A stretch of 64,000 bases of DNA, from positions 7,149 through 71,148 of IMG/VR virus record IMGVR_UViG_3300002483_000009; one strand, written 5' to 3'. This DNA comes from a virus. The notes under the pieces were generated by a model. It was not told where the DNA came from. It saw only the letters and a list, made by a program, of their open reading frames with translations, and did no database searches. The position numbers and the translations under genes were made by a program. Each line of letters starts with the position of its first letter. The stretch's first letter is position 1. Shown piece by piece: positions 1 to 64,000 of this stretch.

Positions 1-183
1 ATTCCAGGGTATGCCGTGATGGATTATTTAGAAAATAGATGTCCATATTGTTTCGGAGGCTATTTCTACGTAACACAAGAACGTTTTATCACTCCAATAT
101 ACATGATGGCACAGGAGGCAATTGATAAAGTGATCAAATTTAGAAAGGTTAAAAATGCAGGCAATAAAAAAACTACGAGATAA
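1..183 (+). CDS. Hypothetical protein, 3' part (truncated by the window edge)
   Basis: Frame 1 is open from base 1 (IPGYAVMDYLENRCPYC...KKTTR) to TAA at 181-183 and overlaps the next gene. Confidence 0.6.
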   Translation: MPGYAVMDYLENRCPYCFGGYFYVTQERFITPIYMMAQEAIDKVIKFRKVKNAGNKKTTR

Positions 184-451
184 GAAAATATTCAACGATC
201 AGAGTATTGTTGAGAGCATGATACAAAAGAACTGGATGGGATCTCCCGTTATAAAAAGAAGCCTACTACGTGTGAAAAAAGTAGGTGATGATGACTGTAT
301 TTGCGAAGAACTGGGATCAGCAGACGGCAAAGCCTATAAAATCAAGTACATCAACATATTGACAGTAGACGGACAAGAACCAAACGAACTAGCCGCAGTG
401 TATGGACTTGGACCAAAAACAGCAAGATTCAAAAGGAAAAATACAGAATAA
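155..451 (+). CDS. Hypothetical phage protein
   Basis: 98 aa ORF packed between its neighbours. Confidence 0.65.
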   Translation: MQAIKKLRDKKIFNDQSIVESMIQKNWMGSPVIKRSLLRVKKVGDDDCICEELGSADGKAYKIKYINILTVDGQEPNELAAVYGLGPKTARFKRKNTE

Positions 452-454
452 ATA
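449..454 (+). promoter_or_regulatory. T4-like late promoter box TAAATA
   Basis: TAAATA lies 6 nt before ATG 461 and overlaps the upstream stop codon. Confidence 0.55.
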
Positions 455-460
455 ACAACG

Positions 461-1063
461 ATGGCACAGACAAGCACAACATTATCAAGTGAAAAATCAC
501 ACATGAGCACTGATATCACTGGAACAGATATCAGTATATCTACTAGCGGCACTATTTCATCCACAGGAACTGTGCTGACGGGTTCTGGTAAATTAGCAGT
601 AAGAGACCTTGTTACAATCACAGGTACTGAAAACAATAATTCAACTTTCACTGTAAAAGAAATTGTTTCAACGACAGAATTCACAGTAGAAGAAACAATT
701 ACAACAGGCGATGATGCTGACGGTTCTACAGAGTTTACACTTGACATGACAGGTTTTGTTACCGACAAAGCAAAAGGCGATGGCTACTATTCTCAACCAG
801 ACGGTGTTCACACTGTGGCGTACCATGTGAATAGTGCTCTGAATGACGATGAAAATATTAGCATTAAGATGCAAGGGACTCTAGCAACAACTCCAACAGA
901 AGATGATTGGTTCGACATAGCAGGAACATCAATAGGACGGGACAATATAGACGGATCAACACTTGCTTTCAGTTCTAATTTTACTGGTAATTTTGTATGG
1001 GTAAGGGCAAAAGTTTCAGGAATGAGTGCTGGTGCAGTATCAAAAATCTTATACAACAACTAA
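461..1063 (+). CDS. Ser/Thr-rich beta-strand protein, probable virion structural protein
   Basis: 200 aa, T/S/G-rich; C-terminal FTGNFVWVRA beta-sandwich-like motif; late box upstream. Confidence 0.6.
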   Translation: MAQTSTTLSSEKSHMSTDITGTDISISTSGTISSTGTVLTGSGKLAVRDLVTITGTENNNSTFTVKEIVSTTEFTVEETITTGDDADGSTEFTLDMTGFVTDKAKGDGYYSQPDGVHTVAYHVNSALNDDENISIKMQGTLATTPTEDDWFDIAGTSIGRDNIDGSTLAFSSNFTGNFVWVRAKVSGMSAGAVSKILYNN

Positions 1064-1104
1064 AAAACTCCATAAACACTAGGTTCTAGCAAGATCAACT
1101 TCAG

Positions 1105-1132
1105 TTGACACATTACCGTTATATGTTATACT
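1105..1132 (+). promoter_or_regulatory. Sigma70-type promoter
   Basis: TTGACA-16nt-TATACT with an extended TG; ATG 1139 lies 6 nt downstream. Confidence 0.7.
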
Positions 1133-1138
1133 AATAGC

Positions 1139-1324
1139 ATGAACGACAATGACCTAGAACAGATCAACACAGTTGATGTGAAAATAACATCGGAATCAAT
1201 TGATGCCCATGTTATATGCCTTCGAGAGAACGGATACAAAGTTCTCAAGAATACTTCAGTATTAACCAGATATGCACTTTTCTTTTTACTTGGTGCTTTC
1301 ATAATGGGGAATCTATTGCAGTGA
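1139..1324 (+). CDS. Small membrane protein
   Basis: 61 aa with C-terminal hydrophobic helix YALFFLLGAFIMG; GTGA overlap with the next gene. Confidence 0.6.
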   Translation: MNDNDLEQINTVDVKITSESIDAHVICLRENGYKVLKNTSVLTRYALFFLLGAFIMGNLLQ

Positions 1325-4281
1325 AAAAGTTAAGAAACATTGTACTATCGGGTGTAATGGCCACTACGTTGACAGCCTGTGGCGGAGGTGGTGGCGGTGG
1401 TGCGATTGGTTCTGTTTCTAATTTTGTGCAAGATGATCTGTCAAGTCTTACAGGCAGTGAATCCATAATAAGTTCTTATTCATCTTTATTAAGTGGATTT
1501 AATAATACAATATCTAGTGGTAATTTGGCAGGACTTTCTGCAATTATCACAGGACCTACAGAAAAGGATATTGCAAAGGCTGGCAATCTATTAACCATGC
1601 TGGACCAAGCAGAAACTTTATGGACGCAAACACTAGACCTTATTGAATCACAAGATGCAGACACAAAATTGCAAATATACAACAGTGAAGATTACAAAAA
1701 TGCCCATGCGGCAATATTATATTTGAAAGACCATGTGAAACCAGTGATACAGAAAGTATCCCAAGGACAGAAATTATCTCTTACAGAATATAACAAAGTT
1801 GCCAGTGATAAGAAAGCAGAAGAAATAATCAAGCAAGAAAAGGAAAACACGGTGGCGACATATGTGGCAGACAAGAAAACAAAAATTAATGCAGACAAGG
1901 AAAAGAAAGTAGCCAAAAAAGAAGAAACTAAAAAAGAAGAAACTAAAAAAGAAGAAACTAAAAAAGAAGAGAATAAAGTAGAAAAAGAAGAGGAAGTAAA
2001 AGAAGAGAAGAAGGAAGAGAAAAAGGAAGAAGAGAAGAAGGTAGTAAAAACACTTGGACACGAATTTAGAACAACAGAATTCAACAAGGATACTAGTAAA
2101 TCAATCATCAATGCTGACAAGGCCTATGCAAGAGGTTGGACAGGTAAAGGATCTGTGTTAGGTGTTATAGACACATATCAACAAACAGATCACGAAGCAT
2201 TAGATGGCAAATACAAATGGTACAAAGATTACGTTTTAAATGACTCGATTGTTGAAAATAAAGGAAAATATCAATCGCACGGTACACACGTGGCAGGTAT
2301 AATTGCAGGTAACAAAGATGACAATCAGTTTCACGGTGTGGCCTATGATGCAGAACTAGTCGGCGCCAATGTTGACTATTACGGAAATTCAAATGCAAAT
2401 ATGGGCCAGGCACAGAACGCCTTACATGATATTGTAAAACTTAAAGCAAAAAAGTCTGATGGCGGAGAAGGCATGAACATTGTTGCAGTGAATATGAGTT
2501 TCAACAAAAATATACAATTTAATCACTATGGCACAATTAAAAAATTAGACGACGGCACATATTCATCTTCAGTAATTACTGCAAATAAAGGCAGTTCCAG
2601 TTATTGGAAAGTTGGCACAGACAACGATGTGGTACTTGTAAATTCAGCAGGTAACGGTATGATGGTAGACGGAGAAGTCAACACCGAATTTGCACTTGAC
2701 CCAGGTATATGGGCAACAGAAGTTGACTCTAACGGCAACCTTGTGCTAGGCGGCAAAATGCTTATTGTAGGAAACTGGGGTGGCACAAAAGAAGACGGAC
2801 AGGTTGTAGGCAGTAAATCAGGACACGTCTGTTTAGATATTGTTGATAACAAATGTAATGACAAATATCAAGTAAAAGATTTTTACATATTGGCACCAGG
2901 TAATAATGTATTTTCAAGTGTTGCCGGTGACGGTTATTCTGAGATGAGTGGTTCGAGTATGGCGGCACCGCAAGTGACAGGTGCAGTTGGTATCTTACAT
3001 CAGATGTGGCCACACATGAAAGGTGAAAACCTAGTGCAACTTGTTTTGAACACCGCAGACACAAACATTAATGGATATGATGTCAATATTCACGGACAAG
3101 GTATGTTAGACCTGGACGAGGCAACTAAACCGCAAGGGGCAGTAGGTATTCCAACAACAGGCAGAGTTGATGGAACTGTGACAACATTAAACAACACATA
3201 CTTTGCCACAGGTTCTACAGGAGCATTTTCAAATTTACAGGGACTGAAAATAATGGTGCTAGATGATTATGACAGAGATTACTACATCAATCTTGGTTCA
3301 AGCATCACTGTACAGGATAATAGAAAATATTCTGACACAGAAATGTTAATGGTGAACAACAACACTTTCTTGCCAGTGAATCAAAGTTTTGGTTCTTTCT
3401 CACAAGGCGGACAATACAGCCTACTTAATAATTACAATTTTGGATTTTACACAGGTGAGAACGGAGGCGGAGATTACTCGGCAAACATAGGTAAGAACTT
3501 TATGTTGCATAACAACTTTAAATTGAAAACAAGTGTAGGACAGATGAGTGAACAAGAAACTTGGTTGGGTAATTCTTCGGATGGTATACTTGCAGTTGGA
3601 GACAACAACAACACTAATTTTGGAAACATAGGTGTAGAGTACTTACTTGGAAATAATGTATTGAGTCTTGATTACACTAAAGGACACACAAATGTAAACA
3701 CCACAAGCAACAGTCTGATTAAAAATTTCTCAGACATTGAAACAGAATCTTACAGGTTGGCGTATGAAATACACAAAGATACGCAAACAACTTTCGGTTG
3801 GTCGTTCTCACTTCCAAGTCATATAACATCAGGCACGATGGACTTGGAAGTAGCCGAAAGTGTTAATCTAGATGGAACGATTAATTACAAAAACATACAG
3901 AGTGATCTTAAGCAGGATACAAGGGAAAAGAACTTTGGATTCTTCTTCGCACATCAACCAGCGGATGACTTTGATGCAACGTTCAGTTTCAGTGCTGAAT
4001 ACAGACAGGATATAGCAGGACAACAAGGCGAAGATGGTGTACAAGTAGGATTGAAATATTTCAAAAGATTAAACCTTGCTTGTGGAATTCCAAACACCGG
4101 AATCAAACTACTTGATAAAAAATTAGGATGGGCAAAAAATCCAAAATGTTTCAACGAGGACGGAACACCAATAGATATGAAGAAATTATATGCCGCACAA
4201 AACGGCACAATCAACAACGCAGAAATGCATGGACTCAAGTATGATCTTGAAAAGGACATGTTTGTTCCAATAGAAGAGTAA
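1321..4281 (+). CDS. Lipoprotein subtilisin-like (S8) serine protease with a C-terminal beta-rich, autotransporter-like domain
   Basis: GTG start at 1321 gives the signal MKKLRNIVLSGVMATTLTAC (lipobox LTAC) followed by poly-Gly; catalytic motifs GVID, SHGTHVAG, NSAGN, SGSSMAAP. Confidence 0.85.
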   Translation: MKKLRNIVLSGVMATTLTACGGGGGGGAIGSVSNFVQDDLSSLTGSESIISSYSSLLSGFNNTISSGNLAGLSAIITGPTEKDIAKAGNLLTMLDQAETLWTQTLDLIESQDADTKLQIYNSEDYKNAHAAILYLKDHVKPVIQKVSQGQKLSLTEYNKVASDKKAEEIIKQEKENTVATYVADKKTKINADKEKKVAKKEETKKEETKKEETKKEENKVEKEEEVKEEKKEEKKEEEKKVVKTLGHEFRTTEFNKDTSKSIINADKAYARGWTGKGSVLGVIDTYQQTDHEALDGKYKWYKDYVLNDSIVENKGKYQSHGTHVAGIIAGNKDDNQFHGVAYDAELVGANVDYYGNSNANMGQAQNALHDIVKLKAKKSDGGEGMNIVAVNMSFNKNIQFNHYGTIKKLDDGTYSSSVITANKGSSSYWKVGTDNDVVLVNSAGNGMMVDGEVNTEFALDPGIWATEVDSNGNLVLGGKMLIVGNWGGTKEDGQVVGSKSGHVCLDIVDNKCNDKYQVKDFYILAPGNNVFSSVAGDGYSEMSGSSMAAPQVTGAVGILHQMWPHMKGENLVQLVLNTADTNINGYDVNIHGQGMLDLDEATKPQGAVGIPTTGRVDGTVTTLNNTYFATGSTGAFSNLQGLKIMVLDDYDRDYYINLGSSITVQDNRKYSDTEMLMVNNNTFLPVNQSFGSFSQGGQYSLLNNYNFGFYTGENGGGDYSANIGKNFMLHNNFKLKTSVGQMSEQETWLGNSSDGILAVGDNNNTNFGNIGVEYLLGNNVLSLDYTKGHTNVNTTSNSLIKNFSDIETESYRLAYEIHKDTQTTFGWSFSLPSHITSGTMDLEVAESVNLDGTINYKNIQSDLKQDTREKNFGFFFAHQPADDFDATFSFSAEYRQDIAGQQGEDGVQVGLKYFKRLNLACGIPNTGIKLLDKKLGWAKNPKCFNEDGTPIDMKKLYAAQNGTINNAEMHGLKYDLEKDMFVPIEE
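1915..1970 (+). repeat. 15-bp coding tandem repeat (AAAAAAGAAGAAACT x ~3.7, KKEET) in a Lys/Glu linker
   Basis: Three exact copies plus a partial copy, read directly. Confidence 0.9.
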
Positions 4282-4625
4282 TGCAAAAAGAGATATACAA
4301 AGAAGATTATTTTGGCACTTTGATGTGCGTACTTGTAGACGAATCACGTAAAATATTACCTACATTTAATCCAACCAAGGAACTACACAAGATACAGAAT
4401 GATATGTGCAAGGCAGGAAGTTGGATTGATAGTATGCCTGTTGGCACAATAGTTGAGTCGGTACCACAAAAGTCGATACAAAAATTACAGGCAGATGTAC
4501 TTCCAGAATACAGAAGATTGGCGGCTAACTTGATAGACAAATTCATAGACGAGTTTGAGGCACAGGGCGGACGTAGGATTGAAATCACCGAAATATTCGA
4601 AAGGATGTACAAATGGAAAAAATAG
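4281..4625 (+). CDS. Hypothetical protein
   Basis: 114 aa; TAATG coupling to the upstream gene. Confidence 0.7.
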   Translation: MQKEIYKEDYFGTLMCVLVDESRKILPTFNPTKELHKIQNDMCKAGSWIDSMPVGTIVESVPQKSIQKLQADVLPEYRRLAANLIDKFIDEFEAQGGRRIEITEIFERMYKWKK

Positions 4626-4807
4626 AAATAACCTGTACTAAGAATGGCAAAACTAAGATGGCGGATGTACTGCAACAAACAGACAAGTATATGAAGGTGG
4701 CCCTAGAAGGAACTCAAATAGTCATAGAACTGTTCAGGGAGGACTTAAATACTCCGTACACAGGACATACAGCAGGACTAGAATTTGAATGGCAACCGAA
4801 AAACTAA
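4613..4807 (+). CDS. Hypothetical protein
   Basis: 64 aa, overlaps both neighbours. Confidence 0.65.
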   Translation: MEKIEITCTKNGKTKMADVLQQTDKYMKVALEGTQIVIELFREDLNTPYTGHTAGLEFEWQPKN

Positions 4808-5271
4808 AATTTAAAATAGAACTTTTTGCAACAATGTGGATGAAGGCGCCACACGTGGAAATCATTGTTGCTGACAAAAGTTATTTCAAAGGTGATATCA
4901 CTGCAACAGAAGACAAACCGCAAGTAATAGAATTCACACACGAATTTGAGGAGGGTGAATCATACGAACTTGTTCTCAAGAAGACTGGCAAAACACTGGA
5001 TCAAACAGTGGTAAATGACAAAGGCGATATACTCAAAGACCAATTGCTTCACATCAAGAATATAGAAATAGATGAAATTGATATTGGTTCTTTAGTGTTC
5101 GAAGGTGTTTACACTCCAGAGTATGCTGAACCATGGGCAACACAACAGGCCGAGGCAGGCAACAAATTGCCAGAAACATTAAAAAATGTCACTAAAATGG
5201 GGCATAACGGCAAATGGACTTTCACATTTGGATCACCATTTTACATGTGGCTTTTGGAGAACCTCTACTAA
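4789..5271 (+). CDS. Hypothetical protein
   Basis: 160 aa ORF in the operon. Confidence 0.7.
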   Translation: MATEKLKFKIELFATMWMKAPHVEIIVADKSYFKGDITATEDKPQVIEFTHEFEEGESYELVLKKTGKTLDQTVVNDKGDILKDQLLHIKNIEIDEIDIGSLVFEGVYTPEYAEPWATQQAEAGNKLPETLKNVTKMGHNGKWTFTFGSPFYMWLLENLY

Positions 5272-5277
5272 TAAATA
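5272..5277 (+). promoter_or_regulatory. Late promoter box TAAATA
   Basis: 7 nt before ATG 5285. Confidence 0.6.
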
Positions 5278-5284
5278 TGCTTAT

Positions 5285-5641
5285 ATGAGAGCATCACAAT
5301 TTATTAAAGAAGGCATAGACTCAGACGCAGTTAACGAACTTGATTCATACATCATGAACAACGAGGACTTGTATCGTAGACGTTTTATGCCCATCATATC
5401 AAACATAAAAAGAAAAATAAAAAAGAACGTGTACGATCATGAAAAAGCACAAAAACTTTGGATGTATCTAGTGGATGATGCGGCTAAAGAATATGTTAAA
5501 GAGTTTGGTTCTACACAAGACGATGTTGTTGACATGTTTCCTAAAGAAACAAGGCAACAGGTTGCTAGAGTAATTTCAGACAGAGAATTAGAAAATATAA
5601 AACAAGGCGAATACGATGTACCTCAGGGAATTGTTTCTTAA
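5285..5641 (+). CDS. Putative head-internal protein (N-terminus MRASQFIKE)
   Basis: Start reassigned to ATG 5285 after TAAATA; capsid-targeting-like N-terminus. Confidence 0.65.
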   Translation: MRASQFIKEGIDSDAVNELDSYIMNNEDLYRRRFMPIISNIKRKIKKNVYDHEKAQKLWMYLVDDAAKEYVKEFGSTQDDVVDMFPKETRQQVARVISDRELENIKQGEYDVPQGIVS

Positions 5642-6788
5642 GGAGGACGATCGTTCAACAGCGGTATTTGCCTTTGGTCGATTTAATCCTCCCACAATAG
5701 GACACCAGAAATTATTAGACAAAGTCATTTCGATGGCCAAACAGGTCAACGGAAAAGGTTATGTGTTCCTTTCACAGAAGCAAAATAATAAAACTGATCC
5801 TTTGACTTTTAAAGAAAAGCAAGATTACTTACGAATGTTTTATCCACAACTGGCCATCGGCGATGCTGGTGTAAAAACAATTATCCAAGCACTACAGAAA
5901 ATACAGGCAGAAGGCAGAACCAGAATAGTGATGATTGCTGGCTCTGACAGAGTAATGGAATTCCAGAAACTTCTAAATCAATACAATGGAAAACCAGACA
6001 AAGCAGGAAATGACCTTTACAAGTTTGATTCAATCGATGTTGTAAGTGCCGGCGAAAGAGATCCAGACCAAGAAGGTGCCTCTGGTGCCTCGGCATCTAA
6101 GGCAAGGGAACTTGCCAACAAAGGACAAGAACACGAATTCAGTAAAGTAATAATGGGTGGAAACACTGGTAAAAAGTTATATAACATATTACAAGATAGA
6201 CTTGCGGAGCAGATTGACGAAAACAACAAAAAGTTGTATAATGAAAATATGGCAGATGGTAAACCAATTGTGTATCTTGACATGGATGGAGTTCTTGCAG
6301 ATTTCTTCGGTGGTGTTGAATTCCTTTATGGTGTTGAGCACTGGAAAGAATTGACAAACGACAAGACAAAGGATCTTAAAAAACAAGTGATAGATAGGAT
6401 CACGGGCACAGACTTCTTTGCGGTGTTGCCTAAATTTCCCTCAGCAGACGCATTAATCGATATGGTTAAAAAATTTACGGGTGGAAATTTTTCAATCAAC
6501 ACTTCACCATTAAGAGGTGATCATGAGAATTCAGCAAAATACAAAAAGATATGGATTGCAAACAACATAGAACAACCAGATGACATAATTGTCACTGGAA
6601 GAAAAGAATCGTATGCAAAAGACAAAGCATCAGGTACCCCAAACATTCTGATAGACGACAGACCTGTAAACATACAGAAATGGCAAGCGGCTGGCGGTTA
6701 CGGAATATTATATCAAGCAAACAGAGACTCACTTGACAAAGTGAAGAAAGGACTAGAAGACTATGCCAAAGTTCAGCGGAATCAATAG
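5616..6788 (+). CDS. Fusion of a cytidylyltransferase-like (HxGH) nucleotidyltransferase and a HAD 5'(3')-deoxyribonucleotidase-like domain
   Basis: FGRFNPPTIGH and AGSDR in the N-domain; YLDMDGVLADF and ILIDD in the C-domain. Confidence 0.8.
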   Translation: MYLRELFLKEDDRSTAVFAFGRFNPPTIGHQKLLDKVISMAKQVNGKGYVFLSQKQNNKTDPLTFKEKQDYLRMFYPQLAIGDAGVKTIIQALQKIQAEGRTRIVMIAGSDRVMEFQKLLNQYNGKPDKAGNDLYKFDSIDVVSAGERDPDQEGASGASASKARELANKGQEHEFSKVIMGGNTGKKLYNILQDRLAEQIDENNKKLYNENMADGKPIVYLDMDGVLADFFGGVEFLYGVEHWKELTNDKTKDLKKQVIDRITGTDFFAVLPKFPSADALIDMVKKFTGGNFSINTSPLRGDHENSAKYKKIWIANNIEQPDDIIVTGRKESYAKDKASGTPNILIDDRPVNIQKWQAAGGYGILYQANRDSLDKVKKGLEDYAKVQRNQ

Positions 6789-6942
6789 ACCATACGCGGC
6801 AGGTGAAATAGAAAAAACACCTCAAGAAAAACAAAGAGAACTAGATGAGAAGATGAAGGCCTTTCTAGCCAAAGGTGGCAAGGTAGAAAAAGTTAAGGCG
6901 CACAAACCTACCAAGCAACAGATAAGAGACTGGACCATTTAA
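6763..6942 (+). CDS. 59 aa protein with a SutA-like RNA polymerase-binding motif (not in the ORF track)
   Basis: Translated by hand: MPKFSGINRPYAAGEIEKTPQEKQRELDEKMKAFLAKGGKVEKVKAHKPTKQQIRDWTI; fills the gap exactly. Confidence 0.65.
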   Translation: MPKFSGINRPYAAGEIEKTPQEKQRELDEKMKAFLAKGGKVEKVKAHKPTKQQIRDWTI

Positions 6943-7152
6943 ATGGACGAGTTGGAGAGAATAAAGCAATTAGCAGGTGTGGATAAACTACCTGCAGATG
7001 AATCCATGGGTGAAAATCTATCATACGTGGGTACACAAAAATCACAATATCAAAGAAAACACAATATCAAACCGGGTACACCCGAGTGGTTTAAACTATG
7101 GTTCGCACAACCTAAACTCACTGGTGAAAACCCAATGCCCAAAAACAAATAA
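6943..7152 (+). CDS. Hypothetical phage protein (ERIKQLAG motif; IKPGTPEWFKLWF)
   Basis: 69 aa, abuts the previous stop codon. Confidence 0.75.
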   Translation: MDELERIKQLAGVDKLPADESMGENLSYVGTQKSQYQRKHNIKPGTPEWFKLWFAQPKLTGENPMPKNK

Positions 7153-7155
7153 ATA
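7150..7155 (+). promoter_or_regulatory. Late promoter box TAAATA
   Basis: 7 nt before ATG 7163. Confidence 0.6.
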
Positions 7156-7162
7156 CTCGCAT

Positions 7163-7717
7163 ATGCGAGCCACAGAATTCACAGAAACAAAATGTCCTAG
7201 GACTAGAGCAAAAGAATGTTCTTGTAGCAGGGTAAAAAGCATCACAGAGGGTGAATCCACTGTGATTGCACAATGTGACTTACAACATTCGGATGACGTC
7301 AATGGCAGTATATTATTGATGCAGGCTCCCGGAACTCCAACTTTGATCAAAGGCACAATCACAGGACTGAAACCTGGACTTCACGGATTCCACATACACG
7401 AGTTTGGCGACATGAGCAAAGGTTGTGAATCGATGGGTGGACATTACAATCCAGATGGAGTCGATCACGGAGACCTAAATGAAGGACACGTGGGAGATTT
7501 AGGCAACATAACAGCCGACGAAACTGGCAAGGCAGATTTCTCAATAAAGGCAAGTAGGGTAGACCTAATTGGTGAAAGATCTGTTGTTGGAAGAGGACTT
7601 GTGGTACATGCAGATGAGGATGATCTCGGAAAAGGCGGAGATCAAGAAAGTTTGAAAACAGGAAACGCAGGCGATAGATTGGCCTGTGGAGTAATAACTT
7701 TGAGGGCAAATGAATAA
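7163..7717 (+). CDS. sodC: Cu/Zn superoxide dismutase with an N-terminal extension
   Basis: HGFHIH, GGHYNP, HVGDLGNI, VVHADEDD, TGNAGDRLACG; start reassigned to ATG 7163. Confidence 0.93.
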   Translation: MRATEFTETKCPRTRAKECSCSRVKSITEGESTVIAQCDLQHSDDVNGSILLMQAPGTPTLIKGTITGLKPGLHGFHIHEFGDMSKGCESMGGHYNPDGVDHGDLNEGHVGDLGNITADETGKADFSIKASRVDLIGERSVVGRGLVVHADEDDLGKGGDQESLKTGNAGDRLACGVITLRANE

Positions 7718-7778
7718 TATAGTATTTTGGTTAATTGTAATAGGCATATCTGCATACTTGGGGATATATATTTGGTAG
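7710..7778 (+). CDS. 22 aa single-TM peptide (MNNIVFWLIVIGISAYLGIYIW)
   Basis: Translated by hand; fills the sodC-flavoprotein gap. Confidence 0.45.
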   Translation: MNNIVFWLIVIGISAYLGIYIW

Positions 7779-7779
7779 T

Positions 7780-8382
7780 ATGAAATTTTTAATATTCAAT
7801 GGCAGTTTAAAACCAGACGCAGAGTCAAACACATTCGCAGTGTGCAAGATGGCACAGTTGGCATTTGAGAAAATGGGCCACGAGTGTGAAGTGATAACAA
7901 TGAGAGATCTGGATTATGAAGGCTCTACTTCAGATGTCAACGATGAATTGAAACCACACATAATGAAAATGTTCAAAGCGGATGGTGTAATATTTGCCAC
8001 ACCAATTTGGTGGGGTAATCACAGTTGTCACATACAGGCAATGCTGGAAAGACTAGACGTCATATACAGTTGGGCGAAAGACAACAAGCATCAACCTTTC
8101 TACAATAAAGTTTTTGGAACACTTGTATCAGGCGGCGGAGATGGATTCCAGCACATACACGGAGTCCTATATTCGGCGGCCAGCAACTTTGGATTCACTA
8201 TACCACCGCAGTGCAACATAGAATCAAAAGCACAGGGCATGGATGAGATCACGCAAGACGATGACACACTTAACCAAGTGAAGAATTGCACAATCAACAT
8301 GGTCACATGGGCAAACATTTTGAAACAAGGTAATCCCGCAAAAGACGGCAGGCACGGATCAGTAGACATCAATGAAGATTAA
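7780..8382 (+). CDS. Flavodoxin-fold NAD(P)H-dependent FMN reductase / iron-sulfur flavoprotein family
   Basis: LIFNGS, ADGVIFATPIWWG, NKVFGTLVSGGGDG. Confidence 0.85.
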   Translation: MKFLIFNGSLKPDAESNTFAVCKMAQLAFEKMGHECEVITMRDLDYEGSTSDVNDELKPHIMKMFKADGVIFATPIWWGNHSCHIQAMLERLDVIYSWAKDNKHQPFYNKVFGTLVSGGGDGFQHIHGVLYSAASNFGFTIPPQCNIESKAQGMDEITQDDDTLNQVKNCTINMVTWANILKQGNPAKDGRHGSVDINED

Positions 8383-8521
8383 AGAAATTACAGAATACGT
8401 TCGTAAGTACGTCCATCATGACGTAAACAAGTTTCTAAAGAAATACGAAAAACAGGCAAAGGGTAGATCAAGAATGGGATATCATTCCATGATGGCATAT
8501 CCATATAGAGTAAAGAAATGA
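8372..8521 (+). CDS. 49 aa basic protein starting MKIKEITE (not in the ORF track)
   Basis: Translated by hand: MKIKEITEYVRKYVHHDVNKFLKKYEKQAKGRSRMGYHSMMAYPYRVKK; ATGA coupling to the next gene. Confidence 0.6.
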   Translation: MKIKEITEYVRKYVHHDVNKFLKKYEKQAKGRSRMGYHSMMAYPYRVKK

Positions 8522-9243
8522 AAATAAAAGAATTTGTAATAATGCCACACACGGCAGACACAATGGGTCTCATACACAAACCCGGAACAGGCCCAAACAA
8601 CAGATTTGGTTTCAAGAATGTAGGCAACAATAGAGCGAACGAAGGCGCAATAAATTGGAATGCTCTGAGACAGGCAGACGCAGTGATGCCTTATCTCTAT
8701 AACAGTCCAGAAGCCAGGAAGGCAGGATTAAAACCCAATCCTAGAGAACCAAACATCATAACATCGATAAATTTAAAAGAGCCACGTAGACCTGGAGAAA
8801 CATTTACACCGTTGTACACAATGGGTAAAGCGGCATGGCAAAAATACATGGACAGTTGGTGGGCACAAAACAAAAATGATCCAAGGGCCAAAGAAAAAGT
8901 AGATCAAATTAAACAAGCGGCCGCAGATGCCAAGATGCCTATTAGTGAAGAGGCCGCAGGGGTTGGCATAGTAACTAAACAGAACGCCACAAAAGATGTA
9001 CCAGTTGGTGGCCAGTACATGAACGTCAAGAAATTGAAGTTAGACTGGAAGGAATTCAACGAGAACTTCGCAGATGGCAAAAAGAAGGGCAAGAGCAGAC
9101 CAGGACGTGTGAAACGTGCAGGTGCCAGTTGCAAGGGATCAGTAACATCATTAAGAAGCAAGGCGAAAAAGGCATCAGGAGAACGTGCAAAGATGTACCA
9201 CTGGTGTGCCAACATGAAGTCAGGGCGTAAAAAATCAAAATAA
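8518..9243 (+). CDS. Modular putative head-internal protein with a basic C-terminal module
   Basis: MKIKEF start; modules separated by xNE/ISE junctions. Confidence 0.7.
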   Translation: MKIKEFVIMPHTADTMGLIHKPGTGPNNRFGFKNVGNNRANEGAINWNALRQADAVMPYLYNSPEARKAGLKPNPREPNIITSINLKEPRRPGETFTPLYTMGKAAWQKYMDSWWAQNKNDPRAKEKVDQIKQAAADAKMPISEEAAGVGIVTKQNATKDVPVGGQYMNVKKLKLDWKEFNENFADGKKKGKSRPGRVKRAGASCKGSVTSLRSKAKKASGERAKMYHWCANMKSGRKKSK

Positions 9244-9253
9244 TTACTTCTAT

Positions 9254-10036
9254 ATGAAGTACATTCTCGGACTAGCACTAGAATACAAACACTACAAGAA
9301 ACCTCTTAAAATCAGAACATATGCAGATGACCATCTCATAGACGAGCTCGATCTGACCGAAGACATTGGACGCAAAGGAAGTTTAGGAACTGGTAGTCAC
9401 CTCGAATGGGAGCAAGGGTGGGGGAGAAATATATGGGGCAAAACTCCATGGTACGAAGGGGACGTAAACAAATACGGAAAATGGTACTTCAATCGCAAGA
9501 AACTTTCCATGTGTGAAAAAGTTTTTACCTACGAAATAGATGATAGTAATCTAAACAAACATCTTTCAATAGAGGTTCTGAATGATGACAACAACTACAC
9601 AAATGGTTTTATGTCAAAATTTTCTTGGGTAATATTTGATATGATTTTCCTTATGCCAAAAAAATATTTTGAGAATATTGATCTAGTTGCCACAGAAAAG
9701 CCAGACGTACTTGGCAGAAGGCACAGGCGGTCAGGAATATACGACAGATGCAAAGTGCAAGATTGGAAATGGCCTTACACTGAGGACTTGGTATATGATC
9801 CAGAAACTGAACTATATGACAATAGATTAGAAAAAAATTTCCTATCTAGAGGAATACGTTTTGGCACCAGTTTTAGGTACGATTTTGATCTTGAAGAATG
9901 GGAAGGAATGAAAGTAATAAAACCAAAAAATGTAAGCCGTAAGTTCCTTAACGAACTGTACTGTTATATGAACGAAACATTTCTTACGTATTACGTAGAT
10001 GGAAAACTAATAAATAGAAGTAATGAAAATCAATGA
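9254..10036 (+). CDS. Hypothetical protein
   Basis: 260 aa; variant box TAATTA 7 nt upstream. Confidence 0.7.
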   Translation: MKYILGLALEYKHYKKPLKIRTYADDHLIDELDLTEDIGRKGSLGTGSHLEWEQGWGRNIWGKTPWYEGDVNKYGKWYFNRKKLSMCEKVFTYEIDDSNLNKHLSIEVLNDDNNYTNGFMSKFSWVIFDMIFLMPKKYFENIDLVATEKPDVLGRRHRRSGIYDRCKVQDWKWPYTEDLVYDPETELYDNRLEKNFLSRGIRFGTSFRYDFDLEEWEGMKVIKPKNVSRKFLNELYCYMNETFLTYYVDGKLINRSNENQ

Positions 10037-10286
10037 GGTTATAATGCGTGAACAGGCCACTGCAGGTGCTACAAGCGCCGGCAACATAGCCACTGTGACA
10101 TCACCTCACATTGCCATAGGTAAGGACCGAGGCAACAAGGCATACACAGGATCACCAGGAAGATCAGGTACAAGGGCACCTAGATTACCAAAAATTATTC
10201 AACCAAAAAATCCAGATGGCACTGCCAAAGGTGCACACAATTTGCCTGGCGTAAATTTAATGGGTGGACCACTGGTCAAAAGATAA
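10023..10286 (+). CDS. Putative head-internal protein (MKINEVIMRE-ATAGATSAG)
   Basis: TAAATA at 10011-10016; targeting-like N-terminus. Confidence 0.7.
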   Translation: MKINEVIMREQATAGATSAGNIATVTSPHIAIGKDRGNKAYTGSPGRSGTRAPRLPKIIQPKNPDGTAKGAHNLPGVNLMGGPLVKR

Positions 10287-10456
10287 TGAAACCACTTGAA
10301 TTATTAAAGGAATGGATTGTAAAGTGCTTAAATTGTGGTTGCGACAGCCATTGCGGAGATATTTGTAAACGCAAACAAAATGAATACCCTGTAGACGGTG
10401 GTGCAGAGTATGAAATAGAGGTATGTAAGCACTGTCGCTGTGAAGCCTGTGCTTAA
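10286..10456 (+). CDS. 56 aa Cys-rich (9 Cys) metal-binding protein (not in the ORF track)
   Basis: Translated by hand: MKPLELLKEWIVKCLNCGCDSHCGDIC...VCKHCRCEACA; TAATG coupling. Confidence 0.65.
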   Translation: MKPLELLKEWIVKCLNCGCDSHCGDICKRKQNEYPVDGGAEYEIEVCKHCRCEACA

Positions 10457-10470
10457 TAAATACGGATACT

Positions 10471-11262
10471 ATGAGATTCCACGAATTTGAAAAAGCAGAA
10501 GGATCCACACTTGCAGTGAGGCAAATCAACAGATATGCTGACGAGTTAGGCAAACAATCAATGGATTATGAAGTGATGAAGGATGCCGCTGAAATGCTAG
10601 ACAAACAGATGCTGAAATCGTTAGCACAACTTCTCGATGATTCAGACACTGCTCCGAGAGAGTGGATAATGAAAACAATAGCAGATCACGATCCAGAAAC
10701 TTTCAAAAAAATGTATGGTGACCAAGAAGGCTATCTGTCAGTAATGAAGCCAATGAAAAACTTAACAGATGCTGAGGACAACACAGCCAGAAGCATGAAC
10801 AAGTACGGACTGGCCGCAAGGAACAAGGACGGCAAGTTCTACTCTTACAGACACGGCAAACTGACAGGCACATTTGACAACATGGCCGATCTACAGAAAC
10901 ACCAACATGATTTGATCAAGGACGAGTCAATGGAAGAGGGTGCAGACTTCTATGGCTACTACAAGGATCCAAAAGATCCTGAAGGTAAGACAATGACATA
11001 TCCAGATGACATGGAGTTCAAAACACCACACAGATCAAACGCAAACGCAAGGATGTTGTTGTCAAGGATAGGATTGGACCCAGACTTCGAGAACACAGGT
11101 TCAACTCCGATTGAAAAATTTTTAGCCGCAACAGACAAATACCTCAGAATGAATGTCAGTGACAAAGATAATCCATACTACGATGAAGTAGAAATGTACG
11201 ACATGGAAGCAAAAAGAATTAAGAAACAACACCCAGAAGTAACACACGTAGGATTTAATTAA
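10471..11262 (+). CDS. Modular putative head-internal protein
   Basis: TAAATA at 10457-10462; MRFHEFEKAE start. Confidence 0.7.
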   Translation: MRFHEFEKAEGSTLAVRQINRYADELGKQSMDYEVMKDAAEMLDKQMLKSLAQLLDDSDTAPREWIMKTIADHDPETFKKMYGDQEGYLSVMKPMKNLTDAEDNTARSMNKYGLAARNKDGKFYSYRHGKLTGTFDNMADLQKHQHDLIKDESMEEGADFYGYYKDPKDPEGKTMTYPDDMEFKTPHRSNANARMLLSRIGLDPDFENTGSTPIEKFLAATDKYLRMNVSDKDNPYYDEVEMYDMEAKRIKKQHPEVTHVGFN

Positions 11263-11263
11263 G

Positions 11264-12349
11264 ATGAAAATTAATGAACTACACAACCAGCCAGTCGAAG
11301 CAGACACATATGAGGCTTCGATGGCTCTTAACCAATTGTTAAAGATTGGCAAACACGCAATAAAAATACACAACATGATCGATGACTCCGCGGAGATGGA
11401 GGCATGGGTGGCAAAGAAAATTGACCTTGCGGGTGACTATGTAAAAAAAGTGCATGGCTATATGCAGGGCGAGAAGGCCGGCCTATACGATGATGGTGGC
11501 ATGACGGAAGACGCAGGCGAAGGACACATGAGTAAAAGCACATTGTATCACACTGCCAAGTATGCGATAGAGTTGATGGACATGATCGACAAGGGTGATG
11601 ACCTTGAGGGTTGGGTGCAGAGCAAATTGAACAAGGCGGCAGATTACCTACAGGGTGTACACAACTACGAAGAATATCAGAAACTTAATCCATACAGGGA
11701 AGAATTAGACTCAAACATATTACAAAGACATGCTGGTATAGTGCAGAAACACATTGATGAGATTCTAGCAAGGGAAACTTCGTTAGATGATGTGGACACA
11801 AAGCCAGGCATGATGAATATACTTGCCAAGAGGGTAAACGAAGTTGAAAAAGAGATAGCAAAAGAACAAAGAAAAAATAATGAGGAAGCACCTCCAGGCA
11901 GAGAGAAACAGGTTAAAGCACTTAAGAAAAAATTCAAAGACAAGGGAGCACCTTACGCCATAGCATGGGCACAGCATAACAAACACGGCAAGCCTAAAAA
12001 AGAAGCAGTGTTAGATGAAGGTATCAAAGACTGGGCACGTAACCTAGCAATGGCCGGTGTTGTGGTGGCAGGATTGGCAGGTGTTGGTTCGATACAGGAC
12101 GCAATAGACAGAAGTATACCGGCTGTGCAGGCAATGGAGACAGCACTTGAATTAGCACAGGATCAAGGCAAAACAGAACTTGCTGATATGATTAAAAAAG
12201 ACTTGTCAGCAGTCAAAGTAAGACTAGAATCTGGAAGAGACCTCAGTTTCGTAAAAGGTATGCAGGAAAAATATAGCAAATTTGTAAAAACCGAAGCATT
12301 GGCATACGAGTCAAAACTTGCTATACTGCTTGATCAACGCATTAAATAA
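11264..12349 (+). CDS. Modular putative head-internal protein with two ~55 aa internal repeats
   Basis: MKINEL start; repeats EAWVAKKIDLAGDY and EGWVQSKLNKAADY. Confidence 0.75.
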   Translation: MKINELHNQPVEADTYEASMALNQLLKIGKHAIKIHNMIDDSAEMEAWVAKKIDLAGDYVKKVHGYMQGEKAGLYDDGGMTEDAGEGHMSKSTLYHTAKYAIELMDMIDKGDDLEGWVQSKLNKAADYLQGVHNYEEYQKLNPYREELDSNILQRHAGIVQKHIDEILARETSLDDVDTKPGMMNILAKRVNEVEKEIAKEQRKNNEEAPPGREKQVKALKKKFKDKGAPYAIAWAQHNKHGKPKKEAVLDEGIKDWARNLAMAGVVVAGLAGVGSIQDAIDRSIPAVQAMETALELAQDQGKTELADMIKKDLSAVKVRLESGRDLSFVKGMQEKYSKFVKTEALAYESKLAILLDQRIK

Positions 12350-12361
12350 AAGTACAACAAA

Positions 12362-12369
12362 TATAAATA
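12362..12369 (+). promoter_or_regulatory. T4 late promoter consensus TATAAATA
   Basis: Exact T4 gp55-type consensus 6 nt before ATG 12376. Confidence 0.7.
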
Positions 12370-12375
12370 CTTCAT

Positions 12376-13224
12376 ATGGCACGTAATAAATCAACAGAAA
12401 ATAGTTTTGCAGACTTGGTTGCTCGTTTGAAGGAAATGAGCAATAGTTCACCAGAACAAGAGCGAGCAGAATTGATGGAAGCCGCGAGATCAGAGCCTAA
12501 AGTTTTAGATGATAAAGATATTTCATTGGCAGATATAGCCAAACTAGCAGGAATCAAAGAATACACAGAAGAACCAAAAGTATCGGCAAAAGCAGAGAAA
12601 TTAGTTGAGTCAATAACAGAAGAACCAAAAACAGAATCAGTCATAACAAAAGCCATCAAAGAATCAGATGCAGATGACTCACTAGCAACAAGCATTAAAA
12701 AAGCAGTGACTGAAGAAAGCAAAAGACTAGATAAAATTGCTGAATTAGAATCACAACTTGCTGAATTGAAAGCAGAACAAAAAGAAGAACAAACTTATGA
12801 CGCAAAATCATTTAGAGAAGTTATGCAAAAAGATATCGCAGAATATATCAAAAACGCAGAAGAATCTCAACTTGTTGAACTATACAACACTTTCTCAGAC
12901 AATGAAGCAGTTTACAACGAAGAACAAAAAAGCATTCTTGTCAAAACTCCAGAAACTACAGAAATAATAGCAGACGCGGAAAAGGCAGAGGCACCTGAGG
13001 AAGAAGTGATAGCAGATGACTCTCAAGACAAAAGAAATTTATCTGAGCCTCACAGGGGAGAAGAAAAAGCAGACGACAAAGAAGAAGAAAAAGAAGAAGA
13101 AGACGAAGACGAAAAAGCAGGCGAAGTGCCAATGCTAGATCCTGAGTTTGACGAAGGCGAGGACGTTGAATTGCCTGCAGAAGATAAGTTTACAAACGAT
13201 CTAGACCCCGCAGAAAAAAAATAA
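12376..13224 (+). CDS. Acidic coiled-coil protein, possible prohead core/scaffold
   Basis: Very Glu-rich; DIAKLAGI motif; many L/I-X-E sites; late promoter. Confidence 0.6.
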   Translation: MARNKSTENSFADLVARLKEMSNSSPEQERAELMEAARSEPKVLDDKDISLADIAKLAGIKEYTEEPKVSAKAEKLVESITEEPKTESVITKAIKESDADDSLATSIKKAVTEESKRLDKIAELESQLAELKAEQKEEQTYDAKSFREVMQKDIAEYIKNAEESQLVELYNTFSDNEAVYNEEQKSILVKTPETTEIIADAEKAEAPEEEVIADDSQDKRNLSEPHRGEEKADDKEEEKEEEDEDEKAGEVPMLDPEFDEGEDVELPAEDKFTNDLDPAEKK

Positions 13225-13245
13225 TCTAAAAAATTAAATAAGTGT

Positions 13246-13887
13246 ATGCAATTACACTTGACCGACAACAAGTTCAATTCGAACCCTTATTGGAGTGAAC
13301 GTATTAGCAGTGTATTCGCCTGTCCACCTAAAGACACCGTTGCACTGTTTGACCAGAATGGTTATGACCTTACCAAACTAGAGCAACTATATGCTGTGGC
13401 CAATGGTGAAAATACCACAAAACACAGGGACGGTGAACACATAACTTTGCGTAAGACCTGGTTCACAGACGATTCACCGGAATCTGGACCACATGTAAAT
13501 CATGCCGTGATGTTTGAGAGAAAGGGATACTCAGGTGATGCCCTGCAACAACTTAAATCTTGGGCAGACTATCGACCACACTTCCACAAACTGGTTGCAA
13601 TGAAACCAAAATGGGGACTGGATTTCAGCATAGACTACTGTGATCGTGAAGGCAATGTTTTTGAATTACTGCATTGGGAGTATGATGGTTTTGAGTACAA
13701 CGAGATTGCAGACAAGAAAGCATCAATGGAAGAATTTTTACTCAATCAGGATTGGGATGAAAGGGCAAAAGCAATGCTAGAACGCAAGGATGAGTGGCAT
13801 TCGTTAGGATTTTTTGAGCAAAGTGCATGGAAAACAAAGTTTTTTGGCATAGACAAAGAACGTTTCAAGATGGTGCTGTGGAAATAA
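13246..13887 (+). CDS. Hypothetical protein
   Basis: 213 aa globular; TAAATA at 13235-13240. Confidence 0.75.
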   Translation: MQLHLTDNKFNSNPYWSERISSVFACPPKDTVALFDQNGYDLTKLEQLYAVANGENTTKHRDGEHITLRKTWFTDDSPESGPHVNHAVMFERKGYSGDALQQLKSWADYRPHFHKLVAMKPKWGLDFSIDYCDREGNVFELLHWEYDGFEYNEIADKKASMEEFLLNQDWDERAKAMLERKDEWHSLGFFEQSAWKTKFFGIDKERFKMVLWK

Positions 13888-13896
13888 ATACATCAT

Positions 13897-14664
13897 ATGA
13901 CGGGTATACCTTACAACTACGGCAAATACATAGACGACACTGTGAAACTACGAGACCAAGGTGTTGTTGATGCTAAGAAACAGGTGCAGTCACCTGCAAG
14001 TGCTGGTAGCAGAGGCTTGACTAAGACCACACAATTCACAAAAGACAAAACACAAATGCAGATGGGAGAATCGATTACAATGGAAGACATGAAATCTTTA
14101 ATAAGCAGGATTGACGGTGTGAACGCAACAACTAACGAAGCACCGAAAGACAGCGACATAGATTACACAAAACTGATGTTAGACATTTCCGCTATGAAAG
14201 ACAGGATAGCAGAATTGCCAATAGACGACGACAGGAAGACATCGGCTCTTACAGCACTTGGACAGGTTGAAGATGATTTATCAACAGACGAATCTTACGA
14301 GCCATTCCCAGAAGGTGATGAATTCAACATAGAAGAGGACGAGGATTTCGAAGAAGTGCTTGGTCCATTAGGTTTCCCAGAAGACGAGACAGAATTGTTT
14401 GACGCAGAATACAGAGGCAGAAAAGTGCCACTTAATAAACCAATGAGAGGTGATGTTAAGAAATTTAAAGTGTACGTGAAGGATCCAAAATCCGGAAACG
14501 TGAAGAAAGTAAACTTTGGACACGGCGGTACTAGTGCAAAAAGAAAAACTATGAGAATTAGAAAAAGCAATCCAAAAGCAAGAAAAAGTTTTAGAGCACG
14601 TCACAACTGTGCTAACCCAGGACCAAAGACCAAAGCGAGATATTGGTCTTGTAGAAAGTGGTAA
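13897..14664 (+). CDS. Modular protein with an acidic N-part and a basic C-terminal module (AEYRGRKV...RYWSCRKW)
   Basis: TAAATA at 13885-13890; sharp acidic-to-basic switch. Confidence 0.75.
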   Translation: MTGIPYNYGKYIDDTVKLRDQGVVDAKKQVQSPASAGSRGLTKTTQFTKDKTQMQMGESITMEDMKSLISRIDGVNATTNEAPKDSDIDYTKLMLDISAMKDRIAELPIDDDRKTSALTALGQVEDDLSTDESYEPFPEGDEFNIEEDEDFEEVLGPLGFPEDETELFDAEYRGRKVPLNKPMRGDVKKFKVYVKDPKSGNVKKVNFGHGGTSAKRKTMRIRKSNPKARKSFRARHNCANPGPKTKARYWSCRKW

Positions 14665-14665
14665 C

Positions 14666-14851
14666 ATGAAAGTTAACGAAGTCACAGGAATCACATTAGA
14701 AGAGTTTGAAAAACTAGCAGAGAAGAAAGACGCCTGCTATCACAAAGTCAGATCAAGATACAAAGTTTGGCCTTCGGCTTACGCCTCTGGTGCTCTAGTT
14801 CAGTGTCGTAAAAAAGGCGCGGCCAATTGGGGCAACAAGAGTAAGAAGTAA
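14666..14851 (+). CDS. Small basic protein (MKVNEV...KKDACYHKV...PSAYASG)
   Basis: Start reassigned to ATG 14666. Confidence 0.7.
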   Translation: MKVNEVTGITLEEFEKLAEKKDACYHKVRSRYKVWPSAYASGALVQCRKKGAANWGNKSKK

Positions 14852-15252
14852 TGAAGATAAACGAAATTCTAGAAGGAACACGTTGTTGGAAAGGCTACGA
14901 GAAGAAGGGCATGAAGACCATGTTCGGCAAACGTGTGCCCAACTGCGTTAAGAGAGAACACGTAGACTTCTGTGTGAACTGCCATGGACTCGTGCTACAC
15001 GAATCATTAGATGAAAATCTTAAGAAGTGGTTCAAGGACAAATGGGTACGAATGGGTCCAGGTGGAAAAATCCGAGGATCATGCGGTGGCAAAAGCAAGG
15101 GTGAAGGCAAGCCTAAATGTTTACCGAGGTCTAAAGCATACGCACTAGGTAAAAAAGGCAGGGCAAGTGCGGCACGTAGAAAAAGAAGAAAAGATCCAAA
15201 TCCAAATAGGCGTGGTAAAGCAATAAACGTCGCTACCAAAAAGAAAAAATAA
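14851..15252 (+). CDS. Basic two-module protein (MKINEILE-CWKGY...; LKKWFKDKW...)
   Basis: TAATG coupling; Lys/Arg-rich. Confidence 0.75.
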   Translation: MKINEILEGTRCWKGYEKKGMKTMFGKRVPNCVKREHVDFCVNCHGLVLHESLDENLKKWFKDKWVRMGPGGKIRGSCGGKSKGEGKPKCLPRSKAYALGKKGRASAARRKRRKDPNPNRRGKAINVATKKKK

Positions 15253-15253
15253 T

Positions 15254-15282
15254 TTGCATTCATACAAAATTTGTTATATACT
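15254..15282 (+). promoter_or_regulatory. Sigma70-type promoter
   Basis: TTGCAT-17nt-TATACT; AGGAG SD before ATG 15308. Confidence 0.65.
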
Positions 15283-15307
15283 TGTTGAATAACAACAGGA
15301 GAAACAA

Positions 15308-15565
15308 ATGGCAGTAAGAAACTTTAATGACGCTGAAAAACAAAAATTAATCCAAATCATTTCACAGGGCTCACAGGTACTAGGTGAGGTAGAAGATCTT
15401 AGATCGGGATTGAAAGACACAGTTAAAGCAATAGCAGAAGAACTAGAATTGAAACCAGCACTTATCAACAAGGCGATATCTGTTGCACACAGAGGCAACT
15501 ATCAAAACATCGCTGACGAGATGGACACGCTGGAAAGCATACTAAACACAGCCGGCAAACTTTAG
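15308..15565 (+). CDS. Small helical dsDNA-binding protein (T4 DsbA / GapR-like)
   Basis: 85 aa; pattern LKDTVKAIAEELELKPALINKAI; upstream of the polymerase. Confidence 0.55.
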   Translation: MAVRNFNDAEKQKLIQIISQGSQVLGEVEDLRSGLKDTVKAIAEELELKPALINKAISVAHRGNYQNIADEMDTLESILNTAGKL

Positions 15566-15846
15566 TGATAAAATTACTCAAAGAATTTTGGGTAAACAGT
15601 TATAAGACAGATAATTTTGCGTTCTATCTAGAACTGTTTTCCGTAATAGTCACAGTAATGGGTTCTGCAGTCTTGACTTTTACATCACCTCATCCTATAA
15701 TGAGTATAGTGTTTCCTTTGTACTGGCTAGGGTCTAGCACCATGTGTTGGGCAGGATACAGACGAAGACTTGTTTGGATCGCTTGCCTTACAGGGTGGTT
15801 TACAATTATGAACACAATAGGATTATACAAGGTATTCATACAATGA
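15565..15846 (+). CDS. Small membrane protein (3 TM)
   Basis: Three hydrophobic segments. Confidence 0.65.
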   Translation: MIKLLKEFWVNSYKTDNFAFYLELFSVIVTVMGSAVLTFTSPHPIMSIVFPLYWLGSSTMCWAGYRRRLVWIACLTGWFTIMNTIGLYKVFIQ

Positions 15847-18506
15847 GTTATATAGACGCACTATACAAAAAGGACGAAGACAGGATCTATGTTGTAGAAC
15901 GTGATCCCAAAAAAGGACGTGTGTTCGTAGAGTATGACGCTAGGTATGTGTTCTACTATCCTGACGCTAGGGGTAAACACAGGTCAATGACTGGCGAACC
16001 GTTGCAGAGGGTAATTTGCCAAACAAACAAAGAATTCATCAAGGAGCAGAGGATAAGATCCAACAAGCAACTTTATGAACATGATATCAATCCGGTATTC
16101 AGATGCTTGGAGGAGAACTACCTAGGTAAGGAAACTCCAAAACTGAATGTTATGTTTTTTGATATCGAGGTTGACTTCGATCCAGATCGAGGTTATTCAA
16201 CAACGGATGATCCGTTCATGCCTATAACTGCCATAAGTTGTTACATGGGTTGGACGGATCAACTGGTCACACTAGCAGTTCCGCCAAAAACAATCAGTAT
16301 GCAAGATGCGAAGGTGCTTACAGAACGTTTTCCTAACACAATGCTTTTTGAAAAAGAAAAAGATATGCTTGATGCATTTTTGCAACTAGTAGAAGATGCA
16401 GATATTTTATCAGGATGGAACAGTGAGGGTTATGATATTCCATACACTGTTGGAAGGATACAGAAAGTGTTGAGTGGTGATGACACAAGGCGACTTTGTT
16501 TCTGGGGCGAAAAACCAAAGAGGAGAGTGTTTGAAAAGTATGGCAGAGAACAGTTAAGTTTTGACCTTGTGGGTAGGGTGCATTTGGACTTGCTCGAACT
16601 ATACAGGAAATACACATATGAGGAAAGACACAGTTTCAGACTAGATGCAATCGGTGAACATGAACTTGGAGAAAAGAAAACAATATATGAAGGTTCTTTA
16701 GATAACCTGTATAAAAATGATTTTGGATTGTTTATAGAATACAACAGGCAGGATACTGCACTATTGGCCAAACTTGAGAAGAAACTAAAGTTTATAGAAC
16801 TTGCCAATGAGATTGCACACCAGAACACAGTGTTGCTTCAGACTACAATGGGTGCGGTTGCAGTAACTGAACAGGCGATAGTGAACGAAACACACAGACG
16901 TGGCATGATTGTTCCTGGTAGAAAATACAAGAAAGAGGGAGAAGAGAACCAACCGGCCGCGGGTGCATACGTTGCCACTCCACAAAAAGGTATACATGAC
17001 TGGATTGGTTCCATCGACATTAACTCACTGTATCCATCTGTCATTAGAGCACTGAACATGGGTCCTGAAACAATCGTAGGACAGATAAGACCTGTGATCA
17101 CATCAGCAGAAATAAACAGAGCCAAACATGCCAAGAAATCATTCGCGGCGGCATGGGACAGTCAGTTCGGGAGTTGGGAATATCAGGCAGTAATGAATAA
17201 GGAAAAAGGTACAGAAATAATTGTAGACTGGGAAGACAAAACAAGTGTGAGGATGAGTGCGGCACAACTTTATGATATTATATTCGACGGCAACAACAAA
17301 TGGATGTTGAGTGCGAATGGTACTATATTCACATACGAGTATGAAGCAATTATTCCAGGATTACTAAAACGTTGGTATGCAGAAAGACAGGAAATGCAAC
17401 AGAAAATGCGAGATTGTGCCGATAATGAAATTGAAAGGGAGTATTGGGACAAAAGGCAACTTGTCAAAAAAATTAATTTGAACAGTTTGTATGGCGCAAT
17501 ACTTAATCCAGGCTGTAGGTTCTTTGACATCAGGATAGGACAATCAGTCACCTTGACCGGTAGATGTATAACAAAACACATGGGAGCCAAAGTAAACGAA
17601 ATTGTTGCAGGCAACTATGATCACAAAGGTGAAAGTGTTGTGTATGGTGATACTGATTCAGTGTATTTTTCAGCACATAAAACATTGAAAAAAGAAATCA
17701 ATGATGGATTGATACCATGGACAAAAGAATCTGTAATTGGGTTATACGATAAAATTGCAGAAGAAGTCAATGGATCTTTTAAGGCATTCATGACCAAAGC
17801 ATTCCATTGTCCAACAACAAGAGGAGATGTAATTAAAGCAGGCAGGGAACTTGTTGCTTCGAAAGGATTATTCATAACAAAGAAAAGGTATGCAGTGTTA
17901 TACTATGACGTGGAAGGCAAACGTACAGATGTGGAAGGCAAAGAAGGCAAAATGAAGGCCATGGGACTAGATCTTAAACGTAGTGATACGCCTGTTTTTG
18001 TACAGGATTTTTTAAGTGACTTACTATACATGGTATTGACAGGCAAAACAGAAACAGAAGTACTGGAAAAAATAAGTGAATTCAGAGCAGAGTTCAAAGC
18101 AAGACCAGGTTGGGAAAAAGGTTCACCAAAAAGAGCAAACAATATGACAAAGTACACAGAAGCAGAAGAAAAACAAGGCAGAGCGAATATGCCTGGACAT
18201 GTGAGGGCAAGTATGAATTGGAATAAATGCAGAGAAATGTATGGAGACAAGTATTCTCTTCCTATCACCGATGGTGCAAAAGTAATTGTTTGTAAATTGA
18301 AAAACAATCCATTAGGTTATACTAGTATTGCATATCCTGTAGATGAAATGCGTATACCAGAATGGTTCAAAGAATTGCCATTTGATAGCGATGCAATGGA
18401 ATCAACAATACTAGATCAGAAAATTGATAATCTTATAGGAGTGCTAGGGTGGGACGTGCAATCAACTGAAACCACAAATACATTTAACAAACTATTTGAC
18501 TTCTAA
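15843..18506 (+). CDS. polB: Family B DNA polymerase with 3'-5' exonuclease
   Basis: FFDIE, DINSLYPS, KINLNSLYG, YGDTDS, KKRY; start at ATG 15843 (ATGA overlap). Confidence 0.95.
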   Translation: MSYIDALYKKDEDRIYVVERDPKKGRVFVEYDARYVFYYPDARGKHRSMTGEPLQRVICQTNKEFIKEQRIRSNKQLYEHDINPVFRCLEENYLGKETPKLNVMFFDIEVDFDPDRGYSTTDDPFMPITAISCYMGWTDQLVTLAVPPKTISMQDAKVLTERFPNTMLFEKEKDMLDAFLQLVEDADILSGWNSEGYDIPYTVGRIQKVLSGDDTRRLCFWGEKPKRRVFEKYGREQLSFDLVGRVHLDLLELYRKYTYEERHSFRLDAIGEHELGEKKTIYEGSLDNLYKNDFGLFIEYNRQDTALLAKLEKKLKFIELANEIAHQNTVLLQTTMGAVAVTEQAIVNETHRRGMIVPGRKYKKEGEENQPAAGAYVATPQKGIHDWIGSIDINSLYPSVIRALNMGPETIVGQIRPVITSAEINRAKHAKKSFAAAWDSQFGSWEYQAVMNKEKGTEIIVDWEDKTSVRMSAAQLYDIIFDGNNKWMLSANGTIFTYEYEAIIPGLLKRWYAERQEMQQKMRDCADNEIEREYWDKRQLVKKINLNSLYGAILNPGCRFFDIRIGQSVTLTGRCITKHMGAKVNEIVAGNYDHKGESVVYGDTDSVYFSAHKTLKKEINDGLIPWTKESVIGLYDKIAEEVNGSFKAFMTKAFHCPTTRGDVIKAGRELVASKGLFITKKRYAVLYYDVEGKRTDVEGKEGKMKAMGLDLKRSDTPVFVQDFLSDLLYMVLTGKTETEVLEKISEFRAEFKARPGWEKGSPKRANNMTKYTEAEEKQGRANMPGHVRASMNWNKCREMYGDKYSLPITDGAKVIVCKLKNNPLGYTSIAYPVDEMRIPEWFKELPFDSDAMESTILDQKIDNLIGVLGWDVQSTETTNTFNKLFDF

Positions 18507-18514
18507 ATAACCAT

Positions 18515-19330
18515 ATGCTGAGCATAGAAGAAATCAAACTACTAATTGAAAAACTAGAAAAAGTCAAAAAAGAAGACTTACAAAAGTTAATAGATTCGAA
18601 TCTAAAAATACTGCGTGATATAGCAACCGCGGTGGATGCCAATAACCAGGAATCAATCAACAGATATGATAAAACGCCAGAATGGTTTGTGAAAGATGTC
18701 GAAATGAAGAGAGCAAAACCAGTAACCGATGAATTCCTATACAGGATGGTGCAAACAAAAATATATCAATTTGCGAGAAACGGTGCTGAATTTAACAGTC
18801 TTGAAATTGGACCGGGATTTGGTACATTTTCAAAAGAATTTAGAGCATGGCGATTAAATTTCTTCCTTGACATAATACCGGAGTTTGAAAGGACAGTTCG
18901 TAGAAGATTCAATCCAGGCCACCAAAAATATATAAAATGGTACAACACCGATGAAAACAACTGGGGCCTAGATAATAGACATAAAATACCAACTGCATCA
19001 TGCAATTTTATCTTTAGTTGGGACACATTTGTGTTCTTTACACAAAAGCACATAGAGGAATATCTTAGACTGATAAAAAGGATATTGATTCCGGGTGGTT
19101 ATGTATTTTTGCAATACGCAGACTGCCATTATGATGTTGATTTACATAATGCAAAAAGAGGTTATTGGGCGTTCAACAACAAAAATGCAATGACCAAGAT
19201 GATTAAATCTGCTGGTTATGATGTTGTAGAAATGAGTCAATTCAGGCCAGGTGCCAATTTTGCCATTTTCCGTAAGCCTGGTAAACAAAATCCGGTTGTA
19301 TACAAAGTTTCTGAAATAACACTAGACTAA
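18515..19330 (+). CDS. Class I SAM-dependent methyltransferase
   Basis: LEIGPGFG motif I; LIPGGYVF; TAAATA at 18504-18509. Confidence 0.75.
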   Translation: MLSIEEIKLLIEKLEKVKKEDLQKLIDSNLKILRDIATAVDANNQESINRYDKTPEWFVKDVEMKRAKPVTDEFLYRMVQTKIYQFARNGAEFNSLEIGPGFGTFSKEFRAWRLNFFLDIIPEFERTVRRRFNPGHQKYIKWYNTDENNWGLDNRHKIPTASCNFIFSWDTFVFFTQKHIEEYLRLIKRILIPGGYVFLQYADCHYDVDLHNAKRGYWAFNNKNAMTKMIKSAGYDVVEMSQFRPGANFAIFRKPGKQNPVVYKVSEITLD

Positions 19331-19351
19331 GATCTAAATATACTATACAAT
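19323..19351 (+). promoter_or_regulatory. Sigma70-type promoter
   Basis: TAGACT-17nt-TACAAT; ATG 8 nt later. Confidence 0.5.
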
Positions 19352-19359
19352 AAGACATT

Positions 19360-20097
19360 ATGATAGACATCTTAAAAGACATCGTTAAGCACACGCATGG
19401 ACTGGGATTTTTAGATCTTGTTAAAATTACTGGTGATGACAAAGAAACCAATATCGACAGTATGGCAGAAGACAGATCAGTAATCTTGCAAGGGTCTTTT
19501 CACAAACCACAAGCGGAAATGTCTGGTACGTTTGGTATGCCTCAGATGGGTAAATTAGATATCCATTTAAAGTGTCCTGAGTACAAAGATAAAGCAAAGA
19601 TAACTGTATTGTCCGGCGAAAGAAATGGAGCCACAGTTCCAACAGGTATACACTTTGAGAATGAAAAAGGTGACTTTAAGAACGACTACAGATTTATGAA
19701 TGCTGAGATAATCAACGAGAAACTTAAGACTGTGAAGTTTAAGGGAGTTAAGTGGGACGTTGAAATAGAACCAACAGTGGCAAGTGTACAAAGATTCAAC
19801 TTCCAGGCAACAGCAAACACAGAACACAATTCATTCGTTGTAAGAACCGAAGATGGAAACCTGATATTCACATTCGGAGATCAAGCATCACATGGTGGTG
19901 AGTTTACGTTTGCAACTGACGTTAAGGGCACTCTTAACAAAGGTTGGAGTTGGCCGGTAGGACAAGTATTGCAGATCTTGAAACTATCTGATTCAGCGAA
20001 AGTCATGTTGCACTTCTCAAACGAGGGTGCTATGATGGTTTCTGTTGATTCAGGACTAGGCAAGTATCAATATATTATACCAGCACAGGCGCAGTAA
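19360..20097 (+). CDS. Probable DNA sliding clamp (gp45/PCNA-like)
   Basis: 245 aa alpha/beta pattern ending YQYIIPA; close to the polymerase. Confidence 0.55.
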   Translation: MIDILKDIVKHTHGLGFLDLVKITGDDKETNIDSMAEDRSVILQGSFHKPQAEMSGTFGMPQMGKLDIHLKCPEYKDKAKITVLSGERNGATVPTGIHFENEKGDFKNDYRFMNAEIINEKLKTVKFKGVKWDVEIEPTVASVQRFNFQATANTEHNSFVVRTEDGNLIFTFGDQASHGGEFTFATDVKGTLNKGWSWPVGQVLQILKLSDSAKVMLHFSNEGAMMVSVDSGLGKYQYIIPAQAQ

Positions 20098-21545
20098 TGA
20101 CTGAACAGAGTAGTAAGCAGGAACACTTAGGAGAGTTAAGTAGAGACTTTGCTGTATTCCTGCCTGCTATTTCGAACTTTTACAATACTTTCATATCAAA
20201 ACAAAGAGTATCAGAGGGCAAACACATAGCCGAAGAAAGAATTCCTAAAACATTCGAACACGGGGTAGAGTCATTGAACTTTATAAATCCAGACAAAGGA
20301 ATGTTCACTTATCCTACCGCATTGTATTCGGCAGGACATGCCTGTCTTGATATGGATAAGGTTGCAGACAGAGATCATATGTTTGTAAACAGAGATAGAA
20401 AGTTCAGTACAATAGTAGGCGACTCAGGTGGATATCAAATCGGCAAAGGTGTAATCAAATTTGATTGGAAAGACTTTGAAGGTAACAAAGCAAACAAAGT
20501 GAGATCTGATATACTGAACTGGCTAGAACTGACAAGCGATTGGGCAATGACACTAGACGTACCAACATGGGCGGCAGATGATTTGAACAGTCCTAAAACA
20601 GGGTTGAAAAGTTTTCAAGACACACTAGATGGAACAATATACAACAACAAATTTTTTCAAAAGAATAGATTAGGACAAACTAAACTATTGAACGTGCTAC
20701 AAGGCGACGATTGGAACACTGCACAGATATGGTATGATGCTGTAAAAGATTTCGAATTCGAAGGATGGGCAATGGGTGGTATCAATATGTGTGATATGGA
20801 AGTAATGCTCAAACGCCTAATCATAATGAGAGATGAAAAGAAACTTGACGGCAAAGATTGGATGCACGTACTGGGTACATCACAGATGGATTGGGGGTGT
20901 TATCTTACACAGGTACAGCGACAGGTTAGAAAACATATCAATCCAAATTTCACAATAAGTTTTGATAGTGCATCAGCATTTTTATCAACAGCGAACGGAC
21001 TTGTTTACACACACAACTCATTTGCCAATGACAGATTCTCATTCGTTATGGACAAGGCGCCGGATGACAAGAAATTGAAAGGTTCCGAAATACAATTTCC
21101 ATTCGATAGCGGTGTCGGACGTAGATTGAAGATGAAGGACGTGTGTTGGTATGGTGAGAAGGATCTAAACAAGAATGGTAAAATTGGTGCAACCAGTTGG
21201 GACAGTTTCAGTTATGTGTTAATGATGGCCCACAACGTATACAATCAAATCAGAGCGATACAGATAGCAAATGATTTAAATGATATCGAATCAATCAAAT
21301 ACAGACCAGAAGTAAAACATTGGCGGAAAACAAAAGCGTCAGACAAAACTGACGAGCCAAGTATATACGTTCCTAGGAATATATTGTATTTCAACACCCT
21401 AGTCGAAGAAGTATTCACAAGTGAGACCCCCATGGAAGTCATAAGCAATGCATCAAGTTATTTGGCAGACATTAGAGGCAACAGATGGGCAAGAGCAACA
21501 GGCGGTGGTAAAGGCACAAACAATTTCAGTTCATTATTCGAATAG
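20097..21545 (+). CDS. tRNA-guanine transglycosylase-like protein (DpdA-like 7-deazaguanine inserting enzyme)
   Basis: GDSGGYQ, TLDVP, NVLQG, HVLG and SFDSAS TGT motifs. Confidence 0.8.
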   Translation: MTEQSSKQEHLGELSRDFAVFLPAISNFYNTFISKQRVSEGKHIAEERIPKTFEHGVESLNFINPDKGMFTYPTALYSAGHACLDMDKVADRDHMFVNRDRKFSTIVGDSGGYQIGKGVIKFDWKDFEGNKANKVRSDILNWLELTSDWAMTLDVPTWAADDLNSPKTGLKSFQDTLDGTIYNNKFFQKNRLGQTKLLNVLQGDDWNTAQIWYDAVKDFEFEGWAMGGINMCDMEVMLKRLIIMRDEKKLDGKDWMHVLGTSQMDWGCYLTQVQRQVRKHINPNFTISFDSASAFLSTANGLVYTHNSFANDRFSFVMDKAPDDKKLKGSEIQFPFDSGVGRRLKMKDVCWYGEKDLNKNGKIGATSWDSFSYVLMMAHNVYNQIRAIQIANDLNDIESIKYRPEVKHWRKTKASDKTDEPSIYVPRNILYFNTLVEEVFTSETPMEVISNASSYLADIRGNRWARATGGGKGTNNFSSLFE

Positions 21546-21553
21546 GAGGAAGC

Positions 21554-21769
21554 ATGGCAACTGGTAACTTTAAGAAAAACAAAAGGCTAAAAAAGTTGAT
21601 TGACCATCACACCTATCTAAATAAGAAGGTAGAGGAACTTACCAAAGATAGGAAAAAAGATAGAAGTGATGAAAGCAAACAAATACTGATGCGTTTGAAG
21701 AAAACCAAATTGGCAACGAAGGACGCAATCGCTTCAGCAAAAGCAAAACTTGGTTTGACAAACAAGTAA
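21554..21769 (+). CDS. DUF465/YdcH-like small coiled coil
   Basis: RLKKTKLATKDAI; AGGAGG SD. Confidence 0.55.
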   Translation: MATGNFKKNKRLKKLIDHHTYLNKKVEELTKDRKKDRSDESKQILMRLKKTKLATKDAIASAKAKLGLTNK

Positions 21770-21782
21770 TTTGTAGTATAAT
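21755..21782 (+). promoter_or_regulatory. Sigma70-type promoter
   Basis: TTGACA-16nt-TATAAT; ATG 21789 lies 6 nt later. Confidence 0.7.
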
Positions 21783-21788
21783 AGAAAC

Positions 21789-22319
21789 ATGGACAGAGAT
21801 TACAAAACAGGCAAGAGTGATAGTATAGGTATATTTTCAGGATTGGAAGTAGAACACACTCCAGCATATGGCAAACAGACACTATTCCTAGCAAGAAACG
21901 ATTTAACATTTCATAAAATTAAAGAAATTGCGGAAAAGGTAAATGCAGAAGCCATTTACTATGGTGCAAACAGAACATACATGCATAACCACGGAATGCA
22001 ACTGGCACAAATGAAAAAATTTATCGAGGACGGTTATTTTGTAACTGTTGATTATGATTACAGCATACACAAAGAAGTAAAAGAAAAATTTAATATGTTA
22101 TGGAACAATGAAAAATTCATTCCATTCTGTTCAGTAATATTTCCAAATAGTGAAGAAGATGATCAACTTTGCATAAAGGTTGATGATGTCGATTTCAACA
22201 AAACTAATCCAGGAGTTTGGACGATGAGCATGAATCATTTCAAGCAGTCAGCAGGATTCACATCTTGGAAAGAATACAAACAAGACGAACCAATAGAGGA
22301 GAAACAATGGGCAACGTAA
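21789..22319 (+). CDS. Hypothetical protein in the deazaguanine cluster
   Basis: 176 aa between the TGT-like and QueD-like genes. Confidence 0.75.
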   Translation: MDRDYKTGKSDSIGIFSGLEVEHTPAYGKQTLFLARNDLTFHKIKEIAEKVNAEAIYYGANRTYMHNHGMQLAQMKKFIEDGYFVTVDYDYSIHKEVKEKFNMLWNNEKFIPFCSVIFPNSEEDDQLCIKVDDVDFNKTNPGVWTMSMNHFKQSAGFTSWKEYKQDEPIEEKQWAT

Positions 22320-22780
22320 TAGATGACATGTATAATGTTCCAGATGTTGAGACTAAAAGAGAACAAGCACTAAAGGAACAAGCGGCAAAAGGATCAAAAA
22401 TGATATGGGTTACATTCAGGAAAGAAGGTATCCACAAATATCCAGCGGCGTTGGACGATCCAAAATTAAAAACTGGTGATATGTATGATGTATCATTTCT
22501 AGGATATCCACACAGACACATATTCCACTTCAAAGTGGCCATAGAAGTGTTTCATGACGACAGGGACATAGAGTTCATACAATTCAAAAGATGGATGGAA
22601 AATATGTATGCAGATGGCACAATGAAACTTGATTTTAAATCTTGTGAAATGATATCAGATGATTTATACACAGCGATAGCAAAAAGATATCCAGGAAGAA
22701 AAATTGAAATAGACGTAAGCGAAGATGGTGAAAATGGAAGCCATGCGGTTTACGAAGTGCCAGTAATGGGCGGAATATAA
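22307..22780 (+). CDS. queD: QueD-like / 6-pyruvoyltetrahydropterin synthase-like T-fold protein
   Basis: EGIH...PHRHIFH metal His residues, SCE, VSEDGENG; SD GAGGAG before ATG 22307. Confidence 0.65.
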   Translation: MGNVIDDMYNVPDVETKREQALKEQAAKGSKMIWVTFRKEGIHKYPAALDDPKLKTGDMYDVSFLGYPHRHIFHFKVAIEVFHDDRDIEFIQFKRWMENMYADGTMKLDFKSCEMISDDLYTAIAKRYPGRKIEIDVSEDGENGSHAVYEVPVMGGI

Positions 22781-23109
22781 TGAAAGAGATTCATATACAA
22801 CAAAAACGAGCAACAACTAGAATGGGACATTTACCCGTAGAGGGTGGTGGCTTGAATGCTGGATATGATACAGTTGATGCGGTGGCAAACATCTGCACAA
22901 CGGCAGGTAATCTTGGCATGAAGTATGGCAAGGACTTTATCTGGGCATACGCAGGATACGAAGAAGTAGGGGACGATCTTGAAGATTGTATTACACTTAT
23001 GGTTAAGGAAGACAAATACGAATCGTTCTTGCAACTTGCCATTCAAAATAATCACAAAATAAAACATACAAACACAGGAACAGTAAAACTTATAAAGGAG
23101 AGAACATAA
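22780..23109 (+). CDS. Hypothetical protein
   Basis: 109 aa coupled ORF. Confidence 0.7.
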   Translation: MKEIHIQQKRATTRMGHLPVEGGGLNAGYDTVDAVANICTTAGNLGMKYGKDFIWAYAGYEEVGDDLEDCITLMVKEDKYESFLQLAIQNNHKIKHTNTGTVKLIKERT

Positions 23110-23661
23110 ATGAAAGTACCATACACAAATTTTAAAACTAGAACAGGCGACGACACAGCAGTAGGTGGTTGCGGATTTATAGGTGGTGAATGGAAAGACG
23201 TAGACACAGTTGAAATTTTTGATAACAAGAAAATTGTCGTTTTTGCACTTCCAGGAGCATTTACGCCCACTTGTAGTTCACAGCAGTTGCCAGGTTATGA
23301 AGAACTGTATGATGAAATCAAAGCACAGGGTGTCGACGAAATTTACTGTCTTTCAGTAAACGATGCTTTTGTAATGAATGCTTGGTTTAAAAATCAAGAT
23401 ATCAAGAAGGTCAAGCCAATAGGAGATGGTGAAGGTGTTTTTACACAAGGTGCAGGATTTCTTGTAAGCAAACCGGCACAGGGTTTCGGAATGAGATCAT
23501 GGAGATATTCTATGTATGTCGAAAACGGAACTATTGTAAAACAGTTTGTTGAAGAAGGACAAAACAATTCAAGTGAAGACAATGATCCATTTGAAGTATC
23601 AGATGCAAAAACCATGTTGGAATTCTTGAAAGACCTTAAAGCAAAAAGGGGAAATGTATAA
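23110..23661 (+). CDS. Peroxiredoxin (Prx5 type)
   Basis: LPGAFTPTCS, SVNDAFVM, RSWRY. Confidence 0.92.
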   Translation: MKVPYTNFKTRTGDDTAVGGCGFIGGEWKDVDTVEIFDNKKIVVFALPGAFTPTCSSQQLPGYEELYDEIKAQGVDEIYCLSVNDAFVMNAWFKNQDIKKVKPIGDGEGVFTQGAGFLVSKPAQGFGMRSWRYSMYVENGTIVKQFVEEGQNNSSEDNDPFEVSDAKTMLEFLKDLKAKRGNV

Positions 23662-23974
23662 ACCATTACCAGACGGATTGACTGTGAGGGAATCTGATGT
23701 GCAGGGTCTCGGACTATTTGCAACAAAGGATTTCGACGCTGACGTTGTGTTAGGAATAGTGCATATTCGGAATAAAAATTTTCCACATGGAGCAATTAGA
23801 ACTGCCTTAGGAGCATTTTACAATCATTCAGATAATCCGAATTGTAGGAATGTAAAAGGTTTTTGGCATCAATTACCAGTACATTACCTAATGACTACCA
23901 AAACAATCAAGGCCGGAGATGAACTTACAGCAGAATATAGTTTGTATAAAGATTTCAGTGACAAATGGGATTAA
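23654..23974 (+). CDS. SET-domain protein (lysine methyltransferase-like)
   Basis: GLGLFA, YNHSDNPN, IKAGDELTAEY. Confidence 0.8.
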   Translation: MYKPLPDGLTVRESDVQGLGLFATKDFDADVVLGIVHIRNKNFPHGAIRTALGAFYNHSDNPNCRNVKGFWHQLPVHYLMTTKTIKAGDELTAEYSLYKDFSDKWD

Positions 23975-23986
23975 AGGAGTTATAAT
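23958..23986 (+). promoter_or_regulatory. Sigma70-type promoter
   Basis: GTGACA-17nt-TATAAT; ATG 23993 lies 6 nt later. Confidence 0.6.
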
Positions 23987-23992
23987 AAACGT

Positions 23993-25159
23993 ATGAAGAT
24001 ATTTTACATGGGATTAGAATCTTATCAAGCAAGATACACTTTTCAATTGACTGACTGGACAAAAAGAGCATATGACAAACGTGGCGTGAAGTATGAAATT
24101 GTTCCAGGCGAAACAATAGATGATTCAGAAGCAATAGTAACAGGACAGGTGCTAGATGCACATGGCAGAAGTTATTTCAGCATGAGCCAGATGATGAACT
24201 TGGTCAAGATGCTGAAGGCAGGAGAGATCACAAGTAAGGACGCAATTTTCTTTGAGGATATGTTCCAACCAGGAATGGAATCACTTCCTTATATTTTACA
24301 ACAGACACCTGAGAAGTACAGACCAACAATATACTTGCGTTGTCTGGCACAGGCAATTGATCCTGATGATTTCGTACACGTATGGGGTATGAGCAAATGG
24401 ATGAGTTTATACGAGCAGATGTGCAACGAGATTCCAAATGTTGTAATATTGGCCAGCAATGAAGAAATGGTGGCAAACATGAGAATAGCAAACTGGAAGG
24501 CACCCATATACAACATATCAGGATTGAGTTTTGGAAAAGAAGAGGTTCAAGGTAGAGTAGAACAGAAGCCATTCATAGAAAGAAAACAGAGAGTGGTTTT
24601 TGGTGCAAGATGGGATCAAGAGAAGCAACCACAATTCTTTATGGATCTAATTCAAGCATATAAAAAGAAACATCCAGAGACAGAATTTGCAATATGTCAG
24701 GGTGGTCCTTTGAGATCAAACAATGACTATTACGTGAAAGAAGCCAAATATCTAGAAAAAGAAGGATTACTTACAATTCATGAAAATTTGAAAAAAAATG
24801 ATTACTACAATATACTTGCTGATTCGAGAGTACTATTCAATTGTGCTTTACAGGACTGGACATCTAACACTGTGTCTGAAGCAGATGCTTTAGGCTGTAA
24901 TGTTCTTTTTCCGGCATACAGATCTTTCCCAGAAGTATTTGCAAATGACCACACAAGATTGTATGTGCCATGGTCACAGGAAGATGCAATGAACAAGTTA
25001 GAATTACTATTAAGCAAACCATCCCCTAGTATGGGTCAAATATCAGATTGGACAAACGGCACAATCGACAGAATGTTAGACATCATGACAGGCAAGGGTG
25101 AACAATGGAGAAGAGATGGACAACACTATAGAACACCAGTATCAGAGCCCAAGTATTAA
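23993..25159 (+). CDS. GT-B fold glycosyltransferase (GT4-like)
   Basis: ARWDQEKQP, then ALQDWTSNTVSEA...GC...P...SFPE. Confidence 0.75.
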   Translation: MKIFYMGLESYQARYTFQLTDWTKRAYDKRGVKYEIVPGETIDDSEAIVTGQVLDAHGRSYFSMSQMMNLVKMLKAGEITSKDAIFFEDMFQPGMESLPYILQQTPEKYRPTIYLRCLAQAIDPDDFVHVWGMSKWMSLYEQMCNEIPNVVILASNEEMVANMRIANWKAPIYNISGLSFGKEEVQGRVEQKPFIERKQRVVFGARWDQEKQPQFFMDLIQAYKKKHPETEFAICQGGPLRSNNDYYVKEAKYLEKEGLLTIHENLKKNDYYNILADSRVLFNCALQDWTSNTVSEADALGCNVLFPAYRSFPEVFANDHTRLYVPWSQEDAMNKLELLLSKPSPSMGQISDWTNGTIDRMLDIMTGKGEQWRRDGQHYRTPVSEPKY

Positions 25160-26153
25160 AGGTCTGAGCAAGGCAGTGCTAGTCACGGGCGGAGCCGGAT
25201 ATGTGGGTTCACATACCTGTAAGTTTTTGGTCAAGAACGGATTCACACCAATAACCATAGACAGAGATCTAAGATTAAAACACAAACCTGTTTCATTTGG
25301 TCCATCATATGATATAAATCTACCACAGGAAATCGACAGGCTTGACGAGATAATAAAAAGATACAATGTAACAAGTTGTATACATTTTGCCGGCAGTGCC
25401 TCTGTGTCCGAATCAGTGGTAAATCCATCGGAATATTATAAGAACAATGTTATTGCAACTGTTGTACTTCTAGACAAGTTGATAGAGTGTGGTGTGAAAA
25501 CATTTGTTTATAGTTCTAGTGCGGCCACTTATGGTGATCCAGGATTGAAAATGTGTAAAGAATCTGACTGGGCAAAACCAATTAGTTCTTATGGAGCCAG
25601 TAAACTGATGATGGAAATGATATGCAAAGATTATTTGAGAGCATATGGACTATCAAGTGTTGGCTTAAGATATTTCAATGCGGCTGGTGCCGATCCAGAT
25701 GCAGAAGTAGGAGAATTAAGAGATCGTGAAACACATATAATACCACTTGCAGTGGCGGCCGCCAAACAAGGTAAAACGTTCAAGATGTTTGGTGACAAGT
25801 ATGACACTCCAGATGGTTCATGTGTAAGAGATTATGTCCATGTAATGGATCTTGCAGATGCACACGTTAAGGCGTTGAACTATGCCAATGACAATTCAGT
25901 GTCAGAAGTATTCAATTTAGGATCAGGAGCACCTGCGTCTAACAAAGAATTGCTTGATGCTGTGCAGAAACATGCAGGCGCTATGAACATCGAGATACAT
26001 GACAACAGACCGGGAGATCCAGCATACCTGGTCGCTGACATATCAAAGGTAAAAAGCATTTTAGGTTGGGAACCAGCACAGAGTTCTATTGACAACGTGG
26101 TGGCAACTGCTGTAAAATGGTATAACAAGACTCACAAGAAGGAGATACAATGA
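25116..26153 (+). CDS. galE: UDP-glucose 4-epimerase
   Basis: VTGGAGYVGSH, SSSAATYG, YGASK, LRYFNAAGA, RDYVHV. Confidence 0.92.
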   Translation: MDNTIEHQYQSPSIKGLSKAVLVTGGAGYVGSHTCKFLVKNGFTPITIDRDLRLKHKPVSFGPSYDINLPQEIDRLDEIIKRYNVTSCIHFAGSASVSESVVNPSEYYKNNVIATVVLLDKLIECGVKTFVYSSSAATYGDPGLKMCKESDWAKPISSYGASKLMMEMICKDYLRAYGLSSVGLRYFNAAGADPDAEVGELRDRETHIIPLAVAAAKQGKTFKMFGDKYDTPDGSCVRDYVHVMDLADAHVKALNYANDNSVSEVFNLGSGAPASNKELLDAVQKHAGAMNIEIHDNRPGDPAYLVADISKVKSILGWEPAQSSIDNVVATAVKWYNKTHKKEIQ

Positions 26154-26380
26154 CAGACTCAGAAGAAAAGCAAAGAGCACTAGACGCCTCTATGGAAAAT
26201 GAGAGTGTGGGACACAAAGACAACTATGGTCCTATGGTGCAAATATCAATCAAAGAATATGACAAGTTGAAAGAAAGATCTAAATATATCACAGACAGAG
26301 ACATGATTGCCGTGATAGACAAAATTGAAGAATTGGTTAGAGCATTGAGAAAACATATCGTTAGATTGGACGTAGAATAA
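26150..26380 (+). CDS. Hypothetical protein
   Basis: 76 aa coupled ORF; AGGAG SD. Confidence 0.65.
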   Translation: MTDSEEKQRALDASMENESVGHKDNYGPMVQISIKEYDKLKERSKYITDRDMIAVIDKIEELVRALRKHIVRLDVE

Positions 26381-27090
26381 TGGACGACTCCTTAAAAGAC
26401 AGTTGGGTTCCGGAAGGACCTATCAGTAAGAAGATAAAAGACAGATTGCAGAAGGCAGGCAAGAGATTCCACTCCAATGACAACATCTCAGAATTCATAG
26501 AGGACGGTGAGATGGACCTATTGCAGGCAGAGGTACAAGAAAAACTTCAAGGCGTGTTAGACAGCCTTGTGATTGACACAGAAAACGATCACAACACACA
26601 GGAAACTGCCAAACGTGTGGCCAAGATGTACATAAGAGAAACATTTGGTGGTAGGTTCAAACCAGCACCAAGGGTTACAAGTTTTCCCAACATGGGTTAC
26701 AAGAGTATGTACACCAGTGGTCCAATATCAATTAGATCAACGTGTGCCCACCACTTCCAGAACATTGTGGGTAATGCCTGGGTAGGTATAATTCCCAATG
26801 GTGAAGTTATTGGATTGAGTAAATTCAACAGGATCGTACATCACATCGTGGAGAGACCGCAGATACAAGAAGAGATGACAACACAGATTGCAGATGAATT
26901 GAAAAAGTATGCAAAGACTGACAACCTTGCAGTAGTGGTCAAAGCAGAACATCACTGCATGACGCACAGAGGTGTAAGAGAACACGAATCAGACATGACA
27001 ACTGCAATTATGTTGGGTGCATTCAAGGAAGATCCTGCTACAAGAGATGAATTCTACAAAATCTGTATGAGTATGAAGGGACATGACTAG
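26380..27090 (+). CDS. folE: GTP cyclohydrolase I
   Basis: STCAHH, GLSKF, RPQIQE, HHCMTHRGV. Confidence 0.95.
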   Translation: MDDSLKDSWVPEGPISKKIKDRLQKAGKRFHSNDNISEFIEDGEMDLLQAEVQEKLQGVLDSLVIDTENDHNTQETAKRVAKMYIRETFGGRFKPAPRVTSFPNMGYKSMYTSGPISIRSTCAHHFQNIVGNAWVGIIPNGEVIGLSKFNRIVHHIVERPQIQEEMTTQIADELKKYAKTDNLAVVVKAEHHCMTHRGVREHESDMTTAIMLGAFKEDPATRDEFYKICMSMKGHD

Positions 27091-27310
27091 CAAATCTAAA
27101 AAAGACCAACAATTGGAGATGGGATTCAGCGAAGGAATAACATACGGTGGAGACCTAGACACCAGTTTCACTTACAGTTTTGGAGATTTAGATTTAGGAA
27201 ACCCAGAAGAGGATATGCGAGAAAAATATCCTGCACTGAAACAGGCATGGGAACACTATCAAAGTATTTTAGAAGTATGCAAAACAAAGGAACAAGAAGA
27301 TGAGGATTAA
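27083..27310 (+). CDS. Hypothetical protein
   Basis: 75 aa; KYPALKQAWEHY. Confidence 0.65.
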   Translation: MTSKSKKDQQLEMGFSEGITYGGDLDTSFTYSFGDLDLGNPEEDMREKYPALKQAWEHYQSILEVCKTKEQEDED

Positions 27311-28349
27311 TTACGACGCAAAATTGAATTTTGAGGACGTGCTACTACAACCAAAACGTTCTACATTGTCATCACGTAAAGATGTAGACATGACTCGTAA
27401 CTTTACATTTAGGAACTCTGGCAAACAGATGAACTTCTTGCCTATCTTTGCGAGCAACATGGATGGTGTTGGAACCTTCTCAATGGCAAAAGTATTGCAA
27501 GAGTACAAAATGATGACTGTGATCACAAAAACTACCGGCATAGAAGAATGGCGGAAAGCAGTTGGCAGTGGTGTAAGGTTACAAAGTGTATCGGTTTGCA
27601 CAGGCACAAATATTATGTGGGATAAGGAAGCACAGGATTGGAAGACAATGCAAGATGTATTGAAAAGTTTTCCTGACATAAAAATGATCACTGTTGATGT
27701 TGCAAACGCCTATCACCAGAACATGGTGGATTTTATTAAAAAGGTACGTGATGAATATCCTACAAAAATTATTGTTGCAGGAAATGTTGTAACCCCTGAA
27801 ATGACAGAAGAACTTATTATCAACGGTGCTGATGTTGTCAAAATTGGTATTGGTCCTGGATCAGTATGTACAACAAGAACAATGACAGGTGTTGGCGTAC
27901 CACAATTCAGTGCGATATTAGATTGTGCTGACGCGGCCAACGGTGTAGATGGACACATAATGGCGGATGGAGGTTGTGTGTACCCGGGAGATATAGCCAA
28001 AGCATTTGGTGGCGGTGCCCACATGGTAATGATAGGTGGCATGTTGGCAGGCCATGACGAGTCAGAGCAGGAAATAGTCGACGGCAAAGTAGAATTTTAC
28101 GGAATGAGCTCGGATCGTGCAAGAGAAAAACATGGCAAACGTAAAGATGGATACAGAGGCAATGAAGGCAGATTAATAAGTCTGCCGTACAGAGGTCCTG
28201 TGCAACACACAGTAGAAGATATACTGGGCGGAGTAAGAAGTGCCTGCACATACATAGGTGCAAGAAGATTGAAAGATATGCCCAAGTGTGCAAGTTTCGT
28301 GACTACAAATAATGTTATAAACAGGATATATGAAAAATACGACAAATAA
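27300..28349 (+). CDS. guaC: GMP reductase
   Basis: DVLLQPKRSTLSSR, SNMDGVG, GIGPGSVCTTR, ADGGC, FYGMSS, GGVRSACTY; no CBS domains. Confidence 0.92.
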   Translation: MRINYDAKLNFEDVLLQPKRSTLSSRKDVDMTRNFTFRNSGKQMNFLPIFASNMDGVGTFSMAKVLQEYKMMTVITKTTGIEEWRKAVGSGVRLQSVSVCTGTNIMWDKEAQDWKTMQDVLKSFPDIKMITVDVANAYHQNMVDFIKKVRDEYPTKIIVAGNVVTPEMTEELIINGADVVKIGIGPGSVCTTRTMTGVGVPQFSAILDCADAANGVDGHIMADGGCVYPGDIAKAFGGGAHMVMIGGMLAGHDESEQEIVDGKVEFYGMSSDRAREKHGKRKDGYRGNEGRLISLPYRGPVQHTVEDILGGVRSACTYIGARRLKDMPKCASFVTTNNVINRIYEKYDK

Positions 28350-28662
28350 ACCAATCGAACCTATAACAGAAAAACTTGACGACAAGATCAAGGCCCTTAA
28401 TTCATCAAGAGTTTACAAAAAAGTTACACCTCGAGGTGACCTATCATGGTATATCAAATGGGCAAGTAGTATCACATTGATTGTGGCAATGCTTTTCACT
28501 TCTGCAAATATGTTTCCTGTGAATTTATGGATTGCAAATTTAGGATTTATAGGTTGGTTAATAGTTGGTATGCTGTGGCACGACAGATCATTAATAGTTT
28601 TAAACGCAGTATCATTAGCAATTTATTCTTTAGGTATTTTAAATTATTATTATGGAAGTTAA
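28330..28662 (+). CDS. Small membrane protein (3 TM)
   Basis: Hydrophobic C-terminal two thirds. Confidence 0.7.
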   Translation: MKNTTNKPIEPITEKLDDKIKALNSSRVYKKVTPRGDLSWYIKWASSITLIVAMLFTSANMFPVNLWIANLGFIGWLIVGMLWHDRSLIVLNAVSLAIYSLGILNYYYGS

Positions 28663-29110
28663 GAAGAATTATTTTACAACAGGACAGATGCGTAATGCAT
28701 TAATTCAAATAGAAGATAAAATGGTGCACTCCAACTGGATGCCAAGCATTATACTAGGAATTAATAGGGGAGGTTGCATACCGGGAGTATATCTTTCACA
28801 CAGACTAAACACTGCCCACGAAGTGCTAGATATAAGATTAAGAGACCATAAAGCAAAACCAAACCTAAGTGTGCTAGAAAAAGCATTTGCATTTCAAAAG
28901 AAAATACTAATCATAGATGACATAAACGATTCTGGTGCAACATTCAAGTATATAGAAGAAAATTTTGGCAAACATGAAGAACGAATAAAATTTGCCGCAC
29001 TTATACATAACAAACCTTCAGAAGTAAAAGTAGATTACCATGGATACGAGATCAACAAAGACGAAGTGCCCAGTTGGATAGTATTTCCATGGGAAGAGTG
29101 GGACAAATAA
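28652..29110 (+). CDS. Type I phosphoribosyltransferase (xanthine/guanine PRT-like)
   Basis: GINRGG, ILIIDDINDSGAT PRPP loop, WIVFPWE. Confidence 0.88.
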   Translation: MEVKKNYFTTGQMRNALIQIEDKMVHSNWMPSIILGINRGGCIPGVYLSHRLNTAHEVLDIRLRDHKAKPNLSVLEKAFAFQKKILIIDDINDSGATFKYIEENFGKHEERIKFAALIHNKPSEVKVDYHGYEINKDEVPSWIVFPWEEWDK

Positions 29111-29123
29111 ACTAAAGGTTGTG

Positions 29124-29153
29124 TTGACACAATCGCGGTAATCATAGTACAAT
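29124..29153 (+). promoter_or_regulatory. Sigma70-type promoter
   Basis: TTGACA-18nt-TACAAT; SD AAGGAGG before ATG 29188. Confidence 0.6.
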
Positions 29154-29187
29154 TAGCATACATTAATTAAACCTTAAGGAGGACTTA

Positions 29188-29835
29188 ATGTTCAAAACAT
29201 TAATGGCAGGTGTAGATAAAACACTTGTAAGAAATCTAGTAATTTTACACACGGCAGTTATTGCCTTATCGAATTATCTAGTCACAATCAGATTTGATTT
29301 ATTCCCCGGAGCAGAACTTCCATTTTTTGGATCGTTCCCATTGGCGGCGGCGGCATTCACATTTCCGATTGTTGTAGTAGCGACTGACTTGACGGTTAGG
29401 TTGGTTGGCAAAGAAGCAGGAAGGGCCGTTGTTGCAATGGCAATCATTCCGGCGATCGTTGCATCAGTACTTGTACTGTTGGCATTAGGTGACCCACACG
29501 CATACAGAGTTGGATTTGCAAGTGGTACTGCTTATGCTATTGGTACCATGCTTGATGTGTACGTGTTCCAAGCAATCAGAGAAAGATCGGACAATTGGTG
29601 GGCGGCTCCGGCACTTTCAACTATCGCGGCAAACATAATTGATACATACTCGTTCTTTTATGTTGCGTTCGCAGGTTCGCTTGACGCAGAAGGTAACCTA
29701 TCGTGGATTGGTGCAAACTGGCACGTGGTTGCACAAAACAACACATTGACTAAAATTGTAGTTGGTCTAATAGTATTCTTACCAGCATATGGTATCCTAT
29801 TAAACAGGTTACAAGTTATAGGCAAAAAGAAATAG
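29188..29835 (+). CDS. yhhQ: VUT/YhhQ family queuosine precursor (preQ0/preQ1) transporter
   Basis: SNYLV, FTFP...ATDLTVRL.G, LDVYVF, IDTY.FF..AF; multi-TM. Confidence 0.85.
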   Translation: MFKTLMAGVDKTLVRNLVILHTAVIALSNYLVTIRFDLFPGAELPFFGSFPLAAAAFTFPIVVVATDLTVRLVGKEAGRAVVAMAIIPAIVASVLVLLALGDPHAYRVGFASGTAYAIGTMLDVYVFQAIRERSDNWWAAPALSTIAANIIDTYSFFYVAFAGSLDAEGNLSWIGANWHVVAQNNTLTKIVVGLIVFLPAYGILLNRLQVIGKKK

Positions 29836-29836
29836 T

Positions 29837-29920
29837 GTGAAAGACAAAATATACACAGGCGCCGGTATTATTGCAGTAATATTAGCCGTGACGGCTGTTG
29901 TGGCATTCACACTATTGTGA
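29837..29920 (+). CDS. 27 aa single-TM peptide
   Basis: GTG start: MKDKIYTGAGIIAVILAVTAVVAFTLL. Confidence 0.4.
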   Translation: MKDKIYTGAGIIAVILAVTAVVAFTLL

Positions 29921-29925
29921 GTTCT

Positions 29926-29947
29926 TGGGGGAGTTTTTTCTCCCCCA
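29926..29947 (+). terminator. GC-rich hairpin, possible terminator or stabiliser
   Basis: TGGGGGAG-TTTTTT-CTCCCCCA, a perfect 8-bp stem; weak U-tract. Confidence 0.5.
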
Positions 29948-29976
29948 TTGACAAAATATCTAAATACATATATAAT
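29948..29976 (+). promoter_or_regulatory. Consensus sigma70 promoter with a TAAATA box in the spacer
   Basis: TTGACA-17nt-TATAAT; TAAATA at 29961-29966. Confidence 0.75.
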
Positions 29977-29988
29977 TAAAAGTACATC

Positions 29989-30387
29989 ATGGGAAACAAA
30001 GCAGGTAAAATTTGGGGACAAACAGAACTCATTGAAGCAAATGGTTCTTGCGAATTCCACAGGATAGATTTTGTAAAAGGTGGCACGTGTTCAAAGCACA
30101 AACACGAATACAAATGGAACGGTTTCTACGTGATGTCAGGCGAGATGAAAATCCGTGTATGGCAGAAGGACTATGAATTGATAGACGAAACTATACTTAA
30201 AGCCGGTGACTACACAGCCGTAAAACCAGGACTATATCACTCATTCGAGGGATTGGAAGACGGTGTTGCGTTTGAATTGTACTGGGCGGAATTCAGACAC
30301 AACGATATACAACGAGAAAGTGTTGGTCATTTGAAGACAGATAACATAGTTAGACTGGACAAGAAAAATGACAAAACAAGAAAATAA
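29989..30387 (+). CDS. Cupin-fold protein
   Basis: CSKHKHEYKWNGFYVMSG ... VKPGLYHSF. Confidence 0.8.
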   Translation: MGNKAGKIWGQTELIEANGSCEFHRIDFVKGGTCSKHKHEYKWNGFYVMSGEMKIRVWQKDYELIDETILKAGDYTAVKPGLYHSFEGLEDGVAFELYWAEFRHNDIQRESVGHLKTDNIVRLDKKNDKTRK

Positions 30388-31384
30388 AATTCCCATAAAA
30401 GGCTACGCAACTTTTCATCCATTGAAACATTGTTTGATCGGATCTGGATTCAAAGCAGAATGGTTCAGAAACCTTCCCATCTATAAAAATAATAAAATTA
30501 TGGACCCCCTAAGGCGTATTGCAGAAGAAACCGAGGAAGATTTTGAGACACTTGAAAAAATATTGAAAGAAGCCAATATCAAAACTTACCGTGCCAGGTT
30601 GAATATGGAAAAGTATGGATCTCTACAAAACATTTATAGACCTCCAATGGCACCAAGAGATCACTTTGCAGTTCTTGGAGAAAAACTTTATGCAGTTGGT
30701 GGGATATCAGAAGGATATGCAGATGTGTTGAAACAGATAGACAGGAAAAATCTTATAATAGAAAAGGCAGGGTTAGAACCAATATCTACTGCACACATTT
30801 GTAGAGTTGGAAAGGATATATGGTGGGATATATCAAATAAGATGGACAAGGATTTGATAGAAAAGTACAAGACACTCTGGACTGAAGAAGGATTCAGGGT
30901 TCACCTTTCTCACAGAGGACATCATACAGATGCTGAATTTTGTGTTGTTAAGCCAGGATGTATAGTATCTATGTACGATGTGCAGGATTATAAAAAAGAA
31001 TTTCCGAATTGGGACGTTCAGTATGTCGCAGATAAGTCCTGGGACAAATTAAGTTCATTCATGCAGATGAAAGATAAGGTCGGAGGACGTTGGTGGTTAA
31101 AAGGAGAAGAACATAACGATGAATTAATTCACTTCGTTAACACCTGGTTAAATGATTGGGTAGGTTTTGTGGAAGAAACTGTGTTTGATGTCAACATGCT
31201 GTCACTTGACGAAAATACAATCATATGTAACAATTATAATAAAGATGTATTTGATTATTTTAAAAAACATAAAGTTGATCCAATCATATTCAACCCAAGA
31301 CATAGATTCTTTTGGGACGGTGGAATACATTGTATAACACAGGATTTATATAGAGAAGGAACCATGGAGGACTATTTTGGATAA
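30368..31384 (+). CDS. Amidinotransferase family protein (glycine / inosamine-phosphate amidinotransferase-like), paralog 1
   Basis: PRD, HTD, DVNML, DGGIHCITQD. Confidence 0.8.
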   Translation: MTKQENKIPIKGYATFHPLKHCLIGSGFKAEWFRNLPIYKNNKIMDPLRRIAEETEEDFETLEKILKEANIKTYRARLNMEKYGSLQNIYRPPMAPRDHFAVLGEKLYAVGGISEGYADVLKQIDRKNLIIEKAGLEPISTAHICRVGKDIWWDISNKMDKDLIEKYKTLWTEEGFRVHLSHRGHHTDAEFCVVKPGCIVSMYDVQDYKKEFPNWDVQYVADKSWDKLSSFMQMKDKVGGRWWLKGEEHNDELIHFVNTWLNDWVGFVEETVFDVNMLSLDENTIICNNYNKDVFDYFKKHKVDPIIFNPRHRFFWDGGIHCITQDLYREGTMEDYFG

Positions 31385-32405
31385 GATACCTATCAAATCC
31401 TATGCAAACTTTCACCCATTGAAACATTGTATAATTGGGTCAGGATTTCAAGCAGACTGGTTTCATGACTTACCTATATACAAGAACAAAAAAATAATGG
31501 ATCCTTTGAAACGTATTGCAGAAGAAACTGAGGAAGACTATCAGATGCTTGTTAAATTATTGCAAGATGCAGGTGTGCAAACTTATAGACCAGAATTAAA
31601 CATGGAAAAAATACAATCATTGCAGAACATCTATAGACCTCCTATGATGCCTAGAGATAGTTTTGCTGTGTTAGGTGAAAAATTTTATTCTTGTACTGCA
31701 GATGGTAGGAAAGGTTATACAGATATTATCAAACGTATAGATAAGAAAAACTTATATTTAAAACAGATCGATAGTGCAGTATCAAGTGCTAACATAATGA
31801 GAGTGGGCAAAGACATATTTTGGGATCATCACGAGGGAGACAAAAGCAACGGGTTAGTCGATGGCTATCCAAAGATGTACAAGGAGATACTTGACGATTT
31901 ACAACAACAAGGCTTCCGCGTTCATCACACGTATAGAGGTTATCATTCAGATGCTGTGATGTGCATAGTAAAACCAGGGTGCATTGTGTCATTGCACGAT
32001 ATACAAAACTACAAAGAAACATTTCCAGGATGGGACGTGTTGTACATACCAGATCAATCTTGGAACAGTGTAAGTGATTTTGGAAAAATAAGAAAAAAAG
32101 TAGGTGGCAGATGGTGGTTAAAGGGAGAAGAACATAACGATCAATTGATAGAATTTGTAAACACATGGCTGAACGATTGGGTAGGTTACGTAGAAGAAAC
32201 TGTGTTTGATGTCAATATGTTGCAACTTGACGAAAACACAATTATATGCAACAATTATAATAAAGAAATATTTGAATTTTTTAAGAAACACAAGGTTGAA
32301 CCAATAATATTCAACTTTAGGCATAGGTTTTTTTGGGATGGTGGAATACATTGCATAACACAAGACCTATATAGAGAAGGGACAATGGAGGATTATTTTG
32401 GCTGA
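31377..32405 (+). CDS. Amidinotransferase family protein, paralog 2
   Basis: PRD, HSD, DGGIHCITQD; TTG start with GGAGG SD. Confidence 0.8.
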   Translation: MDKIPIKSYANFHPLKHCIIGSGFQADWFHDLPIYKNKKIMDPLKRIAEETEEDYQMLVKLLQDAGVQTYRPELNMEKIQSLQNIYRPPMMPRDSFAVLGEKFYSCTADGRKGYTDIIKRIDKKNLYLKQIDSAVSSANIMRVGKDIFWDHHEGDKSNGLVDGYPKMYKEILDDLQQQGFRVHHTYRGYHSDAVMCIVKPGCIVSLHDIQNYKETFPGWDVLYIPDQSWNSVSDFGKIRKKVGGRWWLKGEEHNDQLIEFVNTWLNDWVGYVEETVFDVNMLQLDENTIICNNYNKEIFEFFKKHKVEPIIFNFRHRFFWDGGIHCITQDLYREGTMEDYFG

Positions 32406-32865
32406 CATTTATCACATATTCGCAGATCATAATGCAGATGTAAACGCAATGGAGTTTACAACAAAGATGCGTAAATTTCTCGACCAGATGGTTGAAATGA
32501 AAAGAATGAATTCCTATAGACTTACAAGAGCAAAACTAGGATTCAGATCAATGAATCTTCCAGAGTTTCACATAATGATGGAGTTTGATAATATGCAACA
32601 ACTAGATGATGCAATGACTTCTGTTATAAGAAATGAAAAGAATATAGAGGAGTCACACGTTGGATTCAACCAACTAGTTGATGTTGAAACAATACAGCAT
32701 TTTCTGTACAGAGATTATCCAGACGATATCAAAATTGAACAACCAAAAGTGCAAGAAAACAAACCAATAGATCCTGAGTTAGAGAAACGTATGAAAGGCA
32801 GTTGGACAGTTGAAGAGATTGTTGAATCAATGAAAAACAGTCATCCGGAGATATGGAAAAAGTAG
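32398..32865 (+). CDS. Hypothetical protein (possibly dimeric alpha-beta barrel)
   Basis: 155 aa; TTG start with GGAGG SD. Confidence 0.65.
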   Translation: MADIYHIFADHNADVNAMEFTTKMRKFLDQMVEMKRMNSYRLTRAKLGFRSMNLPEFHIMMEFDNMQQLDDAMTSVIRNEKNIEESHVGFNQLVDVETIQHFLYRDYPDDIKIEQPKVQENKPIDPELEKRMKGSWTVEEIVESMKNSHPEIWKK

Positions 32866-33755
32866 AAAAAAAATATTACTATTCTGAAATATTTCACAGC
32901 ATACAGGGTGAAGGACACTACACAGGCGTTCCAACCGCATGGATAAGATTCTTCCTTTGCAATTTACAATGCAATGGCTTCGGTCAAAAAGATCCAACGG
33001 ACCCAAGCACATATGAACTGCCGTTTGAGAATTTTGATGTGTCAAGTGTAAAACGTGTTGAGGACTTGCCTGTGTGGGACAAAGGCTGTGACAGTTCTTA
33101 CACATGGGCAAAAAAATTTAAAGGTCTTATGGGACAGGAGACTCCCACTGTGTTGGCAGACAAACTTGTTGACATCATAAAGACAGAATCAAATCCAGAG
33201 GGTAAATTTTTACATCCGTTTTCTAAACAACATCAGCATCTGTGTTTCACAGGTGGCGAGCCTTTGATGATTACAGGACAGGCCGCAGTAGTTGGAATAT
33301 ACAGGGCACTTGAAAAACGAAATAATCTTCCAGGGTCTATGACATTCGAAACAAATGGCACACAGATATTGAAAGAGCCTTTTAAGGAGTGGGTAAGAAA
33401 CATAGACACAGAAGTGTTCTTCAGTGTAAGTCCAAAACTGTTCACGGTGTCGGGCGAGAAAACAGAAAAAGCAATCAAGCCTGAGAACGTGGCCGAATAC
33501 TACAAACTATCCAAAGCAGGCCAGTTAAAATTCGTTGTTGGATCCGCAGACAAGGAATGGGACGAAATGGAAAGCACAATCAAGAAATTCAGAGACGCTG
33601 GTGTAGATTGGCCAGTCTGGGTGATGCCAACAGGTGCTAGGGAAGAAGAACAGACAGCAACGGCTGGTAAAGTGGCGGAGAAGGCATTCAAGAAAGGGTA
33701 TAATGTGGCCGCAAGAGTCCATGTGTATCTATTTGGTAATGCTATTGGAACATAG
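32853..33755 (+). CDS. queE: 7-carboxy-7-deazaguanine synthase (radical SAM)
   Basis: SEIFHSIQGEG, CNLQC...CDS, TGGEP, ETNG, SVSPK, RVHVYLFG. Confidence 0.9.
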   Translation: MEKVEKKYYYSEIFHSIQGEGHYTGVPTAWIRFFLCNLQCNGFGQKDPTDPSTYELPFENFDVSSVKRVEDLPVWDKGCDSSYTWAKKFKGLMGQETPTVLADKLVDIIKTESNPEGKFLHPFSKQHQHLCFTGGEPLMITGQAAVVGIYRALEKRNNLPGSMTFETNGTQILKEPFKEWVRNIDTEVFFSVSPKLFTVSGEKTEKAIKPENVAEYYKLSKAGQLKFVVGSADKEWDEMESTIKKFRDAGVDWPVWVMPTGAREEEQTATAGKVAEKAFKKGYNVAARVHVYLFGNAIGT

Positions 33756-33756
33756 G

Positions 33757-33785
33757 TAGACTAGGAGGTAAAAATAAAGTATAAT
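33757..33785 (+). promoter_or_regulatory. Sigma70-type promoter
   Basis: TAGACT-17nt-TATAAT; ATG 33792 lies 6 nt later. Confidence 0.6.
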
Positions 33786-33791
33786 AATGTT

Positions 33792-34115
33792 ATGAAGGTA
33801 AAGAAAACAAAAAAGACTACAATTAAGAAAAATAAAAAAGATTCTAAAAAAAGTCAAGAACCAATGGTTAAAGTTCTCAACTTGAATGTGAATCCTGAAA
33901 ACCCAAGAAATGGTTTCTTCGAACTAGATTGGAATGATGAGTTCGTGAATATGTTACAACAATCAGGCTATCAAGGGCAAACTGAGGAAGAGATAGTGGA
34001 CAGATGGTTCCAAACACTTTGCAGAACTATTGGAAATGAACAAGGTATTGACGTCACTGGATCTGGTTACGTTCAGATCAACAGGAGAGACGACGGCAAA
34101 ACTGAGGTGTCGTAA
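33792..34115 (+). CDS. Hypothetical phage protein
   Basis: 107 aa; FELDWNDEFV. Confidence 0.7.
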   Translation: MKVKKTKKTTIKKNKKDSKKSQEPMVKVLNLNVNPENPRNGFFELDWNDEFVNMLQQSGYQGQTEEEIVDRWFQTLCRTIGNEQGIDVTGSGYVQINRRDDGKTEVS

Positions 34116-35101
34116 TGACACATATTCTTGTAGACACAGCCAACACATTCTTTAGAGCCAGACACGTGATCAGGGGAGACACTTCTGAGAAGGTGGGAAT
34201 GGCCATACACATAATGATGAACTCCATAAAGAAAGCATGGCAGGACTTCGATGGCACTCATGTTATATTCTGTCTTGAAGGTAGATCATGGCGTAAGGAT
34301 CATTATGCACCATACAAAAGAAACAGAAAAGAAATGGCAGATGCTATGACTGAGAAAGAAAAAGAGGAGAACGAAGTATTCTGGGAGTGCTACGATGACT
34401 TCTGTGACTTCATAAAGACCAAGACAAATGTAACAGTGTTAAGAAATCCAAGGGCAGAAGCAGATGACCTAATTGCCCGTTGGATAGATAAACATCCTGA
34501 TCAAAAACATGTGATTATAAGCACAGACAAGGATCTAAATCAACTTGTGAATAAAAATGTGAAACAGTACAACGGTGTTACAGAACAGACATTGACCCAC
34601 GAGGGTTGGTTTGACAAGAAGGGTAATACAGTGATAGACAAAAAAACAAAAGCACCTAAGGGTGCACCAGACACCGAATGGATTATATTTGAAAAGGCAA
34701 TGAGAGGTGACCCAAGTGATAACATATTTTCGGCATACCCAGGTGTGCGTACAAAGGGCACAAAGAATAAGATAGGTTTACAAGAAGCATTCGCGGATCG
34801 CAAGGAAAAAGGGTACACATGGAACAACCTTATGTTGAGTAAATGGGTGGATCATGACGGCAAAGAACACAGAGTTCTAGAAGATTATGAACGTAATAGA
34901 CTATTAGTTGACCTTCATGCACAGCCAGAAGCAATTATTGAGGAATTGGACCAAACAATATCACAAGCAAAAGCCGAAGTAAAAAATATTGCACAGGTAG
35001 GAATCAGATTTATGAGGTTCTGTGCCAAGTACGACCTAAATAAGATTAGTGAGCAGGCGCAAATGTACGTTGAGCCTTTTAATGCGAGGTTAGAAGCATG
35101 A
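34115..35101 (+). CDS. rnh: T4 RNase H-like 5'-3' exonuclease (FEN family)
   Basis: LVD, YKRNR, EADD, STDKD, GDPSDNI. Confidence 0.88.
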   Translation: MTHILVDTANTFFRARHVIRGDTSEKVGMAIHIMMNSIKKAWQDFDGTHVIFCLEGRSWRKDHYAPYKRNRKEMADAMTEKEKEENEVFWECYDDFCDFIKTKTNVTVLRNPRAEADDLIARWIDKHPDQKHVIISTDKDLNQLVNKNVKQYNGVTEQTLTHEGWFDKKGNTVIDKKTKAPKGAPDTEWIIFEKAMRGDPSDNIFSAYPGVRTKGTKNKIGLQEAFADRKEKGYTWNNLMLSKWVDHDGKEHRVLEDYERNRLLVDLHAQPEAIIEELDQTISQAKAEVKNIAQVGIRFMRFCAKYDLNKISEQAQMYVEPFNARLEA

Positions 35102-35613
35102 CAGTAAGAGCAAAAACCCTAGTCAAAGACAAGTTCTGGATAGTAGAAGAGAACGGCCAAAAGTTAGGAACTTTACAAAAAAAAGATAACAACGGTTGGA
35201 TTTACCTAAACAAAGCAGAAAAAGAGACGCAAGTCTATGCAAATGCTGAAAGCCTTGTCAAAAAATTTGGAGTTGATATATTTGCAGAGTCAAATTCCCC
35301 AAACAAAGAAGATGAGATACAACAAGATAATTTTGAAGTGCATGGTTTCCCTTGTAGTCAACATCCATACAATCCTATGTTTGATGTGCAGAAACAACTG
35401 CCAGTATATACAAAAACACCAAAAAGCAAAAGTCAATTCTGTGCAGGGTATTACATAATTTGCTTTGAAAAAGGATGGCGTAAAGCATATTGTCCTAAAA
35501 TGATTACACTATCAAGATATGAATTTAAAGGACCAATGAAAACAAAAATAGAAATGCAACAGGTATTAAACAATGCAGTCAAAGAATTCCAAGATACAAA
35601 CAAGACCTATTGA
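35098..35613 (+). CDS. Hypothetical protein
   Basis: 171 aa; ATGA coupling. Confidence 0.7.
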   Translation: MTVRAKTLVKDKFWIVEENGQKLGTLQKKDNNGWIYLNKAEKETQVYANAESLVKKFGVDIFAESNSPNKEDEIQQDNFEVHGFPCSQHPYNPMFDVQKQLPVYTKTPKSKSQFCAGYYIICFEKGWRKAYCPKMITLSRYEFKGPMKTKIEMQQVLNNAVKEFQDTNKTY

Positions 35614-35830
35614 AGACCTATTAGGTAGGATACGGACACTTAGGCAAAAGGGTGAGCGACAGATAGTCATTCAGGCCAAAGAGGCCGACCAACTAGCAGA
35701 CAGCCTGAGTCAGGTAATGACTAGAATGGTCACTATACAAGAAGATATCATAGAAGCACTGAAGACTGCCAGAGAATCACAGACTATAAACATCGAAATG
35801 GATGGCGGTGATTTTGACAACAAAAAATAA
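35573..35830 (+). CDS. Hypothetical protein
   Basis: 85 aa ending MDGGDF. Confidence 0.65.
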   Translation: MQSKNSKIQTRPIEDLLGRIRTLRQKGERQIVIQAKEADQLADSLSQVMTRMVTIQEDIIEALKTARESQTINIEMDGGDFDNKK

Positions 35831-36650
35831 TATAACATTTACCGTAGTGTTGACCAACAACACCAAAAATGATCTTAAAGTGATGTACGAACTTGCGGAC
35901 AACGTGGTTGCAGACAAGTGGTACAAAGCAATGAAACATCTTAGAAAAATCAAACCTCATGATCATGATTCAGGTATAAAGGCACCTAGAGATATACAAA
36001 CAGTATACAAAGAATTTTGCGTTGCCGCTGGCATTGATTCAATAAAGTTTGACCAAATAGACCAATCGGCTCTAAACAAACTGCATGAACTTTTCATGGA
36101 ACATGCAGATAGGATGTCAAGGAACGAATCAAAACATATTCTATATGAATTCCATCAGGCGATACACCAAACGGAAAGTGCTATGGATGAAAAATTACAC
36201 TACAAATGGACTCACATGCATATTGTTTCATACAGTGACAAGGCAGGCCTGTTGCAGGAGGAATTTCCATGCAACAAATATTACAGTGATTCTTTGATTC
36301 AGGACAACATCTATCTGTTATATTCGCAGTCGGGTAAAAAACCATACAACTATTTCTTCGATGGCGAACCTGCAGACTCTGACAAGGTTAAGAAAGTCAT
36401 GAAGCCACACCACACTTTCATTCCAAACTGGTTTATATGTTTGAAGGACAGAGAGCCCATGCACTTGCCACAGGAGTTTTGGGATTTTTTCGAACCTTTC
36501 AGACCATGGTTTCTAGAAAATTATGGACTTGAAAAATGGGATCACGAAGATGAGTATGGCGGAGTGCTCTTGGCCAAACCGTTGACAGATACAAATGTGT
36601 CAGAGATGATAACAAAAAACAATTACACCTATAGTCATATCGAACTGTAA
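35802..36650 (+). CDS. Hypothetical protein
   Basis: 282 aa ORF. Confidence 0.7.
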   Translation: MAVILTTKNNITFTVVLTNNTKNDLKVMYELADNVVADKWYKAMKHLRKIKPHDHDSGIKAPRDIQTVYKEFCVAAGIDSIKFDQIDQSALNKLHELFMEHADRMSRNESKHILYEFHQAIHQTESAMDEKLHYKWTHMHIVSYSDKAGLLQEEFPCNKYYSDSLIQDNIYLLYSQSGKKPYNYFFDGEPADSDKVKKVMKPHHTFIPNWFICLKDREPMHLPQEFWDFFEPFRPWFLENYGLEKWDHEDEYGGVLLAKPLTDTNVSEMITKNNYTYSHIEL

Positions 36651-36710
36651 AATAAGCGGTCTCTAATCTTAATCTGCAAATACAATTTTTGGTAAATACA
36701 GTTATAAATT

Positions 36711-36998
36711 ATGAGCAGACCAAAACCCACAGTGTTACTCCAACACAGTAATAAAAAAACGTACAAAATGGACGAAGTCCTTGCGGCAGAAGGCATATGG
36801 GCGGTTTTTTATGATGGTAAACCGATCAATTTAAAGAGCTCTAGTTTGGTGGCAAATTACCCTGGTCCAAAGTACAAGAAAGTGTCTTTTTCCAACCCAG
36901 GCCACGCAGAAAATTTAGCAAAGAAATTAAACACACAACACAACACCGACAAGTTTGGTGTTTATCTTTTAAAATCCGGCGAAAAATTCTCTAGATAA
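36711..36998 (+). CDS. Hypothetical phage protein (MSRPKPTVLL)
   Basis: 95 aa; TAAATA at 36693-36698. Confidence 0.7.
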   Translation: MSRPKPTVLLQHSNKKTYKMDEVLAAEGIWAVFYDGKPINLKSSSLVANYPGPKYKKVSFSNPGHAENLAKKLNTQHNTDKFGVYLLKSGEKFSR

Positions 36999-37006
36999 TT
37001 AATTGT

Positions 37007-37402
37007 ATGGATCGCAAGACTGCATACACCCGTACCTTCATGGAACTGTTAGAACAACCTATACACGACGAGACAGTCAAAAACAGTTACTACGCATGGT
37101 GGCAAAATGTACGTGAAAGTTATCAGGCTAGATCGCTACGTTTGACCAAGCAAGGACTGAGTGCCATAGAAAAACTGGACATCAAGACCTACACAATCAA
37201 GTTTCCTGCAAAAGTCATATTCACACCCCAAACATACCTTTGGTTAGACGAATTTGTTGACTGTCCATACTTCGTTGACAAGAAACAGATCATAGTGACT
37301 ATGGAAAAAATGGCATTACAACTCATGCTTTTTGCCGGAGATATCACAAAATACGGACTTGCTAGGGCAATGAGCAAGATGGACGAGCAAAAAGACCAGT
37401 AA
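37007..37402 (+). CDS. Hypothetical protein
   Basis: 131 aa. Confidence 0.7.
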   Translation: MDRKTAYTRTFMELLEQPIHDETVKNSYYAWWQNVRESYQARSLRLTKQGLSAIEKLDIKTYTIKFPAKVIFTPQTYLWLDEFVDCPYFVDKKQIIVTMEKMALQLMLFAGDITKYGLARAMSKMDEQKDQ

Positions 37403-37432
37403 AATAGCGACTTTTTAGCCACAATTACCAGG

Positions 37433-37460
37433 TTGACGCATAACATTATCCTGCTATAAT
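37433..37460 (+). promoter_or_regulatory. Sigma70-type promoter
   Basis: TTGACG-16nt-TATAAT with an extended TG. Confidence 0.65.
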
Positions 37461-37494
37461 GGTATTATAAACATTTTAAACAGGAGTGTACAAA

Positions 37495-38598
37495 ATGCCA
37501 AGAGCAAAAAACAAAGAAGCCGCAGTAGGCTCACAAAACAGAACAGTTTCACCCAACGAGGCGAAATCCGCACTGACACATTGTATTCAATTACAAAGAC
37601 CAATAATGATGTGGGGTGCACCAGGTATTGGTAAATCCGATATCGTAAAACAGATTGCAGATGCAGAAGGAAGAGAAGTTATTGATATTAGACTTCCTTT
37701 GTGGGAACCAACAGACATCAAAGGTATCCCTTATTACAATTCAAAAGAGAACAACATGGTTTGGGCAAGTCCGGCAGAACTGCCAACTGATCCCAAGTCT
37801 AATGCTATTGTATTCTTGGACGAGTTGAATTCGGCGGCTCCGGCAGTACAGGCGGCGGCTTATCAACTTATTTTAAACAGAAGAGTGGGTCAGTATCACC
37901 TACCAGAAGGCGTTTCAATTGTAGCGGCAGGTAATAGGGACAGTGACAAAGGTGTCACTTACAGAATGCCGGCTCCATTGGCAAACAGATTTGTTCACAT
38001 TGAATTGAGAGTGGACTTCGAAGATTGGTTGCAGTGGGCAACTAACCAACACATCCACGCAGACGTTGTGGGTTATTGCACATTCGCCAAACAAGATTTA
38101 TATGATTTTGATCCTAGAGGATCAAGTAGATCATTCGCAACTCCAAGATCATGGAGTTTCGTAAGCCAACTTCTATCAGATGACCTGCCAGAAAGTACGC
38201 TCACTGACCTCGTAGCAGGTTGCGTAGGAGAGGGATTGGCCGTTAAGTTTATGAATCATCGTAAAATTAGCGGTCAACTTCCAAACCCATCTGATATATT
38301 GAGCGGTAAGGTCCGAGACCTTAAGACTAAAGAGATATCAGCGATGTATTCATTAACTGTTTCGTTGTGTTATGAATTACAACAGGCACACGAGAAGAAG
38401 GACAAGAAGTGGAATGAACAGGCTGATAGATTTTTCAACTACATGATGGACAACTTTGAAACTGAATTGGTTGTGATGGGTGCCAAGATTGCACTTACAA
38501 ATTACAAACTTCCGTTCGATCCTAGCAAGTTGAAATCATTTGATAGGTTCCATAAGAAGTTTGGCAAGTACGTCATTACTGCTATGGAGTCTAAATAA
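37495..38598 (+). CDS. MoxR-like AAA+ ATPase
   Basis: GAPGIGKS, FLDE, AAGN, ANRF, TPRSW; SD AGGAG. Confidence 0.88.
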   Translation: MPRAKNKEAAVGSQNRTVSPNEAKSALTHCIQLQRPIMMWGAPGIGKSDIVKQIADAEGREVIDIRLPLWEPTDIKGIPYYNSKENNMVWASPAELPTDPKSNAIVFLDELNSAAPAVQAAAYQLILNRRVGQYHLPEGVSIVAAGNRDSDKGVTYRMPAPLANRFVHIELRVDFEDWLQWATNQHIHADVVGYCTFAKQDLYDFDPRGSSRSFATPRSWSFVSQLLSDDLPESTLTDLVAGCVGEGLAVKFMNHRKISGQLPNPSDILSGKVRDLKTKEISAMYSLTVSLCYELQQAHEKKDKKWNEQADRFFNYMMDNFETELVVMGAKIALTNYKLPFDPSKLKSFDRFHKKFGKYVITAMESK

Positions 38599-38729
38599 TG
38601 GATAAATCTAAAATTATAGATCCCAAAAATCCTAAATACGTAGGCAACAGTTGGGCCAACCTTGGCAACCATGTGTTGATCATAGGCTTTTGCCTAGCAA
38701 TAGGATTTGTAATTTATGCGAGTTATTAA
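38598..38729 (+). CDS. 43 aa membrane peptide between the MoxR and VWA genes (not in the ORF track)
   Basis: MDKSKIIDPKNPKYVGNSWANLGNHVLIIGFCLAIGFVIYASY; TAATG coupling at both ends. Confidence 0.6.
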   Translation: MDKSKIIDPKNPKYVGNSWANLGNHVLIIGFCLAIGFVIYASY

Positions 38730-39967
38730 TGGAGTATAGAGAACAAAAAATAATAGACAAACTAGTGACAGCAAGGATCGCCTTGTTATTGAAACATCCT
38801 TTCTTTGGCAACCTTGCAACTAGATTAAAACTTGTCAACGCAGATGACTGGTGTCCGACAGCAGGCACAGATGGCAGACACTTCTTCTACAACACTAAAT
38901 TCATAGATTCACTTACACCCAAAGAAGCAGAGTTCTTGTTTGGACACGAAGTTCTACACAATGTATTTGAACATATGCTTGTAAGGATAGGTGACAGGGA
39001 TCCACAACTTTGGAACATAGCGGCGGACTATGCCGTTAACCAGATATTGAAAGATTCAAACATAGGCGAGATGCCAAAAGGTAAAAAAGGTGAGAACAAA
39101 GGCTTCCAAGATGACAAGTACAAGGACTGGGCAAGTGAGAGAATATATGATGACTTGTTTAAAACTGCCAAAAAGAACGGCAAGAAATTTTTAGAAAAAT
39201 TAGGCGAACTGATGGACGATCACCAAGAGTGGGGACAAGGCGAAGGTGAAGGACAAGGCAAAGGTGGAGACAAGAAAGGCACAAAAGGTGGCAAGCCTGT
39301 TTACACAAAAGAAGAACTTAAGAAGATCAGAGACGAAGTAAAAGAAGCAATGGTAAGTGCCGCACAATCTACAGGTGCTAGTAATTTGCCAGGTGCTCTA
39401 CAAAGACTTGTAAAAGATCTTACAGAGCCAAAGATGGACTGGAGAGAGATACTTCAGCAACAGATAATGAGTACAATGAAATCGGACTACACTTGGATGA
39501 GACCCAGCAGGAAGTCATGGCACACGTCTGCTATACTTCCAGGCCAAAACAACGACGAGATGATTGATATATGTTTGGCTCTTGATGCATCTGGATCAAT
39601 CAGTAATGATCAATGCAGGGAGTTTTTAACAGAAGTAAAAAACATTATGGATCAATATAAAGATTACAGAATACACCTTTGGAGTTTTGATACAGAGGTC
39701 TTCAATCCAAAAGTGTTTACACCAGATAACGCAGATGAATTATTAGATTACAAATTGGGTTCAGGTGGCGGTACAGAGTTTGAATGTAATTGGGACTACA
39801 TGAAAAAAGAAGGCATTGAGCCTAAGAAATTTGTTATGTTCACAGATGGATGGCCTTTCAATACATGGGGTGACGAGAATTATTGCGATACAATATTCTT
39901 AATTAATAATCCTTACGAAAGAGATATTGAAGCACCATGGGGAATGACTGTCCAATACAACGATTAG
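38729..39967 (+). CDS. HEXXH metallopeptidase-like plus VWA domain protein (DUF2201-like)
   Basis: TAGTDG, HEVLH, WNIAADYAVN, MIDAS DASGS, GGGT, FTDG. Confidence 0.85.
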   Translation: MEYREQKIIDKLVTARIALLLKHPFFGNLATRLKLVNADDWCPTAGTDGRHFFYNTKFIDSLTPKEAEFLFGHEVLHNVFEHMLVRIGDRDPQLWNIAADYAVNQILKDSNIGEMPKGKKGENKGFQDDKYKDWASERIYDDLFKTAKKNGKKFLEKLGELMDDHQEWGQGEGEGQGKGGDKKGTKGGKPVYTKEELKKIRDEVKEAMVSAAQSTGASNLPGALQRLVKDLTEPKMDWREILQQQIMSTMKSDYTWMRPSRKSWHTSAILPGQNNDEMIDICLALDASGSISNDQCREFLTEVKNIMDQYKDYRIHLWSFDTEVFNPKVFTPDNADELLDYKLGSGGGTEFECNWDYMKKEGIEPKKFVMFTDGWPFNTWGDENYCDTIFLINNPYERDIEAPWGMTVQYND

Positions 39968-39968
39968 T

Positions 39969-40235
39969 ATGCGTATAAATCCTAAAAATTTTTACAAGCG
40001 AGAACTTGATATGTTACCACCACACTTTGTTAATACTGTGGTAAAGGCACACGAGGCCGATGTAGAAAAAATGCGTAAATGGATTTACGAAAACTGCACA
40101 GGCAGATATTCAATTACCAAAGATGTTGTGTCAGATGGTAATTCATCTAGGGCAATCACTGTGCTAGGATTTGAAGAACCTGGTGACCTAACACTGTTTG
40201 CATTGAGCGGAATTGCTCAGAACTATCAAAAATAA
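39969..40235 (+). CDS. Hypothetical protein
   Basis: 88 aa. Confidence 0.65.
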   Translation: MRINPKNFYKRELDMLPPHFVNTVVKAHEADVEKMRKWIYENCTGRYSITKDVVSDGNSSRAITVLGFEEPGDLTLFALSGIAQNYQK

Positions 40236-40307
40236 CTGTTGCACTCCATAATTACTTTATAGTATAATATGCGTATATTATATTAATCGATTAATAGGAG
40301 AAAATAA

Positions 40308-40592
40308 ATGGTAGCAAAAAAGAAAAGTTTGAAGAAGCCAGACGAAGCAACCGGAACGGCGACGGCCAATCCGCAGGCTCCACAACAGGATCCAACTGCT
40401 TTATCTATCGGCGACTTGAAGAATCTTTCTACAATACTTGATGTAGCATCTACAAGAGGTGCATTCAAGGCCGGTGAAATGGCAGGAGTAGGATTCTTAT
40501 ATAACAAACTTCAGGCGTTCTTAGCCAAAGTGGCACCGGAACAAAAACCTGAAGGTAATGCAGGAGCATCAGCACCTGCGGAAGGAAAATAA
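40308..40592 (+). CDS. Hypothetical phage protein
   Basis: 94 aa; SD AGGAG; TTGCAC/TATAAT upstream at 40239-40268. Confidence 0.7.
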   Translation: MVAKKKSLKKPDEATGTATANPQAPQQDPTALSIGDLKNLSTILDVASTRGAFKAGEMAGVGFLYNKLQAFLAKVAPEQKPEGNAGASAPAEGK

Positions 40593-40593
40593 T

Positions 40594-41139
40594 ATGGCAA
40601 CTCTAATGAACGTGAACAACCAGGCTATGCCAATGGGTGAAAACACAGGAGCGGCAGGTGATGGTCAGACGGGTCCAAAGAGACACTTCAAACATATTGG
40701 AGAATTAGCGGATGAGTCAAAAGCGAAAGTAGTAATCATGTACAGAACAGTACCAGGCGAGGCAGACAACTGTCTAGTAGTTGGCACTAAATTTTTACCT
40801 GATATGTACCACAATGCATTAATGAAAGCAGTTGAATCAGAAGGCGGACAACAAGCAGAAGAATTTGCAGATTTCGCCAGCAGACAGACTTTCCCTGATG
40901 GCACTAATATGTTACAACTTTTACACAATGACAATTACATCAAAAAGTTTAAGACCAAAGAGATAATGGTCACTTTTGGTTCAACAGAAGATGGTAGAAT
41001 TCTACTTAACAAGTTGAACGAGATGATAGCAAAAGAGAAAGGTGTATCAGTTAAAGATCTTGCACAAGATCCAGAAGCACCAGCGGCCAAGAAAAAAGCG
41101 TCAAAAAAAGATGCCAAAGAGACAGCCGCCAAAGAATAG
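40594..41139 (+). CDS. Hypothetical protein
   Basis: Start at ATG 40594, after the previous stop codon. Confidence 0.7.
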   Translation: MATLMNVNNQAMPMGENTGAAGDGQTGPKRHFKHIGELADESKAKVVIMYRTVPGEADNCLVVGTKFLPDMYHNALMKAVESEGGQQAEEFADFASRQTFPDGTNMLQLLHNDNYIKKFKTKEIMVTFGSTEDGRILLNKLNEMIAKEKGVSVKDLAQDPEAPAAKKKASKKDAKETAAKE

Positions 41140-41452
41140 TACATGGGTACAACTTACGAAGGATTTCGTAAAAGAGTGGCCGGAGGTACTGGATGGTTTA
41201 CACTTCCAGAACATGCCGGTCAAGTACCTGTTGTATGTAAATCTTATTCTTAAGAACAACATCACAATAAACTACAATATACAAAAAGAGCTCAAATCAA
41301 AAAAGCAGACCAGCATTGCTAGATTCCTTAAATCTACAATAGAGCAAAACTATTCTAAGATAAAGAACGTGCATCTGAAGTTTGATATTCCAAAGTTAAA
41401 AAAAGACATGGAGTCAAAAACTTCATTAATGCTTTCTAAGACATTCAAGTAA
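41111..41452 (+). CDS. Hypothetical protein
   Basis: Start at ATG 41111; EWPEV motif. Confidence 0.65.
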   Translation: MPKRQPPKNSTWVQLTKDFVKEWPEVLDGLHFQNMPVKYLLYVNLILKNNITINYNIQKELKSKKQTSIARFLKSTIEQNYSKIKNVHLKFDIPKLKKDMESKTSLMLSKTFK

Positions 41453-42090
41453 TGACCTACGATAAGAAATTTTTAATTATTACAGCACACCCCGATGACC
41501 TGGAGATGGCCTGTGGCGGATTAGTTGCCAAGATAAAAGCGAACGGTGGAAGTGTTACCAACCTAATACTTGTACAGCCATCTGCCGAAATAAATGAAAA
41601 AAGGAACATGCAGATTGTCAAAAAGGAATTGGACAAGAGCCAAGACATTTTAGGATTCAAGTCAGTGGTATACAACACGCCATTGCATGACAACGGAAGA
41701 CCAAATTTAACACTTGATAATAATTTAATTACTGATGCAGAACATATTGCCCAAGGACATGACATTTTGATCACACATTGGAAAGAGGATCATCATCAAG
41801 ATCATAGAGTGTGCTATGATGTAGGACGCAGTATTGCTAGGAAAAATTTTCAACAGTTTTGGTGTATGGATGAACCGCCATATAATCTACATTACAAAAA
41901 TTTCAATTGCAACCAATATGTAGATATAACCGATTATGTTGATACTAAAATAAAGGCCTTACAATCATATGACACTTACTTTAATAAAGACAGCATAGAT
42001 ACAATAATAAATTACAATAGATACAGAGGCAGTTTTTTGGGATCGGGCAAGGTTGCAGAAACGTTTCAAATAATGTACAATAAAATATGA
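41452..42090 (+). CDS. PIG-L/LmbE family N-acetylhexosamine deacetylase
   Basis: AHPDD, HQDH, AETF. Confidence 0.88.
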   Translation: MTYDKKFLIITAHPDDLEMACGGLVAKIKANGGSVTNLILVQPSAEINEKRNMQIVKKELDKSQDILGFKSVVYNTPLHDNGRPNLTLDNNLITDAEHIAQGHDILITHWKEDHHQDHRVCYDVGRSIARKNFQQFWCMDEPPYNLHYKNFNCNQYVDITDYVDTKIKALQSYDTYFNKDSIDTIINYNRYRGSFLGSGKVAETFQIMYNKI

Positions 42091-43088
42091 GAATTTTAGT
42101 ATTAGGCGGTTATGGTTTTATTGGCAGTCACATATGCCAACAATTAAAAGCAGAAGGACACACGATAGGTATTGTTGACTGCTTTCATCAGTATTACACA
42201 TTTCCAGACTGGGAGTACCATCCTGTTTTATCACAAAGGAAATCGATTACAAATACAGACAAAGAATACATAGGACAAATTGAGAACTTTCAATTTATGG
42301 AACAGACATTCGAAGATTTCAAGCCAGAAAGAGTAATTCACGTAGCGACGTATCCAAATGCTAGAATGGTCAAAAGAAATGTGCTAGATGCAACCAACAA
42401 CATGATCACTGCCACTGCGTATATCTTAGATTTATGTGTGAAACATAAAGTTGAAAAAATTGTATATGCATCAAGCAGTATGGTCTATGGTGAATTTAAT
42501 GGAGGCATTCCAGATGAGAATGTTGTGCCAAAACCTAACACACTTTATGGTTCATATAAAAGACAAGGGGAGTTGATGTGTAAAATTTGGCATCGTGAAC
42601 AAGGATTGAATTATGTAATAATGAGGCCTTCCGCATTGTATGGTGAGAAAGATACTATCACACGTGTTATAAGTCAATTAGTCAAAAATGCTTTGACTGT
42701 TGGGGACATGACTGTACAAGGTCCTGACAATAAACTTGATTTCTCAAATGTCTTAGATGTGGCCAAATACTTTGCACTAGCAACAACAAACGAAGTAGTA
42801 AATGAAACATTTAATTGCACTAGAGGTAATGGAAGAAAAATTGTTGAAGCGGCTGAAATAATTAAATCAAGATTGGGAGTGGGTAACATAATAACAAAAC
42901 CACACGATGCATTCTATCCTAATAGAGATACATTAAACAGTGACAAAGCAAAAACCATGTTAAATTTCAATCCAACTATAGATATAGAGCAAGGTATACC
43001 AAAATACATAAATTGGTTTTTAAGACAACCGTTCTATTTTCAAAATTTAGATATTAATAAAAAGTTTCAGTTGGGTACAACTGTTTAA
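42087..43088 (+). CDS. NAD-dependent nucleotide-sugar epimerase/dehydratase
   Basis: GGYGFIGSH, ASSSMVYG, YGSYK. Confidence 0.88.
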   Translation: MRILVLGGYGFIGSHICQQLKAEGHTIGIVDCFHQYYTFPDWEYHPVLSQRKSITNTDKEYIGQIENFQFMEQTFEDFKPERVIHVATYPNARMVKRNVLDATNNMITATAYILDLCVKHKVEKIVYASSSMVYGEFNGGIPDENVVPKPNTLYGSYKRQGELMCKIWHREQGLNYVIMRPSALYGEKDTITRVISQLVKNALTVGDMTVQGPDNKLDFSNVLDVAKYFALATTNEVVNETFNCTRGNGRKIVEAAEIIKSRLGVGNIITKPHDAFYPNRDTLNSDKAKTMLNFNPTIDIEQGIPKYINWFLRQPFYFQNLDINKKFQLGTTV

Positions 43089-44379
43089 ATTTATCTCTAC
43101 AAAAATCCCAAGTATAAGTTTTTAAAATTTTATCTTCGTCAAACTCACACTCTTCTGTAAATTGTTTACCGTCATGCGATCCTTTGGACAACCATTCGTT
43201 ATCAGTGTCCAGCCATTTTTTTAACCTATGACTTGTTTCAACAGTAGGTTTTTTACTGTGCCATAGTACTAATTTCGAAACTTCCCTGAAAGCATTTTTC
43301 CAAGCCGTGTATGGATCAGGTGCCAGGAGAGATTCGCTGGCTACAATGGGCACAACTTCGTGAGGCTGTGACAGTGTGAAATCCAGTATGTTATTATCGG
43401 GTGTTGCCAAACAAAGTGATTTGCTGTATAGATCTATGTTAAAGGTTCCGTATTCTAAGTCCAATTCGTTTAATCTTGCATGGAATATCCTATGTCTTTT
43501 TGATAGTCCCCTGTCGACTGTGTAATCAAATCTAAAATCATCTTTCACAATACTTTTGGCAAAAACTGCATAGAAATATTCTGTCCCCGATGTTTCTGCC
43601 GCTTTCTTGTATGCTTTGGTACGACCGTCGACCCCTTTTATCCAATGTAATTTGTTAGATAGGTTATTCTTTTGTAAATGCTCTTGCAATATTTTGAAAT
43701 TTTTATCCTCAAATGGTTCTCCATTGGAAATAAATGTTATATCGAAACAATCTTTTTTATCCTCTTCACCAATCACGTACAACAACGGATAGTCGTATAT
43801 TTGTGTTTTGATTGAGTCTAATGCTTTCCTTGGAATATAAAATGTGTTTTTGTCTTTATAAATTTTTAAATCTTCCCAGTAAGAAGGATAAATCTTGCTA
43901 TTGTTTTCTTTTTCATAGTATCTAATATAACTTGCATTAGAAATTTTTATGTCTGGTATGTTGTGTATAACATTTTCTAGATTGTATTCCAAGTCATGAA
44001 AATCAAAATCATAATTGCCATTGTACTCATGATAATTTACGTCTTTAAAATCTCGTAAAAATTTAATTTTTTGCTCTGAAAAACATTTAGGAAATAAAAA
44101 TGTGTCTCCTTCATTTTGCCCTTTTTCACTCCAAACGTGTAATTGCTTTGTTTGATGCTGTTCTGGTATGTAATCGAAATCAAATTTTGTGTAATCAATT
44201 TTTGTGCTTAACAACCAAGTGTATTCTGTGTTGGATGTTGATAGCATTGATTTTATAATATCATGATAACTGTTAACGAATGGCACAATAATTGCATGTG
44301 GAAACTTATTACGTATCGTTTGCAAATTAATGTCAGTGTTTTTGTTTTTAAAATCTACTACTACACAATCAAACGCCAT
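43054..44379 (-). CDS. GT-A-like (glycosyltransferase-related) protein
   Basis: C-domain FDITFISNGE...GVDGRTKAYKKAA...AFREVSKL is paralogous to 56323-57219; start at ATG 44379. Confidence 0.6.
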   Translation of the reverse strand: MAFDCVVVDFKNKNTDINLQTIRNKFPHAIIVPFVNSYHDIIKSMLSTSNTEYTWLLSTKIDYTKFDFDYIPEQHQTKQLHVWSEKGQNEGDTFLFPKCFSEQKIKFLRDFKDVNYHEYNGNYDFDFHDLEYNLENVIHNIPDIKISNASYIRYYEKENNSKIYPSYWEDLKIYKDKNTFYIPRKALDSIKTQIYDYPLLYVIGEEDKKDCFDITFISNGEPFEDKNFKILQEHLQKNNLSNKLHWIKGVDGRTKAYKKAAETSGTEYFYAVFAKSIVKDDFRFDYTVDRGLSKRHRIFHARLNELDLEYGTFNIDLYSKSLCLATPDNNILDFTLSQPHEVVPIVASESLLAPDPYTAWKNAFREVSKLVLWHSKKPTVETSHRLKKWLDTDNEWLSKGSHDGKQFTEECEFDEDKILKTYTWDFCRDKFKQLYPTETFY

Positions 44380-45451
44380 AATATTCTCCAATACATTTAC
44401 ATATGTAAAGAACTTCTTGTTTTTTAAGAAAAGGATGTATTGGTAATGATAACACGTCTGTACAGAATTTTTCAGCATTTGGCATTTCCTGTCCGTTATC
44501 AAACATCTTCATTTTAGACATTGGTTGTGGATAATGTATTTGTGTCTGTATACCTTTCTCTTCTAAAAATTTTTTAAGACCATCTCTGTCCTGTGTTTTA
44601 ATTACTAGTTTGTGATTGTTTGATATTGTACCTGTGCCTGTTTGTATCGAATTTATACCTAGATCCAAAAGTTTTTCTTCATACCACTTTCTCACCTTCT
44701 TTGTTTTGCCTAGAAGTCCTTTGTACTTCGACAGCAAGAAATTTAAAATATTTGCGTGTTCATGACTCATGCATGAGTTATAACCATGGTTTAACTTTGC
44801 TGTGCCTTGACCATGATATCTAAGGCTACGTATTAGATCTCTATCAATTTCGCTATCTGTCAAAACCATACCACCGTTGCCGAAAGCAGGTAATGGTTTA
44901 CTTGGTGCAAAACTCAAAGTGCTTATATCACCAAGTTTGCCGCTTGGCACATTATTGTAATAACTTCCAAAACTCTGTGCCGCGTCCTCTATCAAAGGTA
45001 TTCTTCTCTTTACACAAAATTCTTTGAGTGTTGAATAGTCAGCAAGATTGCCAAAAAGATTCACATATACCACAGCGTCAGGCAATCCAAAGTCAGGTAA
45101 TTTTGAAATCAACCCTTTGTTGTCAACGTCCACAAAATTTATTGTAGCACCTGTTCTTTTTATCGATTCGGCCGTGGCCAAATAACTGATTGCAGGACAA
45201 AGTACTGTGCTCTCAGGTCCTATGCCTTTGGCTCTAAGGGCAAAGTATAATGCATCGGTACCACTACCTACAGCGATAGCATATTTTCTTTTTGTGTGTT
45301 TTGCCACTGCGGATTCAAACTGATCAACATAACTTCCTTCAACGTGTCTGTTACCAACTACGTTTCCTGTTTTCCAAACTTGCTTGGCTCTACGTGTGAT
45401 ACGCCAACTGTATTCGTCATATATTCTGTCCAAACCATTGAACTTTATCAT
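44369..45451 (-). CDS. DegT/DnrJ/EryC1/StrS PLP-dependent sugar aminotransferase
   Basis: GSGTDAL, IEDAAQS, SFAPSKPL (PLP Lys), GNGG, LSLP. Confidence 0.92.
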   Translation of the reverse strand: MIKFNGLDRIYDEYSWRITRRAKQVWKTGNVVGNRHVEGSYVDQFESAVAKHTKRKYAIAVGSGTDALYFALRAKGIGPESTVLCPAISYLATAESIKRTGATINFVDVDNKGLISKLPDFGLPDAVVYVNLFGNLADYSTLKEFCVKRRIPLIEDAAQSFGSYYNNVPSGKLGDISTLSFAPSKPLPAFGNGGMVLTDSEIDRDLIRSLRYHGQGTAKLNHGYNSCMSHEHANILNFLLSKYKGLLGKTKKVRKWYEEKLLDLGINSIQTGTGTISNNHKLVIKTQDRDGLKKFLEEKGIQTQIHYPQPMSKMKMFDNGQEMPNAEKFCTDVLSLPIHPFLKKQEVLYICKCIGEYYGV

Positions 45452-46911
45452 AAAACTTTCACTCCGTATTTTGCTGTCCAATCTTTACCATCTTTGGTGT
45501 CATTTACCATGGGCATACCCTTAATATTCAAACTGGTGTTCAAAAGTATTGGACAACCCGTTTCTTTCTTCCATGCTTTCAGCAGTTCATAAAACCCTTC
45601 ATTGTCGCTTTTTGACACGGTTTGCACCCTAGATGTGCCATCATAGTGTAATATGGCAGGACAGTCTTTACCATGCGTGTACGCCGCTGTATATTGCATA
45701 TAAGGGGTGTTTTTGACGCCGGTAGGTAGGGCAAAATAGTCGTTTACATCCTCTTCTAGTATGGCCGGAGCGAACGGTCTGAACTTCTGCCTTTTCTTGA
45801 TTGCGTTTACCAGATCCTTGATGTCCTCACCCCTCGGGTCTGCCAAAAGCGATCTATTACCAAGTGCCCTCGGTCCAAACTCTGCTCTGCCATTTGCGAC
45901 TCCCACCATCTTGTTTTCTTTCAATTCTTTTATTATTGCGTCCACAGGATACTCACCTTCTATGTTGTGTCCAAGGAATGGATGTTCCCATTTGATATGA
46001 GATTTTTCATTTGCCGCTATGCAACCCAAACTGGAACCTGCGTCTCCTGGATTTGGTATTATCCATATGTTGTCAAACAATCCAAGATTAGCCAACACTT
46101 TGTTGGCCGCACAGTTGAGTGCTACTCCACCGGCATATACCAAATTACGTGATCCATACTTGCTGGCTCTATGCCATAACCCTGCAAGGCATTCTTCTGT
46201 TACCGACTGTATACTTGCGGCGAGGTCCATGGGATCTGCTTCCGGATGCCAATCTCCCAACCCTCTGTGTAGATTCTGTTTGAGTTTGAAAGGAGATTGA
46301 TGCACGAAGTCGTTGTATATGTCATCTTTGTATTTTGGTTCACCGTAAGCGGCCATTCCCATTAGAATATATTCCTCCTCGGCAGGTTTCAGTCCACAAC
46401 GATGTGTGAATGCAGAATACAATATACCTAAACTATGTGGATATTTTATTGTTTCTTTTCTTTCTATCCAAATTTTTTCCGCTGTGCTTATTGAAACAGT
46501 ATCCCATTCACCTATTGCATCCACTGTCAGTATTGTTGCTTCTCTGAATGGCGATGTAAAGTATCCTGCGGCGGCGTGTGAGTCATGGTGTTTCACATAC
46601 TCATCTATCTTAATATTGAAGTGATCCAAGTGCCACTGTGGAAGTTCTGTGTAACTCAATGCGTCTGTGTATTGTCCTGCATATAGTTGACGTGTTTTCT
46701 TAAGCCAGGGTTTTTCGTAGTAAACAACCTTGTCGAAAGGTCCATATGTCATTGCCTCATTGACTATCGCCTGATTCAAATAATGATCATTCTTTACTTT
46801 GGAATAACGTTCTGCGTGTGCGGCCCAAAGTATTTTTCCTATTCCTGAACTGTAATCAACTACTGCCATAGCGGCATCATGATTCATGCAATTAATTCCC
46901 AGTATCTTCAT
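45448..46911 (-). CDS. Carbamoyltransferase (NodU/CmcH/TobZ family)
   Basis: HDAA, HHDSHAA, DAIGE, MGMAAYG, GGVALNC, EFGPRALGNRS, FRPFAP, NTSLN. Confidence 0.93.
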   Translation of the reverse strand: MKILGINCMNHDAAMAVVDYSSGIGKILWAAHAERYSKVKNDHYLNQAIVNEAMTYGPFDKVVYYEKPWLKKTRQLYAGQYTDALSYTELPQWHLDHFNIKIDEYVKHHDSHAAAGYFTSPFREATILTVDAIGEWDTVSISTAEKIWIERKETIKYPHSLGILYSAFTHRCGLKPAEEEYILMGMAAYGEPKYKDDIYNDFVHQSPFKLKQNLHRGLGDWHPEADPMDLAASIQSVTEECLAGLWHRASKYGSRNLVYAGGVALNCAANKVLANLGLFDNIWIIPNPGDAGSSLGCIAANEKSHIKWEHPFLGHNIEGEYPVDAIIKELKENKMVGVANGRAEFGPRALGNRSLLADPRGEDIKDLVNAIKKRQKFRPFAPAILEEDVNDYFALPTGVKNTPYMQYTAAYTHGKDCPAILHYDGTSRVQTVSKSDNEGFYELLKAWKKETGCPILLNTSLNIKGMPMVNDTKDGKDWTAKYGVKVL

Positions 46912-47059
46912 CTTCCTCCTTGTGCCATCCCATGTCTTCTATTTGTATGCTTTTACACTTAGGACAGACCCAACCTTCTTCTGTGTCAAAATCTTCTGCT
47001 AGTTCCTGTGCCACTCCCCGCCATTGACAGTCGTAACAATACCAGTTCCACCAAGTCAT
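46892..47059 (-). CDS. Small zinc-ribbon protein
   Basis: CYDC...CPKC; start at ATG 47059. Confidence 0.6.
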   Translation of the reverse strand: MTWWNWYCYDCQWRGVAQELAEDFDTEEGWVCPKCKSIQIEDMGWHKEEDEDTGN

Positions 47060-47703
47060 CCTATTTTGAAGAATCTTTTTGCTTTCTCGAGAGCCTTTTC
47101 CCAATCTTCAAGTGTGATGTCGTATTCGAAGTTCTGAGTCTTTTCATTGACTTGCAATTCCTTTGCACCATTTTTGATATGAAATCTTCTTGCCATTTCT
47201 GTCAATGGGGACAGTGTAACAAGTCTGTTTAGGTGATGTGATTTCTTTACCATCTTGTAAACTTCATTGACCATGTGTTTACCTCCACCTTTCTTCTTGG
47301 CCCACACTGTGTATGCTATTGCTATGTTACCTTGCACACCTGCTCTGTGTACTGCCTGCATGGCGGCGTCTTTACTCATTACATCCATTTCTTCCACAGT
47401 CTTGGGTACGTCATTGGTAAATGCAAAACACATAATTGCACATAAGTCACCCTCTTCGTCCTTTAATCCAAATATTTTTCTACCGTACGCCTGTCTAAAC
47501 GCAAGGTCCAGTTCTGGTCTCACAGGATCTTCTGAACAGTCTATGTATGGAAGTTCTATTAAATCAAACTTTGGTTCTTTCTCCAACTTCTTTTTTGTAT
47601 AATTTTGCAGTTTGTCGAACCTATCCATTAAATCTGTGATAGATGGATGTCCCCTCCACTTTTTAAGAACTTCTTGCAGTTTCTCTTTATTAAGTATGTC
47701 CAT
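47056..47703 (-). CDS. GNAT-fold protein resembling the malonyl-CoA decarboxylase catalytic core
   Basis: AIAYTVW...GGGK...LVTLSP. Confidence 0.45.
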   Translation of the reverse strand: MDILNKEKLQEVLKKWRGHPSITDLMDRFDKLQNYTKKKLEKEPKFDLIELPYIDCSEDPVRPELDLAFRQAYGRKIFGLKDEEGDLCAIMCFAFTNDVPKTVEEMDVMSKDAAMQAVHRAGVQGNIAIAYTVWAKKKGGGKHMVNEVYKMVKKSHHLNRLVTLSPLTEMARRFHIKNGAKELQVNEKTQNFEYDITLEDWEKALEKAKRFFKIG

Positions 47704-47706
47704 GTC

Positions 47707-47811
47707 CTATTTGTATATGAATGGGTCTTTCTTTTTTAATTCTTTCAGTCTTTTTCTGTACTTGATTTCTTCTCTTATTCTATTCCAAATATTTTTTAAC
47801 CATTTTATCAT
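47707..47811 (-). CDS. 34 aa basic peptide (MIKWLKNIW...KKKDPFIYK)
   Basis: Translated by hand; fills the gap; SD GGAGG. Confidence 0.55.
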   Translation of the reverse strand: MIKWLKNIWNRIREEIKYRKRLKELKKKDPFIYK

Positions 47812-48617
47812 CGTTTTCCTCCTATAAGATTATTAAACATTGGTTTCATTAACATTATAGCATCTTCGTGTGCTTTGTCTAGTGGATGTGTTACCCCCCT
47901 TTCGTAGTCGTTCAGCAAGGCCCATTGGTTGAAACCCATCATCCTTTCGCCAAAACTAAACCATTTGGTAAAATCAATTTCCTTGTGAAGTGCCTGGAGT
48001 AAAGGTTCGCCTTCCATAACATGTTTCAATTCATGGTAAAACAAACTATTATCGGCTAGTGTGAACATAAATGGTATGCCTTTCTTTTGTAAAATATTTT
48101 GCAACCAAATTATCGCATTCCAACTGAGATAGGTCTCATGGAACCAATTAGCGGCATGCCTATACAATGCATTTGCAAATGGTCTCACACCTGTCTGCTC
48201 GTAATTGTCTTCTCTTTTTTTCCATTCATTCAATTGCACTTCAGAATTTGCAAGTGTTCTATGTCTCTCTGCCGCACCTATGTTGGTGTCCCACGGCGAT
48301 ATAGAGGCCCATCTTGTGTTTTCCAATGTTTTATGTCTTGGGAATGCCCAGTCATACCTCGATGTGAACGTCCACATCACAAATACGCCTTTGATAGTTT
48401 TGTGGGGGTGTTTTGAAACTTCCTGGAACACCTTTCTCGCAATGGCACAGTTTCCTATTCCACCATCTGCCGTGTTAATTAATTTTTTGCCCAATCCTTG
48501 TGTCTGTTGGAACAACCTATACGCCCATGATTTTTTAGAGGGCACCTGTCCCTTGACATCATCACTGAGCTCATGTCCAAAAGTAAAACTACAACCACCT
48601 GCAATATAATTAATCAT
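47808..48617 (-). CDS. SGNH-like hydrolase/acyltransferase-related protein
   Basis: GCSFT block I, GIGN, C-terminal HPLDKAH. Confidence 0.55.
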   Translation of the reverse strand: MINYIAGGCSFTFGHELSDDVKGQVPSKKSWAYRLFQQTQGLGKKLINTADGGIGNCAIARKVFQEVSKHPHKTIKGVFVMWTFTSRYDWAFPRHKTLENTRWASISPWDTNIGAAERHRTLANSEVQLNEWKKREDNYEQTGVRPFANALYRHAANWFHETYLSWNAIIWLQNILQKKGIPFMFTLADNSLFYHELKHVMEGEPLLQALHKEIDFTKWFSFGERMMGFNQWALLNDYERGVTHPLDKAHEDAIMLMKPMFNNLIGGKR

Positions 48618-49788
48618 AAATCTGTAATACCTTATTTAAAAGTGGAAAAACTTCTCCAAAATTTTCTTTCCTGTACTTGTCTGTACGATGAATTCTCTGT
48701 ATTCTTTGTTCTCTAATTTCCGGCGTGTCCCTATCAGCCGCGTTCATAAATCTAATGCTAGGTTGATAGTCTGTGAGCATATGGTACCTGTCTGTCACAA
48801 TCTGTTTAACTTGTTTTGGTAGTGTTTGTATATTGAAAACATCTGGATCAAAACAGGTGTTCACATAAAAAAACTTGGGTTGGTACTGTGCCACCCATAA
48901 TGAAATCTTTGCCCAATTAAAAACATTGAATACAGATACTGTTGAACATATCTGGAAATCCATGTTCTCAGTTTTCCTTTGTTTAAACTTAACAAGGTTA
49001 GCACTTACTTCTCGCCATTTTGCAGGGTGCCTTTGATATTCAAATGCATCGCCTATATCGTCTATACTGAATGCTATCTCCACGTGTTTGAAATACGACC
49101 ATAAGTCAAATATCTCTTGTGGTGGTAACTGAGTGCCGTTGGTGTTGTAGTGTATATCTATGTTCTTGGCATATCCTTTTTCAACACAATGCATTAGTAT
49201 TTTGTAGTGGTCCTTTATCATGAACGGTTCACCTCCTGTGAACTCAAAGTACTCCACGTGTTTTAGATCCTCCTGCAACTCTTCAAAAAACTGTGGATTA
49301 CGTTTAGGCCATCCGCCCTCCTTTAATTGTTTCCTTGCAAGGGGATTGTCTTTGCCCTTGGCTGTTTCATAATCTATTTCTTCTTGAGCCCATTTTGAGG
49401 AACTCCACGATCCGCATATTCTACATTTTAAATTACACACATTGCCTAACTTAAAGTCTATGAACTTGAGCGTTGGCTCGCTATTAGGTGTCCAATCCAT
49501 CAAACTTTTCTTCATTTTATAAATGCTGTTTTGTCTTTTTGATGTTTTGCCTGCGTCCTCTTCTTGCCAGCAACTCTGACAACCAGCGGGGCGTTCACCA
49601 TTCTTAAATTTTTCCCTGAGTTTCTGCATGTATTCATGTCTCTGTATGTCACTTAGGTTTTGCTCATACACTTTGACATCAGGAATGCTACCTTTGTACA
49701 GACAGCAAGGCGATGCCCCACCGTTCACGTCAACTTCCAAGTGTGTCCAGGGTAATGGACATACATTTGATTTTATATACTTGTCCAC
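48610..49788 (-). CDS. Radical SAM protein with N-terminal SPASM/twitch domain
   Basis: CPLPW, PCC, CQSC; CNLKCRIC; TGGEP; TNG. Confidence 0.9.
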   Translation of the reverse strand: MDKYIKSNVCPLPWTHLEVDVNGGASPCCLYKGSIPDVKVYEQNLSDIQRHEYMQKLREKFKNGERPAGCQSCWQEEDAGKTSKRQNSIYKMKKSLMDWTPNSEPTLKFIDFKLGNVCNLKCRICGSWSSSKWAQEEIDYETAKGKDNPLARKQLKEGGWPKRNPQFFEELQEDLKHVEYFEFTGGEPFMIKDHYKILMHCVEKGYAKNIDIHYNTNGTQLPPQEIFDLWSYFKHVEIAFSIDDIGDAFEYQRHPAKWREVSANLVKFKQRKTENMDFQICSTVSVFNVFNWAKISLWVAQYQPKFFYVNTCFDPDVFNIQTLPKQVKQIVTDRYHMLTDYQPSIRFMNAADRDTPEIREQRIQRIHRTDKYRKENFGEVFPLLNKVLQIYD

Positions 49789-51170
49789 CAGTCTAATGCC
49801 TTTTTGTTTTTTGCTAATATTTTTGTTATGTCTGTTCCTCTAATTTTATCCAGGCGTTGGACTTCTGCTTTTCCTTGTTTTTGCCCTTGCTTGTATGTTT
49901 CTTCATCATACACCAATTCATTGTTTCTTTTTTGTTTCTGCATCTCGTCTAACTGCCCGAAAAAATTGTTTAAATTTTTATTTTTATATTTGATTGTTTT
50001 GTCTCTGGCGTCATTTATGATCTCGCTCATTATGTCATATGGCATAAACAAAGGAGCCATAGCATTGTCGTGTGAGAAATTGAACACTTGTTTAGTCAAT
50101 AATTCTATGTTGAGTTCGTTACTTAACATCACCATGTTTTCCAAATCGAAAAGACCCGGTAGGGTAATGGTCAAATCCAACTGCATTCTTTGATGTTGCT
50201 GTTTTACAAATTGTAGTCCATACTTCATGTTTGCCAACCATTCGTCATACTTTAAACCTGTCCTAATGTATTCTCCCACTTCTCCTGTACCATCAATTGA
50301 CGCACATATCTGCCAGTTAGGATAATGTTTCAATATGTCATCAAATAGATTGTACTTGTAGAAATTTATTCTGCTCATGTTGGAGTTGTATCTCGCCAAT
50401 ACTTGATCTTGATATCCTAGTTCCACAATCCTCTTCATTGCTTCCCAATGTATCTTCCACATTAGGGGTTCGCCTCCGCACCAATATAACTCGGTGATAC
50501 GTTTCTGTTCAACTGCTTCTGTGAATTCTTTTACCACTTGCTGATCATGGAATTGTTCTAACTGTGCTTTGATATCTTTTCTGCCCCAAATTCTGTAACG
50601 ATCATAATCACCTCTGCCGTTTTTCTTATTTTCAGTTTCCCAACTACTGCTCAGCATGTCGCCACACATTCTACAACTAAAATTACACAGATTAGAAAAC
50701 CTATAATCAAAACTCTCCACCTGCATTGTTGTGGCACCTGTCTCATCTGTGCTGTTGAATGCTTCTTCGATTTTATTTTTATACAACCAATTAAAATGTT
50801 GTCTGTACACTTGTTCGTTAAGGAGTTTGTGATTGCACACAGCACACTGCGGTATCTCTTCACCTGCCAATAATTTCAATCTCACACTTTTCATATAGTC
50901 TGAATTCCAATGCTGTTCCAATGTTGTGAGATTCATCTTATCATTATTTCCCTTTGGATCGAAGGTATCAATGTACTGTTTGAAATTGGTAGATGATTCA
51001 CGTGAACTGCAACATAAACGTCTTTCCATCTGCGGTGACAGATATGTGTGAGTCCATGGTGCCATGCAGAATGTTTTGTTTCCGTCTTTTGGCTTAATCC
51101 TTTGATTCATCTTAGACACAATACCATTCCTTGGCCACCTTTCATCTGCTGTTGGAAATCTATCTGCCAT
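49773..51170 (-). CDS. Radical SAM protein with N-terminal SPASM/twitch domain
   Basis: CMAPW, LCC, CAVC; CNFSCRMC; GGEP. Confidence 0.9.
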   Translation of the reverse strand: MADRFPTADERWPRNGIVSKMNQRIKPKDGNKTFCMAPWTHTYLSPQMERRLCCSSRESSTNFKQYIDTFDPKGNNDKMNLTTLEQHWNSDYMKSVRLKLLAGEEIPQCAVCNHKLLNEQVYRQHFNWLYKNKIEEAFNSTDETGATTMQVESFDYRFSNLCNFSCRMCGDMLSSSWETENKKNGRGDYDRYRIWGRKDIKAQLEQFHDQQVVKEFTEAVEQKRITELYWCGGEPLMWKIHWEAMKRIVELGYQDQVLARYNSNMSRINFYKYNLFDDILKHYPNWQICASIDGTGEVGEYIRTGLKYDEWLANMKYGLQFVKQQHQRMQLDLTITLPGLFDLENMVMLSNELNIELLTKQVFNFSHDNAMAPLFMPYDIMSEIINDARDKTIKYKNKNLNNFFGQLDEMQKQKRNNELVYDEETYKQGQKQGKAEVQRLDKIRGTDITKILAKNKKALDWWTSI

Positions 51171-51771
51171 TTTCAGCCTCTAGTGTGTCAGCCATGTTAT
51201 GATTTTCTTGTGCATGACCTCTTTCGTCTTCCCTTACTGCTGTCACAACGTCTCTTAATTTTGCATCATCTTTTAACCTATAATAATTTTTTGCAATTAG
51301 TGGAGCATCTATATTGTCTATTTTGCCTAGATCTATTGCCTTTAGATACGATGTGTAACTTATCACTGCTTGTTCCTCAAAATATCCAACCATCCTATGT
51401 GCAACTTTAGGGAAAAAAATGTAAAGGAACATATAGAAGTGCCAAAACAAAAATTGTGCCGTTATAATCATCCAACGTTCAAACCAATTTGGCTTCGCTA
51501 TTTCGATGAATATCATCAAGTGCATACGTTCATTTTCTGCTTCGGCAAGTAATTTTTGTATCCACCCTCTATCATCTGGTTTCATTTTTCTCAAACTACG
51601 CAGATGGTTCCACATTCCTGCTACCATGCCAGGCACACCTGCAACAGTTTCTAACACAACTGCCCTATGTCCATAACGTTTTGCAAAGAATGTATCTGCA
51701 ATCCACCTTAATCTCATAGTGAACCACAATGCACATTTGTCTCCAAAGTCTTTAGGTCTTCTATGCCTCAT
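51160..51771 (-). CDS. aox: Alternative oxidase (di-iron ubiquinol oxidase)
   Basis: LETVAGVPG, EAENERMHL, GYFEEQA, REDERGH; start at ATG 51771. Confidence 0.93.
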   Translation of the reverse strand: MRHRRPKDFGDKCALWFTMRLRWIADTFFAKRYGHRAVVLETVAGVPGMVAGMWNHLRSLRKMKPDDRGWIQKLLAEAENERMHLMIFIEIAKPNWFERWMIITAQFLFWHFYMFLYIFFPKVAHRMVGYFEEQAVISYTSYLKAIDLGKIDNIDAPLIAKNYYRLKDDAKLRDVVTAVREDERGHAQENHNMADTLEAENGR

Positions 51772-53050
51772 ATCTATCGAACAACTCCTTCCATTCAGGA
51801 AATACATCTGTAAAATTTTCATTTCTAATTTTATCATATTTTCTTGTTTCGTTTATAAACATTTCAAGTTTGTCTGTTTTATCTCTACGGAATAGATAAT
51901 CCAAAGCACTCTCATAACCTTTTGATGCACGTGTAAGGTGATCTTGTTTTTTTAACCATTCTATGTGTTTCTTATATTTTTCTTTAATTTTTTGTTTGTA
52001 ATCATCAGGTAAAAGATCCATACGTTGCCAGAGAGGATACTGCAACAAATTGAAGTTAAAGTCTTGTGCTTTGATAAGTCCTTGATCTACCCAGTTTTTA
52101 TGAAAATCAACTACGTGCAAAGAATTTGCAAGTCCTACCGTAGAACTTATATAAAAATCAACTTGTGGACATACTTCTAACATACGTTTTCTGTTTGCAA
52201 CTGTTTCTTCCCATACTGTACCTTTACGCATAAGTTCTGCACGTGGACCTTCTGCATCTAAACTTGCACCAATAGACACAGAATCAAATTTATTCCATAA
52301 TTCAAATATATCAGTACCTTTGAATTTAGATTTACTAAAGTTTGTATTGTAAATCAATCTTACATGATACATTTTACGTTTGTCTAACTCCTTTAATATC
52401 CGTAAATGTTCTTCCATTATAATAGGTTCACCTCCAGCAAAGTAAAACTGTTCTACATGATCAAATTGTTTCAGTAACTGCTCCCAAATATCATTACTGC
52501 TTCTACCAGCCCTCATAATTTTTGCATGTGGTGGGGGCGAACCTGTAAGTTTTTTGTGATCTTCGTACCAGTTACTACTAAACCAAGTGCCACAACTCCT
52601 GCAGGCCATGTTGCATAGGTTTGAGAAACGTATATCCCAATATTTGATTACAAAGTCAGCAGTACCATCTGGCTTTGTTGTATTGACCATGTCTATGTTG
52701 TGTCCAAAATGTTTGTTTGAACTTAGACGTAAACTAAAGAAACCTGATTTTTCTTGATCATAACATTTGAAACATTCTCGTGATGGTTTATTTGCCAACA
52801 TATTCAAACGCATCTGTTTCATCTTAGGACCATTGAACACTTCTTCCATTGATTGTTTGTTTACATCACCTACTGGCAATTTGTCTAATGCAAAACAACA
52901 AGGGTATGCTCTGCCGTCTGGAAATGCATGAAGGTGCATCCATGGTAACATACAGAAGTTATCACTATCTATCAACAACTCCTTTTGTTTAGGAGTCATG
53001 TCTTTTATCTTAAGTTTCTCGGGCTCTTTGGCCCCATACTCATATGCCAC
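51761..53050 (-). CDS. Radical SAM protein with N-terminal SPASM/twitch domain
   Basis: CMLPW, PCC, CFKC; CNMACRSC; AGGEP. Confidence 0.9.
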   Translation of the reverse strand: MAYEYGAKEPEKLKIKDMTPKQKELLIDSDNFCMLPWMHLHAFPDGRAYPCCFALDKLPVGDVNKQSMEEVFNGPKMKQMRLNMLANKPSRECFKCYDQEKSGFFSLRLSSNKHFGHNIDMVNTTKPDGTADFVIKYWDIRFSNLCNMACRSCGTWFSSNWYEDHKKLTGSPPPHAKIMRAGRSSNDIWEQLLKQFDHVEQFYFAGGEPIIMEEHLRILKELDKRKMYHVRLIYNTNFSKSKFKGTDIFELWNKFDSVSIGASLDAEGPRAELMRKGTVWEETVANRKRMLEVCPQVDFYISSTVGLANSLHVVDFHKNWVDQGLIKAQDFNFNLLQYPLWQRMDLLPDDYKQKIKEKYKKHIEWLKKQDHLTRASKGYESALDYLFRRDKTDKLEMFINETRKYDKIRNENFTDVFPEWKELFDRYEA

Positions 53051-54383
53051 GGTACCATTCTCCTATAATTGGGAAAGTTTTTTCAAAGTCCTTCCCTTGT
53101 CGTTTGTCATATTGACTGTAGAATGCTTTAAAGTCCTTTTGCAGTTTACTCTGTTCGGCCGCACCTGCGTGTGGTGTCTTTACTACATCTAAATAATCTA
53201 TTAATCTTTGTGTGTGGTTCACTTCCATTTGTTCTAAAAATTTTTCATTGCCTTTTAAAAACTTCACAAGGTCTTCTTTAAATCTGTTACGTAAGTCATC
53301 TGGCAATACTAAAGGACTTTGAAAACTTGGAAATCTTAAAATGTTTAGTGTATAATTTATTGTTGGTCCGTATATGGCACTTGCTGTTTTAAACCAAACT
53401 ATTTTTTCCAAAAACTCAGGCAATGACTCCAAGCATAATGCATTAATGGTACACATGTTATGAATTTCTGATGGAACTTTGTCAACCATCATGTGTAATA
53501 GATTAGAATGCCATTCGCCATAGTTTAATCCATCTCTGATATATTCTGCTTGTTTGAATGTTGCTTCACAACTTGTATATAAATGAAAGTGTTTAAATCC
53601 TTTCAGTTTGTTTTTAAATCTATCAATAATACTTTGTTTGGCACCAAGATTAGAATTTATTGCAAGACGCATACCGGGTCTCATTTTGTCTCCTTGCGTT
53701 TCGATCCAATCAAGCAGTCGCCATAGGTTAGGGGACATCATTGGTTCTCCTCCAGTGATACGTAATTCGTCCAGTGTTTTGTGTAGGTCGCTTTCCCACC
53801 ATTTATAAAATGCCTCGACATAAGGATTGGTCTCATCTTTTTTGTATGGTTCTGCCGAATCATGTGCATGGGTGAAGTGGTTACGTCCATCTGACATTAG
53901 GCTCATGTATGGTCCTTGATTTTTTATGTTGTTTGCCCATGTCGAACTAAAAGCAGGATTACAATACGTGCAGGCAAACTGACACACCCTGTCAAAAGCA
54001 ATTTCCAACGTTCTTAAATTAAAATCTTTTTGGTGATCAGACTTGTAAGCATCGTCGAGTTCTTTGTCAGTGTATATTTTTGATTTGTATACTCTGTCAC
54101 TGATTGCATCTCTGCCTATGTCCTCTATCTTCCAACAGTACTCACAACCTGCAGGTCTTTCTCCACACTGCATCTGTCTACGTTGTTCTTTCTTTTGCCT
54201 TGTGTTGTGTATTGCACTTGGATTCTTTTTAATTTCTTCTAAATCAATTTTGTGTGGCAATGGGTGATGGCAACTTGTGGTCATACCACTGCCCAACCAA
54301 ATAGTCGCATTGTACCATTTTGCCGCACAGAAACTTGCGGATTTAGTATCTAATTTTTTTTGTTTAAACTCTAAGTCGTCCAT
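53040..54383 (-). CDS. Radical SAM protein with N-terminal twitch-like domain
   Basis: CAAKW, SCHHP, CEYC; CQFACTYC; TGGEP; start at ATG 54383. Confidence 0.9.
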   Translation of the reverse strand: MDDLEFKQKKLDTKSASFCAAKWYNATIWLGSGMTTSCHHPLPHKIDLEEIKKNPSAIHNTRQKKEQRRQMQCGERPAGCEYCWKIEDIGRDAISDRVYKSKIYTDKELDDAYKSDHQKDFNLRTLEIAFDRVCQFACTYCNPAFSSTWANNIKNQGPYMSLMSDGRNHFTHAHDSAEPYKKDETNPYVEAFYKWWESDLHKTLDELRITGGEPMMSPNLWRLLDWIETQGDKMRPGMRLAINSNLGAKQSIIDRFKNKLKGFKHFHLYTSCEATFKQAEYIRDGLNYGEWHSNLLHMMVDKVPSEIHNMCTINALCLESLPEFLEKIVWFKTASAIYGPTINYTLNILRFPSFQSPLVLPDDLRNRFKEDLVKFLKGNEKFLEQMEVNHTQRLIDYLDVVKTPHAGAAEQSKLQKDFKAFYSQYDKRQGKDFEKTFPIIGEWYRGI

Positions 54384-54966
54384 ATACCTTATCTGCCCAT
54401 TGTTTATTTTGTTCAACTGTCATATGATTTATATCACCTTTGCCCCAGTTGTCTTTGCCGCCACTGAACTGAAACATACTTTCGTCTATGAATGTCCCGG
54501 TTTTTAATTTTATTCCTGCGTCCTTGTCTGCTGTCTCAAATGGTTTGAAACTCCACATCTGTACTATCTCACTTTTTACTTTTGATAACACTTCCTTATC
54601 ATAGTGCTTGATAGCATATTCGTACGCCATTTCGTCTTTGTCGTAGTTGTGTAAATATTTCCAATAATTGTCTAAAGTTTTGTAAATGTTTGGGTCAACA
54701 CCTTCCAATGGTTGTGTGTTTGCACTTAAAATTAAATTTGGATGATACAACCTGTAAGGTTCAGTCCAACAAAATATAGATATATCCGGAACCATATTGC
54801 TTCTTATAAGTTTATTGTATAGAAAGAACACACTCCAAATACTTCTACCTGGACTGCCAAACCATCTAATTCTTGCCGCTCCTAATTTCTCTTGTAAGAT
54901 ATTACACCAACTTTCGGGTTGGTTACTTGCACAGAAACTATCTCCAAAAAATCCTATTGTCTTCAT
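54364..54966 (-). CDS. SGNH-like protein
   Basis: FFGDSF block I; C-terminal NH. Confidence 0.55.
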   Translation of the reverse strand: MKTIGFFGDSFCASNQPESWCNILQEKLGAARIRWFGSPGRSIWSVFFLYNKLIRSNMVPDISIFCWTEPYRLYHPNLILSANTQPLEGVDPNIYKTLDNYWKYLHNYDKDEMAYEYAIKHYDKEVLSKVKSEIVQMWSFKPFETADKDAGIKLKTGTFIDESMFQFSGGKDNWGKGDINHMTVEQNKQWADKVYGRLRV

Positions 54967-56333
54967 GCGTTCCTACACTCCTCATAAAATTCTTCCATCT
55001 CTGGAAATGTGTTTAAAAACCTTGTCAGGCGTCTACGATCGTGCTCATTAAAGAAAGCGTAAAAGTTTTTTTTATTTTGCGTACTTGCGTCCGTGTTTTC
55101 GCGCCAGTATGCGAGATTACGTTGCATCTTTTGAATCTCGAAATCCTTGAATATGTGTAACCCGTTGTCCTCGCCGGAATTATCTTTCATGTAGTCGATG
55201 TTGCTTTGGTGTATAGCCTGGTACGACTCTGGTAGCATTGTTATCTGTTGCCAAGCAGGTTGTCTTAACAGTGGCACGTCGAACCATACCCTCTGATAGG
55301 TTTTGGAGTACTTGCTACGCAGTTCCAGTATCTTCTGTAATAGTTTGTCCATACTTGTTATGCTTAGGTTGTTGTAAGTGCATATGAATGTGATAGAATT
55401 ACGCACAGGTATACGGTCCAGGAATTCCTCCACGTTGTCCATCATGTAGTTGAAATCCAATCCATGTCGTATGTATTCTGCTTTTTCTCCCCATGCATCC
55501 ACTGACACGAACTGCATCATGTGTTCAACCTTCTTCTCCATGCATATGTTCTGTGCCATGTTGAAGTACTTCTCCTTCAGTTTTTTATCTGGAGGACACA
55601 TATTGCTTGTGACGTTAAGGTGCAGGTCATCCTTTGGATGATCCATAATGTATTGAAACACCTTGTATGTGTTTACATCCATCATGGGCTCTCCGCCAGT
55701 CATACGGAAGTGTTTGAGATTCTTGTACAATGTGGGCCACCATTTCCAGAACGCTGTCACGTAGGGATTGTCCTCACGATTGGGTATTGGACGTCTCCTT
55801 CCCTGGAAGTGCTCTGGTGCATTGTGGGGAGGAGATGTGGGATATTGGCCATACCTGTCAATCTCCTTGCCCCACGTTGTTGAGAACTGTGGAGAACAAT
55901 AACTGCACTTGAAGTTACAAGCGTTGTTAAAGTTTACCTCCACATACCTCGGTGTCCAACGAGTTGTCATTGGATTCTGTCTAATCTGCTCAAAGTCCTG
56001 CATGGCCCATGGTTCACCGGAACGGTAGTGTCTGTCCGACATCTCCCCAGTGTCCTCTAGTTTCCAGCAGTACGAACATCCGTCCGGACGTTCTCCTTGT
56101 AGCATCTTGAATCTTTGGTCCAGTTTCTCCACTGTGTTGTGCAGTGCGGCTGGATTCCTCTCTAGTTGCTTTTCATCGATCTTGTGCAGTGGCGGATGAT
56201 AGCATGAATTGGTCAGTCCTGTTGGCAGGTGCAGTGATGTTTGGTTCCACTTGGCCAGGCACATGGTTGGAGAAACTTGTTGCAGTTTCTCTTTGGCCTT
56301 TAGTGCGTCTGCTTTGTAGTCACTAGTACTCAC
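54963..56333 (-). CDS. Radical SAM protein with N-terminal twitch-like domain
   Basis: CLAKW, SCYHP, CSYC; CNFKCSYC; TGGEP; likely GTG start at 56333 with GAGGAG. Confidence 0.9.
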   Translation of the reverse strand: MSTSDYKADALKAKEKLQQVSPTMCLAKWNQTSLHLPTGLTNSCYHPPLHKIDEKQLERNPAALHNTVEKLDQRFKMLQGERPDGCSYCWKLEDTGEMSDRHYRSGEPWAMQDFEQIRQNPMTTRWTPRYVEVNFNNACNFKCSYCSPQFSTTWGKEIDRYGQYPTSPPHNAPEHFQGRRRPIPNREDNPYVTAFWKWWPTLYKNLKHFRMTGGEPMMDVNTYKVFQYIMDHPKDDLHLNVTSNMCPPDKKLKEKYFNMAQNICMEKKVEHMMQFVSVDAWGEKAEYIRHGLDFNYMMDNVEEFLDRIPVRNSITFICTYNNLSITSMDKLLQKILELRSKYSKTYQRVWFDVPLLRQPAWQQITMLPESYQAIHQSNIDYMKDNSGEDNGLHIFKDFEIQKMQRNLAYWRENTDASTQNKKNFYAFFNEHDRRRLTRFLNTFPEMEEFYEECRNA

Positions 56334-57219
56334 GGTCTTGCACTCCTCTGTTGACATGTTGTGGCATTACGAAACGATAGAACCTGCTGTCTGCCTCGCT
56401 GAATTCTGCTATGGGCATGTCAAGTTGCTGTCTTAGACTGTTGCCCCACATCTCTAATTCTCTACTCATGTTGGCCGGTTGCACAGATGCATGGAAGTAG
56501 TCCGCCATGCCGTTCAGATCACTCACATCGAAGTCATAGTTCTTGTGATCGACCACCGAGTAGAAACTGCCCATCCTCGCACCCAACATCGCAAACTTGC
56601 CGTTCTCCACATCGGCACCAATGGTGCACCATGTGGAAAGTATACGTAAGTTCGTGGGCCATATCCTTGCGAACTCTCCAGCAGATATAGGCTTGCCTTT
56701 GTCTGTACACATTTTGACACCTTCTCTGAATCCTGCCACGAATGCCTGCTGTGGTGTTGCATTTATCACTGTGTCCGAATAACAGTTGTGTAGATTCTCG
56801 TGTGGCACTCCCCAACAGAAATCTATTTTGTTTTCTTCACTCTCTGCGTTCTCGTGTGTCTTCATGTCTAGGCAGGTCTGCTTGTCCCAACCTACAAGTC
56901 CACCATTTCCATATACCAACCCATTTACATTATTCTTTGCTCGCCATCTATGCACATGTTTCTTGTTTGTCTTTGTCCAATCCAGTGTCTGCAAAAGGAA
57001 ACTCTCATCGATTATGTTGTCTCCGTCCACACTTATGAAGAAATCTGTTTCCGCTTTCTCGGCCGCGGCCTTGTGTGCTGAATCAAATCCCACAACACCG
57101 TCCACACGCTTGGCCCATGGCACCTTGTTCTTGAGGTCCGCCCAGTTCTCTTCCTTGTTAGGCTCTTTAAAACTGATGTAAACAAAATCTAGGTCACTTA
57201 CTCGGACTTTATCTGCCAT
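56323..57219 (-). CDS. GT-A fold glycosyltransferase-like protein
   Basis: AHKAAA...FISVDGDN (DxD); start at ATG 57219. Confidence 0.65.
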   Translation of the reverse strand: MADKVRVSDLDFVYISFKEPNKEENWADLKNKVPWAKRVDGVVGFDSAHKAAAEKAETDFFISVDGDNIIDESFLLQTLDWTKTNKKHVHRWRAKNNVNGLVYGNGGLVGWDKQTCLDMKTHENAESEENKIDFCWGVPHENLHNCYSDTVINATPQQAFVAGFREGVKMCTDKGKPISAGEFARIWPTNLRILSTWCTIGADVENGKFAMLGARMGSFYSVVDHKNYDFDVSDLNGMADYFHASVQPANMSRELEMWGNSLRQQLDMPIAEFSEADSRFYRFVMPQHVNRGVQDREY

Positions 57220-57503
57220 GTGTGCCCTCCTTTGTCTATGCCATCTACCCAAAATGGATCTCTGTCTTTGAAAACGTATCCCAGTTCTGATTTTTCTAGC
57301 GTTGGAAACTGTCTGCTAGTTTTTGGTTTTTCCTTCAGTGCAAACGTAGTAGGTGACGTCCATTCGTATGCGTACTCACCATTCTTGATCACATCCAATT
57401 TTTGCTCCAATGTGACCACTATGCTTTGTCCTTTTATGGTCACTGTATGCACTTTCTTTTTCGGCGATTGCAATTTATTAAATGCTTCAAAAAATCCTGG
57501 CAT
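57198..57503 (-). CDS. Hypothetical protein
   Basis: 101 aa coupled ORF. Confidence 0.65.
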   Translation of the reverse strand: MPGFFEAFNKLQSPKKKVHTVTIKGQSIVVTLEQKLDVIKNGEYAYEWTSPTTFALKEKPKTSRQFPTLEKSELGYVFKDRDPFWVDGIDKGGHTWQIKSE

Positions 57504-58287
57504 CTAGTTCTCCTGGTATTTGCTTATCATGGTAATGTACAATCCTATCCTGTTTGTGTCCGCCTATGTACAAGGCATCACCTACTTTAATTGGAAAGAG
57601 ATAATTGTTGTTGTCAAACCCTGTGTTTATATTGTTGATATGCTGTTTGTTGTGCATAAACTGAAACCATTTGAAGTTGACTTTCTGTAATTGCAGAGGA
57701 TCCTGTAATTTATTGGCCAATGCATACACAACATCAGTTGTAGGTTGTTCGTCATGGCAGGCGATCAGTACATTGTTTTTGACTGTCTGCCAATTTTTAA
57801 TAATAGTTTCGCATATGTCATAAAATTTTTTTGCCTTTACGCTTTTTCTAAAGTAGTGTAACCCGTTGTATACGTCAGGTAATTGGTTCCTAGCAAATAA
57901 TTTCCTATAAAAACTGTTCTCCACAACATCATCTCTGTAATTTCTGCAGTTGTAAGAAAACACCTGGTCATGTTGACACAATTGATTCCACCACCAATCT
58001 GTATTTTGTGTGAACAGCATGTCTGCTTCAAGTTTTATAGTATGTGTGAAAGGTGTTAACCTAAATGCTTTGTACTCATTACTCAATTTCCATTCTTCAT
58101 TGACACTTGCATCTTGCTTTAACACTCTCACGTGATCAAAAAGTTCGTCATCAACTTCCTTATTTGTTACCAGACATATACTGTTATGTTCGTTGTGCTT
58201 CTTTATACTTTCTGCAAGTCTTTTGCTTAACTCAACGTAGTCTGTTGTGGAGTTATTGAGTGCAAACCACATGAATCCTTTATCCAT
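57487..58287 (-). CDS. GT8-like glycosyltransferase
   Basis: TPFTHTIKLEAD, YNGLHYF, TTDVVYALA, HYHDK. Confidence 0.65.
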   Translation of the reverse strand: MDKGFMWFALNNSTTDYVELSKRLAESIKKHNEHNSICLVTNKEVDDELFDHVRVLKQDASVNEEWKLSNEYKAFRLTPFTHTIKLEADMLFTQNTDWWWNQLCQHDQVFSYNCRNYRDDVVENSFYRKLFARNQLPDVYNGLHYFRKSVKAKKFYDICETIIKNWQTVKNNVLIACHDEQPTTDVVYALANKLQDPLQLQKVNFKWFQFMHNKQHINNINTGFDNNNYLFPIKVGDALYIGGHKQDRIVHYHDKQIPGELDARIF

Positions 58288-59032
58288 TACACCACTCCTT
58301 GTCCATGATGTGTAAATCTTGTCCAGATGTGAAATTTACTTTGTCATCATATTTGAATATTACACCGTCATCATCACTGTCAATTACATCAACAGAATCG
58401 GCCAACATCGGCATGGCTGTTTTTATAAAGTTTCCAACTTTCATTTGATGCATGGCAATGGCGAATGCATAATCATTCCTAAAGTTTGGATATCTTATCC
58501 TGTACAGGTTTCTGTAATGAATATAGTTGTTTTGAACATGCGTTATCATGTCGAATACTGCACGTGTGTTTTTGCATTTACGAAACAAAGTGACTGTTGC
58601 CCATACTAATTTCAGTGTTGCTTCGTCTGTGCCTTTAATACTGTCCTGTCCTGTGAGATCATGTACTTTGTCATGCAACATTATTTCAAAGTTAGTTTTT
58701 GTCAATTCCAAAAGCACCGATGAAAAAACAAAATAATCACAGTCCATTAATATAGTAATGTCATAGGGGGAGTGGTCATAGGCCATACTTCTTTCCTTGT
58801 TGTACCAGGCAACACTATTTCCCCTGTAAGGCCTTGTGTTGGTTGTAGAATTTTCAATCAACTTGTAATTGATCATGCCCATTGGCTTCATTTCTTTGTA
58901 CGTTTCCATATTGGTCACGATAGTGATTTCTAGATTTAGATGTTTACGTATTTGGTGTACACAACGCTCTGCCAACTTGTGATATTTTACTTCGGGGGTG
59001 TCGAAACAATACAATAATACGCCAGTTGTCAT
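58280..59032 (-). CDS. GT8-like glycosyltransferase
   Basis: SPYDITILMDCD (DxD), WATV, RNDYAFAIA, HIMDK. Confidence 0.65.
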   Translation of the reverse strand: MTTGVLLYCFDTPEVKYHKLAERCVHQIRKHLNLEITIVTNMETYKEMKPMGMINYKLIENSTTNTRPYRGNSVAWYNKERSMAYDHSPYDITILMDCDYFVFSSVLLELTKTNFEIMLHDKVHDLTGQDSIKGTDEATLKLVWATVTLFRKCKNTRAVFDMITHVQNNYIHYRNLYRIRYPNFRNDYAFAIAMHQMKVGNFIKTAMPMLADSVDVIDSDDDGVIFKYDDKVNFTSGQDLHIMDKEWCNG

Positions 59033-59349
59033 TTAGATCTCTTGTTAGCGAGATCCTCGTGTAGTAGATGATAAGCGTTTAATGTCTCCTGGTTTCTTTC
59101 TATCAATTTTTCAAGAAAAACTTGTGGTTCTTTTATGTGACAGGGATTGTCGTTTACATCTAAAACATAGAACTCGTCTTTGATTTGTTTAAGTGTGCTT
59201 ACCAGATTAATGGTATCGGCATCCGCACTGAACAGTCTCTCGTTGTATGCGATTATCTGTCTAGATCGCAATTTCTCAAGAGCGTTCTTTTTTGCTTGGG
59301 CTACCTCGAAGTTGAGGTCAGCGTGTTGTTTAAGATTGCCAATATCCAT
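59029..59349 (-). CDS. Hypothetical protein
   Basis: 106 aa; first gene after the promoter. Confidence 0.7.
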   Translation of the reverse strand: MDIGNLKQHADLNFEVAQAKKNALEKLRSRQIIAYNERLFSADADTINLVSTLKQIKDEFYVLDVNDNPCHIKEPQVFLEKLIERNQETLNAYHLLHEDLANKRSK

Positions 59350-59355
59350 AACTGA

Positions 59356-59384
59356 ATTATACAGTTAATTATTTTGGCCGTCAA
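59356..59384 (-). promoter_or_regulatory. Sigma70-type promoter driving the glycan/radical SAM operon
   Basis: Minus strand TTGACG-17nt-TATAAT; ATG 59349 lies 6 nt later. Confidence 0.7.
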
Positions 59385-59424
59385 TTGGTAAAGGAAGAAT
59401 TGGTCCTGCGAATAGTTATTATTA

Positions 59425-60411
59425 TTAGGCTGTTGTGTTACTTGCGATCGCACTCGCTGAGATGGACGCCACACTTGCTAGACCCTGTGCTGTTGTTGGG
59501 TTGACTGTGTGTAGTGCAAAGTCAGTCTGTCCAATGAAGTTTGCGTACTGGTCAACACCTGATGTGTTACCACTTGTGAATTCACTGTCTCCGGAGTCTG
59601 CATCAGTCAATGTCATCTTGACAGTGACTATCGTGTCGTTTCCGTACGTTCCGTTGTTGACTTTTGCCTCACCTTTGAGTGTCATTGAAGTGTAAGTTCC
59701 TGATGACTGTGTAAGTAGGAATATTGTTGAGTAACCTGTTCCAAGGTCTGCCACGCCGTTCGCAAAACCATCTGTGGATAGTGTCTCACCTGATCCTGAT
59801 CTTGTTGACGTTGCCGAACCTATGTCGAAGTTGCCCATCGCTGTGATCATTTCATCAACTGATCCATCTTTTGATGTTGCTGAACCACCACCGTTACCAG
59901 TTCTTGTAAGTTTGACTCTGATCCTACCACCTGCGTTGAAGAAGTGTCTTAGGTTGTCGCCACTTGCAAAAGTTACTGTAAATTCTACTGTGTGTGATCC
60001 TGTCCATCTTGTTGATGACTGAGCACTTTGTAATTCCGATGACTCTGCAACCGCTGTTGCCGATGGACATCCTGCCGCTACTGCCGCCGCTAATGATGCC
60101 AAGTCTGCTTCTACAGCCGCTTTTATCTTGATCGTGTCACCTGATGTGACCTGTGTTCTTGCTGTTACTGAAACGTTTGTGTGATTGGCTATGTTGTCCA
60201 TAGCAGTCAATAAACTATTCCAGTGTGCCGCTGTGATTGTTGTATCTCCGCCGGACACAACTGGGATATGCGTTTGCCCTAAACCGTAAAGTCCGTCAGC
60301 GCCTGAGCCACCTGTTCCTGCAAAGTGGTTGTATCCAAATGGACTTGATGAACTATTGACGAACGTGTTGTATTCGTCGTCTAAAATTTTATCCCCTGCC
60401 GCGTATGCCAT
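59425..60411 (-). CDS. Virion structural (tail/fibre-associated) protein
   Basis: S/T/G/A-rich; RHFFNAGG motif; follows the tail fibre gene. Confidence 0.65.
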   Translation of the reverse strand: MAYAAGDKILDDEYNTFVNSSSSPFGYNHFAGTGGSGADGLYGLGQTHIPVVSGGDTTITAAHWNSLLTAMDNIANHTNVSVTARTQVTSGDTIKIKAAVEADLASLAAAVAAGCPSATAVAESSELQSAQSSTRWTGSHTVEFTVTFASGDNLRHFFNAGGRIRVKLTRTGNGGGSATSKDGSVDEMITAMGNFDIGSATSTRSGSGETLSTDGFANGVADLGTGYSTIFLLTQSSGTYTSMTLKGEAKVNNGTYGNDTIVTVKMTLTDADSGDSEFTSGNTSGVDQYANFIGQTDFALHTVNPTTAQGLASVASISASAIASNTTA

Positions 60412-60415
60412 ACTT

Positions 60416-62041
60416 TTATTTAATTCCTATTACACACTCAGTTAATTGTGTGCCTTCGTTATATTTATCCTTGATTAGACGTCCCAACACATTAAAAGCA
60501 GTACACTCGCTTAAATTGGCCACCCTTGCTTCGCCGTTTCCTGCAGAAACTACACGGTCACCTGCTTTACCAGTGCCTTTTAATTTAACAAACACTCTCC
60601 CTTTTAGTGCTACCATTGGGTGTGTGTCGTTATTTCCGGCCTCTGCATTCATCAAAAATGCTGGTGAATCAGATATGACCCCAAATACTGCATCTGAAAG
60701 TTCATCGTTGCATTTTGTTATCTCTGCAGAACCTCCTAGAATGACTACTTCTCCAATCGCCAATGGACCATCGGATTCGTACCTCTCAGCCAAATCCGCG
60801 TATTGTGCCGCTGTGGCTGTCGCATGTACCACGTTCGCTCTAATATCTACCAACGTTGGGGCAGACATCTCTGTGCCACCAACATCTGATGATTTGAATG
60901 CTGTCCAGGCTCCGCCTGAATTGCCATAAATTGTTGTGCCGTCATCTGCAAACGTTTCGTCCCATACCCAAAACAGATCTTGTTCTGTGGCTGTTGATGC
61001 ATCGCCTCTGTTTACTTTGATTCCTGAATAACTAGGCATGCCTGAGTTGGATGACACATTTCTGTTTAATTCTATAATGTTGTCTTCAACAGTCAGAGTT
61101 GATGTGTTGCTTGTGATGGAATCACCATCCACTGTTAGGCTACCGTGTATTCTTACATCACCACTGTCACCTTGCATAGTCAATACTGTTTTTGTTGCAC
61201 CACCGTCATTTACTGTGAATGCTATGTTTCCGTCCTGTGTAACATTGGCAATAGTGAAGTTATCACCCGACATGGTCATGGTGATGTCACTACCTGCACC
61301 AATCCTTAGACCGTTGTCATTTAATATTTCCAAATGACCCGACGTCGAATCGTTTCCGTCTGATCTTAAGAAGTTTGCAACCGCAACTCCGCCAAGTGCG
61401 TCTGAGTCTGTTGCTGTACCTCTGAACTTCGCACTTGATACTGTGCTTGAAAGTTGAACACCCTGTGCCACTGATGCGAAACCTGCCGCTATCAAGGCCG
61501 CCGCATTGGTTTCACTCGAATCTGGAGTGAACGCAAGGTTGGATACTATACCAACCACTGTGTCTTGGGTCACAAGTTTTAATATTGATCTAAACACACC
61601 TGTGTTGTCTTTCACAGTTTCTGTCACAACCTGTGTCACGCCCGATCCTGCAATCGTAGTTGGTCCAATCAGTGTGAATGCTGTACCGTCGTAACAGTAC
61701 AACTGACTGTTTGCTGTGTCAAACCAAAGATCGCCTTTGACAGCATTTGATGGTGCAGTGGCCGAATTGGTCGGTGAACCAACCGGTTTGAATTTTGTAC
61801 CATCGTAAACGTTTATCTGTTTGTTGGTTTGATCGAACCAAAGTTGTCCTTGTATCTTGTTTGAAGGTGCAGATGTGTTGTTAAAATTCTCTAATAGTTT
61901 GATAAGGTTCTCATTCAGTTTCTCACCAAAACCTGCGTAACCTTTTCCAAATAGTGTGAGGTCCGTTGTGGCCGTATCAATGGTTCCATCTGCTAGAGTC
62001 ACCAATAGGGTACCGAATGTGTTGTTAATCTTATACGCCAT
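60416..62041 (-). CDS. Tail fibre/baseplate-associated protein with a C-terminal intramolecular-chaperone (peptidase G2-like) region
   Basis: LLENF...GQLWFD and GDLWFD repeats; YADLAERY...GVIS..PA...VALKGRV. Confidence 0.75.
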   Translation of the reverse strand: MAYKINNTFGTLLVTLADGTIDTATTDLTLFGKGYAGFGEKLNENLIKLLENFNNTSAPSNKIQGQLWFDQTNKQINVYDGTKFKPVGSPTNSATAPSNAVKGDLWFDTANSQLYCYDGTAFTLIGPTTIAGSGVTQVVTETVKDNTGVFRSILKLVTQDTVVGIVSNLAFTPDSSETNAAALIAAGFASVAQGVQLSSTVSSAKFRGTATDSDALGGVAVANFLRSDGNDSTSGHLEILNDNGLRIGAGSDITMTMSGDNFTIANVTQDGNIAFTVNDGGATKTVLTMQGDSGDVRIHGSLTVDGDSITSNTSTLTVEDNIIELNRNVSSNSGMPSYSGIKVNRGDASTATEQDLFWVWDETFADDGTTIYGNSGGAWTAFKSSDVGGTEMSAPTLVDIRANVVHATATAAQYADLAERYESDGPLAIGEVVILGGSAEITKCNDELSDAVFGVISDSPAFLMNAEAGNNDTHPMVALKGRVFVKLKGTGKAGDRVVSAGNGEARVANLSECTAFNVLGRLIKDKYNEGTQLTECVIGIK

Positions 62042-62048
62042 GTACGGA

Positions 62049-62054
62049 TATTTA
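62049..62054 (-). promoter_or_regulatory. Late promoter box TAAATA
   Basis: Minus strand, 7 nt before ATG 62041. Confidence 0.6.
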
Positions 62055-62933
62055 TGCTTCGATTAAAGGCTTTGTGTACCTGCTAAATTTAGTGTAAAAG
62101 TGCCCATCTATCGGTTTTCCGTAATTTGGGTCTGCTTTGAGCAGATGAAATGTCAATCCAATCTTCCATTTGATCTTGTCAATATTATAATTGCTTGAAC
62201 CGTGGATAGCACACGAATCTTGTACAATGGCATTGCCTGGACTCCAAGCAAACGTGTTTTCTATGCTTATCCCTTCGTATGCCGAAAGTGATACATTTTC
62301 ACTCACATGTTTTTGGAACCATTCTTGAGGAATCGCTCCATATTTTACATTTTCAACACCATATTCTTCGTATGGTCTTTCTCGCAACACGTTGCTGTAA
62401 CTAGGAAAATATTTGTTTTGCCTTCCCTTCTGGAATTGTGTGCCTCGGCTTTTGTAACGCTGTTCACAGATATAATAGAATAGTTCTACATCATCTGACA
62501 TGGCTATGGGTATGATTATGTCCTTGTATGGCTTGTAACCTTGAATGTGAGTCACGCAATCTGTGTGCAACTGATATGGAGATACTATTTTGAAAAACTG
62601 ATCACCAACATTTATGGGATCGTCACTCACATCGCTGTAATATGTAAAGTCACCGAATTGTTTTTGCAATTTGCTGTGTGTGATTTCTCTTACAAGTTCA
62701 TATCTACTAGGATGATTTATATGTAAGATCTTGTTGTTAATGTTTTCTCCGTTTTCTTCATACTCTTGATTGAAAAAATTTAACAAGGCAGATATTTCGC
62801 CTTCGTCGATGAAATTTTCAATCATGTAGGATGGTTCATCTTCATTTTCAAAAAATCTTATATCTGGGTCATGTATTATGTCCTTGTCTGGGGGAAGTAC
62901 ACTAGCCGGGTTGGATTTGTAAAATTTAGGCAT
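62052..62933 (-). CDS. 2OG-Fe(II) oxygenase-like protein (paralog A)
   Basis: LHTDC...AIHG triad; start at ATG 62933. Confidence 0.55.
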   Translation of the reverse strand: MPKFYKSNPASVLPPDKDIIHDPDIRFFENEDEPSYMIENFIDEGEISALLNFFNQEYEENGENINNKILHINHPSRYELVREITHSKLQKQFGDFTYYSDVSDDPINVGDQFFKIVSPYQLHTDCVTHIQGYKPYKDIIIPIAMSDDVELFYYICEQRYKSRGTQFQKGRQNKYFPSYSNVLRERPYEEYGVENVKYGAIPQEWFQKHVSENVSLSAYEGISIENTFAWSPGNAIVQDSCAIHGSSNYNIDKIKWKIGLTFHLLKADPNYGKPIDGHFYTKFSRYTKPLIEA

Positions 62934-63837
62934 CTTCCTCCATTCTTGGATCTGCCTTGCATTCGCTGAACCCTTGCATCTGGGGGAAAACACTGAATAC
63001 TGTAGAAGGCTTGTATTCAGGGATATTTTTAAACAGTCTGAGTGTGATGCCTAGTTTATACTTGCCACCTTTAATTTTGTAGTTTGTTGCACCGTGTATC
63101 ATAGAACTGTCTGTAACAATGGCTCTGCCAGGTGTCCATGGCAACATTTTATTAAGACTGAAGCCTTGAAGCATTTCGTAATTATAAATTTCACCAAAGT
63201 ATTCATCATACCAGTCTTTAGATATCATCTTGTCAGGATCAGATTCATAGTTTTTAAAAAACTTATATTCTCCATATGGCTTCTCTCTCATGATATCTGA
63301 ATAAAGAGCAAACATATTATCAATGTGTTTATATTTGAAATGGCATCCTCTTCCGTACCAACGTTGATTAAATGTGTAGTATGGCGAATCTACACCGCCC
63401 TCCATTTCTAAAGGAATCAAAACATCTTTGTATGGCACATAGCCAGGTATGTGAATCAATGAATCTGTGTGAGGAGCAAAAATTCCTTGTTGCCAAAAAT
63501 AAAAATCAGAACTTTGTTTTTGTTTATCGTTATTGATATCACTGTAACTGAACCATTTGCCAAATTGTTCATTAAGTTTTGGAATTAATATTTCTCTCAA
63601 TTCAGGATAGTTCAGAGGATATACCAAAAAGAAATGGCTTTTATTCAACTGAACAACTTCGCTTGTTACCCTATCATAATAAAATTTTTTACAATATTCT
63701 ATTTCAAAGTCGTCTAGAAAATCTATTTGGTATGGCTGTTCTTCTGGAATAAATCCTTCGAACGATTTGTCATCTGGATTGTGTACCAGGTCTTTACCAT
63801 AAACTCCTAGTTGTTTTGCTTTATGTACGTGAGTCAT
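62926..63837 (-). CDS. 2OG-Fe(II) oxygenase-like protein (paralog B)
   Basis: PHTDS...MIHG; shares HI.GY.PYKD..IP with paralog A. Confidence 0.55.
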   Translation of the reverse strand: MTHVHKAKQLGVYGKDLVHNPDDKSFEGFIPEEQPYQIDFLDDFEIEYCKKFYYDRVTSEVVQLNKSHFFLVYPLNYPELREILIPKLNEQFGKWFSYSDINNDKQKQSSDFYFWQQGIFAPHTDSLIHIPGYVPYKDVLIPLEMEGGVDSPYYTFNQRWYGRGCHFKYKHIDNMFALYSDIMREKPYGEYKFFKNYESDPDKMISKDWYDEYFGEIYNYEMLQGFSLNKMLPWTPGRAIVTDSSMIHGATNYKIKGGKYKLGITLRLFKNIPEYKPSTVFSVFPQMQGFSECKADPRMEEDA

Positions 63838-64000
63838 ACATCTCCAATAGTTCTTTTATTGATTGTGTAAAGGACATCTGAAAACTATACCTATCATGAT
63901 TTGTTTCATTAAATGCATTATGTAATGTGTCCGTGGTTGCTAATAAAGATTTTTTTGAATAAAGATGCGTGTGTGCTACGTTTTTATTCTCGTCGTAAAA
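63821..64000 (-). CDS. C-terminal part of a probable 2OG-Fe(II)-like protein (truncated by the window edge)
   Basis: Open frame ...TLHNAFNETNHDRYSFQMSF..., stop at 63821-63823. Confidence 0.5.
   Translation of the reverse strand, partial: FYDENKNVAHTHLYSKKSLLATTDTLHNAFNETNHDRYSFQMSFTQSIKELLEMYDSRT

Follow-up and report, generated by a model that had tools for sequence, protein, structure and literature searches.

In phage phiST, 2′-deoxy-7-deazaguanine (dDG) replaces all guanine of the DNA (302,000 per 10^6 nt; Cui, Hutinet et al., NAR 2023, PMC10516641, Table 1), and the phiST type is the only one for which that paper gives a measured plain dDG. The combination of DpdA3 and DpdL with FolE, QueD and QueE, without QueC, is a published configuration leading to dDG (PMC10516641, Suppl. 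DS1). DpdL is recognized by the signature LxxxHRHxF; its decarboxylase activity is proposed in the same paper, and expression of phiST and ACP17 dpdL with dpdA in E. coli yielded no dDG (PMC10516641, sec. 16). Pseudomonas phage PA5oct is listed with DpdA3, FolE, QueD, QueE and DpdL (PMC10516641, Suppl. DS1) and its DNA resists five restriction enzymes with G-containing sites (PMC12191111); nucleoside mass spectrometry of PA5oct was not found in the literature searched. Outside phages, similar enzyme types occur in the pathway to Streptomyces tubercidin, which proceeds without QueC from 7-carboxy-7-deazaguanine (CDG) through a phosphoribosyltransferase (TubE, CDG plus PRPP), a decarboxylation and a GMP-reductase homologue, TubD (PMC6112128; bioRxiv 10.64898/2026.04.15.718813).

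The window analysed here is a stretch of 64,000 nucleotides (positions 7,149 to 71,148 of IMGVR_UViG_3300002483_000009), which derives from a giant marine phage not in culture; the whole record has 71,148 bases and is about 20% complete according to CheckV. Searches of open reading frames and profiles found the cluster genes at the positions given to them by an initial annotation made from the sequence alone (Table 1). They are closely spaced, all on one strand, and lie between a polymerase gene and a FEN gene that anchor the conserved block upstream and downstream, respectively.

Table 1. Genes of the 7-deazaguanine cluster and its flanks (window positions).
Feature	Position	Strand	Basis
Family B DNA polymerase (PolB)	15744..18506	+	PF00136 E 1.8e-37; PF03104 E 2.2e-17
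Probable sliding clamp	19360..20097	+	phrog_12062 E 6.9e-38
DpdA3-type 7-deazaguanine DNA transglycosylase (putative), long form, 482 aa	20097..21545	+	TGT fold; PA5oct homology
unk176, conserved protein	21789..22319	+	22/23 loci DpdA3..FEN
DpdL, QueD paralogue, proposed CDG decarboxylase	22307..22780	+	phrog_17812; LxxxHRHxF signature
SET protein	23654-23974	+	E 3e-10
Divergent GT4-like (GT-B) glycosyltransferase	23993..25159	+	PF00534 (Glycos_transf_1) 31.3 bits vs 26.4 cut-off
UDP-glucose 4-epimerase GalE	25098..26153, likely start GTG 25176	+	TIGR01179 328.3 bits vs 262.3
GTP cyclohydrolase I (FolE)	26380..27090	+	PF01227 159.7 bits, E 6.7e-47
GMP reductase (GuaC)	27300..28349	+	NF003470 462.3 bits vs 397 cut-off
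6-oxopurine phosphoribosyltransferase (PRTase)	28652..29110	+	PF00156 E 7.3e-12
YhhQ-type (Vut_1) queuosine-precursor transporter	29188..29835	+	TIGR00697 89.3 bits vs 50.95
Cupin	29989..30387	+	PF07883 E 3.1e-9
Two tandem amidinotransferase paralogues	30368-31384, 31377-32405	+	PDB matches
DUF6614 protein	32398..32865	+	PF20319 E 1.8e-23
QueE-like radical SAM enzyme (CDG synthase)	32853..33755	+	phrog_2076 E 8.5e-53
5′-3′ exonuclease / RNase H-like FEN	34115..35101	+	PF02739 E 1.6e-22

Membership of the module was counted over 23 loci covering the interval from DpdA3 to FEN, FEN being the end marker, and the polymerase/clamp neighbourhood over 81 loci with the TGT-like gene; close-clade counts refer to 8 close relatives and record counts of the amidinotransferases to 19 records. 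The block is strictly conserved: DpdA3, DpdL, the GT4-like gene and QueE occur in 23/23 loci, unk176 in 22, PRTase in 19 and FolE in 18. As the gene order is kept in dozens of loci, a chance arrangement is ruled out. In 77 of the 81 loci the TGT-like gene is preceded by a PolB homologue, and the clamp-like gene is found in 80; the latter probably encodes a sliding clamp, judged by annotation (33% identity, E 3e-47, to a Phosso gene annotated as such). The claimed coupling of the clamp and TGT-like genes was confirmed, with stop and start overlapping in TAATG at 20095-20099. The proposal of a phage 7-deazaguanine DNA-modification cluster, adjoining replisome genes and with a DpdA-type enzyme at its centre, was borne out. 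The unk176 gene also belongs to the module; its homologue in ACP17, gp122, lies directly ahead of the ACP17 DpdA2 gene (29%, E 6e-15), while neither a fold match (AF2 model, pLDDT 75) nor a PDB profile match was obtained for it.

The window and phiST clusters have in common FolE, QueE, DpdL with LxxxHRHxF and a DpdA-family transglycosylase (PMC10516641); both lack QueC and QueF, adjoin the polymerase gene and contain a purine PRTase. They differ in that the phiST DpdA has 259 aa and is only weakly alignable with the 482-aa protein of the window, and that the GT4-like gene and unk176, fixed in window-type loci, are absent from phiST. GalE, GuaC, cupin and YhhQ are further extras of the window clade; a MazG-like gene present in the phiST cluster was not seen in that of the window. 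The PA5oct-like Pseudomonas jumbo phages (Wroclawvirus) have the same PolB, clamp-like, DpdA3 (40% identical), GT4-like, DpdL, QueE and FEN genes. PA5oct has a PRTase-like gene of weak likeness to that of the window, encodes FolE and QueD about 54 kb from the cluster and, unlike the window, is devoid of unk176, GalE, GuaC, cupin, YhhQ and the amidinotransferases. DpdL and the same GT4-like family also occur within about 3 kb of each other in Acidovorax ACP17, Xanthomonas BUDD/X1, Burkholderia BCSR5 and Synechococcus BUCT-ZZ01, and ACP17 shares unk176 with the window. The transglycosylase of ACP17, BUDD and BCSR5 is classed as DpdA2 (PMC10516641, Suppl. DS1), unlike the DpdA3-type enzyme of the window. 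That of BUCT-ZZ01 is unclassified (hhalign 93.6% to the TGT-like family of the window); this phage has the PRTase inside its cluster and a glycosyltransferase 65.5% identical to that of the window. All of these phages, BUCT-ZZ01 included, have smaller, unrelated backbones.

The 482-aa TGT-like protein had no match in Pfam, PHROG or NCBIfam. Its AF2 model (pLDDT 92.2) retrieved only TGT among the Foldseek matches listed (best E 7.7e-9) and superposed on 2ash_B with a VIA Z of 19.5 over 306 residues (rmsd 4.5 Å); its DSGGYQ aligns with the DSGGYQ of a TGT chain, and the active-site blocks are in register with TGT. It is 40% identical over 98% to PA5oct QCG76197.1, which is classed as DpdA3 (PMC10516641, Suppl. 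DS1). The putative subfamily label rests on that paper's own table, because hhalign ties the protein only weakly to the prototype DpdA3 of phiST (61% probability, E 8e-5) and the ACP17 DpdA2 matches better (96.5%).

The gene first described as QueD-like is indeed a QueD paralogue, but its identity is DpdL: its sequence L-GYP-HRH-I-F fits the LxxxHRHxF signature exactly, and tblastn gave 59% to ACP17 gp125 (E 4e-39), 54% to PA5oct EST35_0318 and 32% to phiST CGPG_00067 (E 1e-7). The reading frame starts with an ATG at 22307 preceded by an AGAGGAG ribosome-binding site, and the conserved domain begins near the ATG at 22400. The assignment of FolE and QueE as CDG-making genes held, with FolE scoring under the equivalog cut-offs of the NCBIfam FolE models and QueE far under those of the QueE models. 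Neither QueC nor QueF, both reported missing earlier, turned up anywhere in the 71,148 bases of the record. Given that this record is about 20% complete, the absence carries weight because the relatives lack these genes too (QueC in 0/13 related records, QueF in 0/14), including one of 353 kb with a completeness rating of 99% as well as PA5oct, whose genome is complete. No window ORF matched the ArcS-type Pfam family. The lack of QueC and QueF had been taken as a sign of new chemistry, which our results do not support, since the QueD-like gene is DpdL and the QueC-less set has already been published. Canonical QueD was not found in the record; a canonical PTPS is present in 8/14 records away from the cluster, 33-55 kb from it in the three records measured.

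As had been suggested, the GT4-like glycosyltransferase gene co-occurs with the TGT-like gene, and does so in 23/23 of the DpdA3-to-FEN loci. All 17 phage records carrying a homologue have DpdL as well, and in bacterial assemblies a deazaguanine gene lies near the glycosyltransferase in 27/27 loci. Profile searches found the family in Phosso (E 4e-130) and ACP17 (E 2e-78), and none in phiST, RHph_I1_18 and Ahp1. The family has no sequence relative in the PDB and 5/25 of its members reach the Pfam model. The window copy has D at the position where most members have the first E of the EX7E motif. We infer that the enzyme is integral to the DpdA/DpdL module, and it most likely adds a hexose to the inserted base or its precursor. 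That the sugar ends up on the DNA base is a tentative suggestion, to be held at somewhat less than even chances; no nucleoside chemistry for this phage or its glycosyltransferase-positive relatives was found in the literature searched. The T4 α- and β-glucosyltransferases (AGT and BGT), GT-B enzymes that decorate 5hmC in phage DNA, are comparable by description; they need a hydroxymethyl group, and dDG is without one. For HuiG, a glycosyltransferase of huimycin biosynthesis, modelling has a 7-deazapurine base accept the sugar; the enzyme is described as acting on the free base in a secondary-metabolite pathway, unlike the DNA system proposed here (bioRxiv 10.64898/2026.04.15.718813).

Two purine genes within the cluster, PRTase and GuaC, had gone unmentioned in the initial annotation. 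The PRTase matches 1vdm (E 3.6e-16) and E. coli XGPRT (E 7e-9) in the PDB; its homologues belong to deazaguanine phages in 10/12 phage records, and it tracks phages with complete G replacement. GuaC is restricted to the close clade (6/23 loci) and has homologues in 56 varied phage records, with DpdL in none among the 40 matches listed; it is a general purine-pool gene.

The remaining genes are less constant. GalE, invoked as a source of UDP-Gal, is present throughout the close clade (8/8) but restricted to it (6/23 loci), and so is the cupin (8/8 and 6/23), which scores under the cut-off of the WbuC-family cupin model. YhhQ, under the cut-off of NF008406, is a variable accessory (6/8 in the close clade, 5/23 loci), and import of preQ0 or preQ1 as the inserted base, for which YhhQ is the sole support, finds little backing. 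The amidinotransferase paralogues are 66% identical to each other and resemble AGAT (2jdx, E 6.4e-5) and SxtG (3.8e-4), their GGIHC aligning with GGFHC so that the catalytic GGxHC is in register. They had been expected to accompany the TGT-like gene in relatives; instead, they were found in 3/8 close relatives, 5/19 records and 2/23 loci, 65-78 kb from the cluster in the relatives G011 and G003, and not in the 99%-complete G008, PA5oct or BUCT-ZZ01. With 1,721 matches, the family is widespread in marine data in its own right, and the pair is a movable insert outside the module. The DUF6614 gene adjoins the same slot and, among the 8 close relatives, is confined to the window, L095, L099 and L100. 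Amidinotransferases, DUF6614, SET, a redoxin and YhhQ are accessory genes outside the steps of the pathway.

Together, FolE, QueE, DpdL and DpdA3 would constitute the known QueC-less route to 2′-deoxy-7-deazaguanine, and we consider it probable that a DpdA3/DpdL-type system swaps guanine in the phage's own DNA for a 7-deazaguanine. FolE would start from GTP, a canonical QueD encoded beyond the partial record would take the second step, and QueE would form CDG; DpdL would then remove the carboxyl group of CDG to give 7-deazaguanine, which DpdA3 would exchange for G in DNA. In principle, the PRTase could return guanine freed by DpdA3 to GMP and GTP, feeding FolE and removing a competitor of the exchange. 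In the close clade, GuaC might drain GMP to IMP, and GalE might shape the UDP-sugar serving as hexose donor.

A serious alternative, to which we give a little under even chances, is that the product is plain dDG, as in phiST, and that the glycosyltransferase works on a protein or a molecule of the host surface, or else assists the long-form DpdA without any catalysis of its own. Plain dDG is the sole product measured for any DpdL system in PMC10516641. 7-Deazaguanine has no obvious hydroxyl or other evident acceptor group for sugar attachment, which counts against a sugar step. Apart from the cluster, an island of amino-sugar genes lies in the window at 41452-46911 (PIG-L, SDR, DegT and carbamoyltransferase), so that the sugar genes of this phage need not concern DNA. 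Yet the glycosyltransferase adjoins DpdA/DpdL in every lineage examined in three collections and is missing from the phiST type, for which alone plain dDG has been measured. Nor would one expect a glycosyltransferase acting on a surface or a protein to keep company with DpdL in 17/17 records.

A tubercidin-like nucleotide route is unlikely. Here the PRTase would join CDG or 7-deazaguanine to PRPP, and 7-deaza-GMP would reach the polymerase as a dNTP; GuaC might even deaminate 7-deaza-GMP to 7-deaza-IMP, toward a 7-deazaadenine nucleotide. This would explain complete G replacement, the enzyme types of that pathway sit together in the cluster, and the PRTase family occurs in complete-G-replacement phages and inside the BUCT-ZZ01 deazaguanine cluster. 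However, the tubercidin pathway makes a free nucleoside antibiotic with no transglycosylase, whereas DpdA, needless for a purely pre-replicative route, is kept in all loci. Its UbiD-type decarboxylase was found in 0/14 related records, and its Nudix hydrolase has no counterpart in the Pfam scans of the window. Instead of TubD, the window has a clade-specific GuaC like the ordinary enzyme, exceeding the equivalog cut-off of GMP reductase, present in 6/23 loci only and widespread in phages without deazaguanine genes.

Action on tRNA of host or phage, rather than on DNA, is highly improbable: although the fold and DSGGYQ are those of tRNA-guanine transglycosylases and the sequence does not reveal the substrate, the authors who described DpdA3 place the homologue in it, the gene is coupled to that of the clamp and neighbours PolB in 77-80 of the 81 loci, restriction enzymes with G in their sites are resisted by PA5oct DNA (PMC12191111), and in DpdL phages of the phiST type every G of the DNA is replaced (PMC10516641). 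Least probable of all is the first proposal of inserted CDG, preQ0 or preQ1, amidinated and/or galactosylated to a guanidino-type base, for which the amidinotransferases are real homologues with the catalytic Cys segment, lying inside the window's cluster, and YhhQ could import preQ0/preQ1, but which is contradicted by their sporadic presence, in two records far from the cluster, and wide marine occurrence, and by the lack of QueC and QueF, without which the phage has no way of its own to make an aminomethyl acceptor.

What goes beyond published knowledge is a GT4-like glycosyltransferase locked to a deazaguanine module. Because a sugar-adding enzyme always accompanies the deazaguanine gene set, the DNA of this phage may hold a sugar-bearing purine so far unmeasured.

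The TGT-like protein encoded beside the DNA polymerase belonged to no family in Pfam, PHROG or NCBIfam, and a single-sequence phmmer search of the PDB gave chance matches only. As no family library recognised it, its fold was needed to establish its identity. With an AF2 model of the protein (pLDDT 92.2, pTM 0.91), all rows listed by Foldseek were tRNA-guanine transglycosylases (best E-value 7.7e-9), and VIA-align placed model residues 15-434 on T. maritima TGT with a Z-score of 19.5 over 306 residues (rmsd 4.5 Å) and on archaeosine TGT with a Z-score of 18.9. The model therefore predicts a TGT-type TIM-barrel fold. The DSGGYQ motif reported in the initial annotation was found in the 482-aa ORF, and in a profile alignment with TGT chain 5n6f_A, weak in itself (E 1.7), it fell on DSGGYQ, with the LD, QG and GG blocks in register. 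Residues D109, S110, G112, P156, H257 and D290 were invariant in 40 diverse aligned members, and G111, Q114 and D154 were conserved in at least 90% of the same alignment. D290 lies in an SxDS block common to the DpdA2 of phage ACP17; the second catalytic Asp of TGT is the covalent nucleophile. Judged by sequence, the active-site Asp of DSGGxQ and the TGT base-binding blocks are present.

Homologues of this protein, many of marine origin, numbered 5,963 at E ≤ 1e-5 when 8,000 candidates were scored, and formed 935 clusters at the 50% level with E ≤ 0.001. The closest named relatives (tblastn, 13 records in total) were PA5oct-like Pseudomonas jumbo phages, Phosso and a Vibrio jumbo phage. The PA5oct protein QCG76197.1 (EST35_0316) shares 40% identity over 98% with the window protein and appears under DpdA3 in the Supplementary Data of Cui, Hutinet et al. 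(NAR 2023, PMC10516641). By hhalign, the family matched ACP17 DpdA2 at 96.5% (E 1e-9) and, weakly, the 259-aa prototype DpdA3 of phiST at 61% (E 8e-5). The protein is thus homologous to members classed as DpdA3 by the family's authors. Its gene lies near PolB and, as the initial annotation had proposed, is coupled to the clamp-like gene, whose stop codon overlaps the DpdA3 start as TAATG; the DNA of PA5oct is restriction-resistant.

The neighbouring ORF, previously labelled QueD-like, should instead be called DpdL. In DpdL, a proposed CDG decarboxylase, the QueD motif CxxxHGH is changed to LxxxHRHxF (PMC10516641, section 16), and the window ORF reads L-GYP-HRH-I-F. It matches ACP17 gp125 (YP_009609725; 59%, E 4e-39), PA5oct EST35_0318 (QCG76199; 54%) and phiST CGPG_00067 (32%, E 1e-7), all of which are classed as DpdL in the Supplementary Data of that paper. 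The ORF had no Pfam match to PF01242 (PTPS), and one Atlas look-alike cluster, at 0.95, carries PF01242 in 10% of its members. We rejected the ORF as the QueD of the pathway, since the Cys of CxxxHGH is missing and canonical PTPS is encoded elsewhere in relatives. Canonical PTPS/QueD (PF01242) was detected in 8 of 14 related records, 33-55 kb from DpdA3 in the three measured, and was not found in the window's own record (about 20% complete). Its place in the close relative G010, 46 kb upstream of DpdA3, would lie beyond the start of the window's record.

No QueC was found in the window's own 71,148-base record or in 13 related records, including the complete PA5oct genome and a 353-kb record with a completeness rating of 99%; QueF was absent from 14 of 14 records, and control genomes were positive in both searches. 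The lack of both genes, first noticed in the window, thus extends to its relatives, but it does not signal new chemistry as had been supposed. DpdL co-occurs with DpdA, FolE and QueE and without QueC, and the set of DpdA3, DpdL and FolE/QueD/QueE, lacking QueC, has been published (PMC10516641) and already explains the gap. The core is of an already described type: the DpdA3/DpdL dDG system. For this system, CDG synthesis by FolE, QueD and QueE and the occurrence of dDG in phiST have been established by others, while DpdL as decarboxylase and DpdA3 as inserting enzyme are their unproven proposals. The published text gives an [M+H]+ of 267.109 for dDG and 302,000 dDG per 10^6 nt for phiST, with dG absent among the canonical nucleoside peaks seen, and states that expression of dpdL with dpdA in E. 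coli gave no dDG (PMC10516641). The LC-MS described in the available part of a preprint was done on phages F8 and 14-1, PA5oct not being among them. QueE occurs at the same position in two versions among the close relatives, 79% identical to that of the window in L097 and 36-37% identical in L096, L098, L099, L100 and L101, which suggests cassette replacement within the clade.

The source record, of which the window covers bases 7149-71148, was estimated by CheckV to be about 20% complete, which would correspond to a jumbo-phage genome of about 350 kb. From 15744 to 43088 every gene is on the + strand and tightly packed. Matches in Pfam, PHROG, NCBIfam and the PDB supported the genes and places initially annotated; all genes named were real, and a GMP reductase and a phosphoribosyltransferase had been overlooked. 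Megablast of the cluster region against phage records gave no match. To separate core from accessory genes, 80 related viral loci were fetched and compared with all window proteins, seven close relatives were extended, and the ORFs of the loci were searched with iterated HMMs. Block counts refer to 23 loci spanning DpdA3 to FEN, not de-replicated, loci ending before FEN being left out.

Genes of the window, with their occurrence in 23 loci spanning DpdA3 to FEN and in the close clade (window plus seven close relatives)
Feature	Position	Strand	Match or remark	Loci (of 23)	Close clade (of 8)
Fused cytidylyltransferase-like + NT5C nucleotidase	5616-6788				
Cu/Zn superoxide dismutase	6977-7717				
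FMN reductase	7780-8382				
Family B DNA polymerase	15744-18506	+	upstream border of cluster region; single 920-aa ORF		
DpdA3	20097-21545			23	
unk176 (conserved protein)	21789-22319			22	
DpdL	22307-22780			23	
Peroxiredoxin	23110-23661				
Redoxin					7
SET	23654-23974	+	Pfam/PHROGs/NCBIfam searches		3
Glycos_transf_1 protein (GT4-like)	23993-25159	+	Pfam 31.3 bits vs cut-off 26.4	23	8
GuaC-type GMP reductase	27300-28349		NF003470, 462.3 bits vs 397	6	8
6-oxopurine PRTase	28652-29110		PDB 1vdm, E 3.6e-16	19	8
GalE			TIGR01179, over cut-off	6	8
FolE			Pfam/PHROGs/NCBIfam searches	18	8
YhhQ/Vut_1 transporter			TIGR00697, over cut-off	5	6
Cupin			Pfam/PHROGs/NCBIfam searches	6	8
Amidinotransferase				2	3
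QueE	32853-33755		phrog_2076, E 8.5e-53	23	8
unk107				23	
5'-3' exonuclease (FEN)	34115-35101	+	downstream border of cluster region		
PIG-L deacetylase	41452-42090		island 41452-46911		
SDR epimerase/dehydratase	42087-43088		island 41452-46911		
DegT-type aminotransferase	44369-45481	-	island 41452-46911		
Carbamoyltransferase	45448-46911	-	island 41452-46911		
Radical-SAM ORFs	48610-49788, 49773-51170, 51761-53050, 54963-56357	-			
Alternative oxidase (AOX)	51160-51837		among radical-SAM ORFs; E 9e-79		

Several other features of the window were observed. Apart from the deazaguanine block there is a second sugar-tailoring island of four genes (41452-46911), which looks like an amino-sugar pathway. 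Four ORFs on the - strand (48610-56357) match radical-SAM proteins, two of them weakly, with SPASM domains in two of the four; together with AOX they make a set that is unusual for a phage. Redox and nucleotide accessory genes lie at 5616-8382 and 23110-23661. The PolB gene, a single ORF here, is annotated in PA5oct (L001, 5608-10834) as two pieces with a Hef-like homing endonuclease gene between them.

Among the core proteins, unk176 gave chance matches only when its profile was compared with the PDB; its AF2 model (pLDDT 75) returned a mixed Foldseek list with a best E-value of 0.058, and in the Atlas it fell into unnamed viral clusters only. The protein annotated as a glycosylase in front of the Phosso DpdL is unrelated to it.

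Conservation of GT4 and GalE next to the TGT-like gene had been proposed as a check. It held for GT4 at every locus, and for GalE within the close clade only. The window GT4-like protein is 23% identical to PA5oct EST35_0317 over 350 residues (E 3e-15), which in turn is 37% identical to ACP17 gp124 (E 4e-60). In the phage collection, homologues were present in 17 records, all of them among the 28 that carry DpdL, and the two genes were separated by no more than about 3 kb in each lineage with coordinates compared. An independent collection (genome_contigs) yielded 27 GT loci, each with at least one deazaguanine gene; within 8 kb, 21 had a DpdA3-like gene and 18 had DpdL. A 25-member GT profile was positive in two of five records, Phosso (E 4e-130; annotated as a glycosyltransferase and adjoining DpdL) and ACP17 (E 2e-78), and gave no match in phiST, RHph_I1_18 and Ahp1. 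These distributions indicate that DpdL systems exist in GT-positive and GT-negative forms. Only 5 of the 25 family members matched Pfam Glycos_transf_1 at E ≤ 0.01, and the profile matched nothing among PDB sequences at E ≤ 1. Residues R206, E210, K211, Q212 and E296 were invariant in all 25, and the family consensus reads LQETLGISxYE, the window copy having D in place of the first E. The EX7E motif serves nucleotide-sugar binding and catalysis in GT4 / GT-B glycosyltransferases. In the published text, the measured chemistry (phiST, phi13:1, phi19:2) comes solely from the GT-negative form.

The best GT match (65.5%) was found in the Synechococcus phage BUCT-ZZ01 (L088, 12001-13158), a freshwater T4-like cyanophage whose DpdL is just 38% identical to that of the window; these identities suggest that GT was transferred between lineages separately from DpdL. 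Its compact cluster has the order QueE, XGPRT, hyp, QueD, FolE, hyp, DpdA-like, DpdL, GT; a 447-aa neighbour considered as DpdA was not DpdA-like. Pairs of DpdA3-like and GT4-like genes also occur in cultured bacteria, namely Methylobacterium (L113, L114, L117), Ochrobactrum (L126), Pelagibacterium (L123, L128) and Azospirillum (L115). The Ochrobactrum pair adjoins a phage-type integrase, the Methylobacterium pair has DpdL and a RecD2-type helicase alongside, and six such loci showed no DpdL within 8 kb. These bacterial loci are integrated elements or islands and could serve as culturable test systems.

The two amidinotransferases, 66% identical to each other, are true homologues, as initially annotated: PDB matches included AGAT, SxtG, HsvA and StrB1 (2jdx, E 6.4e-5; 6u1r, E 3.8e-4; 5wpi, E 7e-3), and the catalytic Cys segment aligned as GGIHC on GGFHC and HTDAEF on HIDATF. 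The further proposal that they tailor the base was abandoned, as they did not consistently co-occur with the TGT-like gene in relatives (2 of 23 loci, 3 of 8 in the close clade, 5 of 19 whole records). Their occurrence is sporadic, and in two records (G003 and G011) the distance to the cluster is 65-78 kb; neither G008 (99% complete) nor PA5oct nor BUCT-ZZ01 carries them. Genes of this family are common in marine data independently of the cluster (1,721 matches among 2,479 candidates), and in the window the two genes are a movable insert between cupin and DUF6614.

PRTase homologues were found in 12 phage records only, ten of which were BUCT-ZZ01, five phiST-type Cellulophaga phages and four Flavobacterium 'immuto' phages. 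Since all G is replaced in phiST and fdPreQ1 reaches 345,000 per 10^6 nt in Immuto_2-6A (PMC10516641), PRTase tracks DpdA3 phages with complete replacement, and this small family is nearly confined to phages with guanine fully replaced by a 7-deazaguanine derivative. The main text of NAR 2023 does not mention it. The enzyme would act in a guanine sink and recycling loop, in which released G is converted to GMP and GTP and returned to FolE. A rival explanation places it in a nucleotide route like that of tubercidin, with precedents in TubE (acting on CDG and PRPP) and in TubD, a homologue of GMP reductase (PMC6112128; bioRxiv 10.64898/2026.04.15.718813). PRTase and GuaC are indeed both present in the window, but UbiD was found in none of 14 records and Pfam scans of the window revealed no Nudix gene, so that the tubercidin-type set of CDG-specific PRTase, UbiD, GuaC-like deaminase and Nudix is incomplete. 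GuaC itself was rejected as a pathway-specific TubD analogue: it scores as an ordinary GuaC, passing the NF003470 equivalog cut-off (435.9 with TIGR01305, under its cut-off of 492), is limited to 6 of 23 loci, and is widespread in phages without DpdL (56 records spanning many phages unrelated to one another; DpdL in none of the 40 listed). We take it to serve the purine pool in general. Whether through guanine recycling or a nucleotide-level route, the conserved PRTase possibly allows complete G replacement.

Overall, the initial observation was confirmed and its interpretation upheld in part: the link to GT stands, while the amidino base and the new chemistry deduced from the missing QueC do not. 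What is new relative to NAR 2023 is that GT4-like, unk176 and PRTase belong to a long-form module. The words 'glycosyl', 'phosphoribosyl', 'YhhQ' and 'PA5oct' do not occur in its main text, and the titles and abstracts searched, with subscription journals mostly outside coverage, described no deazaguanine in DNA that carries a sugar. A glycosyltransferase has been modelled on a 7-deazapurine base in huimycin biosynthesis, according to the part of the preprint consulted (bioRxiv 10.64898/2026.04.15.718813). The GT4-like enzyme would act in the pathway, with GalE shaping the sugar donor in the close clade. That it leaves its sugar on the DNA base is a tentative proposal, to which we give clearly less than even weight. 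A shade more doubtful is the broader reading that the virion DNA of the window phage and of every GT-positive DpdL phage (PA5oct, Phosso, ACP17, BUDD/X1, BCSR5, BUCT-ZZ01 and the very abundant marine jumbo-phage lineage) has, in place of G, not plain dDG but a 7-deazapurine carrying a sugar, the product of the GT4-like enzyme of the module. Candidate bases would be hexosyl-7-deazaguanine, substituted at N2 or the pyrrole carbon, or a glycosyl ester of dCDG.

One of the chief means by which phages escape restriction enzymes is 7-deazaguanine DNA, and dedicated host defences now target it. GT4-like, unk176 and PRTase are concrete candidates for the gaps in the DpdL route, namely dDG reconstitution and 100% replacement by DpdA3, and cultured GT-positive phages exist (PA5oct, ACP17, BUCT-ZZ01, Phosso). 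If true, a sugar-bearing base would be the first glycosylated purine in DNA and would explain the failed dpdL + dpdA product in E. coli. As the lineage is very abundant in ocean metagenomes (more than 5,900 DpdA3 homologues), its base, whichever it is, would be frequent in the DNA of marine viruses and could distort sequencing results.
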